From: Chiloscyllium plagiosum
Taxonomy: Eukaryota
Direction of reading: 5' to 3'
NCBI RefSeq assembly: GCF_004010195.1
Contig: NC_057749.1
Coordinates: 8,247,451 to 8,311,450, forward strand
DNA: 64,000 nt
Every line of letters begins with the position of its first letter. Position 1 is the stretch's first letter. Made by a program: the position numbers and the translations under genes. This document shows, in pieces, positions 1 through 64,000 of this stretch. Below the pieces are notes generated by a model. It was not told where the DNA came from, did not search any database, and saw only the letters and a list, made by a program, of their open reading frames with translations.

Positions 1-789
1 CAATACTAAAGCCAAGTACAGTTCAGGAAACAGTCTCAGCGACACACGTTCATTGCAACTGTGTGCAGTCCAGTCACATTACATGGTCAATTTTATGAGC
101 ACCATTCACCAATGTCTTTAGTCTAAGATTCTAGTCATAATTATGGTATTAACTGATGTTGTGAAATCTTATCAAAGATAACAAGGGTGTGATTAAAATA
201 TAGGCCAGCAAAGCTTGGAAAATCTCTGCCAATATGAAAGCATTACTCAGCATCTACAGAACAGAGATAGCCATTCAATCCAAATGGTCCAACCTGGTGT
301 TTAAGTCCCCCTTGTCCCATGAAGTTCCTCACTTTCTTTCTTCCTCTCACCCTATCAACATGTCTTCCTATCCATTTCTCTGTAAATTTTTTTTATCCAG
401 CTATCTGCCCTTAAGTATGTCTACGCTATCCAATACCCTTTGTTTCAGTGTTCCACAGAAGATCGGTGGGGGGGGGGTTGGATATGTTGCCTTGGAACAC
501 CAATAAAAGTGTACTCAGTGATGAATTAAGATGCAGTCACTTTACTTGGATAAGAATAAGGGAAGAGGAAAGAGCTCAAAAGACATCAAGGAAGAGATTG
601 GCCAGGATCTGATTGAATGGAGGAGCAGGTTTGAAGGGCCGACTGGCCTCCTTCTGCCCCTAGTTTGAAGTCCTTCATAGGATGGTGTCACAATTTAAAT
701 CTTGCAAAAGTGAGGGAGTTAAATCTAACAACTCTGGAAAAGTTAACAGTGCAAAGGCTGGAATACTGCATAAATAACTTACCTCCCAA

Positions 790-1410
790 TTCCCCAAAAC
801 TAGTCCACCATCACAAGTCAGGTGTATGATGCTATATCACCCACTTGCTCCATATCATCCTGAACAATGCAGCCTGCTTTGTTCTGAGGAAGGGTCACTG
901 GACCCGAAACATTAACTCTGATTTCTCTTCACAGATGCTGCCAGACCTGCTGAGTTTTTCCAGCAACTTCTGTTCATGAAAGTAGCTTGCTTGATTGGCA
1001 CCACATTCACAAGCATCCATTCCCTCCATCACCAATGCTCAGTAGCAGCTGTGTGCCCTACTACAAGATGCACTGCAGAAATTCACCAAAGATCCTTCAA
1101 TAGCACCTTCCAAACCCACGACCACTTCCATCTCAAAGGACAAGGGAAGCAGATACATGGAAAGGCCATCACCTGGAAGTTCCACTCCCAGCCATTCACC
1201 ATCTTGAACTGGAAATATATTACCACTCCTTCATTGTCATTGGTTCAAAATCCTAGAGTTCCCTCTCTAGAAACACTGTAGGTCTACCTACAGTACATGG
1301 ACTGCAGCAATTCAAGAAGGCAGCTCATCACCATCTTCTCAAGGACAATTAGGGATGGGCAATAAATGCTGGCCCAGGTGGAGCCACCCACTCCACTCTG
1401 TGAGTGATTT
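790..1410 (+). mobile_element. CR1-type LINE 3' fragment (family B), interrupted by a Penelope-derived insert
   Basis: Matches other copies in the window (14815-15625, 53520-53930, 63075-63370), e.g. CTCAGTAGCAGC..GTGTG, AAGAAGGCAGCTCA.CACCA, GGGCAATAAATGCTGGCC. Confidence 0.75.
881..975 (+). mobile_element. Penelope-derived short element (family B) with minimal hammerhead motif
   Basis: GTT-CTGAGGA-A-GGGTC-ACTG-GACCC-GAAA-CA-TT-AAC followed by the CAGATGCTGCCAGACCTGCTGAG..TTCCAGCAA tail shared with other copies. Confidence 0.75.
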
Positions 1411-1964
1411 TTTTAAAGAAGTATGTAATCTTTGGCACAGTTTAGAAATTATAAAGGATATCGAGAAGGGACCAAGTGTGGTAACCATGGAAGTAATGTA
1501 TGCATTCAACCAAGAGAGTGACAGTGACTTCATCTTAGGTCAAGGAAATCATGGGCCAAGGTTTGGATTGACGATTGACTGAATTGGATTGAAACGTATC
1601 CTGAGTGATTTTGACAGAGTGCTTAAGGGAAGGATAATTCCTCTTACGGGAGGTCCTAGGCCTTGGAGCCACTGTTTAAAAATGAGGCAGGACATTTGGG
1701 CCCCAGAGAGAGAGTGAGTGCCTGAAAGTACCTTGGATGAGGTTGGCTCGGGATGCCTCAGCTCAACCACCTCCAAGTGCAGGCAATTAAACCGAGTCTT
1801 ATCAATATTTAAGAAGGGCAACTGGGATTTGCAGAAATTAATTCCAACACAATGGGAACTGTTAATTGGTGATAGGCTTCCAGGATTGGCCAGGGTGCCA
1901 GACAGGACTATGGATGTTCTGTGCCTGAACGTGAATGAAGTCAAAGAACATCCTGTGAAGGAAT

Positions 1965-2360
1965 TACATACATACACACACACACACACATACCACCACC
2001 ACCACCATGCAATACACCATCCACACATTACAGACACACATACAATACTCAGACATAGCACATACACACACACATGCATACAACACATAGACATTGACAC
2101 AGACACACATAACACACAAACACAAAACATATGCAGACACACACCAGACATATGCGCACACAAACAAGATATAGATACACGCATTACACACACACACAAG
2201 CATAACAGACACAGGCACACGCACTCAAGACATAGACACATAAACACGCACAGACACAACATGTACATACACTCAGACACAATACACAGACACTCATATA
2301 CACCAAAAAACACACACATGGAAACACTCACAGCATGCACATACACATGACACTCACACA
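1965..2360. repeat. Degenerate (CA)n-rich simple repeat
   Basis: Direct reading; explains the His/Thr- and Cys/Val-rich ORFs here. Confidence 0.95.
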
Positions 2361-3257
2361 ACTGTCTTCTCTATTTGATTATTTTTTATTGTAAGAAGGC
2401 CAAGTAGGTCTATTCATTGTAACACAGCCACTCAATCACCTTGCCTTACTGCCCCTGTGTGCTGCTCTCAATCTGAGAGTCCTCTAACTTCCTCCAGACC
2501 AGAGAACCCTCCTGGTACCAATGGCTGCGCATGGAACTCCTCTCCCTGCTAAGGTCAAAACTTGTAATTCAACAGAATAGGTTGGAGACATGGAACATGT
2601 TTTGGCTTATGTCTCAAACCCCTCCCCCACAAATGTGTCTCTTAAGGAGCTCCTCCTGCTTTGATCAATTTCGTCTTGGCAAAAGCAGCTACCTGAACCG
2701 AACTGAATTGAAGTAGAGCTCGCCACCTTAAATGGGAATGTAACTGAGAGAGAATTGATATTTGTATTCATTATAGCATATGGAAAATCTCCACAGTGTG
2801 GCAATGGTGGATTTTTGCATTAAAAAAATAACCTCATCATTACTTTTTCCTATGCTTGACTGGCTAGGTCGCAAGTGCATTGTAGCTTGTTTCATGCCCT
2901 GAAAGACCTGTTTTAAAATCAATATCTCATATGTGTGAGAGGAGAGACTGACGTCTTGGGCTATGCATAGAAAAACAGCCCAGATGTGCGACAATATTAT
3001 TGAAATATTAATGGCTTATTGATCAAATTGGAGCTGAGTACACAAATGGAGAACAGCGCACTTCACCAGTGAGGTGAAATTACTATATTGTCCAAGCTCC
3101 ACTAGATCTATACTCAGTCGATATTGTTCTAAATAACTGTCCCCAAGGCAAAACTCTGTGCTTCATGCTGGTCATACTTTTGTATTCAAAAACATAAGAT
3201 AGTAGGGATTGACATTTGGGAAGAATAAATAGTTTTACTTGGAAAGTGAACCTTGTC

Positions 3258-3575
3258 ACAGTGGCCTAGTAGTATTATCACTGGGCTATTAATCCATGGA
3301 CCCAACTAATGCTTTGAGGACCCAGATTCAAATCCCACCACTGCAGATGATGGAATTGGAATTTAAGAAAAGTCTGGAATTAAGAGTCTAATGATGAACA
3401 CAAATCCATTGCTGATTGTTTGGAAAAACACATCTAATTGACTAATTCCCTTTAAGGAAGGGAGCTACCATTCTTATCTAGTCTGGTTTTTAACTGACTC
3501 CAGACCCACAGCAGCATGGTTGACTTTTAACTGTCTTTGGGCAATTAGGGCTGAGTGATAAGTGCTGGCTTCTTC
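3258..3575 (+). mobile_element. tRNA-derived SINE, second family (related copies ~23095-23390 +, ~48450-48690 +, ~52130-52460 -)
   Basis: A-box-like TGGCCTAGTAG, B-box-like GATTCAAATCCC, shared GACTCCAGACCCACAGCA..TGGTTGACT core and CR1-like tail. Confidence 0.65.
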
Positions 3576-3748
3576 TCGTGAATAAGCAAAAGAAAAGCTG
3601 GTGTAAGGTTTGTGTGGAGTGTTGTTGGTGTGGTTTAGTATAACAGAAGGGTGTTTAATCAGCTTCAACAAACATTATCAGTTACCAGGGAATAATAAAA
3701 TACACTCTGAATAGTAACCACAATGGGAAATTGGGAACTACTTCAGAA

Positions 3749-4081
3749 TGGCAGCTCAGTGGTTAGCACTGCTGCCTCACAGCGCCAGGGAACTGGATTC
3801 AATTCCAGCCACGGGTGACTCTCTGTGTGGGGTTTGCACATTCTCCCCATGTCTGCGTGGGTTTGCTCCGGTTTCATCTCACAATCCAAAGATGTGCAGG
3901 TTTGGTCATGCTAAATTGCCCATAGTGTTCAGGAATGTATAGGATAGGTGCATTAATCATGGATAAATGTAGAGTAATAGGGTAGGGGAACGGCTAAGGT
4001 GGATTACTCTTTGGAGGGTTGGTGGGGACTCATGGGGCCAAATGGCCAGTTTCCACACAGTAGAGATTCTGTTCTATTCTA
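3749..4081 (+). mobile_element. HE1-type (V-SINE) tRNA-derived SINE
   Basis: GCTCAGTGGTTAGCACTGCTGCCTCACAGCGCCAGG head, TGTGTGG.GTTTGCACATTCTCCCC core, GTTTCCACAC.GTAG tail with (TTCTA)n. Confidence 0.9.
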
Positions 4082-4089
4082 CGCCAACA

Positions 4090-4210
4090 GGGGAAAGGCG
4101 TCAGAAATGTGAAGCTCAAAGGGATTTAGATGCCCTAGTTCAGGATTCTCTTAAGGTTAACATGCAGGTTCAGTCAACAGTTAGGAAGATTAATGTGATG
4201 TTAGCAATGT
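4090..4210 (+). mobile_element. CR1 LINE ORF2 fragment
   Basis: Translates QRDLDALVQDSLKVNMQVQSTVRKINVMLA, the CR1 post-RT 'RDLGV' region. Confidence 0.7.
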
Positions 4211-4824
4211 CTGTTTCAACCCAATGGTCACATCTGAAAGCCTAAAGATAGTAGCCCTTCATCTAGTCAAGGGAGGTAGCCAGGGAAACTGGTCTGTCCT
4301 CAGTCATCAAAGTTGGTAAGATGTCCTGAGTGAGGGCAGAAAGGGTTGGGGATTGGTTAGAGTGGATGAAAGCCATTAAGGGAGAATGTTGCTTGTGATT
4401 AAATGTGGCAAAGCATGGGGTTTTGGTGGGAGGTGGGTGCAAGGACGGAGTGAGGGTATGTGTGAGGTAACAGAGAGAAGATGGCAGGCACCTACGTTTG
4501 CGAAGCGCCGAAAGGTCATTATTGCAAGTTCCAAGGACAAGGAGGCTATTTCAAACTTGGCTGGCATTGCTTGTTGTAGCACATAGCTGGAGTTCACAAT
4601 GGCACTCATGGGGTGAACAGGACTTCCCAACACCAGCGAGCATTCAGACTGCTGCTGAACAGTGCGCGAGCACACCATGGAGGTGTGGCATGTACTTAAT
4701 GGAGCTAGAAAGCATCCACAAAACTCCCTGAAATTGACACTTTGCCAAACCTGGGGAGAATTCAGTCCAAGGTCACCATCTCTGAGACTAGCTCTTGGTC
4801 ACAGATTTTAAATTCCAACATATT

Positions 4825-4938
4825 TGTTCCCCAAATATAAGTACTTCCAAGCAAACTAGCATCTGGAGCAGATGGGATTTAAACCTGGGGTTTCCCGACC
4901 CAAAGGTAGGGACACAACCACTGCGCCACAAGAATCAC
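4825..4938 (-). mobile_element. Short tRNA-like SINE, third family (related copies ~26478-26560 +, ~44560-44662 -)
   Basis: Shared minus-strand CAGTGGTTGT(G/A)TCCCTA..T.TG.G with B-box-like GTTTAAATCCC/GTTCAAGTCC. Confidence 0.5.
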
Positions 4939-5254
4939 CAAATGTAAAGTTTATCAATTGTACTTAAACACCAGCACCTGAGATTTGATCCATTGTGTCC
5001 CAATGTCTGGACCCATTTTCTGAATGAGTATCAACCCATTTTTCAATGACAATTGTCAGTGAATAACCGAGAAACACCGAGCAAATCCAAACATTCGAGA
5101 TTTTTAATTATGCTAACTGTGAATGCTTCCATCAGTTTACGGCTGATTGAGAAGTTCATCACAACAATTTTCAATACCCTGACTCAAAGGGGAAATTAAT
5201 ATTTATTAAGAGGGGTGGGTGCTGACTGGTTGGCAAAGGCACTGTCAAAGAATT

Positions 5255-5587
5255 ATAGAACCCCTACAATGCAGAAAAATACCATTCAACCCATCAACCC
5301 TGCACCGACCATCCGAATAGCACCACGCCTTATCCCCCATAACCCTGCATTTCCCATGGCTAATACACCTAACCTACACATCCCTGGACACTATGGGCAA
5401 TTTAGCATGGCCAATCCACCTATCCTGCATATTTTCAGACTGTGAGAGGATACAGGAGCACCCAGCAGAAACCCATGCAGAATAGGGCAGACATACAAAC
5501 TCCGTACAGCCAATCACCCAAAGCTGGAATCAAGCCTGGGTTTCTGGCACTGTGAGGCAGCAGTGGTAACCACTGAGTCACTGTGCT
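5255..5587 (-). mobile_element. HE1-type SINE
   Basis: Reverse complement of HE1 head and core (GGCACTGTGAGGCAGCAGTGGTAACCACTGAG on +). Confidence 0.9.
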
Positions 5588-5989
5588 GTATCATTCGCAT
5601 CATTAGAGAATTGTTACTCTTGCGAATTGTCCTGCTAATTTCAAGTCAGAAAGCTTGGAAAAAGACGTGACTTTGTTGCGGCATTATTTACTTTCCATAC
5701 TACTAACTGACTGTTAGTCCATTTAGATTCAAATATTTCTGAAGTTGTCCATAATTTGTATACTGTGAATGAGAACCATTCCCTAAAATAATTTGGTTTT
5801 GTATTAGTAGGCTGCACTGCTGAATGACAACAACAATTAAAGTTCATATAGAACCCTTCCCAAGTGTTAGCAAAGGAATTTTAACAGTACACAGACACAA
5901 TAAGCCAAGTGATGGAAAGCTTGGTCAAAAAGTAAGTTTGAAGAAGGGGCTTATTGGAAGGCATTGACACAGAGACTAGCTCCAAAACG

Positions 5990-6350
5990 GCAGGCCAGCC
6001 CCAGGTGGGACAGAGGAAGTGTCTCAGGGATACCTTCAAGGCCTCACTGGGGAAGTGCAGCATTCCCACAGATACCTGGGAGTCACTGGCCCCAGACTGT
6101 CCTAAAGTGGGGAAGGAACATTCGGGAAGGCGTCGAGCACCTCGAGACTTGCCGTCGGGAAAAATCTGAAGCCGGGGGAGGGGGGACAGTGTAAGGAGCA
6201 CGCTGCCCCACCAGCACCCCACTCACCCACCTCCTTCCCGTGAGCACCATCTGCCCCCAGTGTAACAGAGTCTGGGGTAGCTGCCCCCTACAGACTCACC
6301 CTGAGGGTGGGAGAAAGTCATCCCCGTCTGTGAGGGGCCGCAGTTGAATG
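5990..6350 (+). mobile_element. RTE-clade LINE 3' fragment
   Basis: Translates GQRKCLRDTFKASLGKCSIPTDTWESLAPDCPK, resembling the RTE/BovB ORF C-terminal region (GGQxKRxxDxLK..WExLAxDR). Confidence 0.7.
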
Positions 6351-6469
6351 AATAACACAGAGTTGTTGAGAATTAGGGAGAAAATTCCAGAGCTTAGGGC
6401 TATTGAATATTTCCTGTATCTCAGAGCAATGAAATGCCCTTCGTTATGAAGTGAGCAACAGTTTTAGTG

Positions 6470-6692
6470 ACAAAAAGGATGGCACTGGAAAAACAAAGCA
6501 GGTCAGACAGCATCTGAGGAGCAGGAGGGCGATGTTTTGGGCATAAGCCCTTCATCAGGTCATTCCTGATGAAGGGGTCATGCCCAAAATGTCGATTCTG
6601 CTGCTCCTCAGATGCTGCCTGACCTGCTTTGTTTTTCCAGCACCACACATTTTGACTCTGATCTCCAGTATCTGCAGTACTCACTTTCTCCT
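6470..6692. mobile_element. Inverted pair of Penelope-derived family-A elements
   Basis: ~85-bp arms centred on CTTCATCAGG-TCATT-CCTGATGAAG; flanked by AACAGTTTTAGT / AACAGTATTAGT. Confidence 0.8.
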
Positions 6693-8019
6693 AACAGTAT
6701 TAGTAAAATGAATTTTAAAATACCTTCGCTGTCACAAAATGTTCGTTGCTCTTCATTTTCTCATAGCTTTTGCGGAGCCTGTTTTCTTTGCTCAGAATCC
6801 ACACCCAGATATAGCCAATCAAGTACAGAGAGCTACTCTCATTGTCAAAAAGAGTGCAATTGAATATTATTGACAGGTGAAGATGCAACATCATATGGCA
6901 GAGTGGTGAAAATCTGAATTAATGGAAAGCAAAGATCACAGGGATAATAAGAATGGAGGAGATGATATAGTTAGGGAAGGAGGTGAGGCCATGAAGGGAT
7001 TTGGAGATATAGCTGAGAATTCTAAAATGGAATTGTTTTCTGCTCTGCCCTCAGCACTGCGTTGTGGCCATTACTACACTTTCTCCTTTGACAATTCAAC
7101 TCTTTCTGAATTTGTCAGAAAGATGGTTGAAAATGCGACACAAAGTCAATGCTCAGGCATTTCCATCTTGTACCACTTGCTATCTCTTAATTTTTAATCA
7201 CTCGATGATGGCCTAGATGACCTTCCATCTTAAATATCACGTGTCGGAATATTTTATATCACCACTTGACAGTAGATGGTGACAAGCACATGTTAATTTC
7301 TCTTGGGGATTTTCTATTCAATGCAAATACTGTCCCAGCAAGCCTGCATAATAATAATAAAGTATTCTCTCTACATATTTTACGTGGATCACAAAGTTTC
7401 ATAATATTTTCAGATTCACTAAAATCTAATGAGTCACTTCCAAACTACAGTCCCTCAAGGGTTCATTATTGGTGATGTAATCTTATTTGAGTTCAGCACG
7501 CAGTTGGCTAGGATCGATTAAGCATATCAGGGAAAATTATCCTTACCCCAACACGTTAAGTGTTCATTACTGAGTGCATATTTCAAGCTTCCTATCAACA
7601 TAAAAGTCACATTTTACATTTTACAACAATATGCGAACCTTTTTTGCAATTACATCAGATTATTCAGAGAAGTATGCTTTTTTTATGGTTGTTATCTTGT
7701 TGGTTCACCTTCCAGCAATCCAAAATTACAGCTAATGCTAGTGTCAAGAACAGCTATAAGCTGCATTCGAAAAGCAATCATAATGAGAAATTGACCTGCA
7801 GGTGTTCACTTCTCAAATAGATAAAGAACTTGCATTTATTTAGCACCACTCACAATCTCAAAGCTGATCCCAAAGCTCTCCGCACACCCAGAATGTTGGC
7901 CCTAAGTGTAGCCACTATTGCAATGTAGGAAGTCAATTTGCTCACAGGAAGCTCGCAATGAAAACTAATGGCCAGATAATCTGTTTAATGAGGTAGCAAG
8001 TTCCACTTAATACCGAATC

Positions 8020-9800
8020 AAACATACGCAGGAAAATTTCCATGTTGTCAAGACAAGGGCAATGTTGGAGCTGTACCGGAGTATCTTGGGTGGGCCATAG
8101 CCAATTCTGGAGCACAATATTCAGTGTAAATGCCAGTATGCTGTCACAGCACGTAGCCTTTGTGATATGCAGTGCATTCAGCTGTTTCTTGGTATCACAT
8201 GGAGCAAATCTAATTGGCTGAAGACTGGCATCTCTGATGCTGGGGACCCCAAAAGGAGGCTGAGATGGATCATCCACATGGCACTTGGCAGAAGATAATG
8301 CAAATGTATCAGCCTTATCTTTTCATTGATGTGCTGTATTCTTCTAACATTGTATGTGAGAACATTTGTGGAGCCTCCTCCTCGAATGAGTTGTTTCATT
8401 GCCCACCATCATTTAGAACTGGATGTGGCAGGACGCAGAGTTGTGTTCTGATCCACTCATTATGGCATTACTGTCTATCCTGCCTATCACTTGCTGCTTA
8501 CTCTGTTTGGGTTAGGGTTAGGGTTAAGGTTAAGGTTAGGGTTAGGGTTAGTATTAAGGTAAGAATTAAGGTTAGGATTAGGACTATGGTTAGGTTTAAT
8601 GTTAGGGTTAGGATTAGGGTTACGGTTAGAGTTAGGATTAGGGTTAGGGTTAGAGTTAGGATCAGGGTGAGGGTTAGTGTTAGTTTTAGGGTTAGGGTTA
8701 AGGTTACGGTTAGGGTTAGGGTTAGTGTTAGAGTTAGGATTAGGGCTATGGTTCGGGTTAGTGTTAAGATTAGGATTAGGATTAGGCTTTGGGTTAGCTT
8801 TCACCTTCGCTTTAGGATTAGGATTAGGAGTAGGATTAGGGTTAGGTTTAGGGTTCTGGTTAGGATTAGGGTTAGCCTTAGGGTTAGAGTTAGGGTTAGG
8901 GTTAGCTTCACCTCTGTGTTATAGCTTCACCAATCTCACACCTCATGTTTAGGTGCAGTGATCCTCTTGGCATATACTCCTGCATTGTCCATTGCACCAG
9001 GCTTAATGGAATATTAGAATGGAGGATGTAGCTGAGCCATGTGCTTGCAGATTGTGTTGACATACAATTCTGCTGGTGCTCAAGGCCCACAGGGCTTCTT
9101 GGATATTCAGTTTTGAGATGCCAGTTTGAAATCAGTCCCATGTAGCATGCTGCTAGTGTCACACAACCCGATGGAGGGTATCACAGTGTGAAGGCAGGAA
9201 TTCATCTCCAAAAGGACTGTCAGTGGGAGCGAGGCCAGATATACTCTTCCTGCTTGTAGCTTCCCTCAGCTTCTATCCAGGCTCGGTCTAACAGCTATGT
9301 TCTTTATTTCTCCCTTCAGCTCAGTCTGTAGTGAAGCTACTTGATGACTCTTGATGATGGAGATTAAAGACCACATTCCGAATTCTCTGTGTCATTGCTG
9401 CCCTCTGTACACCCTTCAAGTTGACTTCAATATAGAATACCCATCATCAGCTGAGGTAAGTGCATAACATGGTATTAAGCAGGAGATTTACTTGTCCATA
9501 TTTGGCCTGATGCCATTGGCTTTTATGAGTTCTGGAGTTAATGTTGAGGACTTTGACAGTATACCAACTGCACTGTCACCTCTGCAGGGACAGGACATAC
9601 CTGGATATGGTGACATGAATGTGTGGGACTTTGTCTACAGGGTACGATTCTACAAGAATGGCTATGTCAGACTATCCCTTGACCAATCTATAAGGCACCT
9701 CGCCCAATGTTGGCATGATCTCCCTGATGTTAGTACCACCACACAGGGTCAAGCGAGTTGTATTTACCTTTGTCTTTTCCATATTGGTGCTGTGTGATTT
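8020..9800 (-). mobile_element. Decayed CR1 LINE ORF2 segment split by a telomere-like array
   Basis: Minus-strand DDPSQPPFGVPSIRDASLQPIRFAPCDTKKQLNALHITKA resembles the CR1 linker before the RT domain; LINE-like sequence resumes after 8920. Confidence 0.65.
8507..8905 (+). repeat. Degenerate interstitial telomere-like (TTAGGG)n array
   Basis: ~400 bp of hexamers: TTAGGG with TTAGGA, TTAGTG, TTAGAG, TTAAGG, TTACGG variants. Confidence 0.9.
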
Positions 9801-10149
9801 CAAATCTGTTAAGTATGACTGTTCTTTGGAACCTTTTACAGCGAACTGAAGAATTGGATTTGAAATGTTAAAACTACTTCTCTCTCGACAGATGCTATCA
9901 GGTGCTGAATTCTTCCAACAATTTCTATGTTTAACTCAGATCTCCAGCACCCAAAGTATTTTGCATTTTCTTCTGTTTGTGTAACTTGGGTTGTGTAACT
10001 GAGTTTGAGCTTATTAAAAGATGCAAGTGGAAGACTATTACACATTATCATATCTATTTTATATTGTGACATGCTATTATTATGAAAGAAAGCCATTATG
10101 AAGAAGACACTGTAACTCTCCCTCTAACATAATGCTTTCTAAATTGTTT

Positions 10150-10350
10150 CCCACCTGCCAAAAGAAATGGTAGAGGCTGGTGCAATTACAACATTTAAAA
10201 GCATCTGGATAGGTGCATGACTAGGAAGGATTTAGATGGATATGTACCAAATGCTGGCAAACGGGACTAGATTAATTTAGTATATCTGGTCGGCATGGAT
10301 GAGTTAGACCAAAGGGTTTGTTTCTGTGCTGTATGGCTGTACGATTCTGT
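10150..10350 (+). mobile_element. HER1/CR1 LINE 3' end
   Basis: CTGCCA.A.GAA.TGGT.GAGGCT.GT.CAA.TACAA.ATTTAAAAG..ATCTGGAT shared with 10745-11045. Confidence 0.8.
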
Positions 10351-10744
10351 ACCATGGACAGTAAAGGACCACGTTGTATTTCGTATGTTAATGCTGTTCC
10401 CACACATTCCGAAGTATTGCAGTGTGATCAACTAGTACATCATTTTTGGAGTTGCGAAATGGCATGGTGTAACCATGCACAGAGACTTGATAAAAGAACG
10501 TAGTATAGGCATTTGAGATCTCTGGTTATGTTCTACTAGTGCGCTCGCAACACTGTACCCTAGAACTGGCTCACTCCAACATAAAAGAGATCAGCTAACC
10601 AAGGAGAAATCCTTCATTTTTGGTGGTGGTATGTATAATATCAATATATTAAGTTTACAGCACAGACGTTGACCCTTTGTCTTCAAATACAGAAATAGCT
10701 AGAAAAACTCATCAGGTCTGGCCACACCTGAGGAGAGAGAAACA

Positions 10745-11045
10745 GAGTCCAAAACTAAAGGACATAGGTTTAAGGTGAGAGGAGAAAGATTTAAAAGGGA
10801 CCTGAGAAGTAACTTTCTCATGCAGAGGGTGGTGCGTGTATGGAATGAGCTGCCAGAGGAAGTGGTGGAGGCTAGTACAAATACAATATTTAAAAGGCAT
10901 CTGGATGGGTATATGAATAGAAACGGTTTAGAGGGATATGGGCCAAATTGTGGCAAATGGAACTACATCAGTTTAAGATATCTGGTCAGCATGGACAAGT
11001 TGGACCGAAGGGTCTGTTTCCGTGCTGTACCTCTCTATGACTCCA
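10745..11045 (+). mobile_element. HER1/CR1 LINE 3' end
   Basis: RGERFKRDLRSNFLMQRVVRVWNELPEEVVEA, the CR1 ORF2 C-terminus, plus 3' UTR. Confidence 0.9.
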
Positions 11046-11584
11046 TCTCCTTTTTCTCTATCTCTGTCTTCTGACACTTGCTCTGCTCCTTTGCCCCTGG
11101 TTGCCTCTTGCTGCCTGTCGCTGTCCCAGGCTTTCTGCGATCTTTCTGCACTTGCCTGTGACTTTCTCTCCCACTCTGCCAGAGTTCCTTTCTTTCTGTT
11201 TGTTCACCTCTAAGTCTCTTTGTATGGCTGTCACACTCTTTGCACATTGCAGTGTCTATCTCAAGGAGATTTTGGAAATCAATCCTTTTCTTGAAACAAA
11301 CAAGAAGCCTTTTTATTTTCTTTAATTCAGGTAAATTAAATCCGATCTGAAGCAGACAGCTGTAGTGGAAGCAGTGAGAGCTGGAGCATGAATAAGATAA
11401 TGTGATAACCGAAAAGCGACCAGATCTACATAATCATCTGCAATGCTGGAAAAAAACAGTCTATCAGAAATAAACCTGATTTACATATCATTGTTCAACT
11501 GCCACTTCAAGCAGAGGCTACTGAAGATAATGATTTTGCAAAGCAGTTTATGCAATATGTTAGTACAAAGAGGAAAATATAGAA

Positions 11585-11832
11585 TAAAAATAGAAATTGC
11601 TGGAGAAACTCAGCAAGTCCTGTTGCATCTGTGGAGAGAGAAAGCAGAGTTAACGTTTGGAGTCCAGTCACCCTTCTTCAGAATCTTGTTCGATGTTCTA
11701 AAGTAATAAACCATTGAACTGAAGCATTAACTCTGTTTCTCTCTCTGTGAATGCTGGCAGAGTTGCTGAGTTTCTCCAGCAATTTCTCTGTTTATTTTAA
11801 ATTTCCTGAACCTGCAGTTCTTTGTTTTCTTT
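11585..11832. mobile_element. Inverted pair of Penelope-derived family-B elements
   Basis: AGAAATTGCTGGAGAAACTCAGCAA ... TTGCTGAGTTTCTCCAGCAATTTCT arms with decayed hammerhead cores toward the centre. Confidence 0.75.
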
Positions 11833-12089
11833 TTAGGGAGATGTATAGGTGGTAATCTGAAGTAAAATTTGTAATTTTTTTTTTTAAAACTCCCCTATTA
11901 GTTCTCATACTGCCATTACAATTATTTCCTCTTAATCATATTTTCTATACGTTATTAAACTTCCTAATAAGTCTTTTCTGTCCTTAACTAGAATATACAC
12001 GAGTTCGCTTCTATTCTAGGCAAGAGAAGCTGGCAATCAGAAGGTGGGAGATAACTAGAGCAGGCAGACAGTTCTCTGATAGAGATGAT

Positions 12090-12695
12090 GTTAGAATCAT
12101 AGAATCTCTACAGTGCAGATAGAGATCACTCATGTCATGGAGTCTGCACAAACCCTCCGAAAAGCATCCCACCCAGACCCATCTCAACCCCGTATCCTAA
12201 CCCACCCAGCCAGCACATTCCTGGACACTGTGGGCAATTTAGATTAGATTAGATTACTTACAGCGTGGAAACAGGCCCTTCGGGCCAACAAGTTCACACC
12301 GACCCGCAACCCACCCAGACCCATTCCCCTACACCTAACACTATGGGCAATTTAGCATGGCCAATTCATCTAACCTGCACATCTTTGGACTGTGGGAGGA
12401 AACCGGAGCACCTGGGGGAAACGCACGCAGACACGGGGAGAACGTGCAAACTCCACACAGACTGTCGCCAGGGGTGGGAATTGAACCCAGGTCCCTGGCG
12501 CTGTGAGGCAACAGTACTAACCACTGTGCCACTGTGCCACCCACGGCCAATGACTGTGGGAGGAAACCAGGGCACTCAGATGCCCACATAGCCACAGGGA
12601 GAACCTCCACAAGGATAGTTACCCGATGCTGGAATCGAACCCAGGTCCCTGGTACTACAGGGAGGCAGTGCTAACTACTGAGCCACTGCACTGCC
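12090..12695 (-). mobile_element. Nested HE1 SINEs (younger copy 12242-12545 inside an older copy)
   Basis: (GATTA)n tail at 12242; older copy's tail lies at 12090-12240 and its head at 12550-12695. Confidence 0.85.
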
Positions 12696-12844
12696 TCACG
12701 CAAGAGATTACTGTCTATTCTTCTGAGATCCAAGCAGTCCTGAGCACCCTGATTTTAATTGCTTCACCAATGGTAGCCAAGTCTTCAGCTCCGTAGGCTC
12801 TAAACCCGGAAATGTTGTTCCTGAGCCTCCCTTTCATCCTTTAC

Positions 12845-13647
12845 TAAGATGGTGGTGGAGTAGAGCTTTGGGGCCCGGAGCTTGTACGCTCCTTTCGCTT
12901 CCTATTTGTTACATTTCTGTTTTTCTCTCTCTCTCTTTTCAGTTTATTTTTTATTCTGTTTCATTTTACTTACCTCTTGTTGAAGAGCTCACTGACAGCC
13001 ACGGCATCAGTGGAGGGGAGTGAGCACAGTACAGACTCGAGTGGGCACAGCAGGGCAGGCCCATGACCCAGGTGACGTCAGAGGCAAGTGTTGTTTCTGA
13101 CAAGGTGTGACACAGAGCTGCTGCTGCAATGGAGAGGCATTGGAACTACTGGCAGCATTGGCATCCAGTGCATAATCCTGGAGCAGCAGCAGAGTCGGGT
13201 TTGGACCCAGAGGGAGACCAGCAGTGGCTGCATCAGTAAGGTGGGCCCGAAGCAGTGTCATGGTGGCGATGGAGTCAGGTTTGGGCTGATGCGGTACCTA
13301 GCAGAGTTGGTGGTGTCTGCACTGGCGAGGTTCAGTGAGGACTCATAGTGATGAGGGTGTAGGTGGAGGCAACTTGGCATCGAAGAGTGAGCAACTTTCT
13401 CTCCAACAGCAATGGCAGCAAAGAGGTCTCATGCCTGGCCACAAGGCCCAAGGCCAATGGTGGAGCACTTAATAAGAAGGACTGTAAAGTGGAACACTTT
13501 TTCCTTATTTCCTTAGTTTTACGCCCTTATATTCTATGTTATGGTTTAGTTTTCTATGTTATAAGATGGCACCAAAGTGTGGCAATGCTATGCAACACTT
13601 CTCCACTGTATTGTATAACAAGAGACACATGGCAATAAATAAATACA
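12845..13647 (+). mobile_element. Unclassified non-autonomous retroelement-like repeat
   Basis: Begins TAAGATGGTGGTGGAG, ends GGCAATAAATAAAT; both ends match the reverse complement of 36107-37056. Confidence 0.65.
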
Positions 13648-13651
13648 TAAC

Positions 13652-13760
<109 letters not shown>

Positions 13761-13767
13761 GAAAAAA

Positions 13768-14287
13768 ATTGGCATTGGAGGAGGCCCAGGACCTGCATGT
13801 CATTGGCAGAGTGGGAGGGGGAGTTGAAGTGGTCGTCCACAGGGACAAATCCTAGCCACCTGATGTCTAGATGAAGAATGCCTCATCTTCCTCCTGAGGA
13901 CCATCCAACCACATGGAATCAATGTCGATTTCACCAGATTCCTCATCTCCCTTTCCCCCACCTCAACCTAAATCCAACCTTCCAACTCAGCACCACCATC
14001 TTGAACTGTCCTACCTGTCCATCTTTCTTCCCACTTATCCGCTCCACCCTATCATCATCACCCACCACCTTCATCTACCTGCCGCATTCCAAGCTACCAT
14101 TCCCCCCAGCCCCACCTCCCGCTTCTACTTATCTCTCAGCCCCCTTGCCCCTCCCCCACATTCCTGATAAAGGGCTTATGCTTGAAACGTTGACTCTCCT
14201 GCTCCTCAGATGCTGCCTGACCGGCTGTGCTTTCCAAGTGCCACATTTTGACTCTGATCTCCAGCTTCTGCAGTCTTCACTTTCTCT
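13768..14287 (+). mobile_element. Penelope-like element 3' end (ORF C-terminus, C-rich UTR, family-A hammerhead repeat) with an apparently inverted 5' piece
   Basis: 13872-13945 reads EECLIFLLRTIQPHGINVDFTRF (PLE terminal 'LIFxLGTLxPxGxN' motif), followed by CCTGATAAAGGGCTTATGCTTGAAACGTTGA and the family-A tail. Confidence 0.8.
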
Positions 14288-14497
14288 TTTAAGGTTCTCA
14301 GCCAGTTATAGTTGTATCATGCTCTTACTTAACTTGGACATAGCAACTGCAACATTTGCAATGTGTTTGTGAAGTGCATTGGGAAGGTTTATTGTAATGA
14401 AAGCAATATATACATTTGTACATGATAATACCTTCATTTTTCTGAGCATGTGAGTCATTTGCTCATCTTCTCTCACTTACGAATATACTCCATTATA

Positions 14498-14778
14498 GTG
14501 AGTTTGGAGAAAATTGAAGTTTTGGGTGTAGGTTTGCTCGCTGAACAGGAAGGTTCATTTCCAGATGTTTCGTTACTCTACTAGGTAATATCTTCAGTGG
14601 GCCTCAGGCAAAGCAATGCTGAAAATTTCTGCTTTCTATTTATATGTTTGGGTTTCTTTGAATAGAAAAGCAGAATTTTCAGCATTGCTTCACCTGATGT
14701 CCACTGAAGATGTTACCTAGTAGAGTAACGAAACGTCTGGAAATGAACCTTCCTGCTCAGCGAGCAAACCTACATCCA
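14498..14778. mobile_element. Palindromic Penelope-derived element (family D) with 13-bp target-site duplication
   Basis: ~120-bp inverted arms; ATACTCCATTATA at 14485-14497 and 14779-14791. Confidence 0.85.
14700..14741 (+). ncRNA. Minimal type-I hammerhead ribozyme, intact core
   Basis: TCCA-CTGAAGA-T-GTTAC-CTAGTAGA-GTAAC-GAAA-CG-TC/TGGA; helix I TCCA:TGGA, helix II 5 bp, ACGT palindrome, GUC triplet. Confidence 0.8.
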
Positions 14779-14814
14779 ATACTCCATTATACAATGATAT
14801 TAATTGAAAATAAA

Positions 14815-15625
14815 CTTGGGCTGTCAAGTGGCAGCCACACAAATGACAAGCAATGACCACATCCAATACGAGACAATCTAATCACCACCCCTTGATGTTC
14901 AATAGTGTTGCCATCACTGAATCCCTCACTTCCAACATCCTTGGGGTTACTATTGACCATAAACCCAACTGGACTTGTCACTGGTGACACAAACAGGTCA
15001 GAAGTTAGAAATACTGTGGTGAGGTATTCTGTGGTCAGGTGAATATACTGTGGGCAGGTGAATCTACTGTCTCCCAAAGCCCATCCACAATCTACAAGGC
15101 TCAAGTCAGGAGTGTGATGAAGCACTCCCCACTTGCCTGGATGGGTGCAGCACCAACAACACTCAGGAAGCTTAACACCATCCAGGACAAAGCAGCCCGC
15201 TTGATTGTCACCACATCCACAAGCTTCCACTTCTACCATCAATGCTCAGTAGCAGCAGTGTGCACTACAGAAATTCATCAAAGATCCTTAAACAGCACCT
15301 TCCACGACCACTTCCACCTAGAGGGGCAAGGACAGCAGATGTATTGCAACACCACCAACTGCAAGTTCCCCTCCAAGCCACTCACCATCCTAACTTTGCA
15401 TGTCATTTGTGTGGCTGCCACTTGACAGCCCAAGTTTATTTTCAATTAATATCACCATTCCTTCATGTTACTGGATCCCAGAATTCCTTCCCTAATGGCA
15501 TTGTGAGTCAACCCACAGCAGGTAGACTGCAGTTGGTTCAAGAAGGCAGCTCACCACCATAGTCTCAAAGACAATAAGATGCTGGCCAGCCGGTAATGCC
15601 CACATTCCATGAATGAATTTAAAAA
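14815..15625 (+). mobile_element. CR1-type LINE 3' fragment (family B)
   Basis: STIYKAQVRSVMKHSPLAWMGAAPTTLRKLNTIQDKAARLI (post-RT CR1/L2-type motif) and TGAATGAATT tail. Confidence 0.85.
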
Positions 15626-15959
15626 ATTCATTTCCTTCGTGTTTTTAAAATTATATTGAACATCAGTAATAAATTCCCGAGGTTAGTCAGATATTGATTT
15701 AACTAATTTGCCTATTTTACTTGATTCCCTATACATTTAAAGTTGGCATTCCTATTCAAGGTAATATGATCATTCAACAAAGGAATTCTTAATTGAGATC
15801 ATTAATACATTTCACACCAAACAGCAATTTCCAGCAGCATTCTAATGGGGTTCTCCTGGTCACAGTTTCTTAAGTGCAGCTACTAGCATTGATAACTAGT
15901 ATTACTGTTTGTATAACCTCTCCTATTAATTATCTAATTTACGATACTCTACCAGACAA

Positions 15960-16130
15960 GATATTTAGCTGTAAATCCCTTGCTGAGCACCTTGTCAAAT
16001 GTTTTCTGAAAGTCAATTGTTTAATGTCAATCACATTGCCTTTGTCATCTAACTCTGTTGCGTCTTCATAACATTCCAATAAATTTGTTCGGCATGGTCG
16101 CCTTTTCATGAAGCTCGGAATATGATTTAT
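15960..16130 (-). mobile_element. Old CR1 reverse-transcriptase fragment
   Basis: Minus strand IDFQKTFDKV, matching the RT motif LDFxKAFDKV. Confidence 0.6.
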
Positions 16131-17747
16131 TGCTTGTGCTCTTGCTAGATATCAGGAATTGTTTGCATTCCAGTAATTTTCTTATAACAGCTTACAAACC
16201 TAGGGCTTTTGAGGTCACAGTGGTAACCTTTCATTTATTGAGATATGGATGTACTTTAGAGTCTCCTGGCACCATTCCTGCACCTAAAAATCTTTCAAAA
16301 GTTTCCAACACAACCTTTCCATTGATGCTTTTCTATTGCAAGCTCAGGTGGCTTCCAAAAGAACCTGGTATTTTATGATTCTCAAGTTCCAGCACTCATT
16401 TCACTCAGTGTGTGCTGACCCTTACTGGAATGAGATCAGCTAGGAACAAATACCTGGAAATAAGTTACTGTTCTTCCTGTGGGAACTCTAGCAGTCACCA
16501 CTGAGAGTACCTATGAGTGAATGATGTCGGAACAAAACCGAGTCCTCTCTTCAACTGATATCCAGCAGAGGTATGGGACTCCTCTTTTCAATTCATTCAT
16601 GGGATGTGGGCATCGCTGACTGGGCCAGGACATGTGTAGTCTGGTATATCTTTGTTGCTGTGTCTACCAGTGCCATCTGAGATGCCTTGGATAGCTTCAT
16701 GACCACCAATCCTTTTGTGGGCATTACTCTAAGTTGCTGATACCACACGGCGATGTGTACCATACAACATCCTTGGCAAAAGAGCGGCTCACTTTCATTA
16801 CATAGGGCTTAATAGTTAGTCACATTGAATCAGTGTAAAATGTCTCATGAGACCTCAAACTAGAATTATGATTTAGTATAATTCACCATTTAGCTACATG
16901 GAACTTAGCATTTAGAACCTAGAGCTTAGAAATTGGTAAGTTCCTCCAGGACCTATCCTTTATATTTTGATGGACAGAGCTTATCATGGGAGGTCAGTTA
17001 ACCCTTTCAGTTAGTAACTGCCTTATACAAAACTTCAACCCAAGATTGTTTTTCTAGTTATTAAATTCCTTGTGTGTTTTTTTTTCAAATAAGGTTAACC
17101 CAAATGGTTACCACTGACACATCTCCTCCCATATTCAGTTTGTTGCTGTACTGCAACCATGGGTAGGCCTTGGATTGAGCAAATAGGCAGTTGAGAGACA
17201 ATTGAATAATATCTCAAGTCTACAAGATCAGTAGTATCTTAAGATCTCTCAGTTGTGAAGAGTTACCATAGTGTAAATTAATCCATCTCAGGTGGTGTAT
17301 CTTGGGATAAGCAAACATTCTCTTGAGAGACCTATAAGTCATCGCCTTATTGAATAAAGGTAAGTTGATCACTTTTACTTAGCTTCTGAGATGTTTAAGG
17401 ATCTTCAACTTACTGTTGAATTTTAAGAGCTTTTTGGATTTTGCTAGCATACATTTATTACTCAAAATGGGCTTAATGTAGTTTGGAGTTTGTTGGTCAT
17501 AGACATGGTGGGCTAAAGAGCCTAAGTTACTCTGTGGCTCTATGATCGATATCTACAATGCTGGACCATCCACTCAGCACTGCTGGCTGAAGATCGTTGG
17601 AAATGTTTCAGCCTTGTCATGAGCGGAATGGCCACTTGTGACACAGCAGCACCATAGTTATGGGATATGGGTGCCATCAGCAAATCTATATATATGTAGC
17701 ACCTTCCATTACCTGATGACATCCCAAAGAATTTTACAGTCGATAAA

Positions 17748-18890
17748 AGAGTCACAGACTCATAGAGATGTACAGCATGGAAACAGACCCTTCGGTCCAA
17801 CCCATCCATGCTGACCAGATATCCCAACCCAATCTAGTCCCACCTGCCAGCACCCAGCCCATATCCCTCCAAACCCTTCCTATTCATATACCCATCCAAA
17901 TGCCTCTTAAANNNNNNNNNNNNNNNNNNNNNNNNNNNNNNNNNNNNNNNNNNNNNNNNNNNNNNNNNNNNNNNNNNNNNNNNNNNNNNNNNNNNNNNNN
18001 NNNNNNNNNNNNNNNNNNNNNNNNNNNNNNNNNNNNNNNNNNNNNNNNNNNNNNNNNNNNNNNNNNNNNNNNNNNNNNNNNNNNNNNNNNNNNNNNNNNN
18101 NNNNNNNNNNNNNNNNNNNNNNNNNNNNNNNNNNNNNNNNNNNNNNNNNNNNNNNNNNNNNNNNNCCTTTCAAGTTTCACAACATCTTTCCGATAGGAAG
18201 GAGACCAGAATTGCACGCAATATTCCAACAGTGGTCTAACCAATGACCTGTACAGCCGCAACATGACCTCCCAACTCCTGTACTCAATACTCTGACCAAT
18301 AAAGGAAAGCATACCAAATGCCTTCTTCACTATCCTATCTACCTGCGACTCCACTTTCAAGTTGATCACTTTTACTTAGCTTCTGAGATGTTTAAGGATC
18401 TTCAACTTACTGTTGAATTTTAAGAGCTTTTTGGATTTCGCTAGCATACATTTATTACTCAAAATGGGCTTAATGTAGTTTGGAGTTTGTTGGTCATAGA
18501 CATGGTGGGCCAAAGAGCCTAAGTTCAGCAACACTCCCTAGGACCTTACCATTAAGTGTACAGGTCCTGCTAAGATTTGCTTTCCCAAAATGTTGCACCT
18601 CGCATTTATCTGAATTAAACTCCATCTACCACTTCTCAGCCCATTGGCCCATCTGATCAATATCCTGTTGTAATCTGAGGTAACCTTCTTCGCTGTCCAC
18701 CACACCTCCAATTTTGGTGTCATCTGCAAACTTACTAACCATACCTCTGATGCTAGCATCCCAATCATTTATATAAATGACAAAAAGTAGAGGACCCAGC
18801 ACCAATCCTTGTGGCACTCTACTGGTCACAGGCCTCCAGTCTGAAAAACAACCTTGTACCACCGCCCTCTGTATTCTGCCTTTGAACCAT
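17748..18890 (-). mobile_element. HER1/CR1 LINE, 5'-truncated, RT domain to 3' tail (contains an assembly gap and a 167-bp templated insert)
   Basis: VPQGLVLGPLLFVIYIND..SKFADDTK and LYRSLVRPLLEYCVQFWSP motifs. Confidence 0.93.
17912..18165. other. Assembly gap
   Basis: Run of N. Confidence 1.
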
Positions 18891-18964
18891 GAACATAAAA
18901 TTAAGGATGTCATCCTTCAGTTATACAAGACATTGATGAGACATCAAATGCTGTGCGTAGTTTT

Positions 18965-19730
18965 ACACAGAAACATAGAAAATAGCAGCAGAAGTAGGCC
19001 ATTCAGCCCCTCAAGTCCGCTCCATCTTTCATTGTGATCATGGCTGATCATCAAGCTCAATACACTAATCCCACACTCCCTCATATTCCTTGATCCCATT
19101 AGCCATAACAGCTATATCTACCTCCTTCTTGAATACACATAATGTTTTGGCCTCAACCACTTTCTGTGGGAGTGAATTCCAGAGGCTCACCACTGTCTGG
19201 GTGAAGACATTTTTCCTCATCTCAGTCCCAAACAATTTGGTCTCCTTATTTAAGAAAGGATCTCAATACATTAGAGGTGGTTCAGAGTGGATTTACTGGA
19301 CTGATACCTGGAATGAGTGGGATGTCTTTTCAGGAAAAAGTGGACAGGTTGGGCTTGTCTTCATTGGTGTTTCGAAAAGTAAAGGGTGATTTGATTAAAA
19401 TTCATAAGATCCTGAGTGGTCTTGACAAGATGGGAATGGGACAGAATGTTTCCTCTTGTCCTCAGGACTAGGGGGGGGGCACTATTTTACAATTTGGGAT
19501 TGCCCTTTTAGGACTGAGACAAGAGAAATTCTTTTCTCTTGGGGGTGTTGTGTGACTTGGAACACAGTGCCCTAGTGGGAGGTGGGATCATTGAACGCTT
19601 TCTTGTTAGACAAAAAAAAATCAATTGTTATCAGGGACAGATGGGAACATGGAATTCAAAACATAAATATGCTCTGATCGAACAGCAGAGCAAGTTCGAA
19701 GGGCTGAATGGCCTGTCTGTGTTCCAAGTT
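18965..19730. mobile_element. Two CR1 LINE 3' fragments (18965-19230 minus; 19235-19730 plus)
   Basis: GTAGGCCATTCAGCCC tail; FTGLIPGMSGMSFQEKVDRLGL..GDLIKIHKILSGLD. Confidence 0.75.
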
Positions 19731-20245
19731 TAGTCACAAGGAACGGGTCAGATAACTCATGCATAGAAAGCTCCCACAAATGGCAATGAGATGCATAACT
19801 AGATATTCTGCTTTGCAGATTATGATTGAAAACTCAACACTGGCTATGACACCAGAATTTACCTGTTCTTGTTTGGCTGTGAATGTAAACACCCACCTGG
19901 CCTAGTTAATTCACTTTGTTTTGAAGTCTCCTCCAAAAGATGAAAGGATACAAGCGCTTAATGTACTTTCACAGATTTCTCTCTCCTCATAAATGAACAA
20001 AGATGTTCTAATCTATATATTAAATACTAGTGTGCTTCTATCCCTATTATTTCAAACCCTGTATTTTCGCATTAATACAAGAGCCTTCTTTTGTTCATAG
20101 CACGTTAAGAAATGGGAGATTGCACTTTGATTGCAGTGGAGTTTTAACAACATAGGAAAATATGCCATTGTTGAGATGAAATATAAGGATTGTTAAACTG
20201 CAGAAACTAGCCACGTAGAATTATCTCGAGTCCACAGCACAGAAA

Positions 20246-20415
20246 CGGTGGCTCAGTGGTTAGCACTGCTGCCTCACAGCGCCAGGGACCCGCGTTCGTT
20301 TCCAGCCTCGGGCGACTGTCTGTGTGACGTTTGCACATTCACCCTGTGTCTGTGTGGGAAACCCATGCAGACATGGGGAGAATATGCAAACTCCACACAG
20401 ACAGTTGCTCGAGGC
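20246..20415. mobile_element. Rearranged HE1 SINE: plus-strand head joined to an inverted internal fragment
   Basis: Head to ~20357, then GGAAACCCATGCAGACATGGGGAGAATATGCAAACTCCACACAGACAGT (antisense). Confidence 0.8.
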
Positions 20416-21679
20416 TACTTGCTGTATTTGGATGGTCTTATTAACTTGCTGCATGAAAAGATACAAAAACTAAAATTCACAAAATAGATTGGTGACTAGA
20501 ATAAAGGTTTGGCATGTTTGAAAGATCCAGTCTTAAGTATCTGTACAACTGAAATACAAGTTGAAACTAATTAAGGACCTTATACGTGGAGAAAGGACGT
20601 TGATGGCAAACTTTGCTGATAGTTTTGTGTGTCTGTTTCAACAACTACAGCTTGATAGAGTCTGATTCCAACCATGAAAGAGGATGGTGAATCGAGTCAT
20701 TTTATCGCCCCTCTCCCACTCCCTCCCCCAGTTTAAATTGAAATAATAAATTCCGAACGAGGAGGCAAAGTTAAAATGTTGGGAGGTGGGGGTGGAACAG
20801 ACAATATAACGAAAGTCAAATCAGAGGCAGATTATTGTGGCCTTGTTCTCATTTCATTTGTGCAACGCCGTCAGCCCTGGGAAACGTCAAATTGACACAA
20901 AATGATTTTCCTGTCAAGCAGATGGTTGTCATGTGACAGAATGCAATTCCTGAAAGTTGGCAGCTCCGATCCAGTTGTGTGCGTGACAGACAATTCTCAT
21001 GGTTTATCTGAAATGGAAGTAGTGATGTAGGTAAATGCCTCAACGTGCCAGCTATTCTGATGTCTGATTAGGGGCTTTTGTTTGCTCTCACGATGTGATG
21101 CCAGTATATGAACGTTCGCTCTGATATTTGATTGATGCCACATAAGGCTTGTTGTTTCACCACGTTGAGCTATAAGCTCCGAACCTGCTAACTGCCACAG
21201 CGACCTTGGTACTTTTGATGAAATAGCAGGTGTTCTAAAAATATAATCAATTCGTGGTATAAAAATCATGAAGGGGAGGGAGGAAAGAGAGAGAGAGGAG
21301 GAGGAGGAGAAATCCAACTCAGGCAGTGAATTATGGTTTCATCTGTTACTTTTGAGGATGACAAGCAGAAGTTCTAGTTTAATTACCAGTTTGTAGAGAA
21401 ACGCTATACATCTCCCCTAATTGCTGGCACTAATTGCCAAATAGAATTGTACAAGGGAAGGTGACAGCATCCCCATAGGTGGACGAATTTAATTTAAATT
21501 TATGCACCTTTCCAACAAGTTCATGTGGACTAAAAGCAATAAATCCTCCCCTCTTACTTTCAGACTGTCCTCTTCCTACAATTCTCATGTGCCTTTCTCC
21601 CCCCAGTGCCAGTGGGATATTGTTCATTTTTCCATTTCTGTCTGGAGTCTGACGATTTAGTCTGATTGCAGGGATGGTG

Positions 21680-22140
21680 TGGACTGACGTGTGAGGAAAG
21701 ATTGACTAGGTTAGAATTGTCTTCACTGGAGTTCAGCCGACTGAAGGGGGGATTCTCATTAATCCTTACATAGTTCTCATAGGATTAGACAGGGTAGATG
21801 CAGCGAGGATGTTTCCAATGATGGGTGTGGCTAGAACCAGGGGTCACAGTCTGAGTATTCGGGATGGACCATTTAGGATGGGAATGAGGAGACATTTCTT
21901 CACTCAGAGAATGGTGAGCCTGTGGAATTCGTTACCATAGGAAGTAGTTGATGCCAAAACATTGAGTGTGTTTAAGAGGCGGATAGATATAGCACTTGGG
22001 GTGAATGGGATCAAAGGTCATGGGGAGAAAGTAGGATTAGGCTATCAGGTTGGACAATCAACCATGAGCATGTTGGTTGCCCGAACAGGCTTGAAGGGCC
22101 AAATGGCCTCCTCCTGCTCCTACCTTCTATGTTTCTATGT
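21680..22140 (+). mobile_element. CR1 LINE 3' fragment
   Basis: TTTCTTCACTCAGAGAATGGTGAGCCTGTGGAATTC (FFTQRMVSLWN) and (TTCTATGT)n tail. Confidence 0.85.
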
Positions 22141-23522
22141 TTACCGGGCACCCAATAGAATGGTGCAGCATGAAAGAGGATGTCCTACCTTCTGGATGGA
22201 GTTTAATGAGGGTAATGGAAGGGACCACAAAGCCTGCCACCACAACTATCGGTAAACTATAACTCCTTCCCCCTGCGATCCCTCTTCACGAATCCAGGGG
22301 GTCATTAAAGTCACAATCCTTTGCAGTTTGGTGACAGAATTGGATAAGGTAGGATGGGTGCTTTGTCTTGGGTTTTAATTCCCCCTTTGTTGGAATTACC
22401 CCCCTTGTCAAACTTCCACTCCTGCCTCCCAATGAATTAGGAATAGATTTTATTGCCAAGTGTATTCAAGTACAGAAGTACAAGAGTACAGTGAAAAGTT
22501 TACAATGTCACCCCTCACAGTGCCACCTTTGCTACGAAGTACCTAGGTACAAGTCTTAGGTACCAAACAGAGAAATGAAGAAAAGAAGGTTACATTACCT
22601 CACAGTTATTCAGAGTGTGAGTTAGAAAATAAGAAATAAAGTTAAAAAGGATAAACATTACTGCCACATAAACAGATCACCATAAGACCATAAGACATAG
22701 GAGCAGAAACTAGGCCATTAGCCCACTGAGTCTGCTCTGCCATTCAATCATGGATGATAAGTTCTCAACTCTGCTTTCTCCCCGTACCCCTTGATCTCCA
22801 TGATATTTCAACACCTATCTATCTATCTCTGTCTTAAATATATTCAAAGAACATTACATTGCAGTTGATCAATGTAGGGGTCTTTCACATGTGGTCTTAC
22901 CGGGCTCTCAAGCCCTTAACAAGGCCTATGTGAAAGGCCTCATCCCACCATCACTGGGAGTAGCCCAGCTGCATATGATGGGGGGGTTGATGTGACCGCA
23001 CAGTGCAGCTCCTTGATCAGAGGCACTCAGTTCCTGATCACACTTTGGAATAAAGGGGAGCATTGAGAGACACCCCCGAACTTGGGAGGGGATGCCCTTG
23101 GAGTATTATCACTGGGATTTATAATTTCATGCGATTCAGACATCCAGGTTCAAATCCTGCCCTGGCAGGTGTTGCACGTTGAATTCAGTTTTATAAAAAC
23201 TCTGGAATCAAGATTCTCGTGATGACCACTGTCAGGAAATCTTGTGTATTAGGGAAAGAAACTGCCTAGTCTGACCTACATGTGTCTCCAGACCCACAGC
23301 AAGGTGGTTGACTCTGAACTACTGTCTGGAAAATTGGGGTTGGGCAATAAATGCTGACCTAGTCAGTGGCACCCCCATCCTGTGAATGAATAGAAAGCAA
23401 ACTTGATTCTGATCCCAAGTAAACTGGGCATTTCTCAATGGATCAAAAGATGAGGGTTGTACGTGGGTTCATGTGATGAAGTGGGGCAAGGTCGCTATTA
23501 ACCCTTGGATGACCTTGTTGTG

Positions 23523-23614
23523 CTGAAAATGTGTTGCTGGAAAAGCGCAGCAGGTCAGGCAGCATCCAAGGAACAGGAGAATCAACGTTTCAGGCATAAG
23601 CCCTTCTTCAGGAT
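23523..23614 (-). mobile_element. Penelope-derived family-A element with hammerhead core
   Basis: Minus: TC-CTGAAGA-A-GGGC-TTAT-GCCT-GAAA-CG-TT-GA; CTTGTTGTG duplicated at 23514-23522 and 23615-23623. Confidence 0.8.
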
Positions 23615-26574
23615 CTTGTTGTGTCCTATTTCAGTATCAAGTGTGCTCAGTGACCAAGGGTCTCAGGACGCTTCTTTTTATATATACAGAGGGAAGAGGA
23701 AATCCCATTCTCAAAAAGCTATTCAGGCAGGATCACTAAAAGCTTAAAACATACAATGGAAAATTCTCATTAGGACAAGCCAGGTCACTCATGTTAAGGT
23801 GCACGATCTAACTGGAATTGTGGAACAGACTCAATGGATTGACTGACCTCCTCCTGTCCATTTGTTCCTGATATTAGTAACTATCATTATGAGAATTTGA
23901 GAGAATTACAGAACTGTTTTTGTAGGGACATAAAAGTCCATGTATGCAGTCAGTAGATTACTTGTTTTTGTCAGTTTTATTGTACAAGGCAATTGTTCTG
24001 AAAGGGGTTCATGTTCACATTACATTTGCCCCATTACACTGATGTCCCACATAATCTGTGAATGGAGACAAGGGTTTCAACACTCGCTTTCAGAAGGAGC
24101 AAATATATGTGTACTAGCCCCAGTAGGTCCTAATAATTATGCCTGACTGAAATATAATTGTATTTCTGGCTAGGAGGCAAAAGAACACGTGACCTCAGGT
24201 CAGAGCCCTTTCTAAAGATATACTATGCTGGTGTGTCCTCCTTCACTGTTTATTAGGTAGGCTCAAGACACCATCGATACTTTGAAGGGTTGGTGACAGT
24301 TAACTCCCTCAGGCAACCCTTATCCAGTACCACAGGCTGGCAGAGGCGGCAAGCACTACAAGGTGCCCAGAGTGGTCATCTGGTAAAAGGCTGCAGTTGC
24401 TGTCCCCATGGTATTGACATTCCTTTTGATTTTCATCCTGCATCCTGCCAGATTTTCATTTATCCTTCAACTTGGAATTGTGATTCATTCTGTTGATCGC
24501 AGACTTGTGGAAAATGGGAGATGTTCAGGCTTCAGCCACACCGGCATGGCATGACGTTGTTGGCACTTTTGGTACCGTTCCTGAGAATGCAAAACTTTTG
24601 TTTGGTATGCCAATGTCTAATAGCCTTTGGCTATGGCAATACGTGAGATGCATGTGTGTCATGGGGGCTACAAGTGTGCAATTAAGAATGACTCTAGCAT
24701 GGACTAGTCTGTAGTGGTGGCTACAGATTGATTGAGGCACCACCCTCAGCATTTCTATCACGTTCTATTTGCCTCTTCCCTTTTGCCCGTGCCCCGCCTG
24801 AGGCCAAGTCTGATCAACCTTCTGTGAGTCAATAAGAAAATGTTTACTTTGCATTTTTTTGCATTGATTACAATTTTATTTGCTGCAAAGTTAGCAGGAG
24901 GGAACTGCAGTCTATAAAATTGGAATCTCTAAGTCAGATATAGTAGTTCAAATGCTGAACGCATCAGTATTGGTAACAAGAAATCCAGTTCTATGGTATT
25001 GATGGTTTCATTTCTTCCAGTGAACATTCTTATGGCTCAACAATATCTATCCACTTTTAAATCCTTAAAACTTCTCAAATTCCCATTGACATTTCCATTT
25101 TTAAAAGGGAATTGGATGAACAGTTGTGTGGGAAAATTGTGCGGGTCGATGAATTGTAGTGTAAAGGGTTAACTACAGATATAGCTGCTGAGGATATGCC
25201 TAAAGAGCTATGCCCCCTGAATGACAAATCACATCATACTGAGAGCTATTAGAGAAAAGTACTAACATAACCTAGCTTTAGCACGATTTTGTATATAGCT
25301 TAATAATTTATAAATGTTACTATATCACACTAGTAGGATGACCAGTCCCAGGCTTCGTGAAGTTGCCAGTAATGTTTATGTATGAATGATTTTGAATGAA
25401 TAAATGATTTTTTTTATTATCACATGCATTTAACATTGAGAAAAACAGTAAAATACAGTAAAAAGCTCTTCCACTGTTGCCATAAGAAAAGAAATAGAAA
25501 GCTATGGCTTAACAAGAACCATCAGTCGTAAACCAGCTCATCGTCAATGTCGTTTCTGCCCCCAATGCTCTTCCATCACCTTGCCTCCGCCTACACCAGA
25601 CCGAACTAACATTAAGTCGCCACTCTTCAGACACCATCTTTCACTCTCAACCGAAACTCCACCACCACCACCTCGTCGCTGATTGCACCAGGCCCACCGA
25701 CGTCAGAGTTGCAACTCTCGCTGCTGGACCCAACCCGTCGAGTTCACCGTGATGCCCTTACGCCACCAGCACCGCACCCAACCAACCTCAAAGTTGTCAG
25801 GCCCCTTTGTTCACCGATTCTGCTCTGCCACCACTTTGCCCAGCCTCATCACTGGACCCACCAAACAATGAAGTTGCCAATTCCCAAGCGCCATCTATTA
25901 CCGCTGGGCCTACATCACTGATGCCATCTCCGCCGTTGGGAAAGGACGAAGGTTAGGTAGGGTTACATCTTTTCTTAATAACTGACATCAGAGGCTAAAT
26001 GGCCTCCTTCTGCACTGCGTGACTCCTTACACCATCTAAATCTGCAACAAGAATTGTAAATGTGCGAATCAAGGAAGTTAAGGGGGAGACTCTGAACTTC
26101 CTGCCTAATGGCAATGATGAATTTGAGCCTTAATGGTGGTGGTATATAAATTACAGACCTGGTTTGGCCAGATGTTTGCCTGTCTCTGACTTCCTCTCTT
26201 TCTAAGTCAGCGATAGTCTCCACTACTATGCAAATTAAGCACATTTATTATAAATTGAATCCAAGGATTCACTGTAATGCATTAATAATACAGAATTCCC
26301 AAAATGTGGAAACAGGCCATTCAGCCAAACAAGTCCATGCCGAAGAGCATACCACCTGGACACACCCCCTACATTATCCCTATAACCCTGCATTTCCCAT
26401 CCGCCTAACCTACACATCCCTGCACACTATGTGTAATTTAGCATGGCCAATCCATCTAACCTGCACATTTTTTGATAATGTCCCTACCTCTGAGCTAGGA
26501 GGCCCATATTCACGTCCCACCTGCATCTGAGGTGTGTTATAACATCTCTGAACAGCGTGATTAGAAACAAACAT

Positions 26575-26892
26575 GGGCAGCACGGTGGCACAGTGGTTAG
26601 CACTGCTGCCTCACAGCGCCAGAGACCCGGGTTCAATTCCTGACTCAGGTGACTGACTGTGTGGAGTTTGCACATTCTCCCCGTGTCTGTGTGGGTTTCC
26701 TCCGGGTGCTCCGGTTTCCTCCCACAGTCCAAAGATGTGCACGTCAGGTGAATTGGCCATGCTAAATTGCCCGTAGTGTTAGGAAAAGGGGTAAATGTAG
26801 GGGAATGGATGGGTTACGCTTCAGCGGGTCGGTGTGGACTTGTTGGGCCGAAGGGCCTGTTTCCACACTGTAAGTAATCTAATCTAATCTAA
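26575..26892 (+). mobile_element. Near-intact young HE1 SINE
   Basis: A box TGGCACAGTGG, B box GGTTCAATTCC, retained CpGs, (TAATC)n tail, AAACAT on both sides. Confidence 0.95.
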
Positions 26893-26959
26893 AAACATAT
26901 ATAAGGAGGAGCCTGACTGGCATCTTGGGAACTTATATGTTGGAATGGCATTGTGAAAT

Positions 26960-27297
26960 TTCATAGAATCCCTATACAAGCCATTCAGCCCATCAAGTCT
27001 ACACTGACCCTCTGAAGAACTTCTCACTCAGACCCACCTTATCCTTATAACCATATATTTCCCATGGCTAACCCACGTAGCCTGCACATCCCTAGACACT
27101 ATGTGCAATTTAGCATAGCCAACCCACCCTAACCTGCACAGCTTTGGATAGTGGGAGAAAATTGAAGCACCTGGAGGAAACCCACAGAGACATGGGAATA
27201 ATGTGCAACTCCATAGAGTCGCCCGAGGGTGGAATCAAACCCGGGACCCTGGTGCTGTGAGCAGTAGTACTAACCACTGAGCCACCATGCCTCCCCA
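26960..27297 (-). mobile_element. HE1-type SINE
   Basis: Reverse complement of HE1 head/core. Confidence 0.9.
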
Positions 27298-28247
27298 CAC
27301 ACCTTCTGCTGTGACCGATCAGCTGTATTAGAATAGAGTCTCACTGGAAAGAGAAACAGGTTGCTTAAACTTGTCATTTTGAACTCAACAGGACAATAGC
27401 AAGAATGCCAAATTTCTAATGACCAGAAAAGTTTATACTACAGGACAAAAGAGGACTGATTGGTTGGCAAGCGTGGCTGTGATTGGCTGAGGTGTTGCCA
27501 TGGAGAAAGCAATAGACAACAGACCTTCCATTAGGCCAAGTGAGTGACCACTGGAGGGACAAAAGGAGTACATTCTTGATATTCCAGTGTTTCCCCAAGT
27601 CCTCAACCATCATGAGTTGAAGTCTAACACAAAAATCAGGATCATTTTGGCCAGTATTGAACTGTATAATATCAGTCAACATCAAATGTGTCTGACTCAC
27701 TTGATAAAGATGAGAACAAAAAAGTCTCTAATTTTCATTAGAAATATTAAATTAACTGTTGCAAATAATGACAGTATTTTATATTTAATATTAAGCAGTC
27801 ATTCCAGCTAAGATATTCTGATGTAAATCATCATATAATTGAATTACTTTGTGGAGATAAAATCACAGCAATAATAAAGAAGGTCGTACTGAAATCTTAT
27901 TAAGTTAATGTTATCACATTAGGAGCCAGTTACATAAATACATTTATCCAGATTATATGTTTACAGCAGAGATTACATTCTGACATCAGACCCAACAAGG
28001 CGGTTGTATATTAATTAGTTTCAAAGTGCCATGTAGAAATTCAGATGACAAAATAATATTTCACTTTCCTAACTCATTTCATCAAAGTTATGGCATTATC
28101 AATCATTTTGCCATTGCTGACCAGACCAGCTCATTAAAACACAAACCATTGGCTCTTAAGTCACAGTAAGTGGAAGGCTGGTAAGTCCTGAATTTTAGTC
28201 AGAATGTCTGAGCTAAAGTCAGGAGCGAAGCTCTGAAAGATTGCATC

Positions 28248-28970
28248 ATAGATTCATAGGATCATACAGATGCTTCAGTCTAACTTGTCCATGCTAAACA
28301 GATATCCTAAATTAATCTAGTCCCATTTGGTCCATATCCTTCCAAATGCTTTCTATTCACGTACCCATTCAGATGCCTTTTAAATGCTGTAATTGTACTA
28401 GCCTCCACCACTCCCTCTGGCAGCTTAATCCATACACACACTACCCTCCGCATGAAAAAGTTGCTCCTTAGGTTTCTTTTTATATCTTTCCCCCTTCACC
28501 TTAGAGCTATTCTCTCGAGATTTGGACTCCCCTACTCTGGGGAAAATACTTTGACGTGTCAGCCTATCCATGCCCCTCATGATTTGATAAACCTCTATAA
28601 GGTCACCTCTTGTCCTCCGATGCTCCAGGGAAAATAGCCCCAGCCTATTCAGCCTCTCCCTATACCTGAAATAATCCAAGCCTGGCAATACACTTGTAAA
28701 TCTTTTCTGTATCCTTTCAAGTTTAACATCTTTCTTGTAGCAGGGAGACCAGAACTGAATGCAGTATTCCAAGAGTGGCCTAACCAATGTCCTGGAGAAA
28801 GTGAGGACTGCAGATGCTGGCGATCAGAGCTGAAAATGTGTTGCTAGAAAAGCACAGCAGGTCAGGCAGCATCCAAGGAGCAGGAGTTTCGGGCATGAGC
28901 CCTTCTTCAGGAATGTCCTGTACCGTCAAAACATGAACTCCCAACTCCTATACTCAATGCACTGACCACA
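28248..28970 (-). mobile_element. HER1/CR1 LINE 3' fragment with Penelope-derived insert at 28795-28911
   Basis: VRPLLEYCIQFWSP..RLNRLGLFSLEHRRTRGDLIEVY; insert flanked by AATGTCCTG (28786-28794, 28912-28920). Confidence 0.9.
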
Positions 28971-29754
28971 TTGAGTAAGAGACTGGAGAGAAGTCTATCA
29001 AAGTCAAAGAGTGAATGAGGCAGATTGAAGAGTAATAAAGACAGTCAGGGAAAGATTGAAGACAATGATAACTGATAGAAATAAAAATACGTTATCTTAG
29101 GAATGATCAACATCAGCAAAAACGAGAATGTTGAGCATTAAGAAACAAATTGACAGGAAAATCAAAGGTGCTAAGATTGGAGGAGACAATCAAAATCAAG
29201 AAAGTTAACAAGTTTTAACTTTTCAGCCTGTTCACATTCATTGGTTTGATAAAACTCACTTTCACAACCACATCTTCTTCCTTAATGACTGACACTGGTT
29301 CTGGTTTACTCCACATGTATTCTAACTGATGTTCACTCCTTTGTGTTTCAAACCCACCCAAGATTACAGGTATCTCTGAAACAAACAACGTTGCTCAGAC
29401 AGCTGTTCCCACTGCATCCTGAATCCCAGAATCAGTGCTAAGATCCACCACATGCACACTCTCAAGCTCTTTCTCCAGCAACACTGCCTCACATTATCTC
29501 AGAGCTGCCCTGGTTCCCAGTTCCATTTAATTTTCATCTCATTCGATGTCCAATCTAGAAACTGTTTCTCCTCCTTTAAAGTGTTGGGGGAGTTCTGAAC
29601 TAGCGCCTTTGGACTTGAAAACTTAAATCGGCCTGTCTCTCTCTCTCTTTCTCTCTCCATGGATGCTACCCGACCTGTTGAGTTTCGCCAACATTTTTTT
29701 TGCTTTCATTTCAGGTTTCCAGCATCTGCGGCATTTTATTTATAATCATGATCA

Positions 29755-30040
29755 AAGAATCCCTGCTGTGTGGAAAGAGATCATTTGGACCATCAAGTCT
29801 GCACCAACCCTCCAAAGAGCATTCCATCCAGACACACCGTCCCCTTCCCCTATACCATAACCCTGCATTTCCCATGGCCAATCCACCTAACCTGCACATC
29901 TTCAGACTGTGGGAGAAACCTGGAGGAAACCCACACAGACACAGGGAGAATGTGCAAACTCCACACGGACAGTCACCCGAGGCTGGAATCGAACCTGAGG
30001 CCCAGGTGCTCTGAGTTAGCAATACTAACCACTGAGTCAC
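29755..30040 (-). mobile_element. HE1-type SINE, preceded by a decayed Penelope family-B element (~29590-29740)
   Basis: Shared motifs with other copies in the window. Confidence 0.88.
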
Positions 30041-31412
30041 CCCTTTTGGATGGAATTGGACTTTCAGGGGTCAATGTGTGATGTAGTCATTCTATGCTAT
30101 GTCCTTGCAAAAATACAAGAAGACTAGCAAAGAAACATTTAGACGCACATCAGTGTTAGAGGTTCACTATTATTGTTGAAAGGAAACCCTGAATGATATC
30201 AGTTCAAATATCCTTCTTTGATTCCAAATATGAAAAATTATTGTTGATCAAATAGTCTGTAATAATTTAAGGATCTACAGCTGATGATGTTATGTCATTT
30301 TTAATTTATATTATAAAGTATAATGTATTCTTGTGTCAGCAGTGGGTGACTGTTTGTCTAGTTTGAAGTACTGTATACCAAGATTTGACAGCATAAATCT
30401 ACTTTAGTTTGTATAAGATGTGGGCACTGCTTCCCATTGCCGTCCCCAATTACTCTTCAGAAGTCACACTGCAGTTCGTGTGGCGTGAGTAGGGCCTACA
30501 ATTTTAGGGAGGGGAGCTCCAGGATTTTGACCCAGCCTCAGCAAAGGAACATCGATATACAGCACACTTTTTTATTAACTGGCATCTATGGGGCAAGGAA
30601 TGTGCTGGTTGCTCAAATATTCCGAATAGTCAAGAAATAGTCATCGCCACAATAAACTCTGACCAAGCGAAGCTTCAAGACATGAACATCACTCAAAAAA
30701 CTCTGCATTAAAAACATCAAAACAATTCCTAAAATCGATGTGAAAACACACAGTAAGTATTAGAAAGATAATGCATGGGGACATCAACATTACTGTTGTA
30801 CTGTATTTAGAGTATAAATACTCGGACATCGCTGTAGATCACTGTATCTGAGAGTTTTGCCAGTTTATCAAGAGTTGGTTAATTAAGAGGCCGATTGAAG
30901 CAAAGTTTGCTGTCACTCCAAGTCTGAATAATATGTGACTTTAAGGGGTATTTATAGTGAGGTAGCTCTCCCATGAGACTGCTGCCCTCATTCTACAAGG
31001 TGGAAGAGATTGCCAAAATGGGAGGTGCTGTCAAATCAGCTTGAGAGACTCGCTGCTCTATCTCGCATAGATTGCTGACCAGACCAATCAATGAATGTGC
31101 TCTAACACTCTGTGCTTGATTTTCATAATATCACTCAACATGCAAAAATATTGTTGCATGGTGTTGAGCACAGTTCTGGTCTCCATATTGCAAGAAGAAT
31201 ATAAATGTATCGGAGAAGCTGTAACAAAGGTTTACAAGAATGATATCACAATTGAATGGTTATATAAACAACAAAAAAAAACTGTAGAAGCCTGACTCAC
31301 TTTCGAAAAATGAAAGCTGACAACCTAATTTTAAAGCTATAAAGAGGTTTGATAGCGTAGACATGGATCGCAAGTCTCTAACTTGAGGCACACTCAAATG
31401 GTATGGGCTAGC

Positions 31413-31705
31413 AGATTAGATTAGACTCCCTATGTATGGAAACAGGTCCTTTGGCCCAACAAGTCCACACCGACCCACCAAATAGTAACCCATCCCCAAC
31501 ATTTACCCCTGACTAGGGAACCTAACACTATGGGCAATTTAGTATGGCCAATTCACCTAACCTGCACATCTTTGGATTGTGGGAGGAAATCCACGCAGAC
31601 ATAGGGAGAACATGCAAACTCCACACAGACAGTCACCCGAGGCTGGAATCAAACTAATGTCCCTGGCGCTGTGAGGTAGCAGTGGTAACTGAGTCACTGT
31701 ACCGC
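31413..31705 (-). mobile_element. HE1-type SINE
   Basis: (GATTA)n tail and reverse-complement core. Confidence 0.9.
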
Positions 31706-31942
31706 TCTATCTAATCTAGCGATACAAGATAGCCACACATAAGCAAATTGTAGAGTTCAGGTTGAACATGTTACCCAGAGATTGGTTAGATGTAGAATTC
31801 ACTATTACATTGAGTAGTTGAGGTGAATAGCATTTAAGAGGAGGCTGGATAAACACATGAGGGTGAAAGAGTTATGAGGAGAAGCAGATTTGTTGAGATG
31901 AAACCAAGGGGGAAGGGGGTCATGAAGACAAACCATGAAAAT

Positions 31943-32585
31943 AGAGTTATATAGCACGGAAAGAGACCCATCAGTCAAACCAGTCCATGCCAAACATACT
32001 GGAGATAGTAAGAACTGCAGATGCTAGAGTCCGATTGGATAGAGATGAGCTAGAAAAAGCACAGCAAGTCGAGCAACATCAGAGGAGAGGAGTCAATGTT
32101 TCAGGTCAGAATCTCATCAGGACTGAAGGAAGATTCTGACCTGAAATGTCAACACACTTCCTCCTCTGCTGCTGCTCGACCTGCTGTGCTTTTTCCAGCT
32201 AAATTCTCTATCCTCGCCAAACATAATCCCAAACTAATCCAGTCCCACCTGCCTGCCCCTGGCCCATATTCCTCTGAACATTTCATATTCATGTACTTTT
32301 CCAAATATCTTTTAAATGTTGTAATTTATACCCACAACCATCTCTTTCTCAGGAAGTTAATTTCACACACGAACCACTGTCTGTGCCCCTCACGTATTTT
32401 TTAAATCTCTCCCCTTTCATCTTAAAAATGTGCCCCCAATCTTTAAATCCCCCATCCTAGGGAAAGGACGACTACCATTAATCCCTCATCATTTTATTAA
32501 CTTATATAAGGTCAGCCCTCAACCTCCTACGCTCCAGAGAAAATAGTCCCAGCTTATACGGGCTTTCCTTGTAACTCAAACCATG
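31943..32585 (-). mobile_element. HER1/CR1 3' fragment containing an inverted Penelope-derived pair (~32000-32214)
   Basis: LGLFSLERRRLRADLI; insert flanked by GCCAAACATA on both sides. Confidence 0.8.
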
Positions 32586-32945
32586 AACATGGTTCAGATC
32601 TGTTGAGTTCACAGCTTTGTTTCCTTGCCATAATTCTGTGACACACAGAGGTTCAGACAGCATGATAGAGAGACAAGCTGCATCTTCTCTTTTAACACCT
32701 CTCTCCTCAGTATCTGAGGTCCTAGATGCTCCTAGCAGGTAGAAAAGTGGTTTACATGCACTTTGTTTAATGCAGTGGAGTACTACCACTCTAGGTGTAC
32801 AAGAGTTTTGTAGGGCATCTCCTCTCCAGCCTCAAGAATGACTCGAAGATTCCAGTCACCTGACAGTTCAATCCTCCATGTTGCTCAGACTCTGACCTCA
32901 CTGTCCTTGGATTGCTTCTGTGCTCCAATGAAACTCAAAAAATAA

Positions 32946-33244
32946 GCACTGCTGCCTCACAGTGCCAGGGATCTGGCTCAAGTCCAGTGTCAGGTGACTG
33001 TCTGTGTGGAGTTTGCACATTCTCCCCGTGTCTGCATGGATTTCCTCCGAGTGCTCCAGTTTCCAAAGATCAGGTGAATTGGCCATGCTAAATTGCCCGC
33101 AGCGTTAGATGCATTAGTCAGAGGGAAATGTGTCTGGGTGGGTTCCTCTTCAGAGTGTCGGTGTAGACCTTTTGAGCCAATGGGCCTGTTTCCTCACTGT
33201 AGGGAATCTAATCTAATCTAATCTAATCTAATCTAATCTAATCT
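32946..33244 (+). mobile_element. HE1-type SINE with (AATCT)n tail
   Basis: Core motifs and tail. Confidence 0.9.
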
Positions 33245-33580
33245 TAGGATGAGGTGCTTTTCTTTGCAACATTGAGCTCAATTTCCAGAATGGAACTCTG
33301 TCAACATGTTGTTTTTTACTATTTATGTGTTATTTTTGATTTTAATGTCTTTTCTTTATGCTTTTGGACAACAGCCAATCCTTTTAGCCTTGTACCACCC
33401 TATTCCCATTGAAGCTTTCCTGGCTTCTACCAATCACTGATGCCCCCCCCCCCTCCCCTTTTGTTCTTTATCAAACCCTCCCCCATCTGAGTTGTGTAAA
33501 ACCCGTGACATTCCTAAACTTTCCTAGCTCTGGTGAGAGGTGATCGATCTAAAGCATTAAATCTGCTTCTCTCTCCCTAA

Positions 33581-33678
33581 TTAAGAATCACACAACACCA
33601 GGTTATAGTCCAACAGGTGTTGTGTGATTCTTAACTTTGCCCACCCCAGTCCAACACTGGCACCTCAACATCATCATC
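33581..33678. mobile_element. Penelope-derived family-C hairpin fragment nested in a decayed family-B element
   Basis: Perfect 19-bp stem TTAAGAATCACACAACACC / GGTGTTGTGTGATTCTTAA, CCCCAGTCCAACAC tail, CTCTCC on both sides. Confidence 0.7.
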
Positions 33679-34834
33679 GCTCTCCATACTTTCTACCTGA
33701 CATTCAGAGCACTTACAAAATTTTCTCCTTTGATAAACACAGCGACAAATACAGATACAGATACAAATTCTAAGACCTGATTCCATTGATACAGGAAGCA
33801 GCAGAGGGGGAGTCATAGGTGCAGGAAGTTACATTGGAAATGCGCTCCATGCAATATTTGGGGCATTGTTAAACCACATCAGTGAATGTAATTGCTAAGG
33901 TACAAATTGGATATGCAGGTGAGACTGGAAGAGCTATCACCTGGAGTCACAATTTTAATCTAGTTTAACTTAAATTTTGGAATAATTACTCGGCTTAGAC
34001 GAATATTATCTTAAACTGCAGGATGTGACCTTTATTTCAATACAGTGGGAAATTAAAAGTACTCATTTAATATTCAGCCCTCAGGATTTCTCAGTAAGGA
34101 GTGAATTTTGGCACGTTGCTTCACACGTTTTCTTCTTGAAGTTGCTACGCTGATTCATCGAAAAAAACCCAGACACAATTCTAGGGCTTTAGTTTTAAGC
34201 TTGTTCTCAAAGTTAATGACTAATTGGAAAACTTCACTTAAAAAAATCTACCAAGAAATGATGATTTGTGAGGTTGGTTTGAACCCCACTGCATATATTT
34301 TTCTCAATTCTTTTTTAGAAAATCGATACTGTTTATTAGTTCGCTAACCGCTCCTCACTCTGAGCTAACTAGCCCATGTCTGAAGTCAAAGATTAAATCT
34401 TGCCATTTTCCAATTAAATTGCTCATGCAGATAAAGGGGAGAAAGCTATATAATTGATTGTACTGTTGAATTATGCCTCTGGTACTTTGTCAGTACACCT
34501 TTAGCCTGTGTCATAATTGCCATGTGACCTGTTGGCAAAAGGATCTTAACCCACATCATAAAATCATGTGGTTCAGAAAAGGCCACACAGTCCAAGTCTA
34601 CACTATCAAAAACTTCATTGCTACCTACACTGTCCCATTTGCCCACACTAGGCCCACAGTCTTCAACGTTATGATGCCTCAAGGGCCAACCAAGTAGTTT
34701 TTAAAAGTTTTGAAGTTTTCCATATCAACTACCCTCCCAGGCAAGGCATTTCAGACAACCCATCATTCTCTGGGTGAAAAGGTTTTACCTCAACTCCTCA
34801 CAAACCCTCCTTCATTCTAAAAGTAAAGAAAAAT

Positions 34835-35260
34835 GGGGTGGCGTGGTGGCTCAGTGGTTAGCAATGCTGCCTCACAGTGCCAGGGACCCAGGTTCTATTG
34901 CATCTTCGGGTGACTGTCTGTGTGGAGTTTGCCCATTCTCTGCGTGGATTTCCTCCACGTGCTCCGCTTTCCTCCTACAGTCCAAAGTTGAGCAGGTTAG
35001 GTGAATTAGCCACGCTATAGTGTTCAGGGATGTGTAAGTTAGGTGCATTGGGGTCAAGATTAGAGTGGTGCTGGAAAAGCACAGCAGGTAAGGAAGCATC
35101 TGAGGAGCAGGAAAATCGATGTTTTGGGCAAAAGTCCTTCATCAGGAATGAGTCTGGGTAAATATAGGATGGGGGAATGGGTCTGGGTAAGTTACTGTTT
35201 GGAGGCTCGGTGGGGACCTGTTGGGCCAAAGGGCCTGTTTCCACACTGTAGGGACTCTAG
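34835..35260 (+). mobile_element. HE1 SINE containing a minus-strand Penelope family-A insert (~35053-35150), itself within a CR1 fragment
   Basis: HE1 motifs resume after the insert. Confidence 0.85.
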
Positions 35261-36106
35261 CTAAAAAAAATTATATAAAAGCTTTCCACCTTATTCTTGC
35301 CCCCTCAACTGAGGGATACAGCTGTTTTCTATCCACCCTGTCCATACTCCTCATAATTTTATACACCTCTACCAGCTCCCACTTCAGTCAATTCTACTCT
35401 AAAGAAAACAACCTATCTGGTCTCTCTTCTAAAATGGTCCACCCCGGCAACATCCTGCTGAACTTCCTTTGCACTCCCTCCAGTGCAATCACACCCTTGA
35501 AGATGCTCTGAGAAATATCCTGCTCCTGTTGCTCTAATTGCTCAATGTTAGCCCAGTCACTGATGCGCCAGTGAATTTATCATTGCATACAGTGCTTGGC
35601 TGTAATGTATGTCCTTTGAATGCTTCAACAGCATGGCATCCACTCCCAGTTGCTAAAACACCAGCATATTTGCAGCAGGTAAAATATCAGAGGCAGAATT
35701 ATATCATGAACCATTTCTCAACACCAGCTTGGAGGTTGTGGAGTGACAAAGGGGCCTAGTGTTTCATGGTCCATAATGGGCAACAATGGACATGCTCACA
35801 ACCTTCTGTCGTTGGAGTGTCTGTGAGTTCCCAATGCATTAGTCCAATGAGCAAGCTTACTCACTATTACGATTCCAAAGGAAGAATGAAAGAAAATCTT
35901 CTTAAGAACTTTTGTATTTGTTCTAAATTTGAGAACATGTATAAAAACAGAATTCCAAACACTTCCAAACTCAATTGGAAAGAGGATGCCAGGTACACCA
36001 CGAGCATGCATAGATTCAAAAGGCCCCACATGGGCTTTCTATTTCTGTAGTGATTGCTCATCCAGTCACATGTGCCCTGCCTGAGGGAGGATGCATTCTT
36101 ATTAAT

Positions 36107-37056
36107 TCATTTATTTATTGTCACATATATTTTGTTACAAAATACAGTGAAAAGTGTTGTATAGTGTGGCCACATTAAAACACTGAAAAACAAACCAAAA
36201 CACAGAATATAAAGGCAAAAAAAAAAGAAATAAAGCAAGTGCCCAACTTTACAATCCTTCTTGTGAAGTGCTCTGCCATTGGCCATAGGCCTGGTGGTCA
36301 GGCACGAGTCTCTTCGCCATGCTGCCGCTGGAGACAAAGTCACCCGGTCATTGGCACCATCTCATCTCCACCGACGCCCTCCCCACTACGTGTCCTCGCT
36401 GGAGCTCACCAATGCTAACATCACTGATGTTGCTGAGGTCCACACAGGCCCAAACACGATTCCACTGCCGCCGAGACTCCTTGCTCTGGGCCCACTTAAG
36501 CTGATGCTACTGGGCCCATACGAGTGCATGCAGCTAGGCCCACTACAGTCCGTGCTGCTGGGCCCACTCCAGTCCATGCTGCTGGGCCCACTCCAGTCCT
36601 CACTGCTGGGCCCACTCCAGTCCGTGCTGCTGGGCCCATTGAGTCCAAGCTGCTGGGCCTACTTGAGTCTGCGCTGCTGGGCCTACTTGAGTCTGCGCTG
36701 CTGGACCCTCTCGAATCCTCGTTGCTGGACCCACTCCAGTCCTCACTGCTGGGCCCACTCCAGTCCGTGCTGCTGGACCCATTGAGTCTGCGTTGCTGAG
36801 CCCACTCGAGTCTGCTTCTACTTGAGTCACATGGCTGGGCCCACTCCAGTCCATGCTGCTGGGCCCATCGAGTCATGCTGGGCCCACTCAAATGAACGCT
36901 GCTGGGCCCACTAACCAACACCAAATGCCGCTGCTATTGAGACCTTCACCAAGAAGTATGTAAAATAAAATAGAATACAGAAAAAAAGGAAAGAAACAAA
37001 AAGTTGTCAGAGCAGACGAACCACAGGCTCAGAAGCCATACTCCACTGCCATCTTA
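36107..37056 (-). mobile_element. Unclassified non-autonomous element, same family as 12845-13647
   Basis: Reverse complement starts TAAGATGGCAGTGGAG and ends GACAATAAATAAAT; shared AGGCC.A.GGCCAATGG..GAGCACTT.A.AAGAAGGA.TGTAAAGT block. Confidence 0.65.
36486..36912. repeat. 24-bp GC-rich minisatellite (GCTGCTGGGCCCACTCCAGTCCGT-like, ~17 units)
   Basis: Direct reading; LLGPLQSV repeats in translation. Confidence 0.92.
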
Positions 37057-37926
37057 CTGAAGGTTCCTTGTCGATAGATACTAGCCTTTTCCTGAGACAT
37101 TTCCTTGGATGACTTTTCTTTCTTTGTCCCAGTAACAGTTTGCACCATTGCCTTCTGCCCTCAGTGGTCAGATGAACAATGGCACATGATCTAATTGGAA
37201 CATGCAAAATTCTTCCAGAATAGATGCTGGCAGGATTTTCTCCTGGCTGGCAGGTGGGTGTGTAGTTAGAATCAAGGGACACAATCTCAAAGTGAGGGCT
37301 GGAGAATTTCGGATGAAGTTGAGGAGGAATTTCTACACTGGCTCAGGTCTTTGTGCATTCAGTACATGCTCTGTAATTACAGCTCTTATTAACTCTAGTT
37401 AATCCTTTGTACAATGAAAACCAAGCTCATTACAAGACCATTCTACTGCAGAACAATATAAATCCTCAAAGACTTTTTGCTGTGTTTTGTGCCTTTCCCT
37501 GTATAACTAAATAAAGCATGATGATCTCTTTTCAAGTCTATTTAACCAATGCAATTCAACTGCATTAAGAATAGCTGCCCATGGGAGACTTTTCATCTCC
37601 TAATACCTTACTCACTCAATCAGAATCCCCCTCCCTAAAATAAATACTGTTCTTCCTTCACCACAGTGCATTGTCCCACCGTTAGGAAAGGTAAAGTCGC
37701 CATTGTCTTATCAGATCATTGTGCTGCTCTGTCATTGGACTGAGCATTGGACTGTCATTACTCCGTGGGTCACCACCCTTCCCAGGACAGGATAGGTTGA
37801 GAAAGGAGTTCAAGAAGATTGAGTTGGATATCTCAATATGATCTTCATGGTAATGTCAGCTGGTGTGGCAATTGAACCCATGCTGCATCATAAACCAGCC
37901 CACCAGTATTCCACATCAATGTTATG

Positions 37927-38100
37927 CAGAGGAACGTCAATTATCCAGCATTTGATTATCCAAAAGTTGGATTATCCAGGAAGATTGCGAGGTCCCAATG
38001 CTTGGCTAAACTATGTTAACCAACATTTGAATATCCAGAATTCGATTAACTGAACGAAATACTCATTGCCCATGTCCTTCAGATAATCGACGTTCCTCTG
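37927..38100. mobile_element. Tc1/mariner (Tigger-like) MITE
   Basis: TIRs CAGAGGAACGTCAATTATC / GATAATCGACGTTCCTCTG, TA on the right (TG on the left), internal GATTATCCA repeats. Confidence 0.8.
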
Positions 38101-38119
38101 TAAATAGATGGAGATTTAT

Positions 38120-38600
38120 ACATAGAATCCCTAAAGTGCTGAAGCAAGCCATTCAGCCCATCCATACCAACCCTCCAAAGAGCATTGCATCCAAACCCAC
38201 CACCCCTCCCACTCCTCCCCCAACTCAACACTCCTCCCACCCTCACCACCACTTCCTCATATCCCTGTGACCTCGTATTCCCCATGGCTGACCCATCTAG
38301 CCTACACATCCCTTGACACTATGGGTAATTTTAGCATGGTCAGTCCACTTAACCTGAACATCTTTGAATTGTGGGAGGAAACTGGAGCACCCGGAGGAAA
38401 CCCACACATCCTGACTTGGAAATATATCGCCATTCCTTCAGTGTCGCTGGGTCAAAATCATGGAACTCCCTCACAAGCAGTGCTATGGGTCTGTCTACAG
38501 AACGTGGACAGGAGTGGTTCAAGATTGAAGCTCAAGACCACCTTCTGGAAGCCAGCTAAGGATGAGCAATAAAGACCAGCCCAGACAGTGACATCCTATG
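38120..38600. mobile_element. Minus-strand HE1 fragment fused to plus-strand CR1 family-B tail
   Basis: HE1 to ~38407, then CATCCTGACTTGGAAATATATCGCC. Confidence 0.8.
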
Positions 38601-39321
38601 ACAGAAGAAATGGAAACAAATTCTGAAGAAAGTTCCCATTAGAAATTCTGATGCTGCCTCAGAAAACCATTGTTTAGCTCAAACAAAAGTGACTCAGCTT
38701 TCTTACTCAGCTCCGACACCCATCGTGAAAGATGATGAACAAGGTGTATGCTTTGAACTGAAACTCAGCAATGCTGCAACGACTTTGCATTGTGTTTACT
38801 AAATAAGTAAAATTAAAAAGAGAGGTGAAGTCAAACTGAGCAATTATAACAGCACTGAAACAGTTGTGTTTTTTCTTTGAAGAGAATGAGTGATAATTTC
38901 ACTGCCCAGTGGAGGGATCATTTTATGCCACAGACAATTAACAGCAAACAAACATGTGTGAATTCTCTGGTGATTGGTGGCACAATGTATTAAGATGCTG
39001 CAAATGGTGAATCCTTATATCTGTTTTATATTTAAAAGTTAAACAGTGATAAAGCAGTTGAACAAGTCATTATGATCAGAGCTGCTCCTTGGAAACATGG
39101 CAGCTTATGGCCAAAAATTCCTAACTCACTATTTCCCTTCTGTTGCTCGGCTGTCCAGAAAAATCTCAAACTAACATCTGCAGGCTGCAAAGGAAGGATG
39201 AGGTGAAAGTGGATGGGCAACATTCACCCAATTCCCGCCAAATTATCTTCCTGAATAAATGTCTCAAGGCTGGTTGCCAACCCTGTTCTTCTCAGCTAAG
39301 GCACCGCCCTGCTTGAAAAGA

Positions 39322-40150
39322 ATGGCTCAGTGGTTAGCACTGCTGCCTCACAGCACCAGGGACCCGGGTTCAATCCCACCATTGGGTGATTGTCTGTGTG
39401 GAGTTTGCACACTCTCCCTTTGTCTGTGTGAGTTTCCTCTGGATGCTCTGTTCTCCCACAGTCCAAAGGTGTACAGGTTAGGGTGGATTGGCCATGCTAA
39501 ACTGCCCCAAAGAGTCCAGGGATGTGTGGGGTTACAGGCTGTGTCTGGGTCGAATCCTCTTCAGAGGGTCAATGCAAGCTGGAAGGCCTTTTTCTATACT
39601 GTAGGGTTTCTGTGATTCCAAAAGAGGAGGGAAAGAATTGTCAATTGTCTGGTTGCATTGCTGAGAAATGCTGCACAACATGGAGGGTGCTAAAGAAGTA
39701 CAACACGTTGCTTTAATAAAGCTCAGTGGCTTGGTATGTCCATACACCAAGAGGTAGAAATTATTTTTCTGTAGATGTACAAGATCACATTTACCATTGT
39801 TGTGCATGCCGTCCCAATGTATGGCTCCATTAACATCAGTTATATCGTATATCAGGCAGGACATAGCAACATGGGCTTTGGGGCAGCACAGTGGCTCAGT
39901 GGTTAGCACCAGGAACCCGAGTTCGATTCCTGTCTTGGGTGACCGTCTGTGTGGAGTTTGCACCTTCTCCCCGTGTCTGCGTGGGTTTCCTCCAAGTGCT
40001 CCGGTTTCCTCCCACAGTCCGAAGATGTGCAGGCTACATGGATTGGCCATGGGAAATGCAGGGTTCTAGGGATGGTGTGGGTTCTGGGTAGGATGTTCTA
40101 TGGAGGTTCAGTATGGGCTGAATGGCCTACTTTGGCCACCATTGATTCTA
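39322..40150 (+). mobile_element. Two HE1-type SINEs (39322-39615, 39880-40150)
   Basis: HE1 head/core motifs. Confidence 0.88.
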
Positions 40151-41137
40151 CTGCAAAAGAAATGCTTAAAGTAAAACCAGAGCATTCTAGAAGGGCTCAC
40201 CTCATCAGCGAGCTGGAACATTGATGGGAATTGAACCCACAGGAGATGAAGTTTGAATCAGGTCAATTCATTCTGCTGCTCTTTCTACAGATACAGTCAG
40301 AGCCAATAAATGTTTCAATTCCAATATTTTCTGGTTTTATTTCAGCCTTACTGTGCCCATAGTACCTCACATTTGTAGGAACGTTTTGAAGTTTGTCATT
40401 GTAGGTGCTCCCTCTTTAAAGACTCATCGAAAATGATTCTGTCCTGCAGGATAAAGGGAATTATCTTTCACTGACGACTGAGAGTTGCTGATTTCTTTCC
40501 ATTGAGTAAAATGCAAAAGGCTATCATCACTCACTCCTGTCTGCAGTGTGACTGAGTTATAGCTCCTTCACACTCCAGGAGGAATAACACTAACTCACTG
40601 TCACTGACACAAGCCTCTCTATTTGTTTTTCTGAATATGCCCATATTCATTTACATGCCAGATCCATTAACAGTAAACTGTTAGCTGTTGTAAGGCTCAA
40701 GGAACGCAGTTGCAATGGGGCTCTTTGCTTGGTGTTTAAGCACATCCTGGAGTGCACTGCAGATGTCAATTGAGACAGACTGTGCCCGTTTTAAACTAAT
40801 AGTCTTCCCTGTGTTGTGCAGCAACTGTTCCATAAGCACTTTGGCCACTGCAATCCTGCTGGTGATAACAGACAATGGCTTTGCTACCGGTCCAAGCGAT
40901 TAATCAGTTAAAACTGAGGTAACATTAATGCAATTTGCATTCATGCTAAATCACATCTACTTGCAGCTTCACTCCTGAAGCTGTGAAGAGTTTGAGATGC
41001 AAGGGAAATGGTTTTGACAGACAGTGGTTGAGATTGGTAAAGTCACTAAAACTTCCTTCGAACATTGCCGTACAAAGCTTAGTGCTGTGAATTTCTAGCT
41101 CCATTAATCAGTTGTGTAGGATATTCTTCAGAAGAGA

Positions 41138-41657
41138 GTGGCACGGTGACTCAGTGGCTAGCACAGCTGTCTCACAGCACCAGGGACATGGGTTCGACTT
41201 CAGCCTCAGGCAACAATATGGAGTTTGCGCATTCTCCTCATGTCTGCATGCGTTTCCATCCACAGACCAAAGATGTGTAGGTTAGGCAGATTGGCTATGT
41301 TAAATTGCTCACAGTGTTCAGGGATGTGCAGACTAGGTGGATTACCCATGGGAAATGCAGGTTTGGGGCAGCACGGTGGCTCAGTGGTTAGCACTGCTGC
41401 CTCACATCGCCCAGGTTCGATTCCACCCTCGGGCAACTGCCTGTGTGGAGGTTGCACATTCTCTCCGTATCAGTGCGGGTTTCTTTCTGGTGCTCTGGTT
41501 TTATCCCACAGTCCAAAGTTGTGCAGATTAGGTGAATTGGCCATGCTAAATTGCCCATTGTCTTGGGTTAAATACAGGATAATGGGGCTGGGGAATGGGT
41601 CAGTGTAGACTTGTTGGGCCGAAGGGCCTGTTTCCACACTGTAGAGATTCTATTCTG
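41138..41657 (+). mobile_element. Two tandem/nested HE1 SINEs
   Basis: Heads at ~41138 and ~41365. Confidence 0.88.
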
Positions 41658-42173
41658 TGAAAGAAGGTAAGCTGAAGTACTACCAGACAGCTCAGAAAAG
41701 GAGACGATGGCAAAGAGGCCATATCACTGGCCTGTTGCATCAAAATCCCAGTACAAGGAAAGTAGACTCAGATCCCATCATTAGGAAACTGGCATTCCGT
41801 AAATCTGAAATATGAAACTAGCCTCCTGTAGTGGTTACTGTGACACTTGCTAAAATTCCTGTAGCAAAGCACTTCTTGTTCCGTTAACCCTCAGCATATT
41901 TCTCTATCCCTCTCACCTCACTCTCTGGGAGACAAAGTTAAACTGGTCACCCTTTCACCATTAACTCACCAGAGGAAATAGCTTAACGCTATTTTGACCT
42001 TCATCCCACTTCAGTCTAAAGAGAATGTTATTGAGACGTCGATGGGAATGTGGAATTTTCAACAAGATATAAGATCAGCCAAGATCTTCTTCAATGGGCA
42101 AAATCAAGGGGCAGAATGGTCTGTTTCTGCTCCTATTATATTTGCAAGTGGGTACAGTAAATCCTCGATATCC

Positions 42174-43090
42174 TGTTGCTCAGTAACCACCCTCAACAAC
42201 AGTTATTGGCCAAAGAGGGAAAGAGTCAAGACTATCAACAAAATAATCAACTTTATTGGTTAGTTGAAATAGACATACAATTCACACCGTTTAGTTAACA
42301 AAGGGTTATAATTCACACAAGACTAAACTCTATGCGCACGCCCACTAGGTTTCTCAGATGTTCCCTGAACAGTAACAGAGTATAAAGGCTAATACTCAGG
42401 AATAGGAGTTCACGCTGGCCAGGTGATCCTCGGGCCCTCAATGTAGTTTCCACGTTTCCAACGTAGATTCCTCCAATTCAGCGAAGGTTTACCTCTGGAG
42501 TTTTCACTTGCTGCACGCCCTAAGTCCGTCATTTTTATCCTTTTTCCTTATCTTCTCAACTGTGGTGTCTTACATCTGCCGAGCCTGTGTCTTTTCATTA
42601 TAGGTTCTGGCCCAAGACGCTGGAAGCATTACTCTTCAACTAAATAAGGATTTGTATCTTATGTCACTTGCTTTGATTTCCTCTGAGCCAACTCAGTTCC
42701 AGCTGGTTCCATCCAACACAAGCCAGTGGATCTGGTCCTCGGGCTACTGAGATAACAAGCTGCTTCTTTTATATGTGATGATGAGGAGGGGCCGGTGTTG
42801 GACTGGGGTGGACAACGTTAAAAATCACACAACACCAGGTTATAGTCCAACAGGTTTATTTGGAAGCACAAGCTTTTGGAGTGCTCCTCCTTTATCAGGT
42901 AGCCCTACCAAATAAACCTGTTGGACCATAACCTGGTGCAGTGCAATTTTTAACATTTATATGTGATCAGTCCCTGGCCAACAATCCAACATTGTGAATT
43001 TGCCAGTCCACACCAAAATGTAAATAACAACAAAAATCAACATCTGAGGGCAAAAAGCGCGTATCCGCGATCTTTAACCTATTTTTAACA
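42174..43090. mobile_element. Possible solo LTR containing a Penelope insert
   Basis: TGTT...AACA ends with ATCC/ATCT flanks; no second copy in the window to confirm. Confidence 0.3.
42780..42955 (-). mobile_element. Penelope-derived family-C element with inverted partial copy
   Basis: TTTATATGTGAT duplicated at 42768-42779 and 42956-42967; decayed hammerhead core on minus strand. Confidence 0.8.
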
Positions 43091-43212
43091 ATCTCCGCAC
43101 TCGCAAGTAACATCATTCGCGGAGTTCTCAGGGACAGAGCTCTCATGGGTACAGAGGAATGACTGCAGATAATCTGTTCCTTGTGCTCTTTGCTTCAATT
43201 TAAATTTCCACA

Positions 43213-43329
43213 ATCACCTGATGAGGGAGCAGCTCTCCAAAAGCTAGTGCTTCCAAATAAACCTGTTGGACTATAACCTGTGATTTTTAACCTTGTACAT
43301 CCCAGTCCAACATTGGTGTCTCCAAATCA
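43213..43329 (+). mobile_element. Penelope-derived family-C element with hammerhead motif
   Basis: CAC-CTGATGA-G-GGAG-CAGCT-CTCC-AAAA-GC-TA-GTG (G of GAAA lost at a CpG). Confidence 0.8.
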
Positions 43330-43432
43330 ATTTAAACTGTTACAGAATTACAAGTGATAGATTCTTAAAATCATAGGAAGTCACAGTGTAGAGTGAATCC
43401 ATTTAATCCACCATTCCAGCCCCAACATTTTA

Positions 43433-43685
43433 AAAGGGCTTATGCCCTTCCTGAAGAAGGGCTTATGCCCGAAACGTCGATTCTCCTGTTCCTTGGATGC
43501 TGCCTGACCTGCTGCGCTTTTCCAGCAACACATTTTCAGCTCTGATCTCCAGCATCTGCAGCCCTCACTTTCTCTCCAACATTTTAGAACCCTGATGGAG
43601 AGTCCTGGCCCAAAATATCGATTGCCTTGCTCCTCTGATGCTGTCTGACCTGCTGTGCTTTTCCAGCCCCACATGTTAATGACTT
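43433..43685 (+). mobile_element. Two tandem family-A Penelope-derived elements; first has an intact hammerhead core (43449-43480)
   Basis: TC-CTGAAGA-A-GGGC-TTAT-GCCC-GAAA-CG-TC-GA; first copy flanked by CCAACATTTTA. Confidence 0.85.
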
Positions 43686-44703
43686 GAGAACAACAGTCGT
43701 GCTGTCTGGCTTTTTTCTTAACTTTCCCTTTCAAAATTACTTGTGGAATCAGAACCCATTGTAACTTGACTTTTGCATCCGTAATATCGTCCTGACCTTT
43801 GTTTGCCACAGCAAGTGTCAGATGAGGAGTTACTGACATCTTGAAGCCTGGCAAGAGGGGACCTTAAGTCCATGTCAAAGATGTGGCCTTCGATCAATGA
43901 AATCATATCATTTGGATTCAGGAGACCAAGTCTAATTATACAGGATAATGTAACACTATAAAGCTTTACGTTTTGCCTGAAGACAACTGCAAACAAGTTT
44001 GTTTGTTTTAATTGTAAAAGTCTTTTAATTGCTGGTGTTAATTTTACGATTGCAATTTTAATTATTGTGTCAGGTTTTGTGGCTATTTTCTCTTCTAAAG
44101 TACTCTATTGCCATAATTGTTTCCATCCGTAAGAAGCATCCATCAGCTCGACTTCCGAAAAAGTAAATACACTTTCTTTTCCCCCAACCTCATTTTTAAA
44201 CTGATTAATGATGTTTCATTAATTCAGAAAATTAGAGGGAAAAATTGGCAATGTTTGCCTAATGCCGCTATATTAGTATTGAAGGATGTTACACATGGAT
44301 GAAAGCAATTAAGGGTAATTGGACACTTTAAGTGAGAGAATATCTCATTGCGCTTGCTGTTGGTTTAGGAACGTTGAATGTTGAATGCAGCCATACAACA
44401 GTCTGGAGGATGACTATCAAGGGATCACCTTCCACCAGAATATCATGCTCTCTGTATTAAGGATAGTAGCAATATAAGCCTAATTAGAAAGGAATCTTCA
44501 GTCTGTGATACTGATCCTGTAATGCTTCCAACAGCTCTGCTTTGGGACATTTTCTAAATAACCTGCTCAAAGACATTATTACAAAGCTCTCGAGCAACTA
44601 GGACTTGAACTCAGGCCTCTTAGCTCAGAGATAGGGATACAACCACTGCACTGGAAGAGCTCTGCAGCCTTGCGTTCATAGAAACACTGAAATGTAAATT
44701 TAG

Positions 44704-44892
44704 AAGCAAACATTACAGCCGGAATCTCTACTGAAAATAAAAAAAACGCTGGAGATCACAGTAGGTCGGGCAGCATCCATGGAGAGAGAACAAGATAATT
44801 TTTAGAGTCTAGATGACTTTTCATCAGAGCTGAAGAAGAGTTATCTAGACTCGAAACATTAGCTTGCTCTCTCTCTCCATGGATGCTGCCGA
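44704..44892. mobile_element. Inverted pair of Penelope-derived family-B-like elements
   Basis: GGCAGCATCCATGGAGAGAGA / TCTCTCTCCATGGATGCTGCC arms; AAATG(T/C)AAATTTAG on both sides. Confidence 0.8.
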
Positions 44893-44954
44893 AAATGCAA
44901 ATTTAGTTCAATTTCCTGCTGGTCACTGGTTACCACAAAATCACAACCAATAGA

Positions 44955-45600
44955 TTCCATACGTACACCATGCTCTGTGTGAAAAGTTGTCCTTTAGGTC
45001 CCTTTTATATCTTTCCCCTCTCACCGCCCCCCCCACCAATACCTATGCCCTCTAGTTCTGGACTCCCCCACCTCAGGGAAAAGACCATGTCTATTTATCC
45101 TATCCATGCCCCTCATGATTTTATAAACCTCTATAAAGTCACCCCTCAGTCTCTGATGCTCCAGCGAAAACAGCCCTAGCCTATTCAACCTCTCCCTATA
45201 GCTCACATCTTCTAACAAGCGTAATGAGATATTCTCTCACGTAAAGTGTCCAATTACTCTTAATTGCTTTCATCCATGTGTAACGTCCTTCAATACTAAT
45301 ATAGCGGCATTAGGCAACATCCTTGTAAATCTTTCTGAACCCTTTCAAGTTTCACATTATTCTTCCAGCAGGAAGGTGACCAGAATTGGACAGAAAATTC
45401 CCTCTGAATGTTGTACATTTTAATAAGGTCACCTCTCATTCTTCTAAACTCCAAAGTATAAGCCGAACGGCATCACTCTCTCCTCATATGATAATTTCAC
45501 CATACCCAGTATGACCAATGAATCTTCTCTGGACTGGCTCCAATGTCAGTACATTTTTCCTTAGATAAGGGACCCAAATGAGAACACTTTGCTGACCCCA
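44955..45600 (-). mobile_element. HER1/CR1 fragments with a 102-bp templated insert
   Basis: YRERLNRLGLFSLEHQRLRGDFIEVYKIMRGMDR. Confidence 0.88.
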
Positions 45601-46714
45601 AAACTATCCCATAGAGTAGAGAAGTGGGGTGATAGTTTGTCTTTGTTCTTCCCTTCGGCTGATGTAGGTGAATTCTTGGTCTTCCCGCAGGGAGACGGCA
45701 ACTCATTTCCCTGGATTCTCTCCTTCATGATTGTCTATTCCCACCTATACCTGTCGATGTACCTTAGTTTGGGAACTGGCTATCTCTGCTGTGCCAATCA
45801 CCCACCTAAATTGGCGAGAATGGCTTCTGCAGTGAGGAGCTTCGGTTTTGCAGGCAACAGCAACTGTTTCCTTGGAAAAGAGGAGTCTAAATGGAGACCT
45901 GCCAGAGGTGCCCAATAACACAAGGGGTCTGGACTGAGTAGATAAGGACACACTGCTCCTTTGATGGATAGATTAAAACAAGAGAGGGTAGATAGAGTCA
46001 TACAGTGTACAATTATACAGCATAGAGACAGAATGGTTGGTCCAACTCATCCATGCCAACCAGTTATCCTAATTTAATCCAGACCCATTTGCCAGCATTT
46101 GGTCTATATCTCTCTGAACCCTTCCTAGGGTACATGCATGGAAGGGTTTCGAGGGGTATGGGCCAAAGCCTAAATCTGATTTAAAGTAATTAATAATGAA
46201 GGCATGAGGAGGAACATGTGGAGTGGCCAGGACCTAGAATGACCTGCTAGATTATTATCCAAGGAAGGACGTGTGAGGTTATGAGCCAGAGACAGCAGAA
46301 TGACTCAAGGTGAATTGTGCGTTCTGAGAGCTGGCAAAGACAGAATGGGTGGAATGGCCTACTTCTGTGCTGTAACCATTCCATGATTCTGCTGAGCGCA
46401 GGATTCAAGCCTCCTTCCGTCAACAGGAGCAGGTTCTATCAATGACTTGGAATTAGATTTGCAAAAGCCAAACACTCCTCATCATGAATATCGATCATAA
46501 ATCTACTTGATTACTTTTGGGTCAGACTTTCCGAGAAATGGGAATCACATTCAGATTGCTACTCGGCTCCTTACATTCAGAAAGAGCTCAACATTTCTGT
46601 CAGGAGATTCCGATTGGGGCTTCTCCAGGAATACGGAGCCATACATTAAATCTGATAGCTCCCTCAAACTGCAGAACAGTCAGGGCCAGGCAATCTACAT
46701 TCACGGTAGTCAAT

Positions 46715-47280
46715 AGTGAGTGTTGGGTCCAGGAAGACCACTTTTGGAACATTGCAAGCAATTTTGGATCCCATATCTAAGGAAGGATGTGCCAATCTTG
46801 GAGGAGGTCCAGAGGAGGTTTACCAGAGTGATCCTGGGAATGAAGAGGTTGACAATATGAGGAGTGATGAAAGGCACTGGATTTGTACTCAATGGAATTT
46901 AGAAGGATGAGGGAGATCAGATTGAAACTTACAGAAAACTGAGAGGCCTGGATAGAGTGGACATGGAGAAGATGTTTCCACTTGTAGGACAGACTAGACC
47001 CTGAAGCCACAGCCTCAGAGTGAAGGGATAACCCTTTAGAACTGAGATGAGGCAGGATTTCTTCAGCCAGAGGTTGGTCAATCTGTAGAACTCATTGCCG
47101 CAGAGCGCTGTGGTGACCAAATCATTGAGTATATTTAAGGTGGACTTAGATAGATTCTTGATTAGCAAGGGGATTAAGAGTTACAGTGAGAAGGCAGGAG
47201 AGTTGTGTTGAGAAATATAACAACTGTGATTGAATAGTGGAACAGCCTAATTTTGCGCCAATACCTTATAGTCTTATGAC
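46715..47280 (+). mobile_element. CR1 LINE 3' fragment
   Basis: CATTGCAAGCAATTTTGGATCCCA (HCKQFWIP) and TTCTTCAGCCAGAGGTTGGTCAATCTG (FFSQRLVNL). Confidence 0.85.
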
Positions 47281-48124
47281 TGCCACGTCCTGCAGGCAGA
47301 GGGAGTAGAAGAGGGGGATGGATCCCAGATGGAGGGAGGGGCTGCCAGATTGTGGGGCTGAGGAGGGTGTCAGCTCTGGGTCTGGTGTGACGTAAGGAAG
47401 CTGGGGAAAGTGCAGTTTTAGACAGTGTGTGGCAGTTGTGGGTGAGTGGGTGAATTTAATAGTTACGCAAGCTTAGACTAGGTTTTAAATAGTCTAATGT
47501 TTCTTGAATAACTATTTTCATTGTTTATTGGAATCATGGATTCCCTGGATTATCCACTCAGAGACTGCTACCTCAGGGTTTCCACAGGATTTCCATTCCC
47601 AACCCCCATTGATGTTGTAGAAACAGCAATCATGTTCTGGATATAACTATGGGCAATGTTCCCTCTGCAGCCACAAAGAGGAGCTGCATTCAGTGAGTAT
47701 GTGGACGTAACCATTTCTGGTTCTGGAAGGCACTGTCGTACTGGGCTCCCGTTAGTGCTGATTTAGAGGCAATGTAACCTATGGGGAGGACTTTTTAAAA
47801 ATGGCTAATGCACCGAGATTTCCTGATTGTGTATCACATCTCAAGCTCCAAATCCTTCCTGTGGCCTACCCGAACGGGGTATGAATACAACAATGTGATC
47901 AGGTTAGTAACCTTAGTAGCCAGTTTCAACCAGCTGCTCAGCAGTATGGGTTCACCCTTAACAACCAAACTTATACAGTGGCCAACAAATCAAAAAGTTA
48001 TGGGTTCAAGCCTGAGAGCAGACTTATGAATGCCAGGAAGAGATAGCTATATGGTGTTGTGTCTGGGCTCATACTCTACAACAGCAGGCACAATTTGGAG
48101 GTATGAGTTCAATTCCCATCTAGA

Positions 48125-48435
48125 ATGATAGAATCTCTACAGTGTGGAAGCAGGCCATTTGACCCATTGAGTCCACACTAACCCTCTGAAGATCAGCCCA
48201 ACCCCCTTCCCTATCCTTTTCACCCCACATTTCTCACAGCTAACCCACCTCGCCTGCACATTGCGGTAATTTAGTATAATTTAATCTGCACATTTTTGGA
48301 CTACAAGAGGAATCCCACGCAAAGCCGGGGAGAATGTGCAAACCCCACACAGACAGTCACCTGAGGGTGGAATCAAATCCAGGTCTCTGGCCCTGTGAGA
48401 CAGCAGTAATAACCACTGAGCCACCGTGCCACCCC
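48125..48435 (-). mobile_element. HE1-type SINE
   Basis: Reverse-complement head/core. Confidence 0.88.
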
Positions 48436-49289
48436 AAAGCTGAAATTCAATGAAGATCTGAAATTTAAAGGATTCCAATCCAATCTAATGTCCATTATGT
48501 AACTACAGTCAGTTGTTGTACAAACCCATCTAATTTACTGATGTTCTTTAAGAAAGGAAATGTGCCACCCTTACCTGGTCTGGCCTACATGTGACCCTAG
48601 ACTCTCTCAGCTCGACCTTTAACCACCGGACTTGGGACAGGCAATAAAATGTTGGCCTAGCCAGTGATGCCCATATTCCATATACAATTTTAAAAAAAAC
48701 TTAATCCAAGCTGATTCTCCCTCTGCAGTACAGAGGGAAGTGCTGCACTGTCAGAAGGGTGAACAAAATATTGTCTGTGGAGAGAGATGTACATTAACAT
48801 TATTCCTTGTATTAACAAATGAAACATGCACTTGTTTCATACCAGCAAAACAATCTGGAGGTCGGCCACCATTTGTTGAAAGAAAAGACAAGCTAACATT
48901 TCAGATTCAGGCATCAAATCAGGACTCTGAGTCTGACTGATCTTTTTCTCTTTACAAATACTGACGGATCTATTTTGTATTTCTAATGTTTTCTGCTTTT
49001 TTTTATTTCAGCTACCAGGAATGCATGCATGGGTGTGTGTTTGTGAGAGTATGTTTGAGAGAGAGATCATGTGTGTTTCTGAGTGTGTGTGTTTGAGACA
49101 GTGTGTTTGTGTTTGAGTGTGTGTCTCTATGTGTTCTTTTGTGAGAGTGTGTGTCTGTGTGTGTGTTTGTATGCGTCTATGTCTCTGTGTGTATGTGTGT
49201 GTTTATGAGAGTGCATCTGTGGCTCTGTGTGTGTCTATGTCTCTGTGTGTATGTGTGTGCGAGTGTGTCTGTGTCTCTGTGTATATGTT

Positions 49290-49758
49290 CAAAGTTTGGG
49301 AGAAGATTGTGGGGCTTCCCACAACCACCCCAACACACACAAAAGAAGTTGCATCAAGACACTGTTCAAAAGGGCCACAACATACTGCAGTACACCAGAA
49401 CTGCAAAAAGAGGAAGAAGAATACAATGTATTCGCCAAAAACTGATACCCCCGCAATTTCATCAACAGATGCCTAAGGCAAAGACAACGGAATGAGGACA
49501 TGCCACAACCCAAAGGACTAGCCACACTACCATACATCAAAAACATTTCTGAACTGACAGCCAGACTACTGAGACCACTAGGACTCATAACAGCACACAA
49601 ACAACAGCCACTCTCAGACAACAACTCACCAGGACGAAGGACCCGATACCCAGCATGAGCAAAACCAATGTAGTGTACAAAATCCCATGCAAGGACTGCA
49701 CAAAACACTACATAGGACAAACAGGAAGACAGCTAACGATCCACATCCATGAACACCA
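49290..49758 (+). pseudogene. Penelope-like retrotransposon ORF fragment: RT thumb/linker into GIY-YIG endonuclease, disrupted
   Basis: HPNTHKRSCIKTLFKRA..., LATLPYIKNISELTARLLR..., NVVYKIPCKDCTKHYIGQTGRQLTIHIHEH; stop/frameshifts present; runs into a gap. Confidence 0.92.
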
Positions 49759-50544
49759 NNNNNNNNNNNNNNNNNNNNNNNNNNNNNNNNNNNNNNNNNN
49801 NNNNNNNNNNNNNNNNNNNNNNNNNNNNNNNNNNNNNNNNNNNNNNNNNNNNNNNNNNNNNNNNNNNNNNNNNNNNNNNNNNNNNNNNNNNNNNNNNNNN
49901 NNNNNNNNNNNNNNNNNNNNNNNNNNNNNNNNNNNNNNNNNNNNNNNNNNNNNNNNNNNNNNNNNNNNNNNNNNNNNNNNNNNNNNNNNNNNNNNNNNNN
50001 NNNNNNNNNNNNNNNNNNNNNNNNNNNNNNNNNNNNNNNNNNNNNNNNNNNNNNNNNNNNNNNNNNNNNNNNNNNNNNNNNNNNNNNNNNNNNNNNNNNN
50101 NNNNNNNNNNNNNNNNNNNNNNNNNNNNNNNNNNNNNNNNNNNNNNNNNNNNNNNNNNNNNNNNNNNNNNNNNNNNNNNNNNNNNNNNNNNNNNNNNNNN
50201 NNNNNNNNNNNNNNNNNNNNNNNNNNNNNNNNNNNNNNNNNNNNNNNNNNNNNNNNNNNNNNNNNNNNNNNNNNNNNNNNNNNNNNNNNNNNNNNNNNNN
50301 NNNNNNNNNNNNNNNNNNNNNNNNNNNNNNNNNNNNNNNNNNNNNNNNNNNNNNNNNNNNNNNNNNNNNNNNNNNNNNNNNNNNNNNNNNNNNNNNNNNN
50401 NNNNNNNNNNNNNNNNNNNNNNNNNNNNNNNNNNNNNNNNNNNNNNNNNNNNNNNNNNNNNNNNNNNNNNNNNNNNNNNNNNNNNNNNNNNNNNNNNNNN
50501 NNNNNNNNNNNNNNNNNNNNNNNNNNNNNNNNNNNNNNNNNNNN
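49759..50544. other. Assembly gap
   Basis: Run of N. Confidence 1.
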
Positions 50545-51715
50545 TTGTGTCTGTGTCTGCGTTTATTTGTGAGAGTGTATTTGTGAGAGTGTATCTGTGC
50601 CTCTGTACATCATAGAATCATAGTGTGTGTTTGCAGGAGTGTGTGTCTTTGTCTCTGTGTGTATATGTGTTTGTGAGTGTGTGTATGTATATGTTTTTGA
50701 GAATGTGTGCGTACGCACTTTATTTTCTTCTTCATGTCTCCAGCATTGTCAAGTGTGACTTGTGGAGTCAAACGACGCCCTCGAACTGCCTGAAGCTGCA
50801 AATCAGCTCCATGCGTTCTGCTGAAAAAAAAGGTTAAAGCCTCTGTGTACTGGGAACCTTTGTTTCTAATTGCTCACCCACTGACTTGATGGTTTGAAGG
50901 CTCCCAGCATTAGGCTAGTTAATGAGATGTGCAGACAGCAGGCAGGGAAAGAGACAGGAGAAAAGGATACATCACAGGTGGGAGAGTTAGGAGGGAAAAA
51001 AAGGAATTAGAACTTCAGAGTCCCATAGTATTGCTGAGTCACCGGGAGGCTACGTTGAAGAGCACCTGGGAGCCCTAACAAAAAGATAACCTGGAGATTA
51101 CAGAGGAGCACCTAATCAATCAGGCTAACTCCTTCCGAAATGGTTACCTGGTGAGGTTTTATAATGGCTGCAAGTTGCTTTCGGGACAAGCAGTACTCCC
51201 ATCTTGCAAAATGCAAAACATTTGATTACCTCCAAGCTCCTTTCAGTCTCCTGTGGATGAAAGGAAAATTAACAATTGCATTTATTTGCCCAGAGCAACA
51301 ATAGGCAGTATCAAACAAACAGTAATTTGATATTATGAGCTGTTCTTAGTCTATATATACATATGTAATCTAAACGGACTCCAGGGACAGCAGAGTGGAA
51401 TAGTTAGTGAATATTGTGATTCAGCAATTCACTAGATTTGTAAATGACCTGAATTATTCCAACAGTGGTTCTTAAATGTCTTTAGTAAATAGCAATACAA
51501 CTCTGTTTCCCAGTTGCATCAGAACCTTGTTCTGTTTTTGACATCAGAGGGCAGTGAGTTCTCACTACACTTGACTCAATGGATATGTTGCTCACCTTTG
51601 AAACAGAAGGGTGCTAATTCAAGTCTCTGCCCCCCTCCACCCACCCCAAAGTCTGTACTTGTATAATTCAGGCTCCACACCATATTGAGGGAATGCTGCG
51701 CTGTCGGATAAATGC

Positions 51716-51902
51716 AGAAGTCACATGACGCCAGGTAAGAGTCCAGCACGTTAATTTGAAATCACAAGCTTTCAGAGCGCTGGTGAAATGAAGCAGCGCT
51801 CTGAACGCTTGTGATTTCAAATAAACCTGTTTGACTATAATCTAGTGTGGTGTGACTGCTGACTTTGTCCACCCCAGTCCAACACTGGCACCTCAACATT
51901 GT
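51716..51902. mobile_element. Inverted pair of Penelope-derived family-C elements
   Basis: ATTTGAAATCACAAGCTTTCAGAGCGCTG / CAGCGCTCTGAACGCTTGTGATTTCAAAT arms. Confidence 0.8.
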
Positions 51903-52469
51903 GGTCAGGTAATTGGTCTTTAGAATGGAATGATAAACCATTTAACGTCAAGATCCTATAACCCTCATTTGTAGAAGAACTGGAGAGTTCCACTGATCAA
52001 GGCATTCTGTCAAACTCTGTTTTGAAAGAATAGATTGAAATGCATCAAACCACCAGAGCTTCACCCAACAGGACAGCACCATATTCATTTCCACGCTGTG
52101 CATGGGAGCTTGCTGTGCTTTTTGAAAATTCATTCATTGGATGTGGGCATCATTGACTAAGCTAACGTTCATTGTCTCCCTAATTGCCCCTTTAATCGAG
52201 TGGCTTGCTGGGCCTTTTCAGAGGGCAGTTATGAGTCAATCGCATTGCTGTGGGTCTGAAGTCACATGGAGTACAGACCAGGTAAGGATGGCAGATTTAC
52301 TTCTTTAAAGTGCAATAGAAAATTAGGTGAGTATTTTCAACAATTCTTACACGAGTGATTTTAGACTTTTGCTTTTAGTTCTAATTTTTTTTACTGGAGT
52401 TTGCATTTCACCATCTGCCATGATGACTTTTAAACCTATGCCATCAGAACATCAGCCTGGACTCACATG

Positions 52470-52680
52470 GGGAACCTATGGAAGGCTGTGGAGGCCAGAT
52501 CATTGAGTGTATTTAAGACGGAGATAGATAGGTTCTTGATTGTCAAGGGGATCAAAGGTTACAGGGAAAAGGTGGGACAATGGCGTGGAGAAACTTGTCA
52601 CCCATGATTGAATGGGCGGAGCAGACTTGATAGGCTCATTGGCCTAATTTCTGCTCCTACGCCTTATAGTCCTATAGTTT
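52470..52680 (+). mobile_element. CR1 LINE 3' tail
   Basis: Similar to 21940-22140 and 47100-47280. Confidence 0.8.
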
Positions 52681-53519
52681 ACTAGTCAAATGACATTACT
52701 GCTACACTCAAGCCTCTTCTGTTAAAAGGTGCCATCACTTTATCACACATTGCAACAACACCAGTCTTCACCAATGAAGCAATCTGCACGCCCAAAGGTT
52801 TTTATAAATACAAATCCTTTCTTTCCTGTCCCAGGGTCACACACTTCTTGTTTTCATATGTTGTGATGGCAGGGCGTCAGTAACTCTCAATATTTCCTTT
52901 TTATCTCACTTGTGGTTTTAAATAGATACTGCTACTCTCCTGTCTCTGAACCATCAGCCTGGAGGGAGCTGTAAAAGTTGCAGGTGGATGATGCTGTTAG
53001 AGAGAAAAGAAAAGCAGGAAAAGAGAGAGAAAGAGTGAATGGAGAAATACGAGATGTGATGGTTCCTAGTCCGACCACACCGACGTGCAGCTGTTGCTCA
53101 AGCTTTTGACATGGATTAGAACGTTGAGTAAAAAAACCTCACTTCTCAAAATCACGCAATTATGAATTATACCATATTCGCTGCTCTGCATCAATGCCTC
53201 ATGTTATATTCAAATTCGATCAGTCCAAATTTAATTTTGAGAATCGAATCAAATCTAGAAGGGACTTTTTGATGAACCAAGAGATCTTTATTCACTTTGC
53301 AGATCTGTAAGCCATCCATAAAGCTTTTCTGTGTCTATCTTAATGTGGGGAATGTAAGCCTGGTGTAACTGGAAGCATCGTAATGAGAATCTAATGCTCA
53401 AATAGCTTAGCCATCAAGTGAATGCTTAAGATTCTACTGTATCTTTGAAAGATGAATTGAGTGCCCTTAATTGACAGCTCTGACCAAACTGAGTTAATTG
53501 GTCAGCTGTCATTTTTTTT

Positions 53520-53930
53520 TAATTCATTCATGAGATGTCACTGGCTGGGCCAGCTTTTGTTGCCTGTCCCCAGTTGCCCTTGAGAAGGTGGTGGTGAGCT
53601 GCCTTCTTCAACCACTGCAGGTCACTTTGAGTCGGTACACCATACAATGCTGGGAGGAGGGACCTTATCCAGGATTGTGACCCAGCGATGCTGAAGGAAT
53701 AGCGATATATTTCCAAGTCAGATTGGTGAGTGGCTTGGATGGTAACTCGCATGGGCTGTTTTTCTTTCATGGATCTGCCACCCTTGTCCTTCCAGATGGC
53801 AGTAGACATCTGTTTGGAAGATGATCTCTAAGAAGCCTTGGTGAAAGTTGTAAATGGTACACACTGCTGTTACTGAGCATCGGTAGTGGAGGGAATGAAG
53901 TTTTGTAGATGTGACGCTAATCAAATGTGC
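53520..53930 (-). mobile_element. CR1-type LINE family-B 3' end
   Basis: Reverse complement of 15240-15625 motifs. Confidence 0.8.
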
Positions 53931-54054
53931 CTCGTGCTTCAGGACAATTTGATAAAGACCTCAAGAAATGAAAGTGCTTTGAAGTTGGCACCTTCCCATA
54001 ATCAACTGTGCATTCAGTGGCCTACAAGCAACAATGAAGGATTTCAGCATCATC

Positions 54055-54380
54055 ATTATAGCATCCCTACAGTGTGTAGACAGGCCATTTGGCCCATCAA
54101 GTCCACACCAACCCCTCTGAATGGCATTCCACCAAGATTCACCCCCTCTATTTCCCATTGCTAATACACCTAGCCTGCACATCCCTGGACACTATGGGCA
54201 ATTTCCCATTCCCAGTCCACTTTACCTGTACATCGTTGGACTGTGGGAGGAAACCAGAGTAGCTGGAGCATGAGGAGAAAGTGTAACTTTCACATGGACA
54301 GTTGCCTGAGGCTGAAATCGAATCCAGGTCCCTGGCTCTGTGAGGCAGCTGTGCTAACCACTAAGACATCATGTCACCCC
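54055..54380 (-). mobile_element. HE1-type SINE
   Basis: Reverse-complement motifs. Confidence 0.85.
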
Positions 54381-54834
54381 TATCAACTGGCCACCATGAG
54401 GCAAATGGAGGTGGCTGGCTCCATTTGCATCCATGATGTCACTGTTTAGTTCTGTTTGATCTTCCTGTTTTTTTTTCCCAGAATTCTCAGAACCTGCCCA
54501 CTGACATGGTGGGACATTAGGTTAAAGAAGGACTTGCACTTGCGTTATTATCGCTTGTGGGCAACAAATTAAACCATTCCTCATCCAGTTATTGTTGGGT
54601 AAACAACTGCGGCAAATACTTTGTGTGCGGGAAAATGATGACACACTTTAAAGACAAATGAGAAGTACTGGAAGTAAGCAGCAGGTCAGGCTGAATCTAA
54701 GGAAGGAGGAACATAGTAAATATTTCAGTTCAATGATACTTCATTAATGGTAAGTTCCCCTTTTACGAAAGTAATATATAGGACCAGGAATGGCCATTCA
54801 GCGCTACACGGCTACTCTGCCATTCAATACGATC

Positions 54835-54907
54835 ATTTCCCACCCAGGATTGAACTGAGGACCTTTCACATGTGAGGCAAACATGATAACCACTACACTA
54901 CAGAAAC
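54835..54907 (-). tRNA. tRNA-Val(CAC), probable pseudogene/retrocopy
   Basis: Minus strand GTTTCTGTAGTGTAGTGGTTATCATGTTTGCCTCACATGTGAAAGGTCCTCAGTTCAATCCTGGGTGGGAAAT; matches vertebrate tRNA-Val except mostly CpG transitions; anticodon CAC at 54874-54872; 1:72 pair broken. Confidence 0.85.
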
Positions 54908-55914
54908 TGCATCAACATCCCCACCTGGGATTGAAAATTCAATATGATCATGGCTGGTCTGCCTCAACTCTAACTTGGCACATGCTCCACATTTCAACTA
55001 ATTACCAAGGTCGTTCCAAAAAATATATCAATCTCTGTCTGGAATATGTTTAAGGGCTGAGAATCTACATCCTACCAATATCGAGAATTTTAAAAATCCA
55101 CAAACCCCTGAGCAAAGAAATTTCTCTTCATTTTGGTCTGAGATGGATAGTACCTTGTTCTGAATCTGGGAGCCCATGCTCTACAAATAAAGGAGGAACT
55201 GAGAATTTACTCCATCAATTTCCTTAAGAATGTTACGCTTCAATGAGATCAGCTCTCATTCTTCTAACACTGTAGACCAGTCTACTCATTCTCTTCCTGT
55301 CAGACAATCCTCACTTCACCGGAATTGTCTTGTTGAGCTCTCTCAAATGCTGCTAAATCCTTCCTTGAGTAAGGAGATCCAATCTATACTCAGCATTCTA
55401 GGGATAGTCTAATCAAGTCTATTTTGTAGCGTCGCTGATTGATGGGAAGAAGATAAGACCATAAGAAGTAGGAGCAGGGGTAGGCCATTCAACCCTTCAG
55501 GACTGCTTCTCTAACCCATCGGGAAAAAGCAGTAAAACAAAACAGTAATACTTGGGAACGAACGTACTGAGTGTACAAGAACTCCTTTTCTGACTAGAGT
55601 CAGAAAGGTGTGTGTAATTTGTAAGTTTTGTTGGTATTTTCTTCTGGGAATCAATGAAATCATGGCTGATCCTCTTTGTCAATGCCATTTTCCTACATTA
55701 GCCCTCCAGTGCCCATGATCTCTTTATCTAGAATGAATGTTGCTGTCAGTCTTGATCTTCCTCAATGGCTGAGGTGTCCATTGCCTTCTAGGGCAGAGCA
55801 CTTCATTGGCTCATTACTCTCTGAGCAAAAACTCTTCTCCTCATCCCAGTCTGAAACTAGAAAGAGAATTAGGTTTTACTCAATTTACAGGGATACAGGA
55901 GTACAGTGAAAAGT

Positions 55915-56253
55915 TTCTGATCTCCTTCTTACTGGAGGGATGTTGCGAAGCTCGAAAGGGTTCAGAGAAGATTTACAAGGATGTTGCCAGGATTGGAGGA
56001 TTTGAGCTACAGGGAGAGGCTGAATAGGCTAGGGCTGTTTTCCCTGGAGCGTCGGATGCTGAGGGGTAACCTTATAAAGGGGCATGGATAGGATAAATAG
56101 TCAAGGTCTTTTCCCTGGGGTAAGGGAGTCCAGAACTAGAGGGTGAGAGGAGAAAGATATAAAAGAGACCTAAGGGGCAATTTTTTTCACACAGAGGGTG
56201 GTACGTGTATGGAATGAGCTGCCAGAGGAAGTGGTGAAGTGTGGTACAATTGC
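55915..56253 (+). mobile_element. HER1/CR1 3' fragment running into a gap
   Basis: FFTQRVVRVWNELPEEVV motif. Confidence 0.88.
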
Positions 56254-56765
56254 NNNNNNNNNNNNNNNNNNNNNNNNNNNNNNNNNNNNNNNNNNNNNNN
56301 NNNNNNNNNNNNNNNNNNNNNNNNNNNNNNNNNNNNNNNNNNNNNNNNNNNNNNNNNNNNNNNNNNNNNNNNNNNNNNNNNNNNNNNNNNNNNNNNNNNN
56401 NNNNNNNNNNNNNNNNNNNNNNNNNNNNNNNNNNNNNNNNNNNNNNNNNNNNNNNNNNNNNNNNNNNNNNNNNNNNNNNNNNNNNNNNNNNNNNNNNNNN
56501 NNNNNNNNNNNNNNNNNNNNNNNNNNNNNNNNNNNNNNNNNNNNNNNNNNNNNNNNNNNNNNNNNNNNNNNNNNNNNNNNNNNNNNNNNNNNNNNNNNNN
56601 NNNNNNNNNNNNNNNNNNNNNNNNNNNNNNNNNNNNNNNNNNNNNNNNNNNNNNNNNNNNNNNNNNNNNNNNNNNNNNNNNNNNNNNNNNNNNNNNNNNN
56701 NNNNNNNNNNNNNNNNNNNNNNNNNNNNNNNNNNNNNNNNNNNNNNNNNNNNNNNNNNNNNNNNN
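56254..56765. other. Assembly gap
   Basis: Run of N. Confidence 1.
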
Positions 56766-57027
56766 GACCCGCCGAAGCGCAACCCACCCATTCCCCTACA
56801 TTTACCCCTTACCTAACACTACGGGCAATTTAGCATGGCCAATTCACCTGACCTGCACATCTTTGGAATGTGGGAGGAAACCGGAGCACCCGAAAGAAAC
56901 CCACGCAGACACGGGGAGAACGTGCAAACTCCACACAGTCAGTCGCCTGAGTCGGGAATTGAACCCGGGTCTCTGGCGCTGTGAGGCCAGAGCAGTGCTA
57001 ACCACTGAGCCACAGTGCCACCCACGG
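56766..57027 (-). mobile_element. Young HE1 SINE
   Basis: CpG-rich, close reverse complement of 26575-26892. Confidence 0.93.
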
Positions 57028-57519
57028 CCCTTTAACATTAATCTGAAATGCAGGAATAGTGGGATCATACTTATTATCCCCAAAAACAGCACCTTGCTCA
57101 TACACAGTATGAAAAGTTACATTACACACTCAGATCCTGGGATGGAGCCGAAACTCAAAGTGTTCTGACTTCAAGGCAACAGAGGTACCTATTGATCCAA
57201 GCTGACACTTTAAAACAAGCTCACTGAGTATTGTGATTAATTTTATTTTGCAATAAATGAGCAAAAAAATATAGTTATGACTAACGGGAATACAAATACC
57301 AGATACATACATTCACAATACTATTCAGCTGTCTGTCCTTTATAGTCATATTGATTTCATTGCAGCACACCAATTACTAAAATGTCATGCACTGCCTGCT
57401 TTGAACGTCTGTGTGCACATTTCAGGGTGCACATGCAAGGGTGATAAAGTGAAAATATCATATTCATATATTCAAGTGCGCTCAGAGATAACCAATTCTG
57501 GATGCCTGGAGTTGTGGTT

Positions 57520-57862
57520 GGCATAGGTGGCTCAGTGGTTAGCACTACTGCCTCACAATAGGAGGGACCTGGGTTGATTGTACCCTTGGGTAACTGCCTG
57601 TGTGGAGTTTGCATGTTCTCCCCTTGTCTGTATGAATTTCTTTCGGGTGCTCCTTTCTCCCTTCCATAGTCCAAAGATGCGCAGGTTAGGTGGATTGGCC
57701 ATGCTAAGTTGTCATAGTGCCCAAAGATGCGCAGGCTAGATGGATGAGCCACAAGGAATGCAGGGTTACAGGGATGGGGTGGATCTGGATGGGATGCTCT
57801 TTAGACGGTAGCCATGGATTGGATGGGCCAAATAGCCTGCTCCCACACTGTAGGGCTTCTAT
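57520..57862 (+). mobile_element. HE1-type SINE
   Basis: Head/core/tail motifs. Confidence 0.88.
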
Positions 57863-58234
57863 GGAAGTTTCCTAAACTCCCCCCACCCCAGTCAAGTAGC
57901 CTTGTCAACATCTCCAAACTATTTACAACTAAAAACTAAAACAAACTTTAAAACAACATTAATAATGCCCCAGTGATTATTCCCATGTTTGCTCATGACA
58001 AATTAATTGACACTTGAAGAGATTTTTCAAAACCCATACCATGCCCTGGCATTCATTTTGGAAATAAACATGTGGATTAGGAGCAGAAGGATTTACTACA
58101 ATTGATCATGGTCACCATTATTTATACTAGTCTTGTACTCTGGATTTACGAAATTAATTTAAATCCCAATCATGGGTTTAAAGCCACATCCCAAGAGCAT
58201 TCGGCTGGAAATATGAATGACAAGATCAGTTTAC

Positions 58235-58810
58235 AGTACCACAACATTCTTAAAGGCCTTGACAGGGTACAGGCTGAGAGGATGTTCCGCTCATGGGGGA
58301 GTCTAGGATTAGAGCGCGTTGTCTCAGAACAAAGGGACAACAATTTAAGACTGAGATGAGGGGGAATTTCTCTTCTCAGAGGGTTGAGAGTCTTGGTAAC
58401 TGCTTGGCACAGAGAGCTGTGGGGATCATAGATTCATAGAGAGCTGGAGGTGTACAACACGGAAATAGACCCTTCAGTCCAACTGGTCCATGCCGACCGG
58501 ATATCCCAACCCAATCTAGTCCAACCTGCCAACACCCGGCCCATATCCCTCCAAACCCTTCCTAATACCCATCCAGATGTCTTTTAAATGTTGCAATTGT
58601 ACCAGCCTCCACCACTTCCTCTGGCAGGGTCAAATCCTTGTGAAATTTAAAGCTGAGATACACAGATTATTGATCAGTCGGGGAAACGGATTAAGGAGGA
58701 AATGCAGGAAAGTAGATACGAGGAGTGTCGGATCAGCCACAGTCCTACTGAAGGGCAGAGCTGGCTTGAGGAGCTGAATGACCTACTCCTGTTCCTATTT
58801 CTCATGGTTT
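58235..58810 (+). mobile_element. CR1 3' fragment with a nested minus-strand HER1 tail (58427-58627)
   Basis: ILKGLDRVQAERMF; nested piece matches 17748-17911. Confidence 0.82.
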
Positions 58811-59433
58811 TCTGTCTCCAAGACTAAGGGGAGTAGTCTCCAGTTAGGTCAAGGGAGACACATACCAGGCAGGGCTCAGTAAACCATAGGCAGCCTTTGT
58901 ATCAGTGCACGGGTATAGGCACGGTCGGTCAGTCACTCCGGGCAGGTTGTGTTGAGGGTCCACTTCATGTCGTGGTTGAGGAGCTGGCTGTCGGGCACTT
59001 CAGACCTCTGCCTGCCCTTACTGTGAGACGTTTCCTCTTGGAATGAAACAGAGGAGGGGATTGAGTGAGATGAAAATGGATGGCACAGGTGTGGGAAGTG
59101 TGACAAGGTGTGCTAAGGGGAGGGAGTAGGTGGCCCGTAGGTTTCTTAGTTCTAACGATGGGATTGGTTGGGTGATAGAGCAAGTGCTAGAAGATGTTCC
59201 ACATGAGTGTGAGCATGGCAGAGCTCGGCTGTTAGCAGGAGGTGGCACAGTAGCAGAGGTAGATTGTATTTGAGGTGGCAGAGAGAGGATGGTGACGCTT
59301 ACCCTGTACAAGTGGGGATAGGAGGTGTCGATAACCTTCCTACAGCACAGCAGTCCTGGTGGAAGAGAAGGATATTCACTGCACCACCCCTCCCGCCAAC
59401 TCTCTGTCCTGAAAGTAGAATGCCAATTTCCCC

Positions 59434-60079
59434 TGTGATGATGCTATGGCTTTAAGAGATGTATTTTGTTCTTTTCATTTGAAGAAAGGTTTTAAGACAG
59501 AAGTGATGAGCTATTGAAAACTCATAAAGTAAACAGCTTATGAGGCTTTGGGTTTTTATTTAAAGTTGTAACAATAAAAGCAGTCTGAATGGGTGTGGTC
59601 AAGTTCCGACTGAATTTTTAGTTTTAGCTTTCAGCAGTTGTTGCTGGTGTATCAGCTGGGGTTGGAACCTGCAGCACATCTCTCCCTGCTACACTCTCTC
59701 AGAGTTTTCTCTTGAAGATTTTTTCATCCTAGACTGAAGCATTGCCTGTGAGACAATCTATTTTATTGAATTTGCCTTTGCCAAAGGTGCTTTTATGGGA
59801 TGTTACTCTAGTGGAACTATTGCTGCTTAGTAGTTAAATAATCTATTATTCTGTTTAAGCTTTCCAATAGAGTTAAGTTATCCCAAGTTCATCTTTCTTT
59901 TGTTGTATTTTTAACTACAGTGTATGCATAAAACATGTTTTGCTTGAAATCTGGTAGTTTGACCAATCAAATTGCATCCAGAAACAAACGTATGGCTCTT
60001 TGCCATTAAAATAAGAAAAGGTCAGGGTCCAGGCTATCTTTTTCAGATATTTTGAGTGGGTCTGGTCTGATCCATAGCA
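59434..60079 (+). mobile_element. Probable solo LTR
   Basis: TG...CA ends (TGTGATG / CATAGCA inverted termini), TCCCC / TCCCT flanks, AT-rich body distinct from its surroundings. Confidence 0.6.
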
Positions 60080-60279
60080 TCCCTTATCTGCCATTTAAGG
60101 GGAACCGTCTTAAACTGTGCTGGGCAGCTTCAGATTGCCAGCACCTGACCAGGTACGTAGCTATCTTTTAAAGACAATCCTGGGGTGTTCTACACATGGG
60201 GAGTGGGATAAACAGGCTAGCACTGGACAAGCAGGGTCCTAGATCTGCATCTCACATGAAGGGTTAACATAAGAGGAGA

Positions 60280-60655
60280 CCCTATAGAGATTTTCAAAAT
60301 CATGAGGTGACTGGACAGAGTAGACAGGGAAAGGTATTCCCGCTTGTGAAAGGAACATGAATGAGAGGAACAGAGGTTTAAAGTGATCTGCAAAAGAGGC
60401 AGGGGTGGAGTGAGGAGTTGCCTTTTCACATGGCGACTCGTGAGGTCTGGAATGAGCTGCCTGGAAGCATGATGGGGGCAGCTTCAATTGAGGCATCCAA
60501 GAGGGAACTGGATGATCATTTGGATCAAATAAAACGCAAGGGTGTTGGCCAAAAAAAAACAGAAATTGGCACGAGGTATTGATGTTCGTTTAATGAGCTG
60601 GTGCACTCATGATGGACCAAATGGCCTCCTTCTGATCCATAACACTTCTGTGATT
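60280..60655 (+). mobile_element. CR1 LINE 3' fragment
   Basis: GAGACCCTATAGAGATTTTCAAAATCATGAGG (GDPIEIFKIMR) and TGGAATGAGCTGCCT (WNELP). Confidence 0.8.
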
Positions 60656-60774
60656 TTGTAGTTCCATGAGGTTTTGAATGATAGAGTGAGGAAGTGCATT
60701 AGGCCTTGTGGAGATAGACCCTCATGAAACATGACAAAAATGACATTCACCGAATTCTGGTTAGTCTCGGCCCT

Positions 60775-61146
60775 TTGGGTAGCATGGTGGCTCAGTAATT
60801 AGCACTGCTCCCTCACAGTGCCAGGGACCTGGATTCCATTCCACCCTAGGCGACTGTCTGTGTGGAGTTTGCACAGTCTCCCCTGGGTCTATATGGGTTT
60901 TCTCCGGATGCTCCAGTTTCCTCCCACAGTCCAAAGATGTACAGTTTAGGAGCATTGGCCGTGCTAAATTGCCCTTAGTGTCCAGGGATGTGTAGGCTAT
61001 GTACATTACCCATGAGAAATGCAGGGCTTCAGGGATAGATGGGAGGTTTGGTCTGGGCAGGATGCCCTTCAGAGGGTCAGTGCGGACTCATTAGGCCGAA
61101 TGGCCTGTTTCCATGCTGTAGGGATTCTATTCTATTCTATGATTCT
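60775..61146 (+). mobile_element. HE1-type SINE with (TTCTA)n tail
   Basis: Head/core/tail motifs. Confidence 0.9.
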
Positions 61147-62489
61147 AAATGTGAGATCAGGCGAGCTCAAATAACTAATCATTCAGATCTCATAATCATC
61201 CCTGATCATATCAGGAACTTCATTTGAATTGTAAGAAACATTTGGAACTGAAAATGCACATTTCCCACCAATATAGAGCTGACTGTAAGTTGTCTCTGGT
61301 AAGTAATTAGCTTCTGTCTGTTACAACGCTGACTGCAAATAAGTTTGAAAAAAAAAATCAATATCCTGTCTCCAGGCAGGGGAATCATAAAACAACTCAA
61401 ATAAAACTAAAAATCACTTGATAAAAGGTAACGAGGCAGTGAGTTTGAACAGTAACCACACAATTCCGATTAGGGAGACAATAGTGAATATTGTTGAGTC
61501 ACAGGTCTTTCGCTAAAGGATCTGATGGAGAAACCACTGAGTTATTGTGAGGTGTTCACTGAGGTTTATTAAGTTTTACTCTTACCCCTGAGCTAGCATG
61601 TTGACATTGAAGTACCACTCTAGAGACTGGGATACTCTCAGGGCAACACTACAGTGTGTAAATAAAGGAGTGCTACATTATTGGAGGTGCCTACATTTCA
61701 AATGAGACATTCAACTAAAGTCCCTGCCTCCTCCCTCAGGTTGAGGTAACCCCTTACCCCATGGTGCTAAAATAAAATGAACAATTGTCAAGAAGTGAAA
61801 CAAAAGCTGGAATTAGGTCGTAGATTCGTTCGCCGAGCTGGTGTGTTTTTCTGCAGATATTTTGACAACTGTCTAGGTGACATCGTCAGTGCATCTTCAA
61901 TAAAGTGCTGGTGTCTACGTGCCTCGGTTTTTTAGTACTTCCAGTTCTGTATCTGAGTGATTTCTTTACCCTGAAAACAGGAACTCCTGGAGAAACTTTA
62001 CTGAGATCTGGCAGCACCCATGGAGAGAAAAGCGAGTTAACATTTCAAGGGAAGTAACTTTTCTTCAGAATGGGTCCCATGGCATGACTCTTTCCTCTTT
62101 GAAGGTTGTGAGTTTTTGAAATTCCCTTCCTCAAAATGCAGTGAATGTAGCATCTTGAAATATATTTCAAGATTGAGGTAGGTGGATTCTTGATTACCAA
62201 GTGGATGAAAGACTATTGGAAACAAGCAGGGGTATTGAGCTGAGCTTAAAATCAGATCATTCATGATCTTATTGATGTCAGGAAGGGGGGGTCAAATGGG
62301 CTGAAGGGCCTACCCTTGTTCCTTGTTTGTATGTACTGTTTGAAAGGTATTGTCCAAATTCATTCCATCAATTCTCATCACGAAAGAAATAGATTATCCA
62401 ATCATTAAATCATTGCTGCATTGGGAAGATGCTCAGATCAATTGTTTGGTAGTGTGTCATTCCAGCACAGTTTCATGAAATGGAAACTG

Positions 62490-62691
62490 CTGGTGCTGTA
62501 AATCAGAAACAAAAACAGAAGTTTGCTGGAAAAGCTCAGCACGTCTGGTGGCATCTGTGGAGAGACATCAGAGTCAACGCTTCGGATCCATTTCTGATCA
62601 AGGGCCACTGAACCCGAAACATTGATTCTGATTTCTCTTCGCAGACGTTGCCAGACTTGCTGAGCTTTTCCAGCAATTTCTGTTTTTGCTC
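62490..62691. mobile_element. Inverted pair of Penelope-derived family-B elements
   Basis: TTGCTGGAAAAGCTCAGCA / TGCTGAGCTTTTCCAGCAA arms; decayed core CTGATCA-A-GGGCC-ACTG-AACCC-GAAA. Confidence 0.8.
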
Positions 62692-63074
62692 TGAAACAGA
62701 AATTGTGTTTGGGTCATTTATCACAGCTGCTTGAGGATATAACAAAAAGGGGAGATAAGGGAGGCGAGTAGATGTAGTCAACTGGATTAGCAAGAGGCAT
62801 TCAATAGGATGGTTATGGCATGAGATAAGAACTCATAGTGTTGGGATGAAATACTAGCCAGGATGGAACACAGAACAATACAGCACAGGAACAGGCCCTG
62901 AGGCCTACCACACCTGCCACAAACAGGATGCCATTCTAAACGAATACTTGGGTAACAAATGGGAAACTGAGAGTCAGGATAAATAGGTCATTTTAGAATT
63001 GGTAAAATGTAACTGGTACAAGGACCAGAGGAGCTGAATACCCTACTCCTACACCTAGTTCTTATGTTTCTGGG

Positions 63075-63370
63075 ATTACCAGCATTTATTGCCCATTCCT
63101 AATAACCCTAATGAAGGTGATAGTGTGCATCTTCTTGAACTGCTACAAAATATTTGGAGTAGGAACACCCTCAGTGCTCTCAAATACACTGAAGGAATAG
63201 TGGTACATTTCCAAGTTAGGATATGAGTGGCTTGGATGGTATCTTGAAGGTGGTGGTGTTCCCATGTATCGGCTGCCATTGTTCTTGTAGATGGTGATGG
63301 TACAGGTTGGGGAAGTGCTGCTGAAGGTGTAAACCTCTTTAGAATATCGTGAGGTCTTGCAGTGCACCCT
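63075..63370 (-). mobile_element. CR1-type LINE family-B 3' end
   Basis: CCAGCATTTATTGCCCAT..CTAAT tail and shared core. Confidence 0.8.
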
Positions 63371-64000
63371 GTAGTGTTCAAGCCTCTCTTTTCTGTGCTG
63401 GTTAGTTTGTTGGACATGTTGACTGTCTCCAGTAGATGTCCCAGCAATGGAAGTGCTGAGTCACCAAATCTCAACAAAACCCATCTGTTCCCAATGCTTC
63501 CCACGCACTTGTGCAAGATTTTAAAGCAGCCAAACCTGGCAGAATTCCAAAGAAGCTCAGAGACCCAGAATTCCCTGAAAGCAGCAGTTTGCTAATTTAG
63601 CACTTTCAAAATTCCATTATATCCTCCCAGCTGCTGAGATTCCCTACCAGGGGCAATAAGTAGCAAAGCTGTTCCTTTCATCTGATATGAGAAAGGAAAG
63701 AAGGAAGGAGGGAAGGAAATAGAGAAAATTGCAAAACAATAGAGATATTTTAAAACTATTTCAAATGTAGCACCTGTGAGTTCAACAGTTAGGTACTCAC
63801 TATCTCTTGAAAGCACTGTAATATTACTGGGACACAATGATGAGCGGCAACAGACCATTTGCATGTATGGTGCCTCACAATGATCAATGACCCTGTTTGC
63901 TATTCTTTCATGAGCTGTGTGTTAGTGTGACAGTTGTGGACACCTCAAGGTGCTGGAGCAGTCCCACCAATGCTGCCCATACAAGATCCTGTGAATCGCT

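Follow-up and report, generated by a model that had tools for sequence, protein, structure and literature searches.

Scattered through the 64,000-nucleotide window of Chiloscyllium plagiosum DNA analysed here are short inserts that carry hammerhead ribozyme motifs, which raises the question of whether these units are elements in their own right or pieces of larger ones. An initial annotation had listed 20 such places and proposed two readings, abundant non-autonomous elements delimited by their ribozymes or extreme 5′ truncations. Self-BLAST, direct reading and alignments placed repeat-family members at all 20, and we added further members and remnants of Penelope-like open reading frames (ORFs; marked new in Table 1). 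The units are very probably the 3′-terminal, 5′-shortened ends of endonuclease-positive Penelope-like retrotransposons of at least three lineages. The annotation's solo units exist as described for some copies, but nine insertions are head-to-head inverted twins. Its estimate of at least four families also needed revision: A and B share a common 3′ body with an additional family, E (helix I AGC(T):(A)GCT, helix II GAGTC/GACTC), and are therefore sub-families of one lineage with it. We further distinguished a degenerate family, X, related to B and E, and a D-related copy. About three mutually unrelated lineages remain (A/B/E/X, C and D).

Table 1 Hammerhead-bearing copies and Penelope-like ORF remnants in the window (TSD, target-site duplication; strict, passes the strict descriptor)
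Feature	Position	Strand	Details
Family B solo copy	881..975	+	Hammerhead 881-916, strict; core intact, helix II 5 bp, helix I 3 bp; palindrome ACGT decayed to ACAT; short 3′ end
Family A head-to-head twin	6469..6692	both	Minus arm 6469-6563, short 3′ end; plus arm 6564-6692, 33-nt tail; two CCTGATGA boxes 5 nt apart; one 12-bp TSD, 1 mismatch (6457-6468 / 6693-6704)
B-like degenerate solo copy	9845..9965	+	Helix II lost; tail present
Family B body remnant	10689..10748	-	New; hammerhead not recognisable
Family B head-to-head twin	11575..11815	both	Bounds approximate; better hammerhead on minus arm (C3 at 11681); plus arm with decayed hammerhead and full tail; no TSD found
Inverted Penelope-like ORF piece	13772..13846	-	New; P0003 394-418, end of GIY-YIG region (tblastn); head to head with 13855..14282; adjoins (AGAA)n/(GATA)n microsatellite
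Longest family A copy	13855..14282	+	ORF C-terminus 13855-13971; 3′ UTR; hammerhead 14160-14195, G8 mutated; body and tail to 14282
Family D head-to-head twin	14498..14778	both	Hammerheads 14560-14601 (-) and 14700-14741 (+, strict); arms extend ~40 nt upstream of ribozyme; at least 17 nt extra tail on minus arm; exact 13-bp TSD (14485-14497 / 14779-14791)
Family A solo copy	23523..23614	-	Hammerhead 23580-23615, strict; short 3′ end; TSD 9-12 bp
Family A solo copy with tail	28795..28911	-	8-nt alignment gap in hammerhead directly after GAAA; exact 9-bp TSD AATGTCCTG
B/E-like degenerate solo copy	29590..29745	+	CT-rich expansion; tail
Family X twin	31999..32215	both	Helix II unfoldable; tail 34 nt longer on minus arm; exact 10-bp TSD GCCAAACATA
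Second Penelope-like ORF remnant	32685..32941	+	New; P0003 330-424, GIY-YIG region (tblastn), 38-44% identity; contains stops; ended by unrelated repeat at ~32945
E-like hammerhead remnant and body start	33526..33584	+	Interrupted by nested twin 33585..33690; AGCT upstream of box, common to arm 44827(-)
Nested family C twin	33585..33690	both	New; both arms shortened downstream of hammerhead; tail on one arm
Family A solo copy	35053..35152	-	G12 and palindrome decayed at CpG; 3′ end between short and long
B/E-like remnant	38616..38665	+	New; internally deleted; GATGCTGCC hallmark retained
Family C twin	42780..42955	both	Minus arm with hammerhead 42866-42902 and 34-nt tail; plus arm from ~9 nt past predicted cleavage site to short end; exact 12-bp TSD
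Family C solo copy with tail	43205..43326	+	Hammerhead 43214-43250, G12 to A; exact 10-bp TSD TCAATTTAAA
Family A solo copy with tail	43433..43575	+	Best-kept hammerhead, 43449-43480, strict; 14-nt direct copy of helix II segment at 5′ end; 11-bp TSD CCAACATTTTA
Family A copy	43590..43677	+	New; decayed hammerhead; short 3′ end
Family E twin	44704..44892	both	Boxes 2 nt apart; outer end of minus arm 61 nt longer; 14-bp TSD, 1 mismatch
Third Penelope-like ORF remnant	49505..49756	+	New; GIY-YIG start, reads NVVYKIPCKDCTKHYIGQT; meets N gap at 49759
Family C twin, joined within hammerhead	51716..51905	both	Tail on plus arm
D-related solo copy	61815..61935	-	Helix I TGCA:TGCA (TCCA:TGGA in D); 3′ strand of helix II decayed
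B/E-type solo copy	61976..62072	-	Core intact; helix II 3 bp
Family B twin	62490..62680	both	Plus arm with whole hammerhead 62590-62627, G8 mutated; minus arm begins within helix II, has tail

All families follow one design, in which helix I, CUGANGA, one extra base, helix II, GAAA, a 4-base palindrome, U-H and the second strand of helix I succeed one another. This minimal type I layout, including the ACGT or AGCT palindrome in place of helix III, had been described in the initial annotation and held under a strict descriptor and in parsed arms, but of the 26 arms that bear a hammerhead only 4 still pass that descriptor as intact. The helices had been assigned correctly, both helix I (TC:GA in A, GTT:AAC in B, CAC:GTG in C and TCCA:TGGA in D) and helix II (GGGC/GCCC, GGGTC/GACCC, GGAG/CTCC and GTTAC/GTAAC). 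Helix I of family A is only 2 bp long, and we counted this against the best explanation. In 1,000 dinucleotide shuffles the strict descriptor gave a mean of 0.006 matches and reached four in none, whereas a looser core pattern gave 16 matches in the window against 6.2 ± 2.4 in shuffles. Among 17 parsed arms, CTGA, the extra base after A9, A13-A14, A15.1 and U16.1 were present in all and CTGANGA in 13; H17 was never G, and the best copy of every family retained the G10.1-C11.1 closing pair. Hammerhead decay fell mostly at CpG, with G12 changed to A in 6 of the 17 arms and the central CG changed to CA or TG in 8. Rfam hammerhead models did not match the copies even at E ≤ 10, and in minimum-energy folds both helices, I and II, were present in just two of five monomers.

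Helices I and II covary around an invariant hammerhead core. Between-family covariation was found both in an alignment of A, B and E and among five family representatives. In the alignment, 77.9% of cells were paired, and the covariation score was 0.363, compared with 0.265 in shuffles (1 of 500 reached it) and 0.02–0.20 when partners were slid. The representatives (A, B, E, C and D) formed 34 of 35 helix pairs with their own partner strands but a mean of 16.75 of 35 with those of another family (derangements), and the identity permutation was the only one of 120 to reach 34. A covariance model built from A, B and E recovered neither C nor D, so ribozyme homology across the lineages rests on the descriptor and the manual parse.

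The insertions also bear a distinctive signature. Target-site duplications, claimed earlier, were borne out, with 9 of 21 insertions scoring 9 or more compared with 2% of 2,000 random controls; their lengths range from 9 to 14 bp. Five of the nine twins lie within one single duplication, and their outer overhangs measure 33, 17, 34, 34 and 61 nt. The extra tail, roughly 17–61 nt, is found on one arm of a twin only, and the inner junctions vary, with spacers of 2–10 nt. Each module comprises the minimal type I hammerhead of the pseudo-LTR and, past the cut site, a body of about 55–60 nt, so that the short end lies about 90 nt from C3; some copies carry a further tail of 30–40 nt; in the family A alignment, four 3′ ends are long, three short and one intermediate. 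Inverted, 5′-truncated copies and a one-sided tail of 30–40 bp are hallmarks of Penelope-like elements, according to PMC8557442. In vitro work on Poseidon of Anolis has reported that both strands are cleaved and extended, that reverse transcription has two internal start sites and that targets are AT-rich (PMC11167929).

The link of family A to the C-terminus of a Penelope ORF, noted in the initial annotation, was upheld: the reading frame at 13864-13968 aligns with the C-terminal 34 residues of a protein from whale shark that has RVT_1 and GIY-YIG domains (62% identity, pairwise E 1e-11). Searching 1.8 billion proteins by phmmer with the 35 residues of this frame returned P0002 (E 9e-4), which led on to P0003 from Rhincodon and P0005 from Stegostoma. 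P0003 contains GIY-YIG and RVT_1 domains, the latter under Pfam's cut-off, and P0005 a weak GIY-YIG domain only. By tblastn, 13855-14160 aligned to residues 359-449 of P0005 (E 6e-13), and the match to the zebra shark relative extends across the 3′ UTR as far as 14160, four bases short of the family A hammerhead. Because this longest family A copy is unbroken from the ORF end into the module, the module belongs to an autonomous element. For B/E the candidate link is the second ORF remnant, separated from the E-like hammerhead downstream of it (33530) by 590 nt that include an unrelated repeat. The linker between reverse transcriptase and endonuclease reads C-x4-C-x2-C, which the literature assigns to the Neptune/Nematis type. 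Whale shark and zebra shark have relatives of these elements. For families C and D an ORF link is absent within the 64-kb window, and their connection with Penelope-like elements comes solely from insertion architecture.

The same units could instead form a self-standing non-autonomous family, in which a short RNA starting at the hammerhead, by its own promoter or a processing site, is copied in trans by Penelope-like proteins in the manner of a SINE or a dispersed retrozyme. The units would then not be remnants of abortive copying of full-length RNA. Discrete 5′ ends speak for this reading: in almost all copies they are concentrated 0–6 nt upstream of C3, with identity to family mates reaching at most 6 nt upstream in 8 family A arms and at most 4 nt in 13 B/E/X arms. 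This spread is unlike random truncation, and the best explanation does not account for the pile-up. Extra sequence at the 5′ edge (the 14 nt repeated from helix II at 43433, the short twin spacers) also resembles run-off template jumps, a short RNA at the junction of pseudo-LTR and ORF suffices as a template in vitro (PMC11167929), and a 2026 preprint derives animal retrozymes from Penelope-like pseudo-LTRs. We nevertheless consider a self-standing family unlikely. ORF end and module are continuous in the longest family A copy, no tandem arrays of the unit were found in the window, a promoter in the 90–125-nt unit is putative, and 64 kb is by itself too small for a genome-wide profile of 5′ ends. 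The copies, moreover, decay neutrally; identity between family A copies is 79% in the hammerhead (84% without CpG) and 82.5% in the body. Lacking an ORF, and with changes accumulating at the neutral rate, the inserted copies are dead on arrival. Of the two alternatives in the initial annotation, extreme 5′ truncation therefore fits the twins, the one-sided tail and the neutral decay better than self-standing elements do. Its term "ribozyme-delimited" holds in that 5′ ends lie at the 5′ edge of the ribozyme, but not at the predicted cleavage site, where flanks and alignments showed no arm to start; there is thus no sign here that the ribozyme ever cut.

That last result also speaks for the idea that the motif is a protein-binding or reverse transcription stop element of hammerhead-like shape rather than a working ribozyme, as does the 2-bp helix I. 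In vitro cleavage by published minimal hammerheads from these elements is poor (PMC4209133), and in Anolis a ribozyme mutation left in vitro insertion unaffected and no RNA-seq read had its end at the cut site (PMC11167929). We regard this idea as very unlikely, because what is fixed across lineages, which otherwise differ throughout, is the catalytic set (C3-A6, G8, A9, G12-A14, A15.1 and U16.1, with H17 never G), and in the presence of protein the Anolis motif undergoes cleavage and responds to C3 and G8 mutants and to a compensatory double mutant (PMC11167929). Nine loci with inverted repeats and flanking duplications could also suggest foldback or MITE-type DNA transposons whose hammerhead likeness is incidental. 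This is hardly credible, since these arms are also found alone, each copy having its own duplication (23523, 28795, 43205 and 43433), the outer ends of twin arms differ by 17–61 nt, duplication lengths and inner junctions vary, and one arm type runs into the end of a reverse-transcriptase-type ORF.

Twins within one duplication, the one-sided tail, the ORF link and covariation together argue for 5′-shortened Penelope-like ends. By analogy with Poseidon of Anolis, the element's RT-GIY-YIG protein would nick both strands of an AT-rich target, and reverse transcription would start within the RNA at one of two adjacent sites downstream of the hammerhead and copy back until it stops at the 5′ edge of the ribozyme. 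Priming on one strand would leave a solo copy, and priming on both a head-to-head twin that is enclosed by one duplication and has a tail on a single arm. In master elements, pairing of two copies through the ACGU or AGCU palindrome would presumably lead to cleavage of the transcript after H17, possibly with help from the element's own protein. What maintains the ribozyme is selection on these masters, not on inserted copies. The initial annotation could not tell whether such families had been described; this kind of element was described by Cervera and de la Pena (2014), so the shark copies are of a known kind, and our observations match that work as well as Craig (2021) and Frangieh (2024).

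Judged by eye, some 20 nt at 43405-43432 resemble a further family A 3′ end, which would have preceded the copy at 43590..43677 before the insertion at 43433.

All 20 places named in the initial annotation proved to be members of a few repeat families, as established by five-seed self-BLAST, direct reading and alignments, and further members were found at 10689-10748, 33585-33690, 38616-38665 and 43590-43677. The families, named A, B, E, X, C and D, together with a D-related copy at 61815-61935, consist of units that each open with a minimal hammerhead motif; we refer to one copy of a unit as an arm. The vertebrate DNA around them is rich in repeats and contains three N gaps. A common 3′ body (GATGCTGCC.GACCTGCTG..TTTTCCAGCA) places A, B, E and X in one lineage, to which the primary sequences of C and D are unrelated. 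Summed over the parts list, modules and ORF remnants make up ~4.3 kb of the 62.4 kb of non-N sequence, roughly 7%. The observation of hammerhead-bearing repeat families is confirmed, and their interpretation as Penelope-derived is supported.

The loose pattern CTGANGA-N6-30-GAAA matched 16 times, compared with 6.2 ± 2.4 times in shuffles. A strict descriptor demanded the core, allowed one additional base behind A9, and further required helix II (≥4 bp, loop ≥3 nt), GAAA followed by ANNT and H, and helix I (≥2 bp). This descriptor matched four times, at 881-916 (B), 14700-14741 (D), 23580-23615 on the minus strand (A) and 43449-43480 (A). Across 1000 dinucleotide-preserving shuffles the mean was 0.006 matches and the maximum 1, so that 0/1000 reached four, and on this basis a chance origin of the hammerhead layout was rejected.

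Seventeen arms were parsed base by base with our own scripts. CTGA, A13 with A14, and A15.1 with U16.1 are present in 17/17, and the full CTGANGA box in 13/17. Position H17, after which cleavage is predicted, is U in nine arms, C in seven and A in one, and never G. A single unpaired base stands between A9 and 10.1 in every arm (A in 14, U in two, G in one). The catalytic core is complete in 7/17 arms, spanning families A, B, E and D; in family C the sole core position missing is G12, which lies at a CpG. Directly after C11.1, G12 reads A in 6/17 parsed arms. The 4-nt palindrome at the place of helix III, which would permit dimers, is ACGT in five arms, AGCT in two, ACAT or ATGT in eight and another sequence in two; ACAT and ATGT are CpG decay products of the palindrome, whose central CG reads CA or TG in 8/17. 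Hammerhead losses are mostly CpG decay, and only 4 of the 26 hammerhead-bearing arms are intact by the strict descriptor. The helix assignments of the initial annotation were correct. Helix I has 3-4 bp in B, E, C, D and the D-related copy, and just 2 bp in family A. Rfam hammerhead models gave no match at gathering score or at E ≤ 10, and no hammerhead appeared among the 13 matches at E ≤ 10. Like the Rfam hammerheads (type I, type III, HH9 and HH10), the motifs have the same catalytic core; unlike them, they are without a canonical helix III and loop-loop contacts. Energy folding of RNA homodimers produced extended duplexes, not the catalytic fold. Lunse, Weinberg and Breaker have reportedly published on hammerhead dimers.

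We found that the helices covary between families, as had been claimed from the sequence. For A/B/E we used a program-generated alignment of 14 arms and a structure that we specified ourselves. Here 77.9% of cells pair, and 5/8 pairs are altered on both sides (3/5 in helix II). The covariation score was 0.363 versus 0.265 ± 0.036 in shuffled alignments, 1 of 500 of which reached it, and it dropped to 0.02-0.20 when the 3′ partners were slid by 1-3 columns. MAFFT did not align C and D in register with the other families, and a covariance model built on the A/B/E arms (R1) recovered its 14 input arms and those of family X and did not find C or D; R1 is therefore no cross-lineage test. Because MAFFT and R1 failed for C and D, pair counts over five families were made on our own parse. 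On this parse, helix II is closed by G10.1-C11.1 and shows compensatory changes between families. Strands from the same family form 3.59 of 4 helix II pairs versus 2.29 across families (214 combinations), and 2.29 of 3 helix I pairs versus 1.24. The helix II matrix of representatives has a diagonal of 4 in every family, with off-diagonal values of 4 only among the related B, A and E. With one representative for each of the five families, 34/35 pairs form; among the 120 ways of dealing the 3′ strands among families, only the true assignment reaches 34, and derangements average 16.75. The D-related copy has one helix I pair altered on both sides (TGCA:TGCA versus TCCA:TGGA in D).

This motif class is described in the pseudo-LTRs of Penelope-like elements by Cervera and de la Pena 2014 (PMC4209133). 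The hosts described there are fishes, coelacanth, Xenopus and reptiles, and the in vitro activity described is low, as dimers. The shark motifs resemble those minimal hammerheads, as described, in their type I layout, the lack of a real helix III, the palindromic 15.2-16.2, the unpaired base between A9 and 10.1 and the G10.1-C11.1 closing pair. They are also alike in the occurrence of several families per genome with many compensatory changes, and in the prevalence of single dispersed motifs, which that paper takes as truncated elements. Some opposite-strand pairs are described there as 100-700 bp apart, whereas the inverted arms found here are usually only 2-20 nt apart. Helix II has 4-5 bp here versus 7-8 bp in the Schistosoma families of PMC4209133, and the 2-bp helix I of family A has a counterpart, as reported there, only in Drosophila virilis. 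Our literature search found no description of these motifs in sharks, and Repbase or Dfam may already catalogue the families. The kind of element is known; the shark host lineage is new.

The initial annotation had proposed an association with Penelope ORFs. This was borne out for family A, in which a coding match runs up to the hammerhead; it was not for continuity in B/E, nor for C and D, which have no ORF link within the 64-kb window. A Pfam scan covered 148/164 ORFs of at least 75 aa, and its sole match above cut-off was an RVT_1 fragment at 18629-18916 (-). From the motifs FADDTK and LEYCVQFWSP we take this fragment to be a CR1/L2-type LINE, and it was rejected as an unrelated sequence and not a partner of the hammerhead elements. 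The reverse-transcriptase remnant there, at 17884-18916 (-), is split by an N gap (17912-18165). Word-index protein searches with two short ORF pieces returned nothing, and the 35-aa frame at 13864-13968 is too short for the word index. A full phmmer scan with this frame against 1.8 billion representatives gave one match, the protein P0002 (E 9.3e-4, 67% identity). P0002 as query led to seven longer proteins, including the uncharacterized P0003 from Rhincodon typus (469 aa) and P0005 from Stegostoma tigrinum (522 aa). P0003 matches RVT_1 with 22.7 bits, below the Pfam cut-off of 29.6, and GIY-YIG with 23.2 bits, above the cut-off; P0005 matches GIY-YIG only, below its Pfam cut-off. The predicted domain order of P0003, with reverse transcriptase before GIY-YIG, defines the endonuclease-positive Penelope-like elements.

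In a pairwise comparison, 13867-13968 aligns with residues 426-459 of P0003 (62% identity, E 1e-11). The tblastn match of P0005 spans 13855 to 14160 (E 6e-13) and stops four bases short of the family A box at 14164. The terminal residues of P0005, LMKGLRPKRQ, equal the family A hammerhead translated in that frame; because the match at 43439-43492 is weak (E 0.4), we hold this likeness as a hint only. The linker between reverse transcriptase and endonuclease in P0003 carries C-x4-C-x2-C, a motif assigned to the Neptune and Nematis clades as described by Craig et al. 2021 (PMC8557442), and on account of this linker the shark ORF is closer to Neptune/Nematis than to Penelope/Poseidon. Other ORF remnants are listed in the table.

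Remnants of Penelope-like ORFs in the window
Feature	Position	Strand	Method
Penelope-like ORF remnant	13772-13846	-	tblastn
Penelope-like ORF remnant	32685-32941	+	tblastn
Penelope-like ORF remnant	49505-49756	+	tblastn

The second of these remnants shares its strand with the E-like hammerhead at 33530 and lies 590 nt upstream of it, with an unrelated repeat between, and its continuity with that hammerhead was not established. The third comes from yet another, more distant element of the Penelope-like type (35-42% identical with the shark proteins); it covers the start of the GIY-YIG domain and enters an N gap (49759-50544), where the 3′ end and any hammerhead are unassembled. The first corresponds to residues 394-418, just upstream of the start of the plus-strand copy at residue 422. 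Because this minus-strand piece directly precedes the start of the plus-strand copy in the ORF, the insertion at 13772-14282 looks like a twin-priming-like 5′ inversion of one RNA and not like a 3′ end that was copied twice. Directly adjoining this insertion is an (AGAA)n/(GATA)n microsatellite (13653-13768).

Of 17 inverted repeats in the window of at least 25 nt with arms within 400 nt, 11 are these elements; with a small nested C twin at 33585-33690, they constitute nine twin insertions of two head-to-head arms. Target-site duplications scoring at least 9, with one mismatch allowed, were found at 9/21 insertions versus 2% of 2000 random pseudo-insertions. The units had been described as solo and flanked by such duplications, which is accurate for the duplications at those nine insertions and inaccurate for the nine that are inverted twins. 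One duplication each encloses the twins at 6469-6692, 14498-14778, 31999-32215, 42780-42955 and 44704-44892, and each of these five twins therefore arose in a single event. The longer arm in them has an outer overhang of 33, 17, 34, 34 and 61 nt, respectively. The four twins without a clear duplication also have one arm that is longer relative to family mates, with less certain outer bounds. Four family A copies end at ...CACTTTCTC, three at ...CACATTTT(CAG), about 33-38 nt earlier, and one between. A MITE or foldback reading of the inverted pairs was rejected, since the same arms also occur singly with their own duplications.

Hallmarks of Penelope-like elements, as described by Craig et al. 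2021 (PMC8557442), are high 5′ truncation, an adjacent inverted 5′-truncated copy and a tail of 30-40 bp, often at one end only. For Poseidon of Anolis, Frangieh et al. 2024 (PMC11167929) describe an in vitro reaction in which the protein cleaves the two target strands at AT-rich sites and extends each of them. Reverse transcription there starts from two neighbouring internal sites, about 100 nt downstream of the hammerhead, the stretch between these sites being the tail, and insertion in vitro was unchanged by ribozyme mutants. As in the elements described in these two papers, the shark copies show heavy 5′ truncation, a head-to-head inverted copy, a one-sided tail and AT-rich targets. All hallmarks of Penelope-like insertion (5′ truncation, inverted truncated partner, one-sided tail and target-site duplication) were thus found, and the insertion model fits the shark copies of every family, C and D included. 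Twins within a single duplication and with a tail on one arm are a prediction of the in vitro model, in which both strands are nicked and two internal starts are used, and the window copies provide a clean natural data set on Penelope-like insertion. An ATT target preference was considered and set aside; by eye, 4/7 exact duplications contain ATT, not clearly above chance. The duplication of the D twin, 14779-14791 (13 bp), resembles by eye the first 14 nt of the D tail (about 10/14), a single case that may reflect microhomology at the priming site. The D twin folds to a long near-perfect hairpin at 14557-14739, and the weak Rfam matches there to miRNA precursors and sRNAs (E 0.01-0.6, far below gathering score) were dismissed as this hairpin only. 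If transcribed, twins would give double-stranded RNA.

Nearly all copies here stop no more than 6 nt from the 5′ edge of the ribozyme, a pattern that we did not encounter in the accounts of PMC11167929 and PMC8557442. Upstream of C3, identity between family mates extends at most 6 nt in eight family A arms and at most 4 nt in 13 B/E/X arms. Relative to the single long copy of family A, the seven short arms of this family end at -1 to -6. Exceptions occur in family D, whose arms extend upstream of the box to about -40, and in family C, in which one copy extends to -13. A few further arms are truncated within the ribozyme or beyond it (in the 62490 twin the minus arm, in the 42780 twin the plus arm, and in the twins at 51716 and 33585 both arms). 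No arm starting at the predicted cut after H17 was found in the flanks and alignments of the window copies. Such a pile-up would not result if 5′ truncation struck a kilobase-scale RNA at random. At the 5′ edge, 14 nt of the helix II segment are directly repeated at 43433, and twins have spacers of 2-10 nt; these small additions look as though the polymerase had run off an RNA 5′ end and then jumped template. A roughly 20-nt family A-like 3′ end was seen by eye just before the 43590 copy.

The pile-up may stem from an RNA 5′ end at this position, either a transcription start or a processing site. Alternatively, the polymerase may stop at a folded or protein-bound ribozyme, or microhomology with the target may set the end. 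CCACATT at -8 to -2 of the long family A copy fits the initiator consensus YYANWYY and provides a hint of a start. We consider it conceivable, though unlikely, that the short units arose by run-off copying of one discrete small RNA with its 5′ end 1-6 nt upstream of the hammerhead, and not by random truncation. The ribozyme would then head a minimal template, about 90 or 125 nt long, which could be a transcript starting in the pseudo-LTR or a processed RNA, and which the element's protein would copy from one or both nicked target strands. If such a small RNA exists, the hammerhead-headed module would be the main amplified product of Penelope-like elements in this shark lineage, and the ribozyme would act at the template's 5′ end, for example by shedding a capped leader, not by excising units from tandem transcripts. 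The pile-up, with no ends at the cut site, is a testable clue to the role of the hammerhead in the life cycle, and it is the one regularity that merits genome-wide follow-up.

The shark copies also resemble animal non-LTR retrozymes, as described by de la Pena et al. 2020, in being short non-coding units with type I hammerheads and kin to Penelope-like pseudo-LTRs. Retrozymes are described as head-to-tail tandem arrays that give circular RNAs, whereas the copies here are solo or inverted. Tandem Repeats Finder detected no head-to-tail arrays of the unit in the window, and these are therefore not retrozyme arrays. The only adjacent direct pair is formed by the copies at 43433 and 43590, the former with its own duplication. 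One cartilaginous fish is among the genomes sampled for tandem retrozymes in the preprint of Li, Clavereau and Pollet 2026, as described there. Twin arms are 72-92% complementary, most of them 78-88%, and family A copies share 79% pairwise identity over the hammerhead, or 84% with CpG positions left out, versus 82.5% over the body. Given this divergence and these identities, the copies are old and decaying neutrally; selection for the predicted ribozyme is on the master elements, not on these fragments. The pairing of Penelope-like retroelements with minimal dimer-type hammerheads now extends to a shark-type genome, and in annotation these families should be labelled Penelope-like element fragments, not new SINEs or MITEs.

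Other features were observed in the window. At 8505-8905, about 67 telomere-type hexamers (GTTAGG, 75% matches) form a degenerate interstitial array. A tRNA-like sequence at 54835-54907 (-) scores 33.6 bits against an Rfam gathering score of 29 and is probably the head of a tRNA-derived SINE or a tRNA pseudogene. Another abundant repeat occurs in both orientations at 12340-12670, 20260-20470 and 32945-33110; one of its frames reads ...HCCLTAPGTWV.F....TVCVEFAHSP.VC.GF...., and one copy interrupts an ORF remnant at about 32945. A GC-rich minisatellite with a 24/48/143-bp period (TCCATGCTGCTGGGCCCACTCCAG) occupies 36478-36913.
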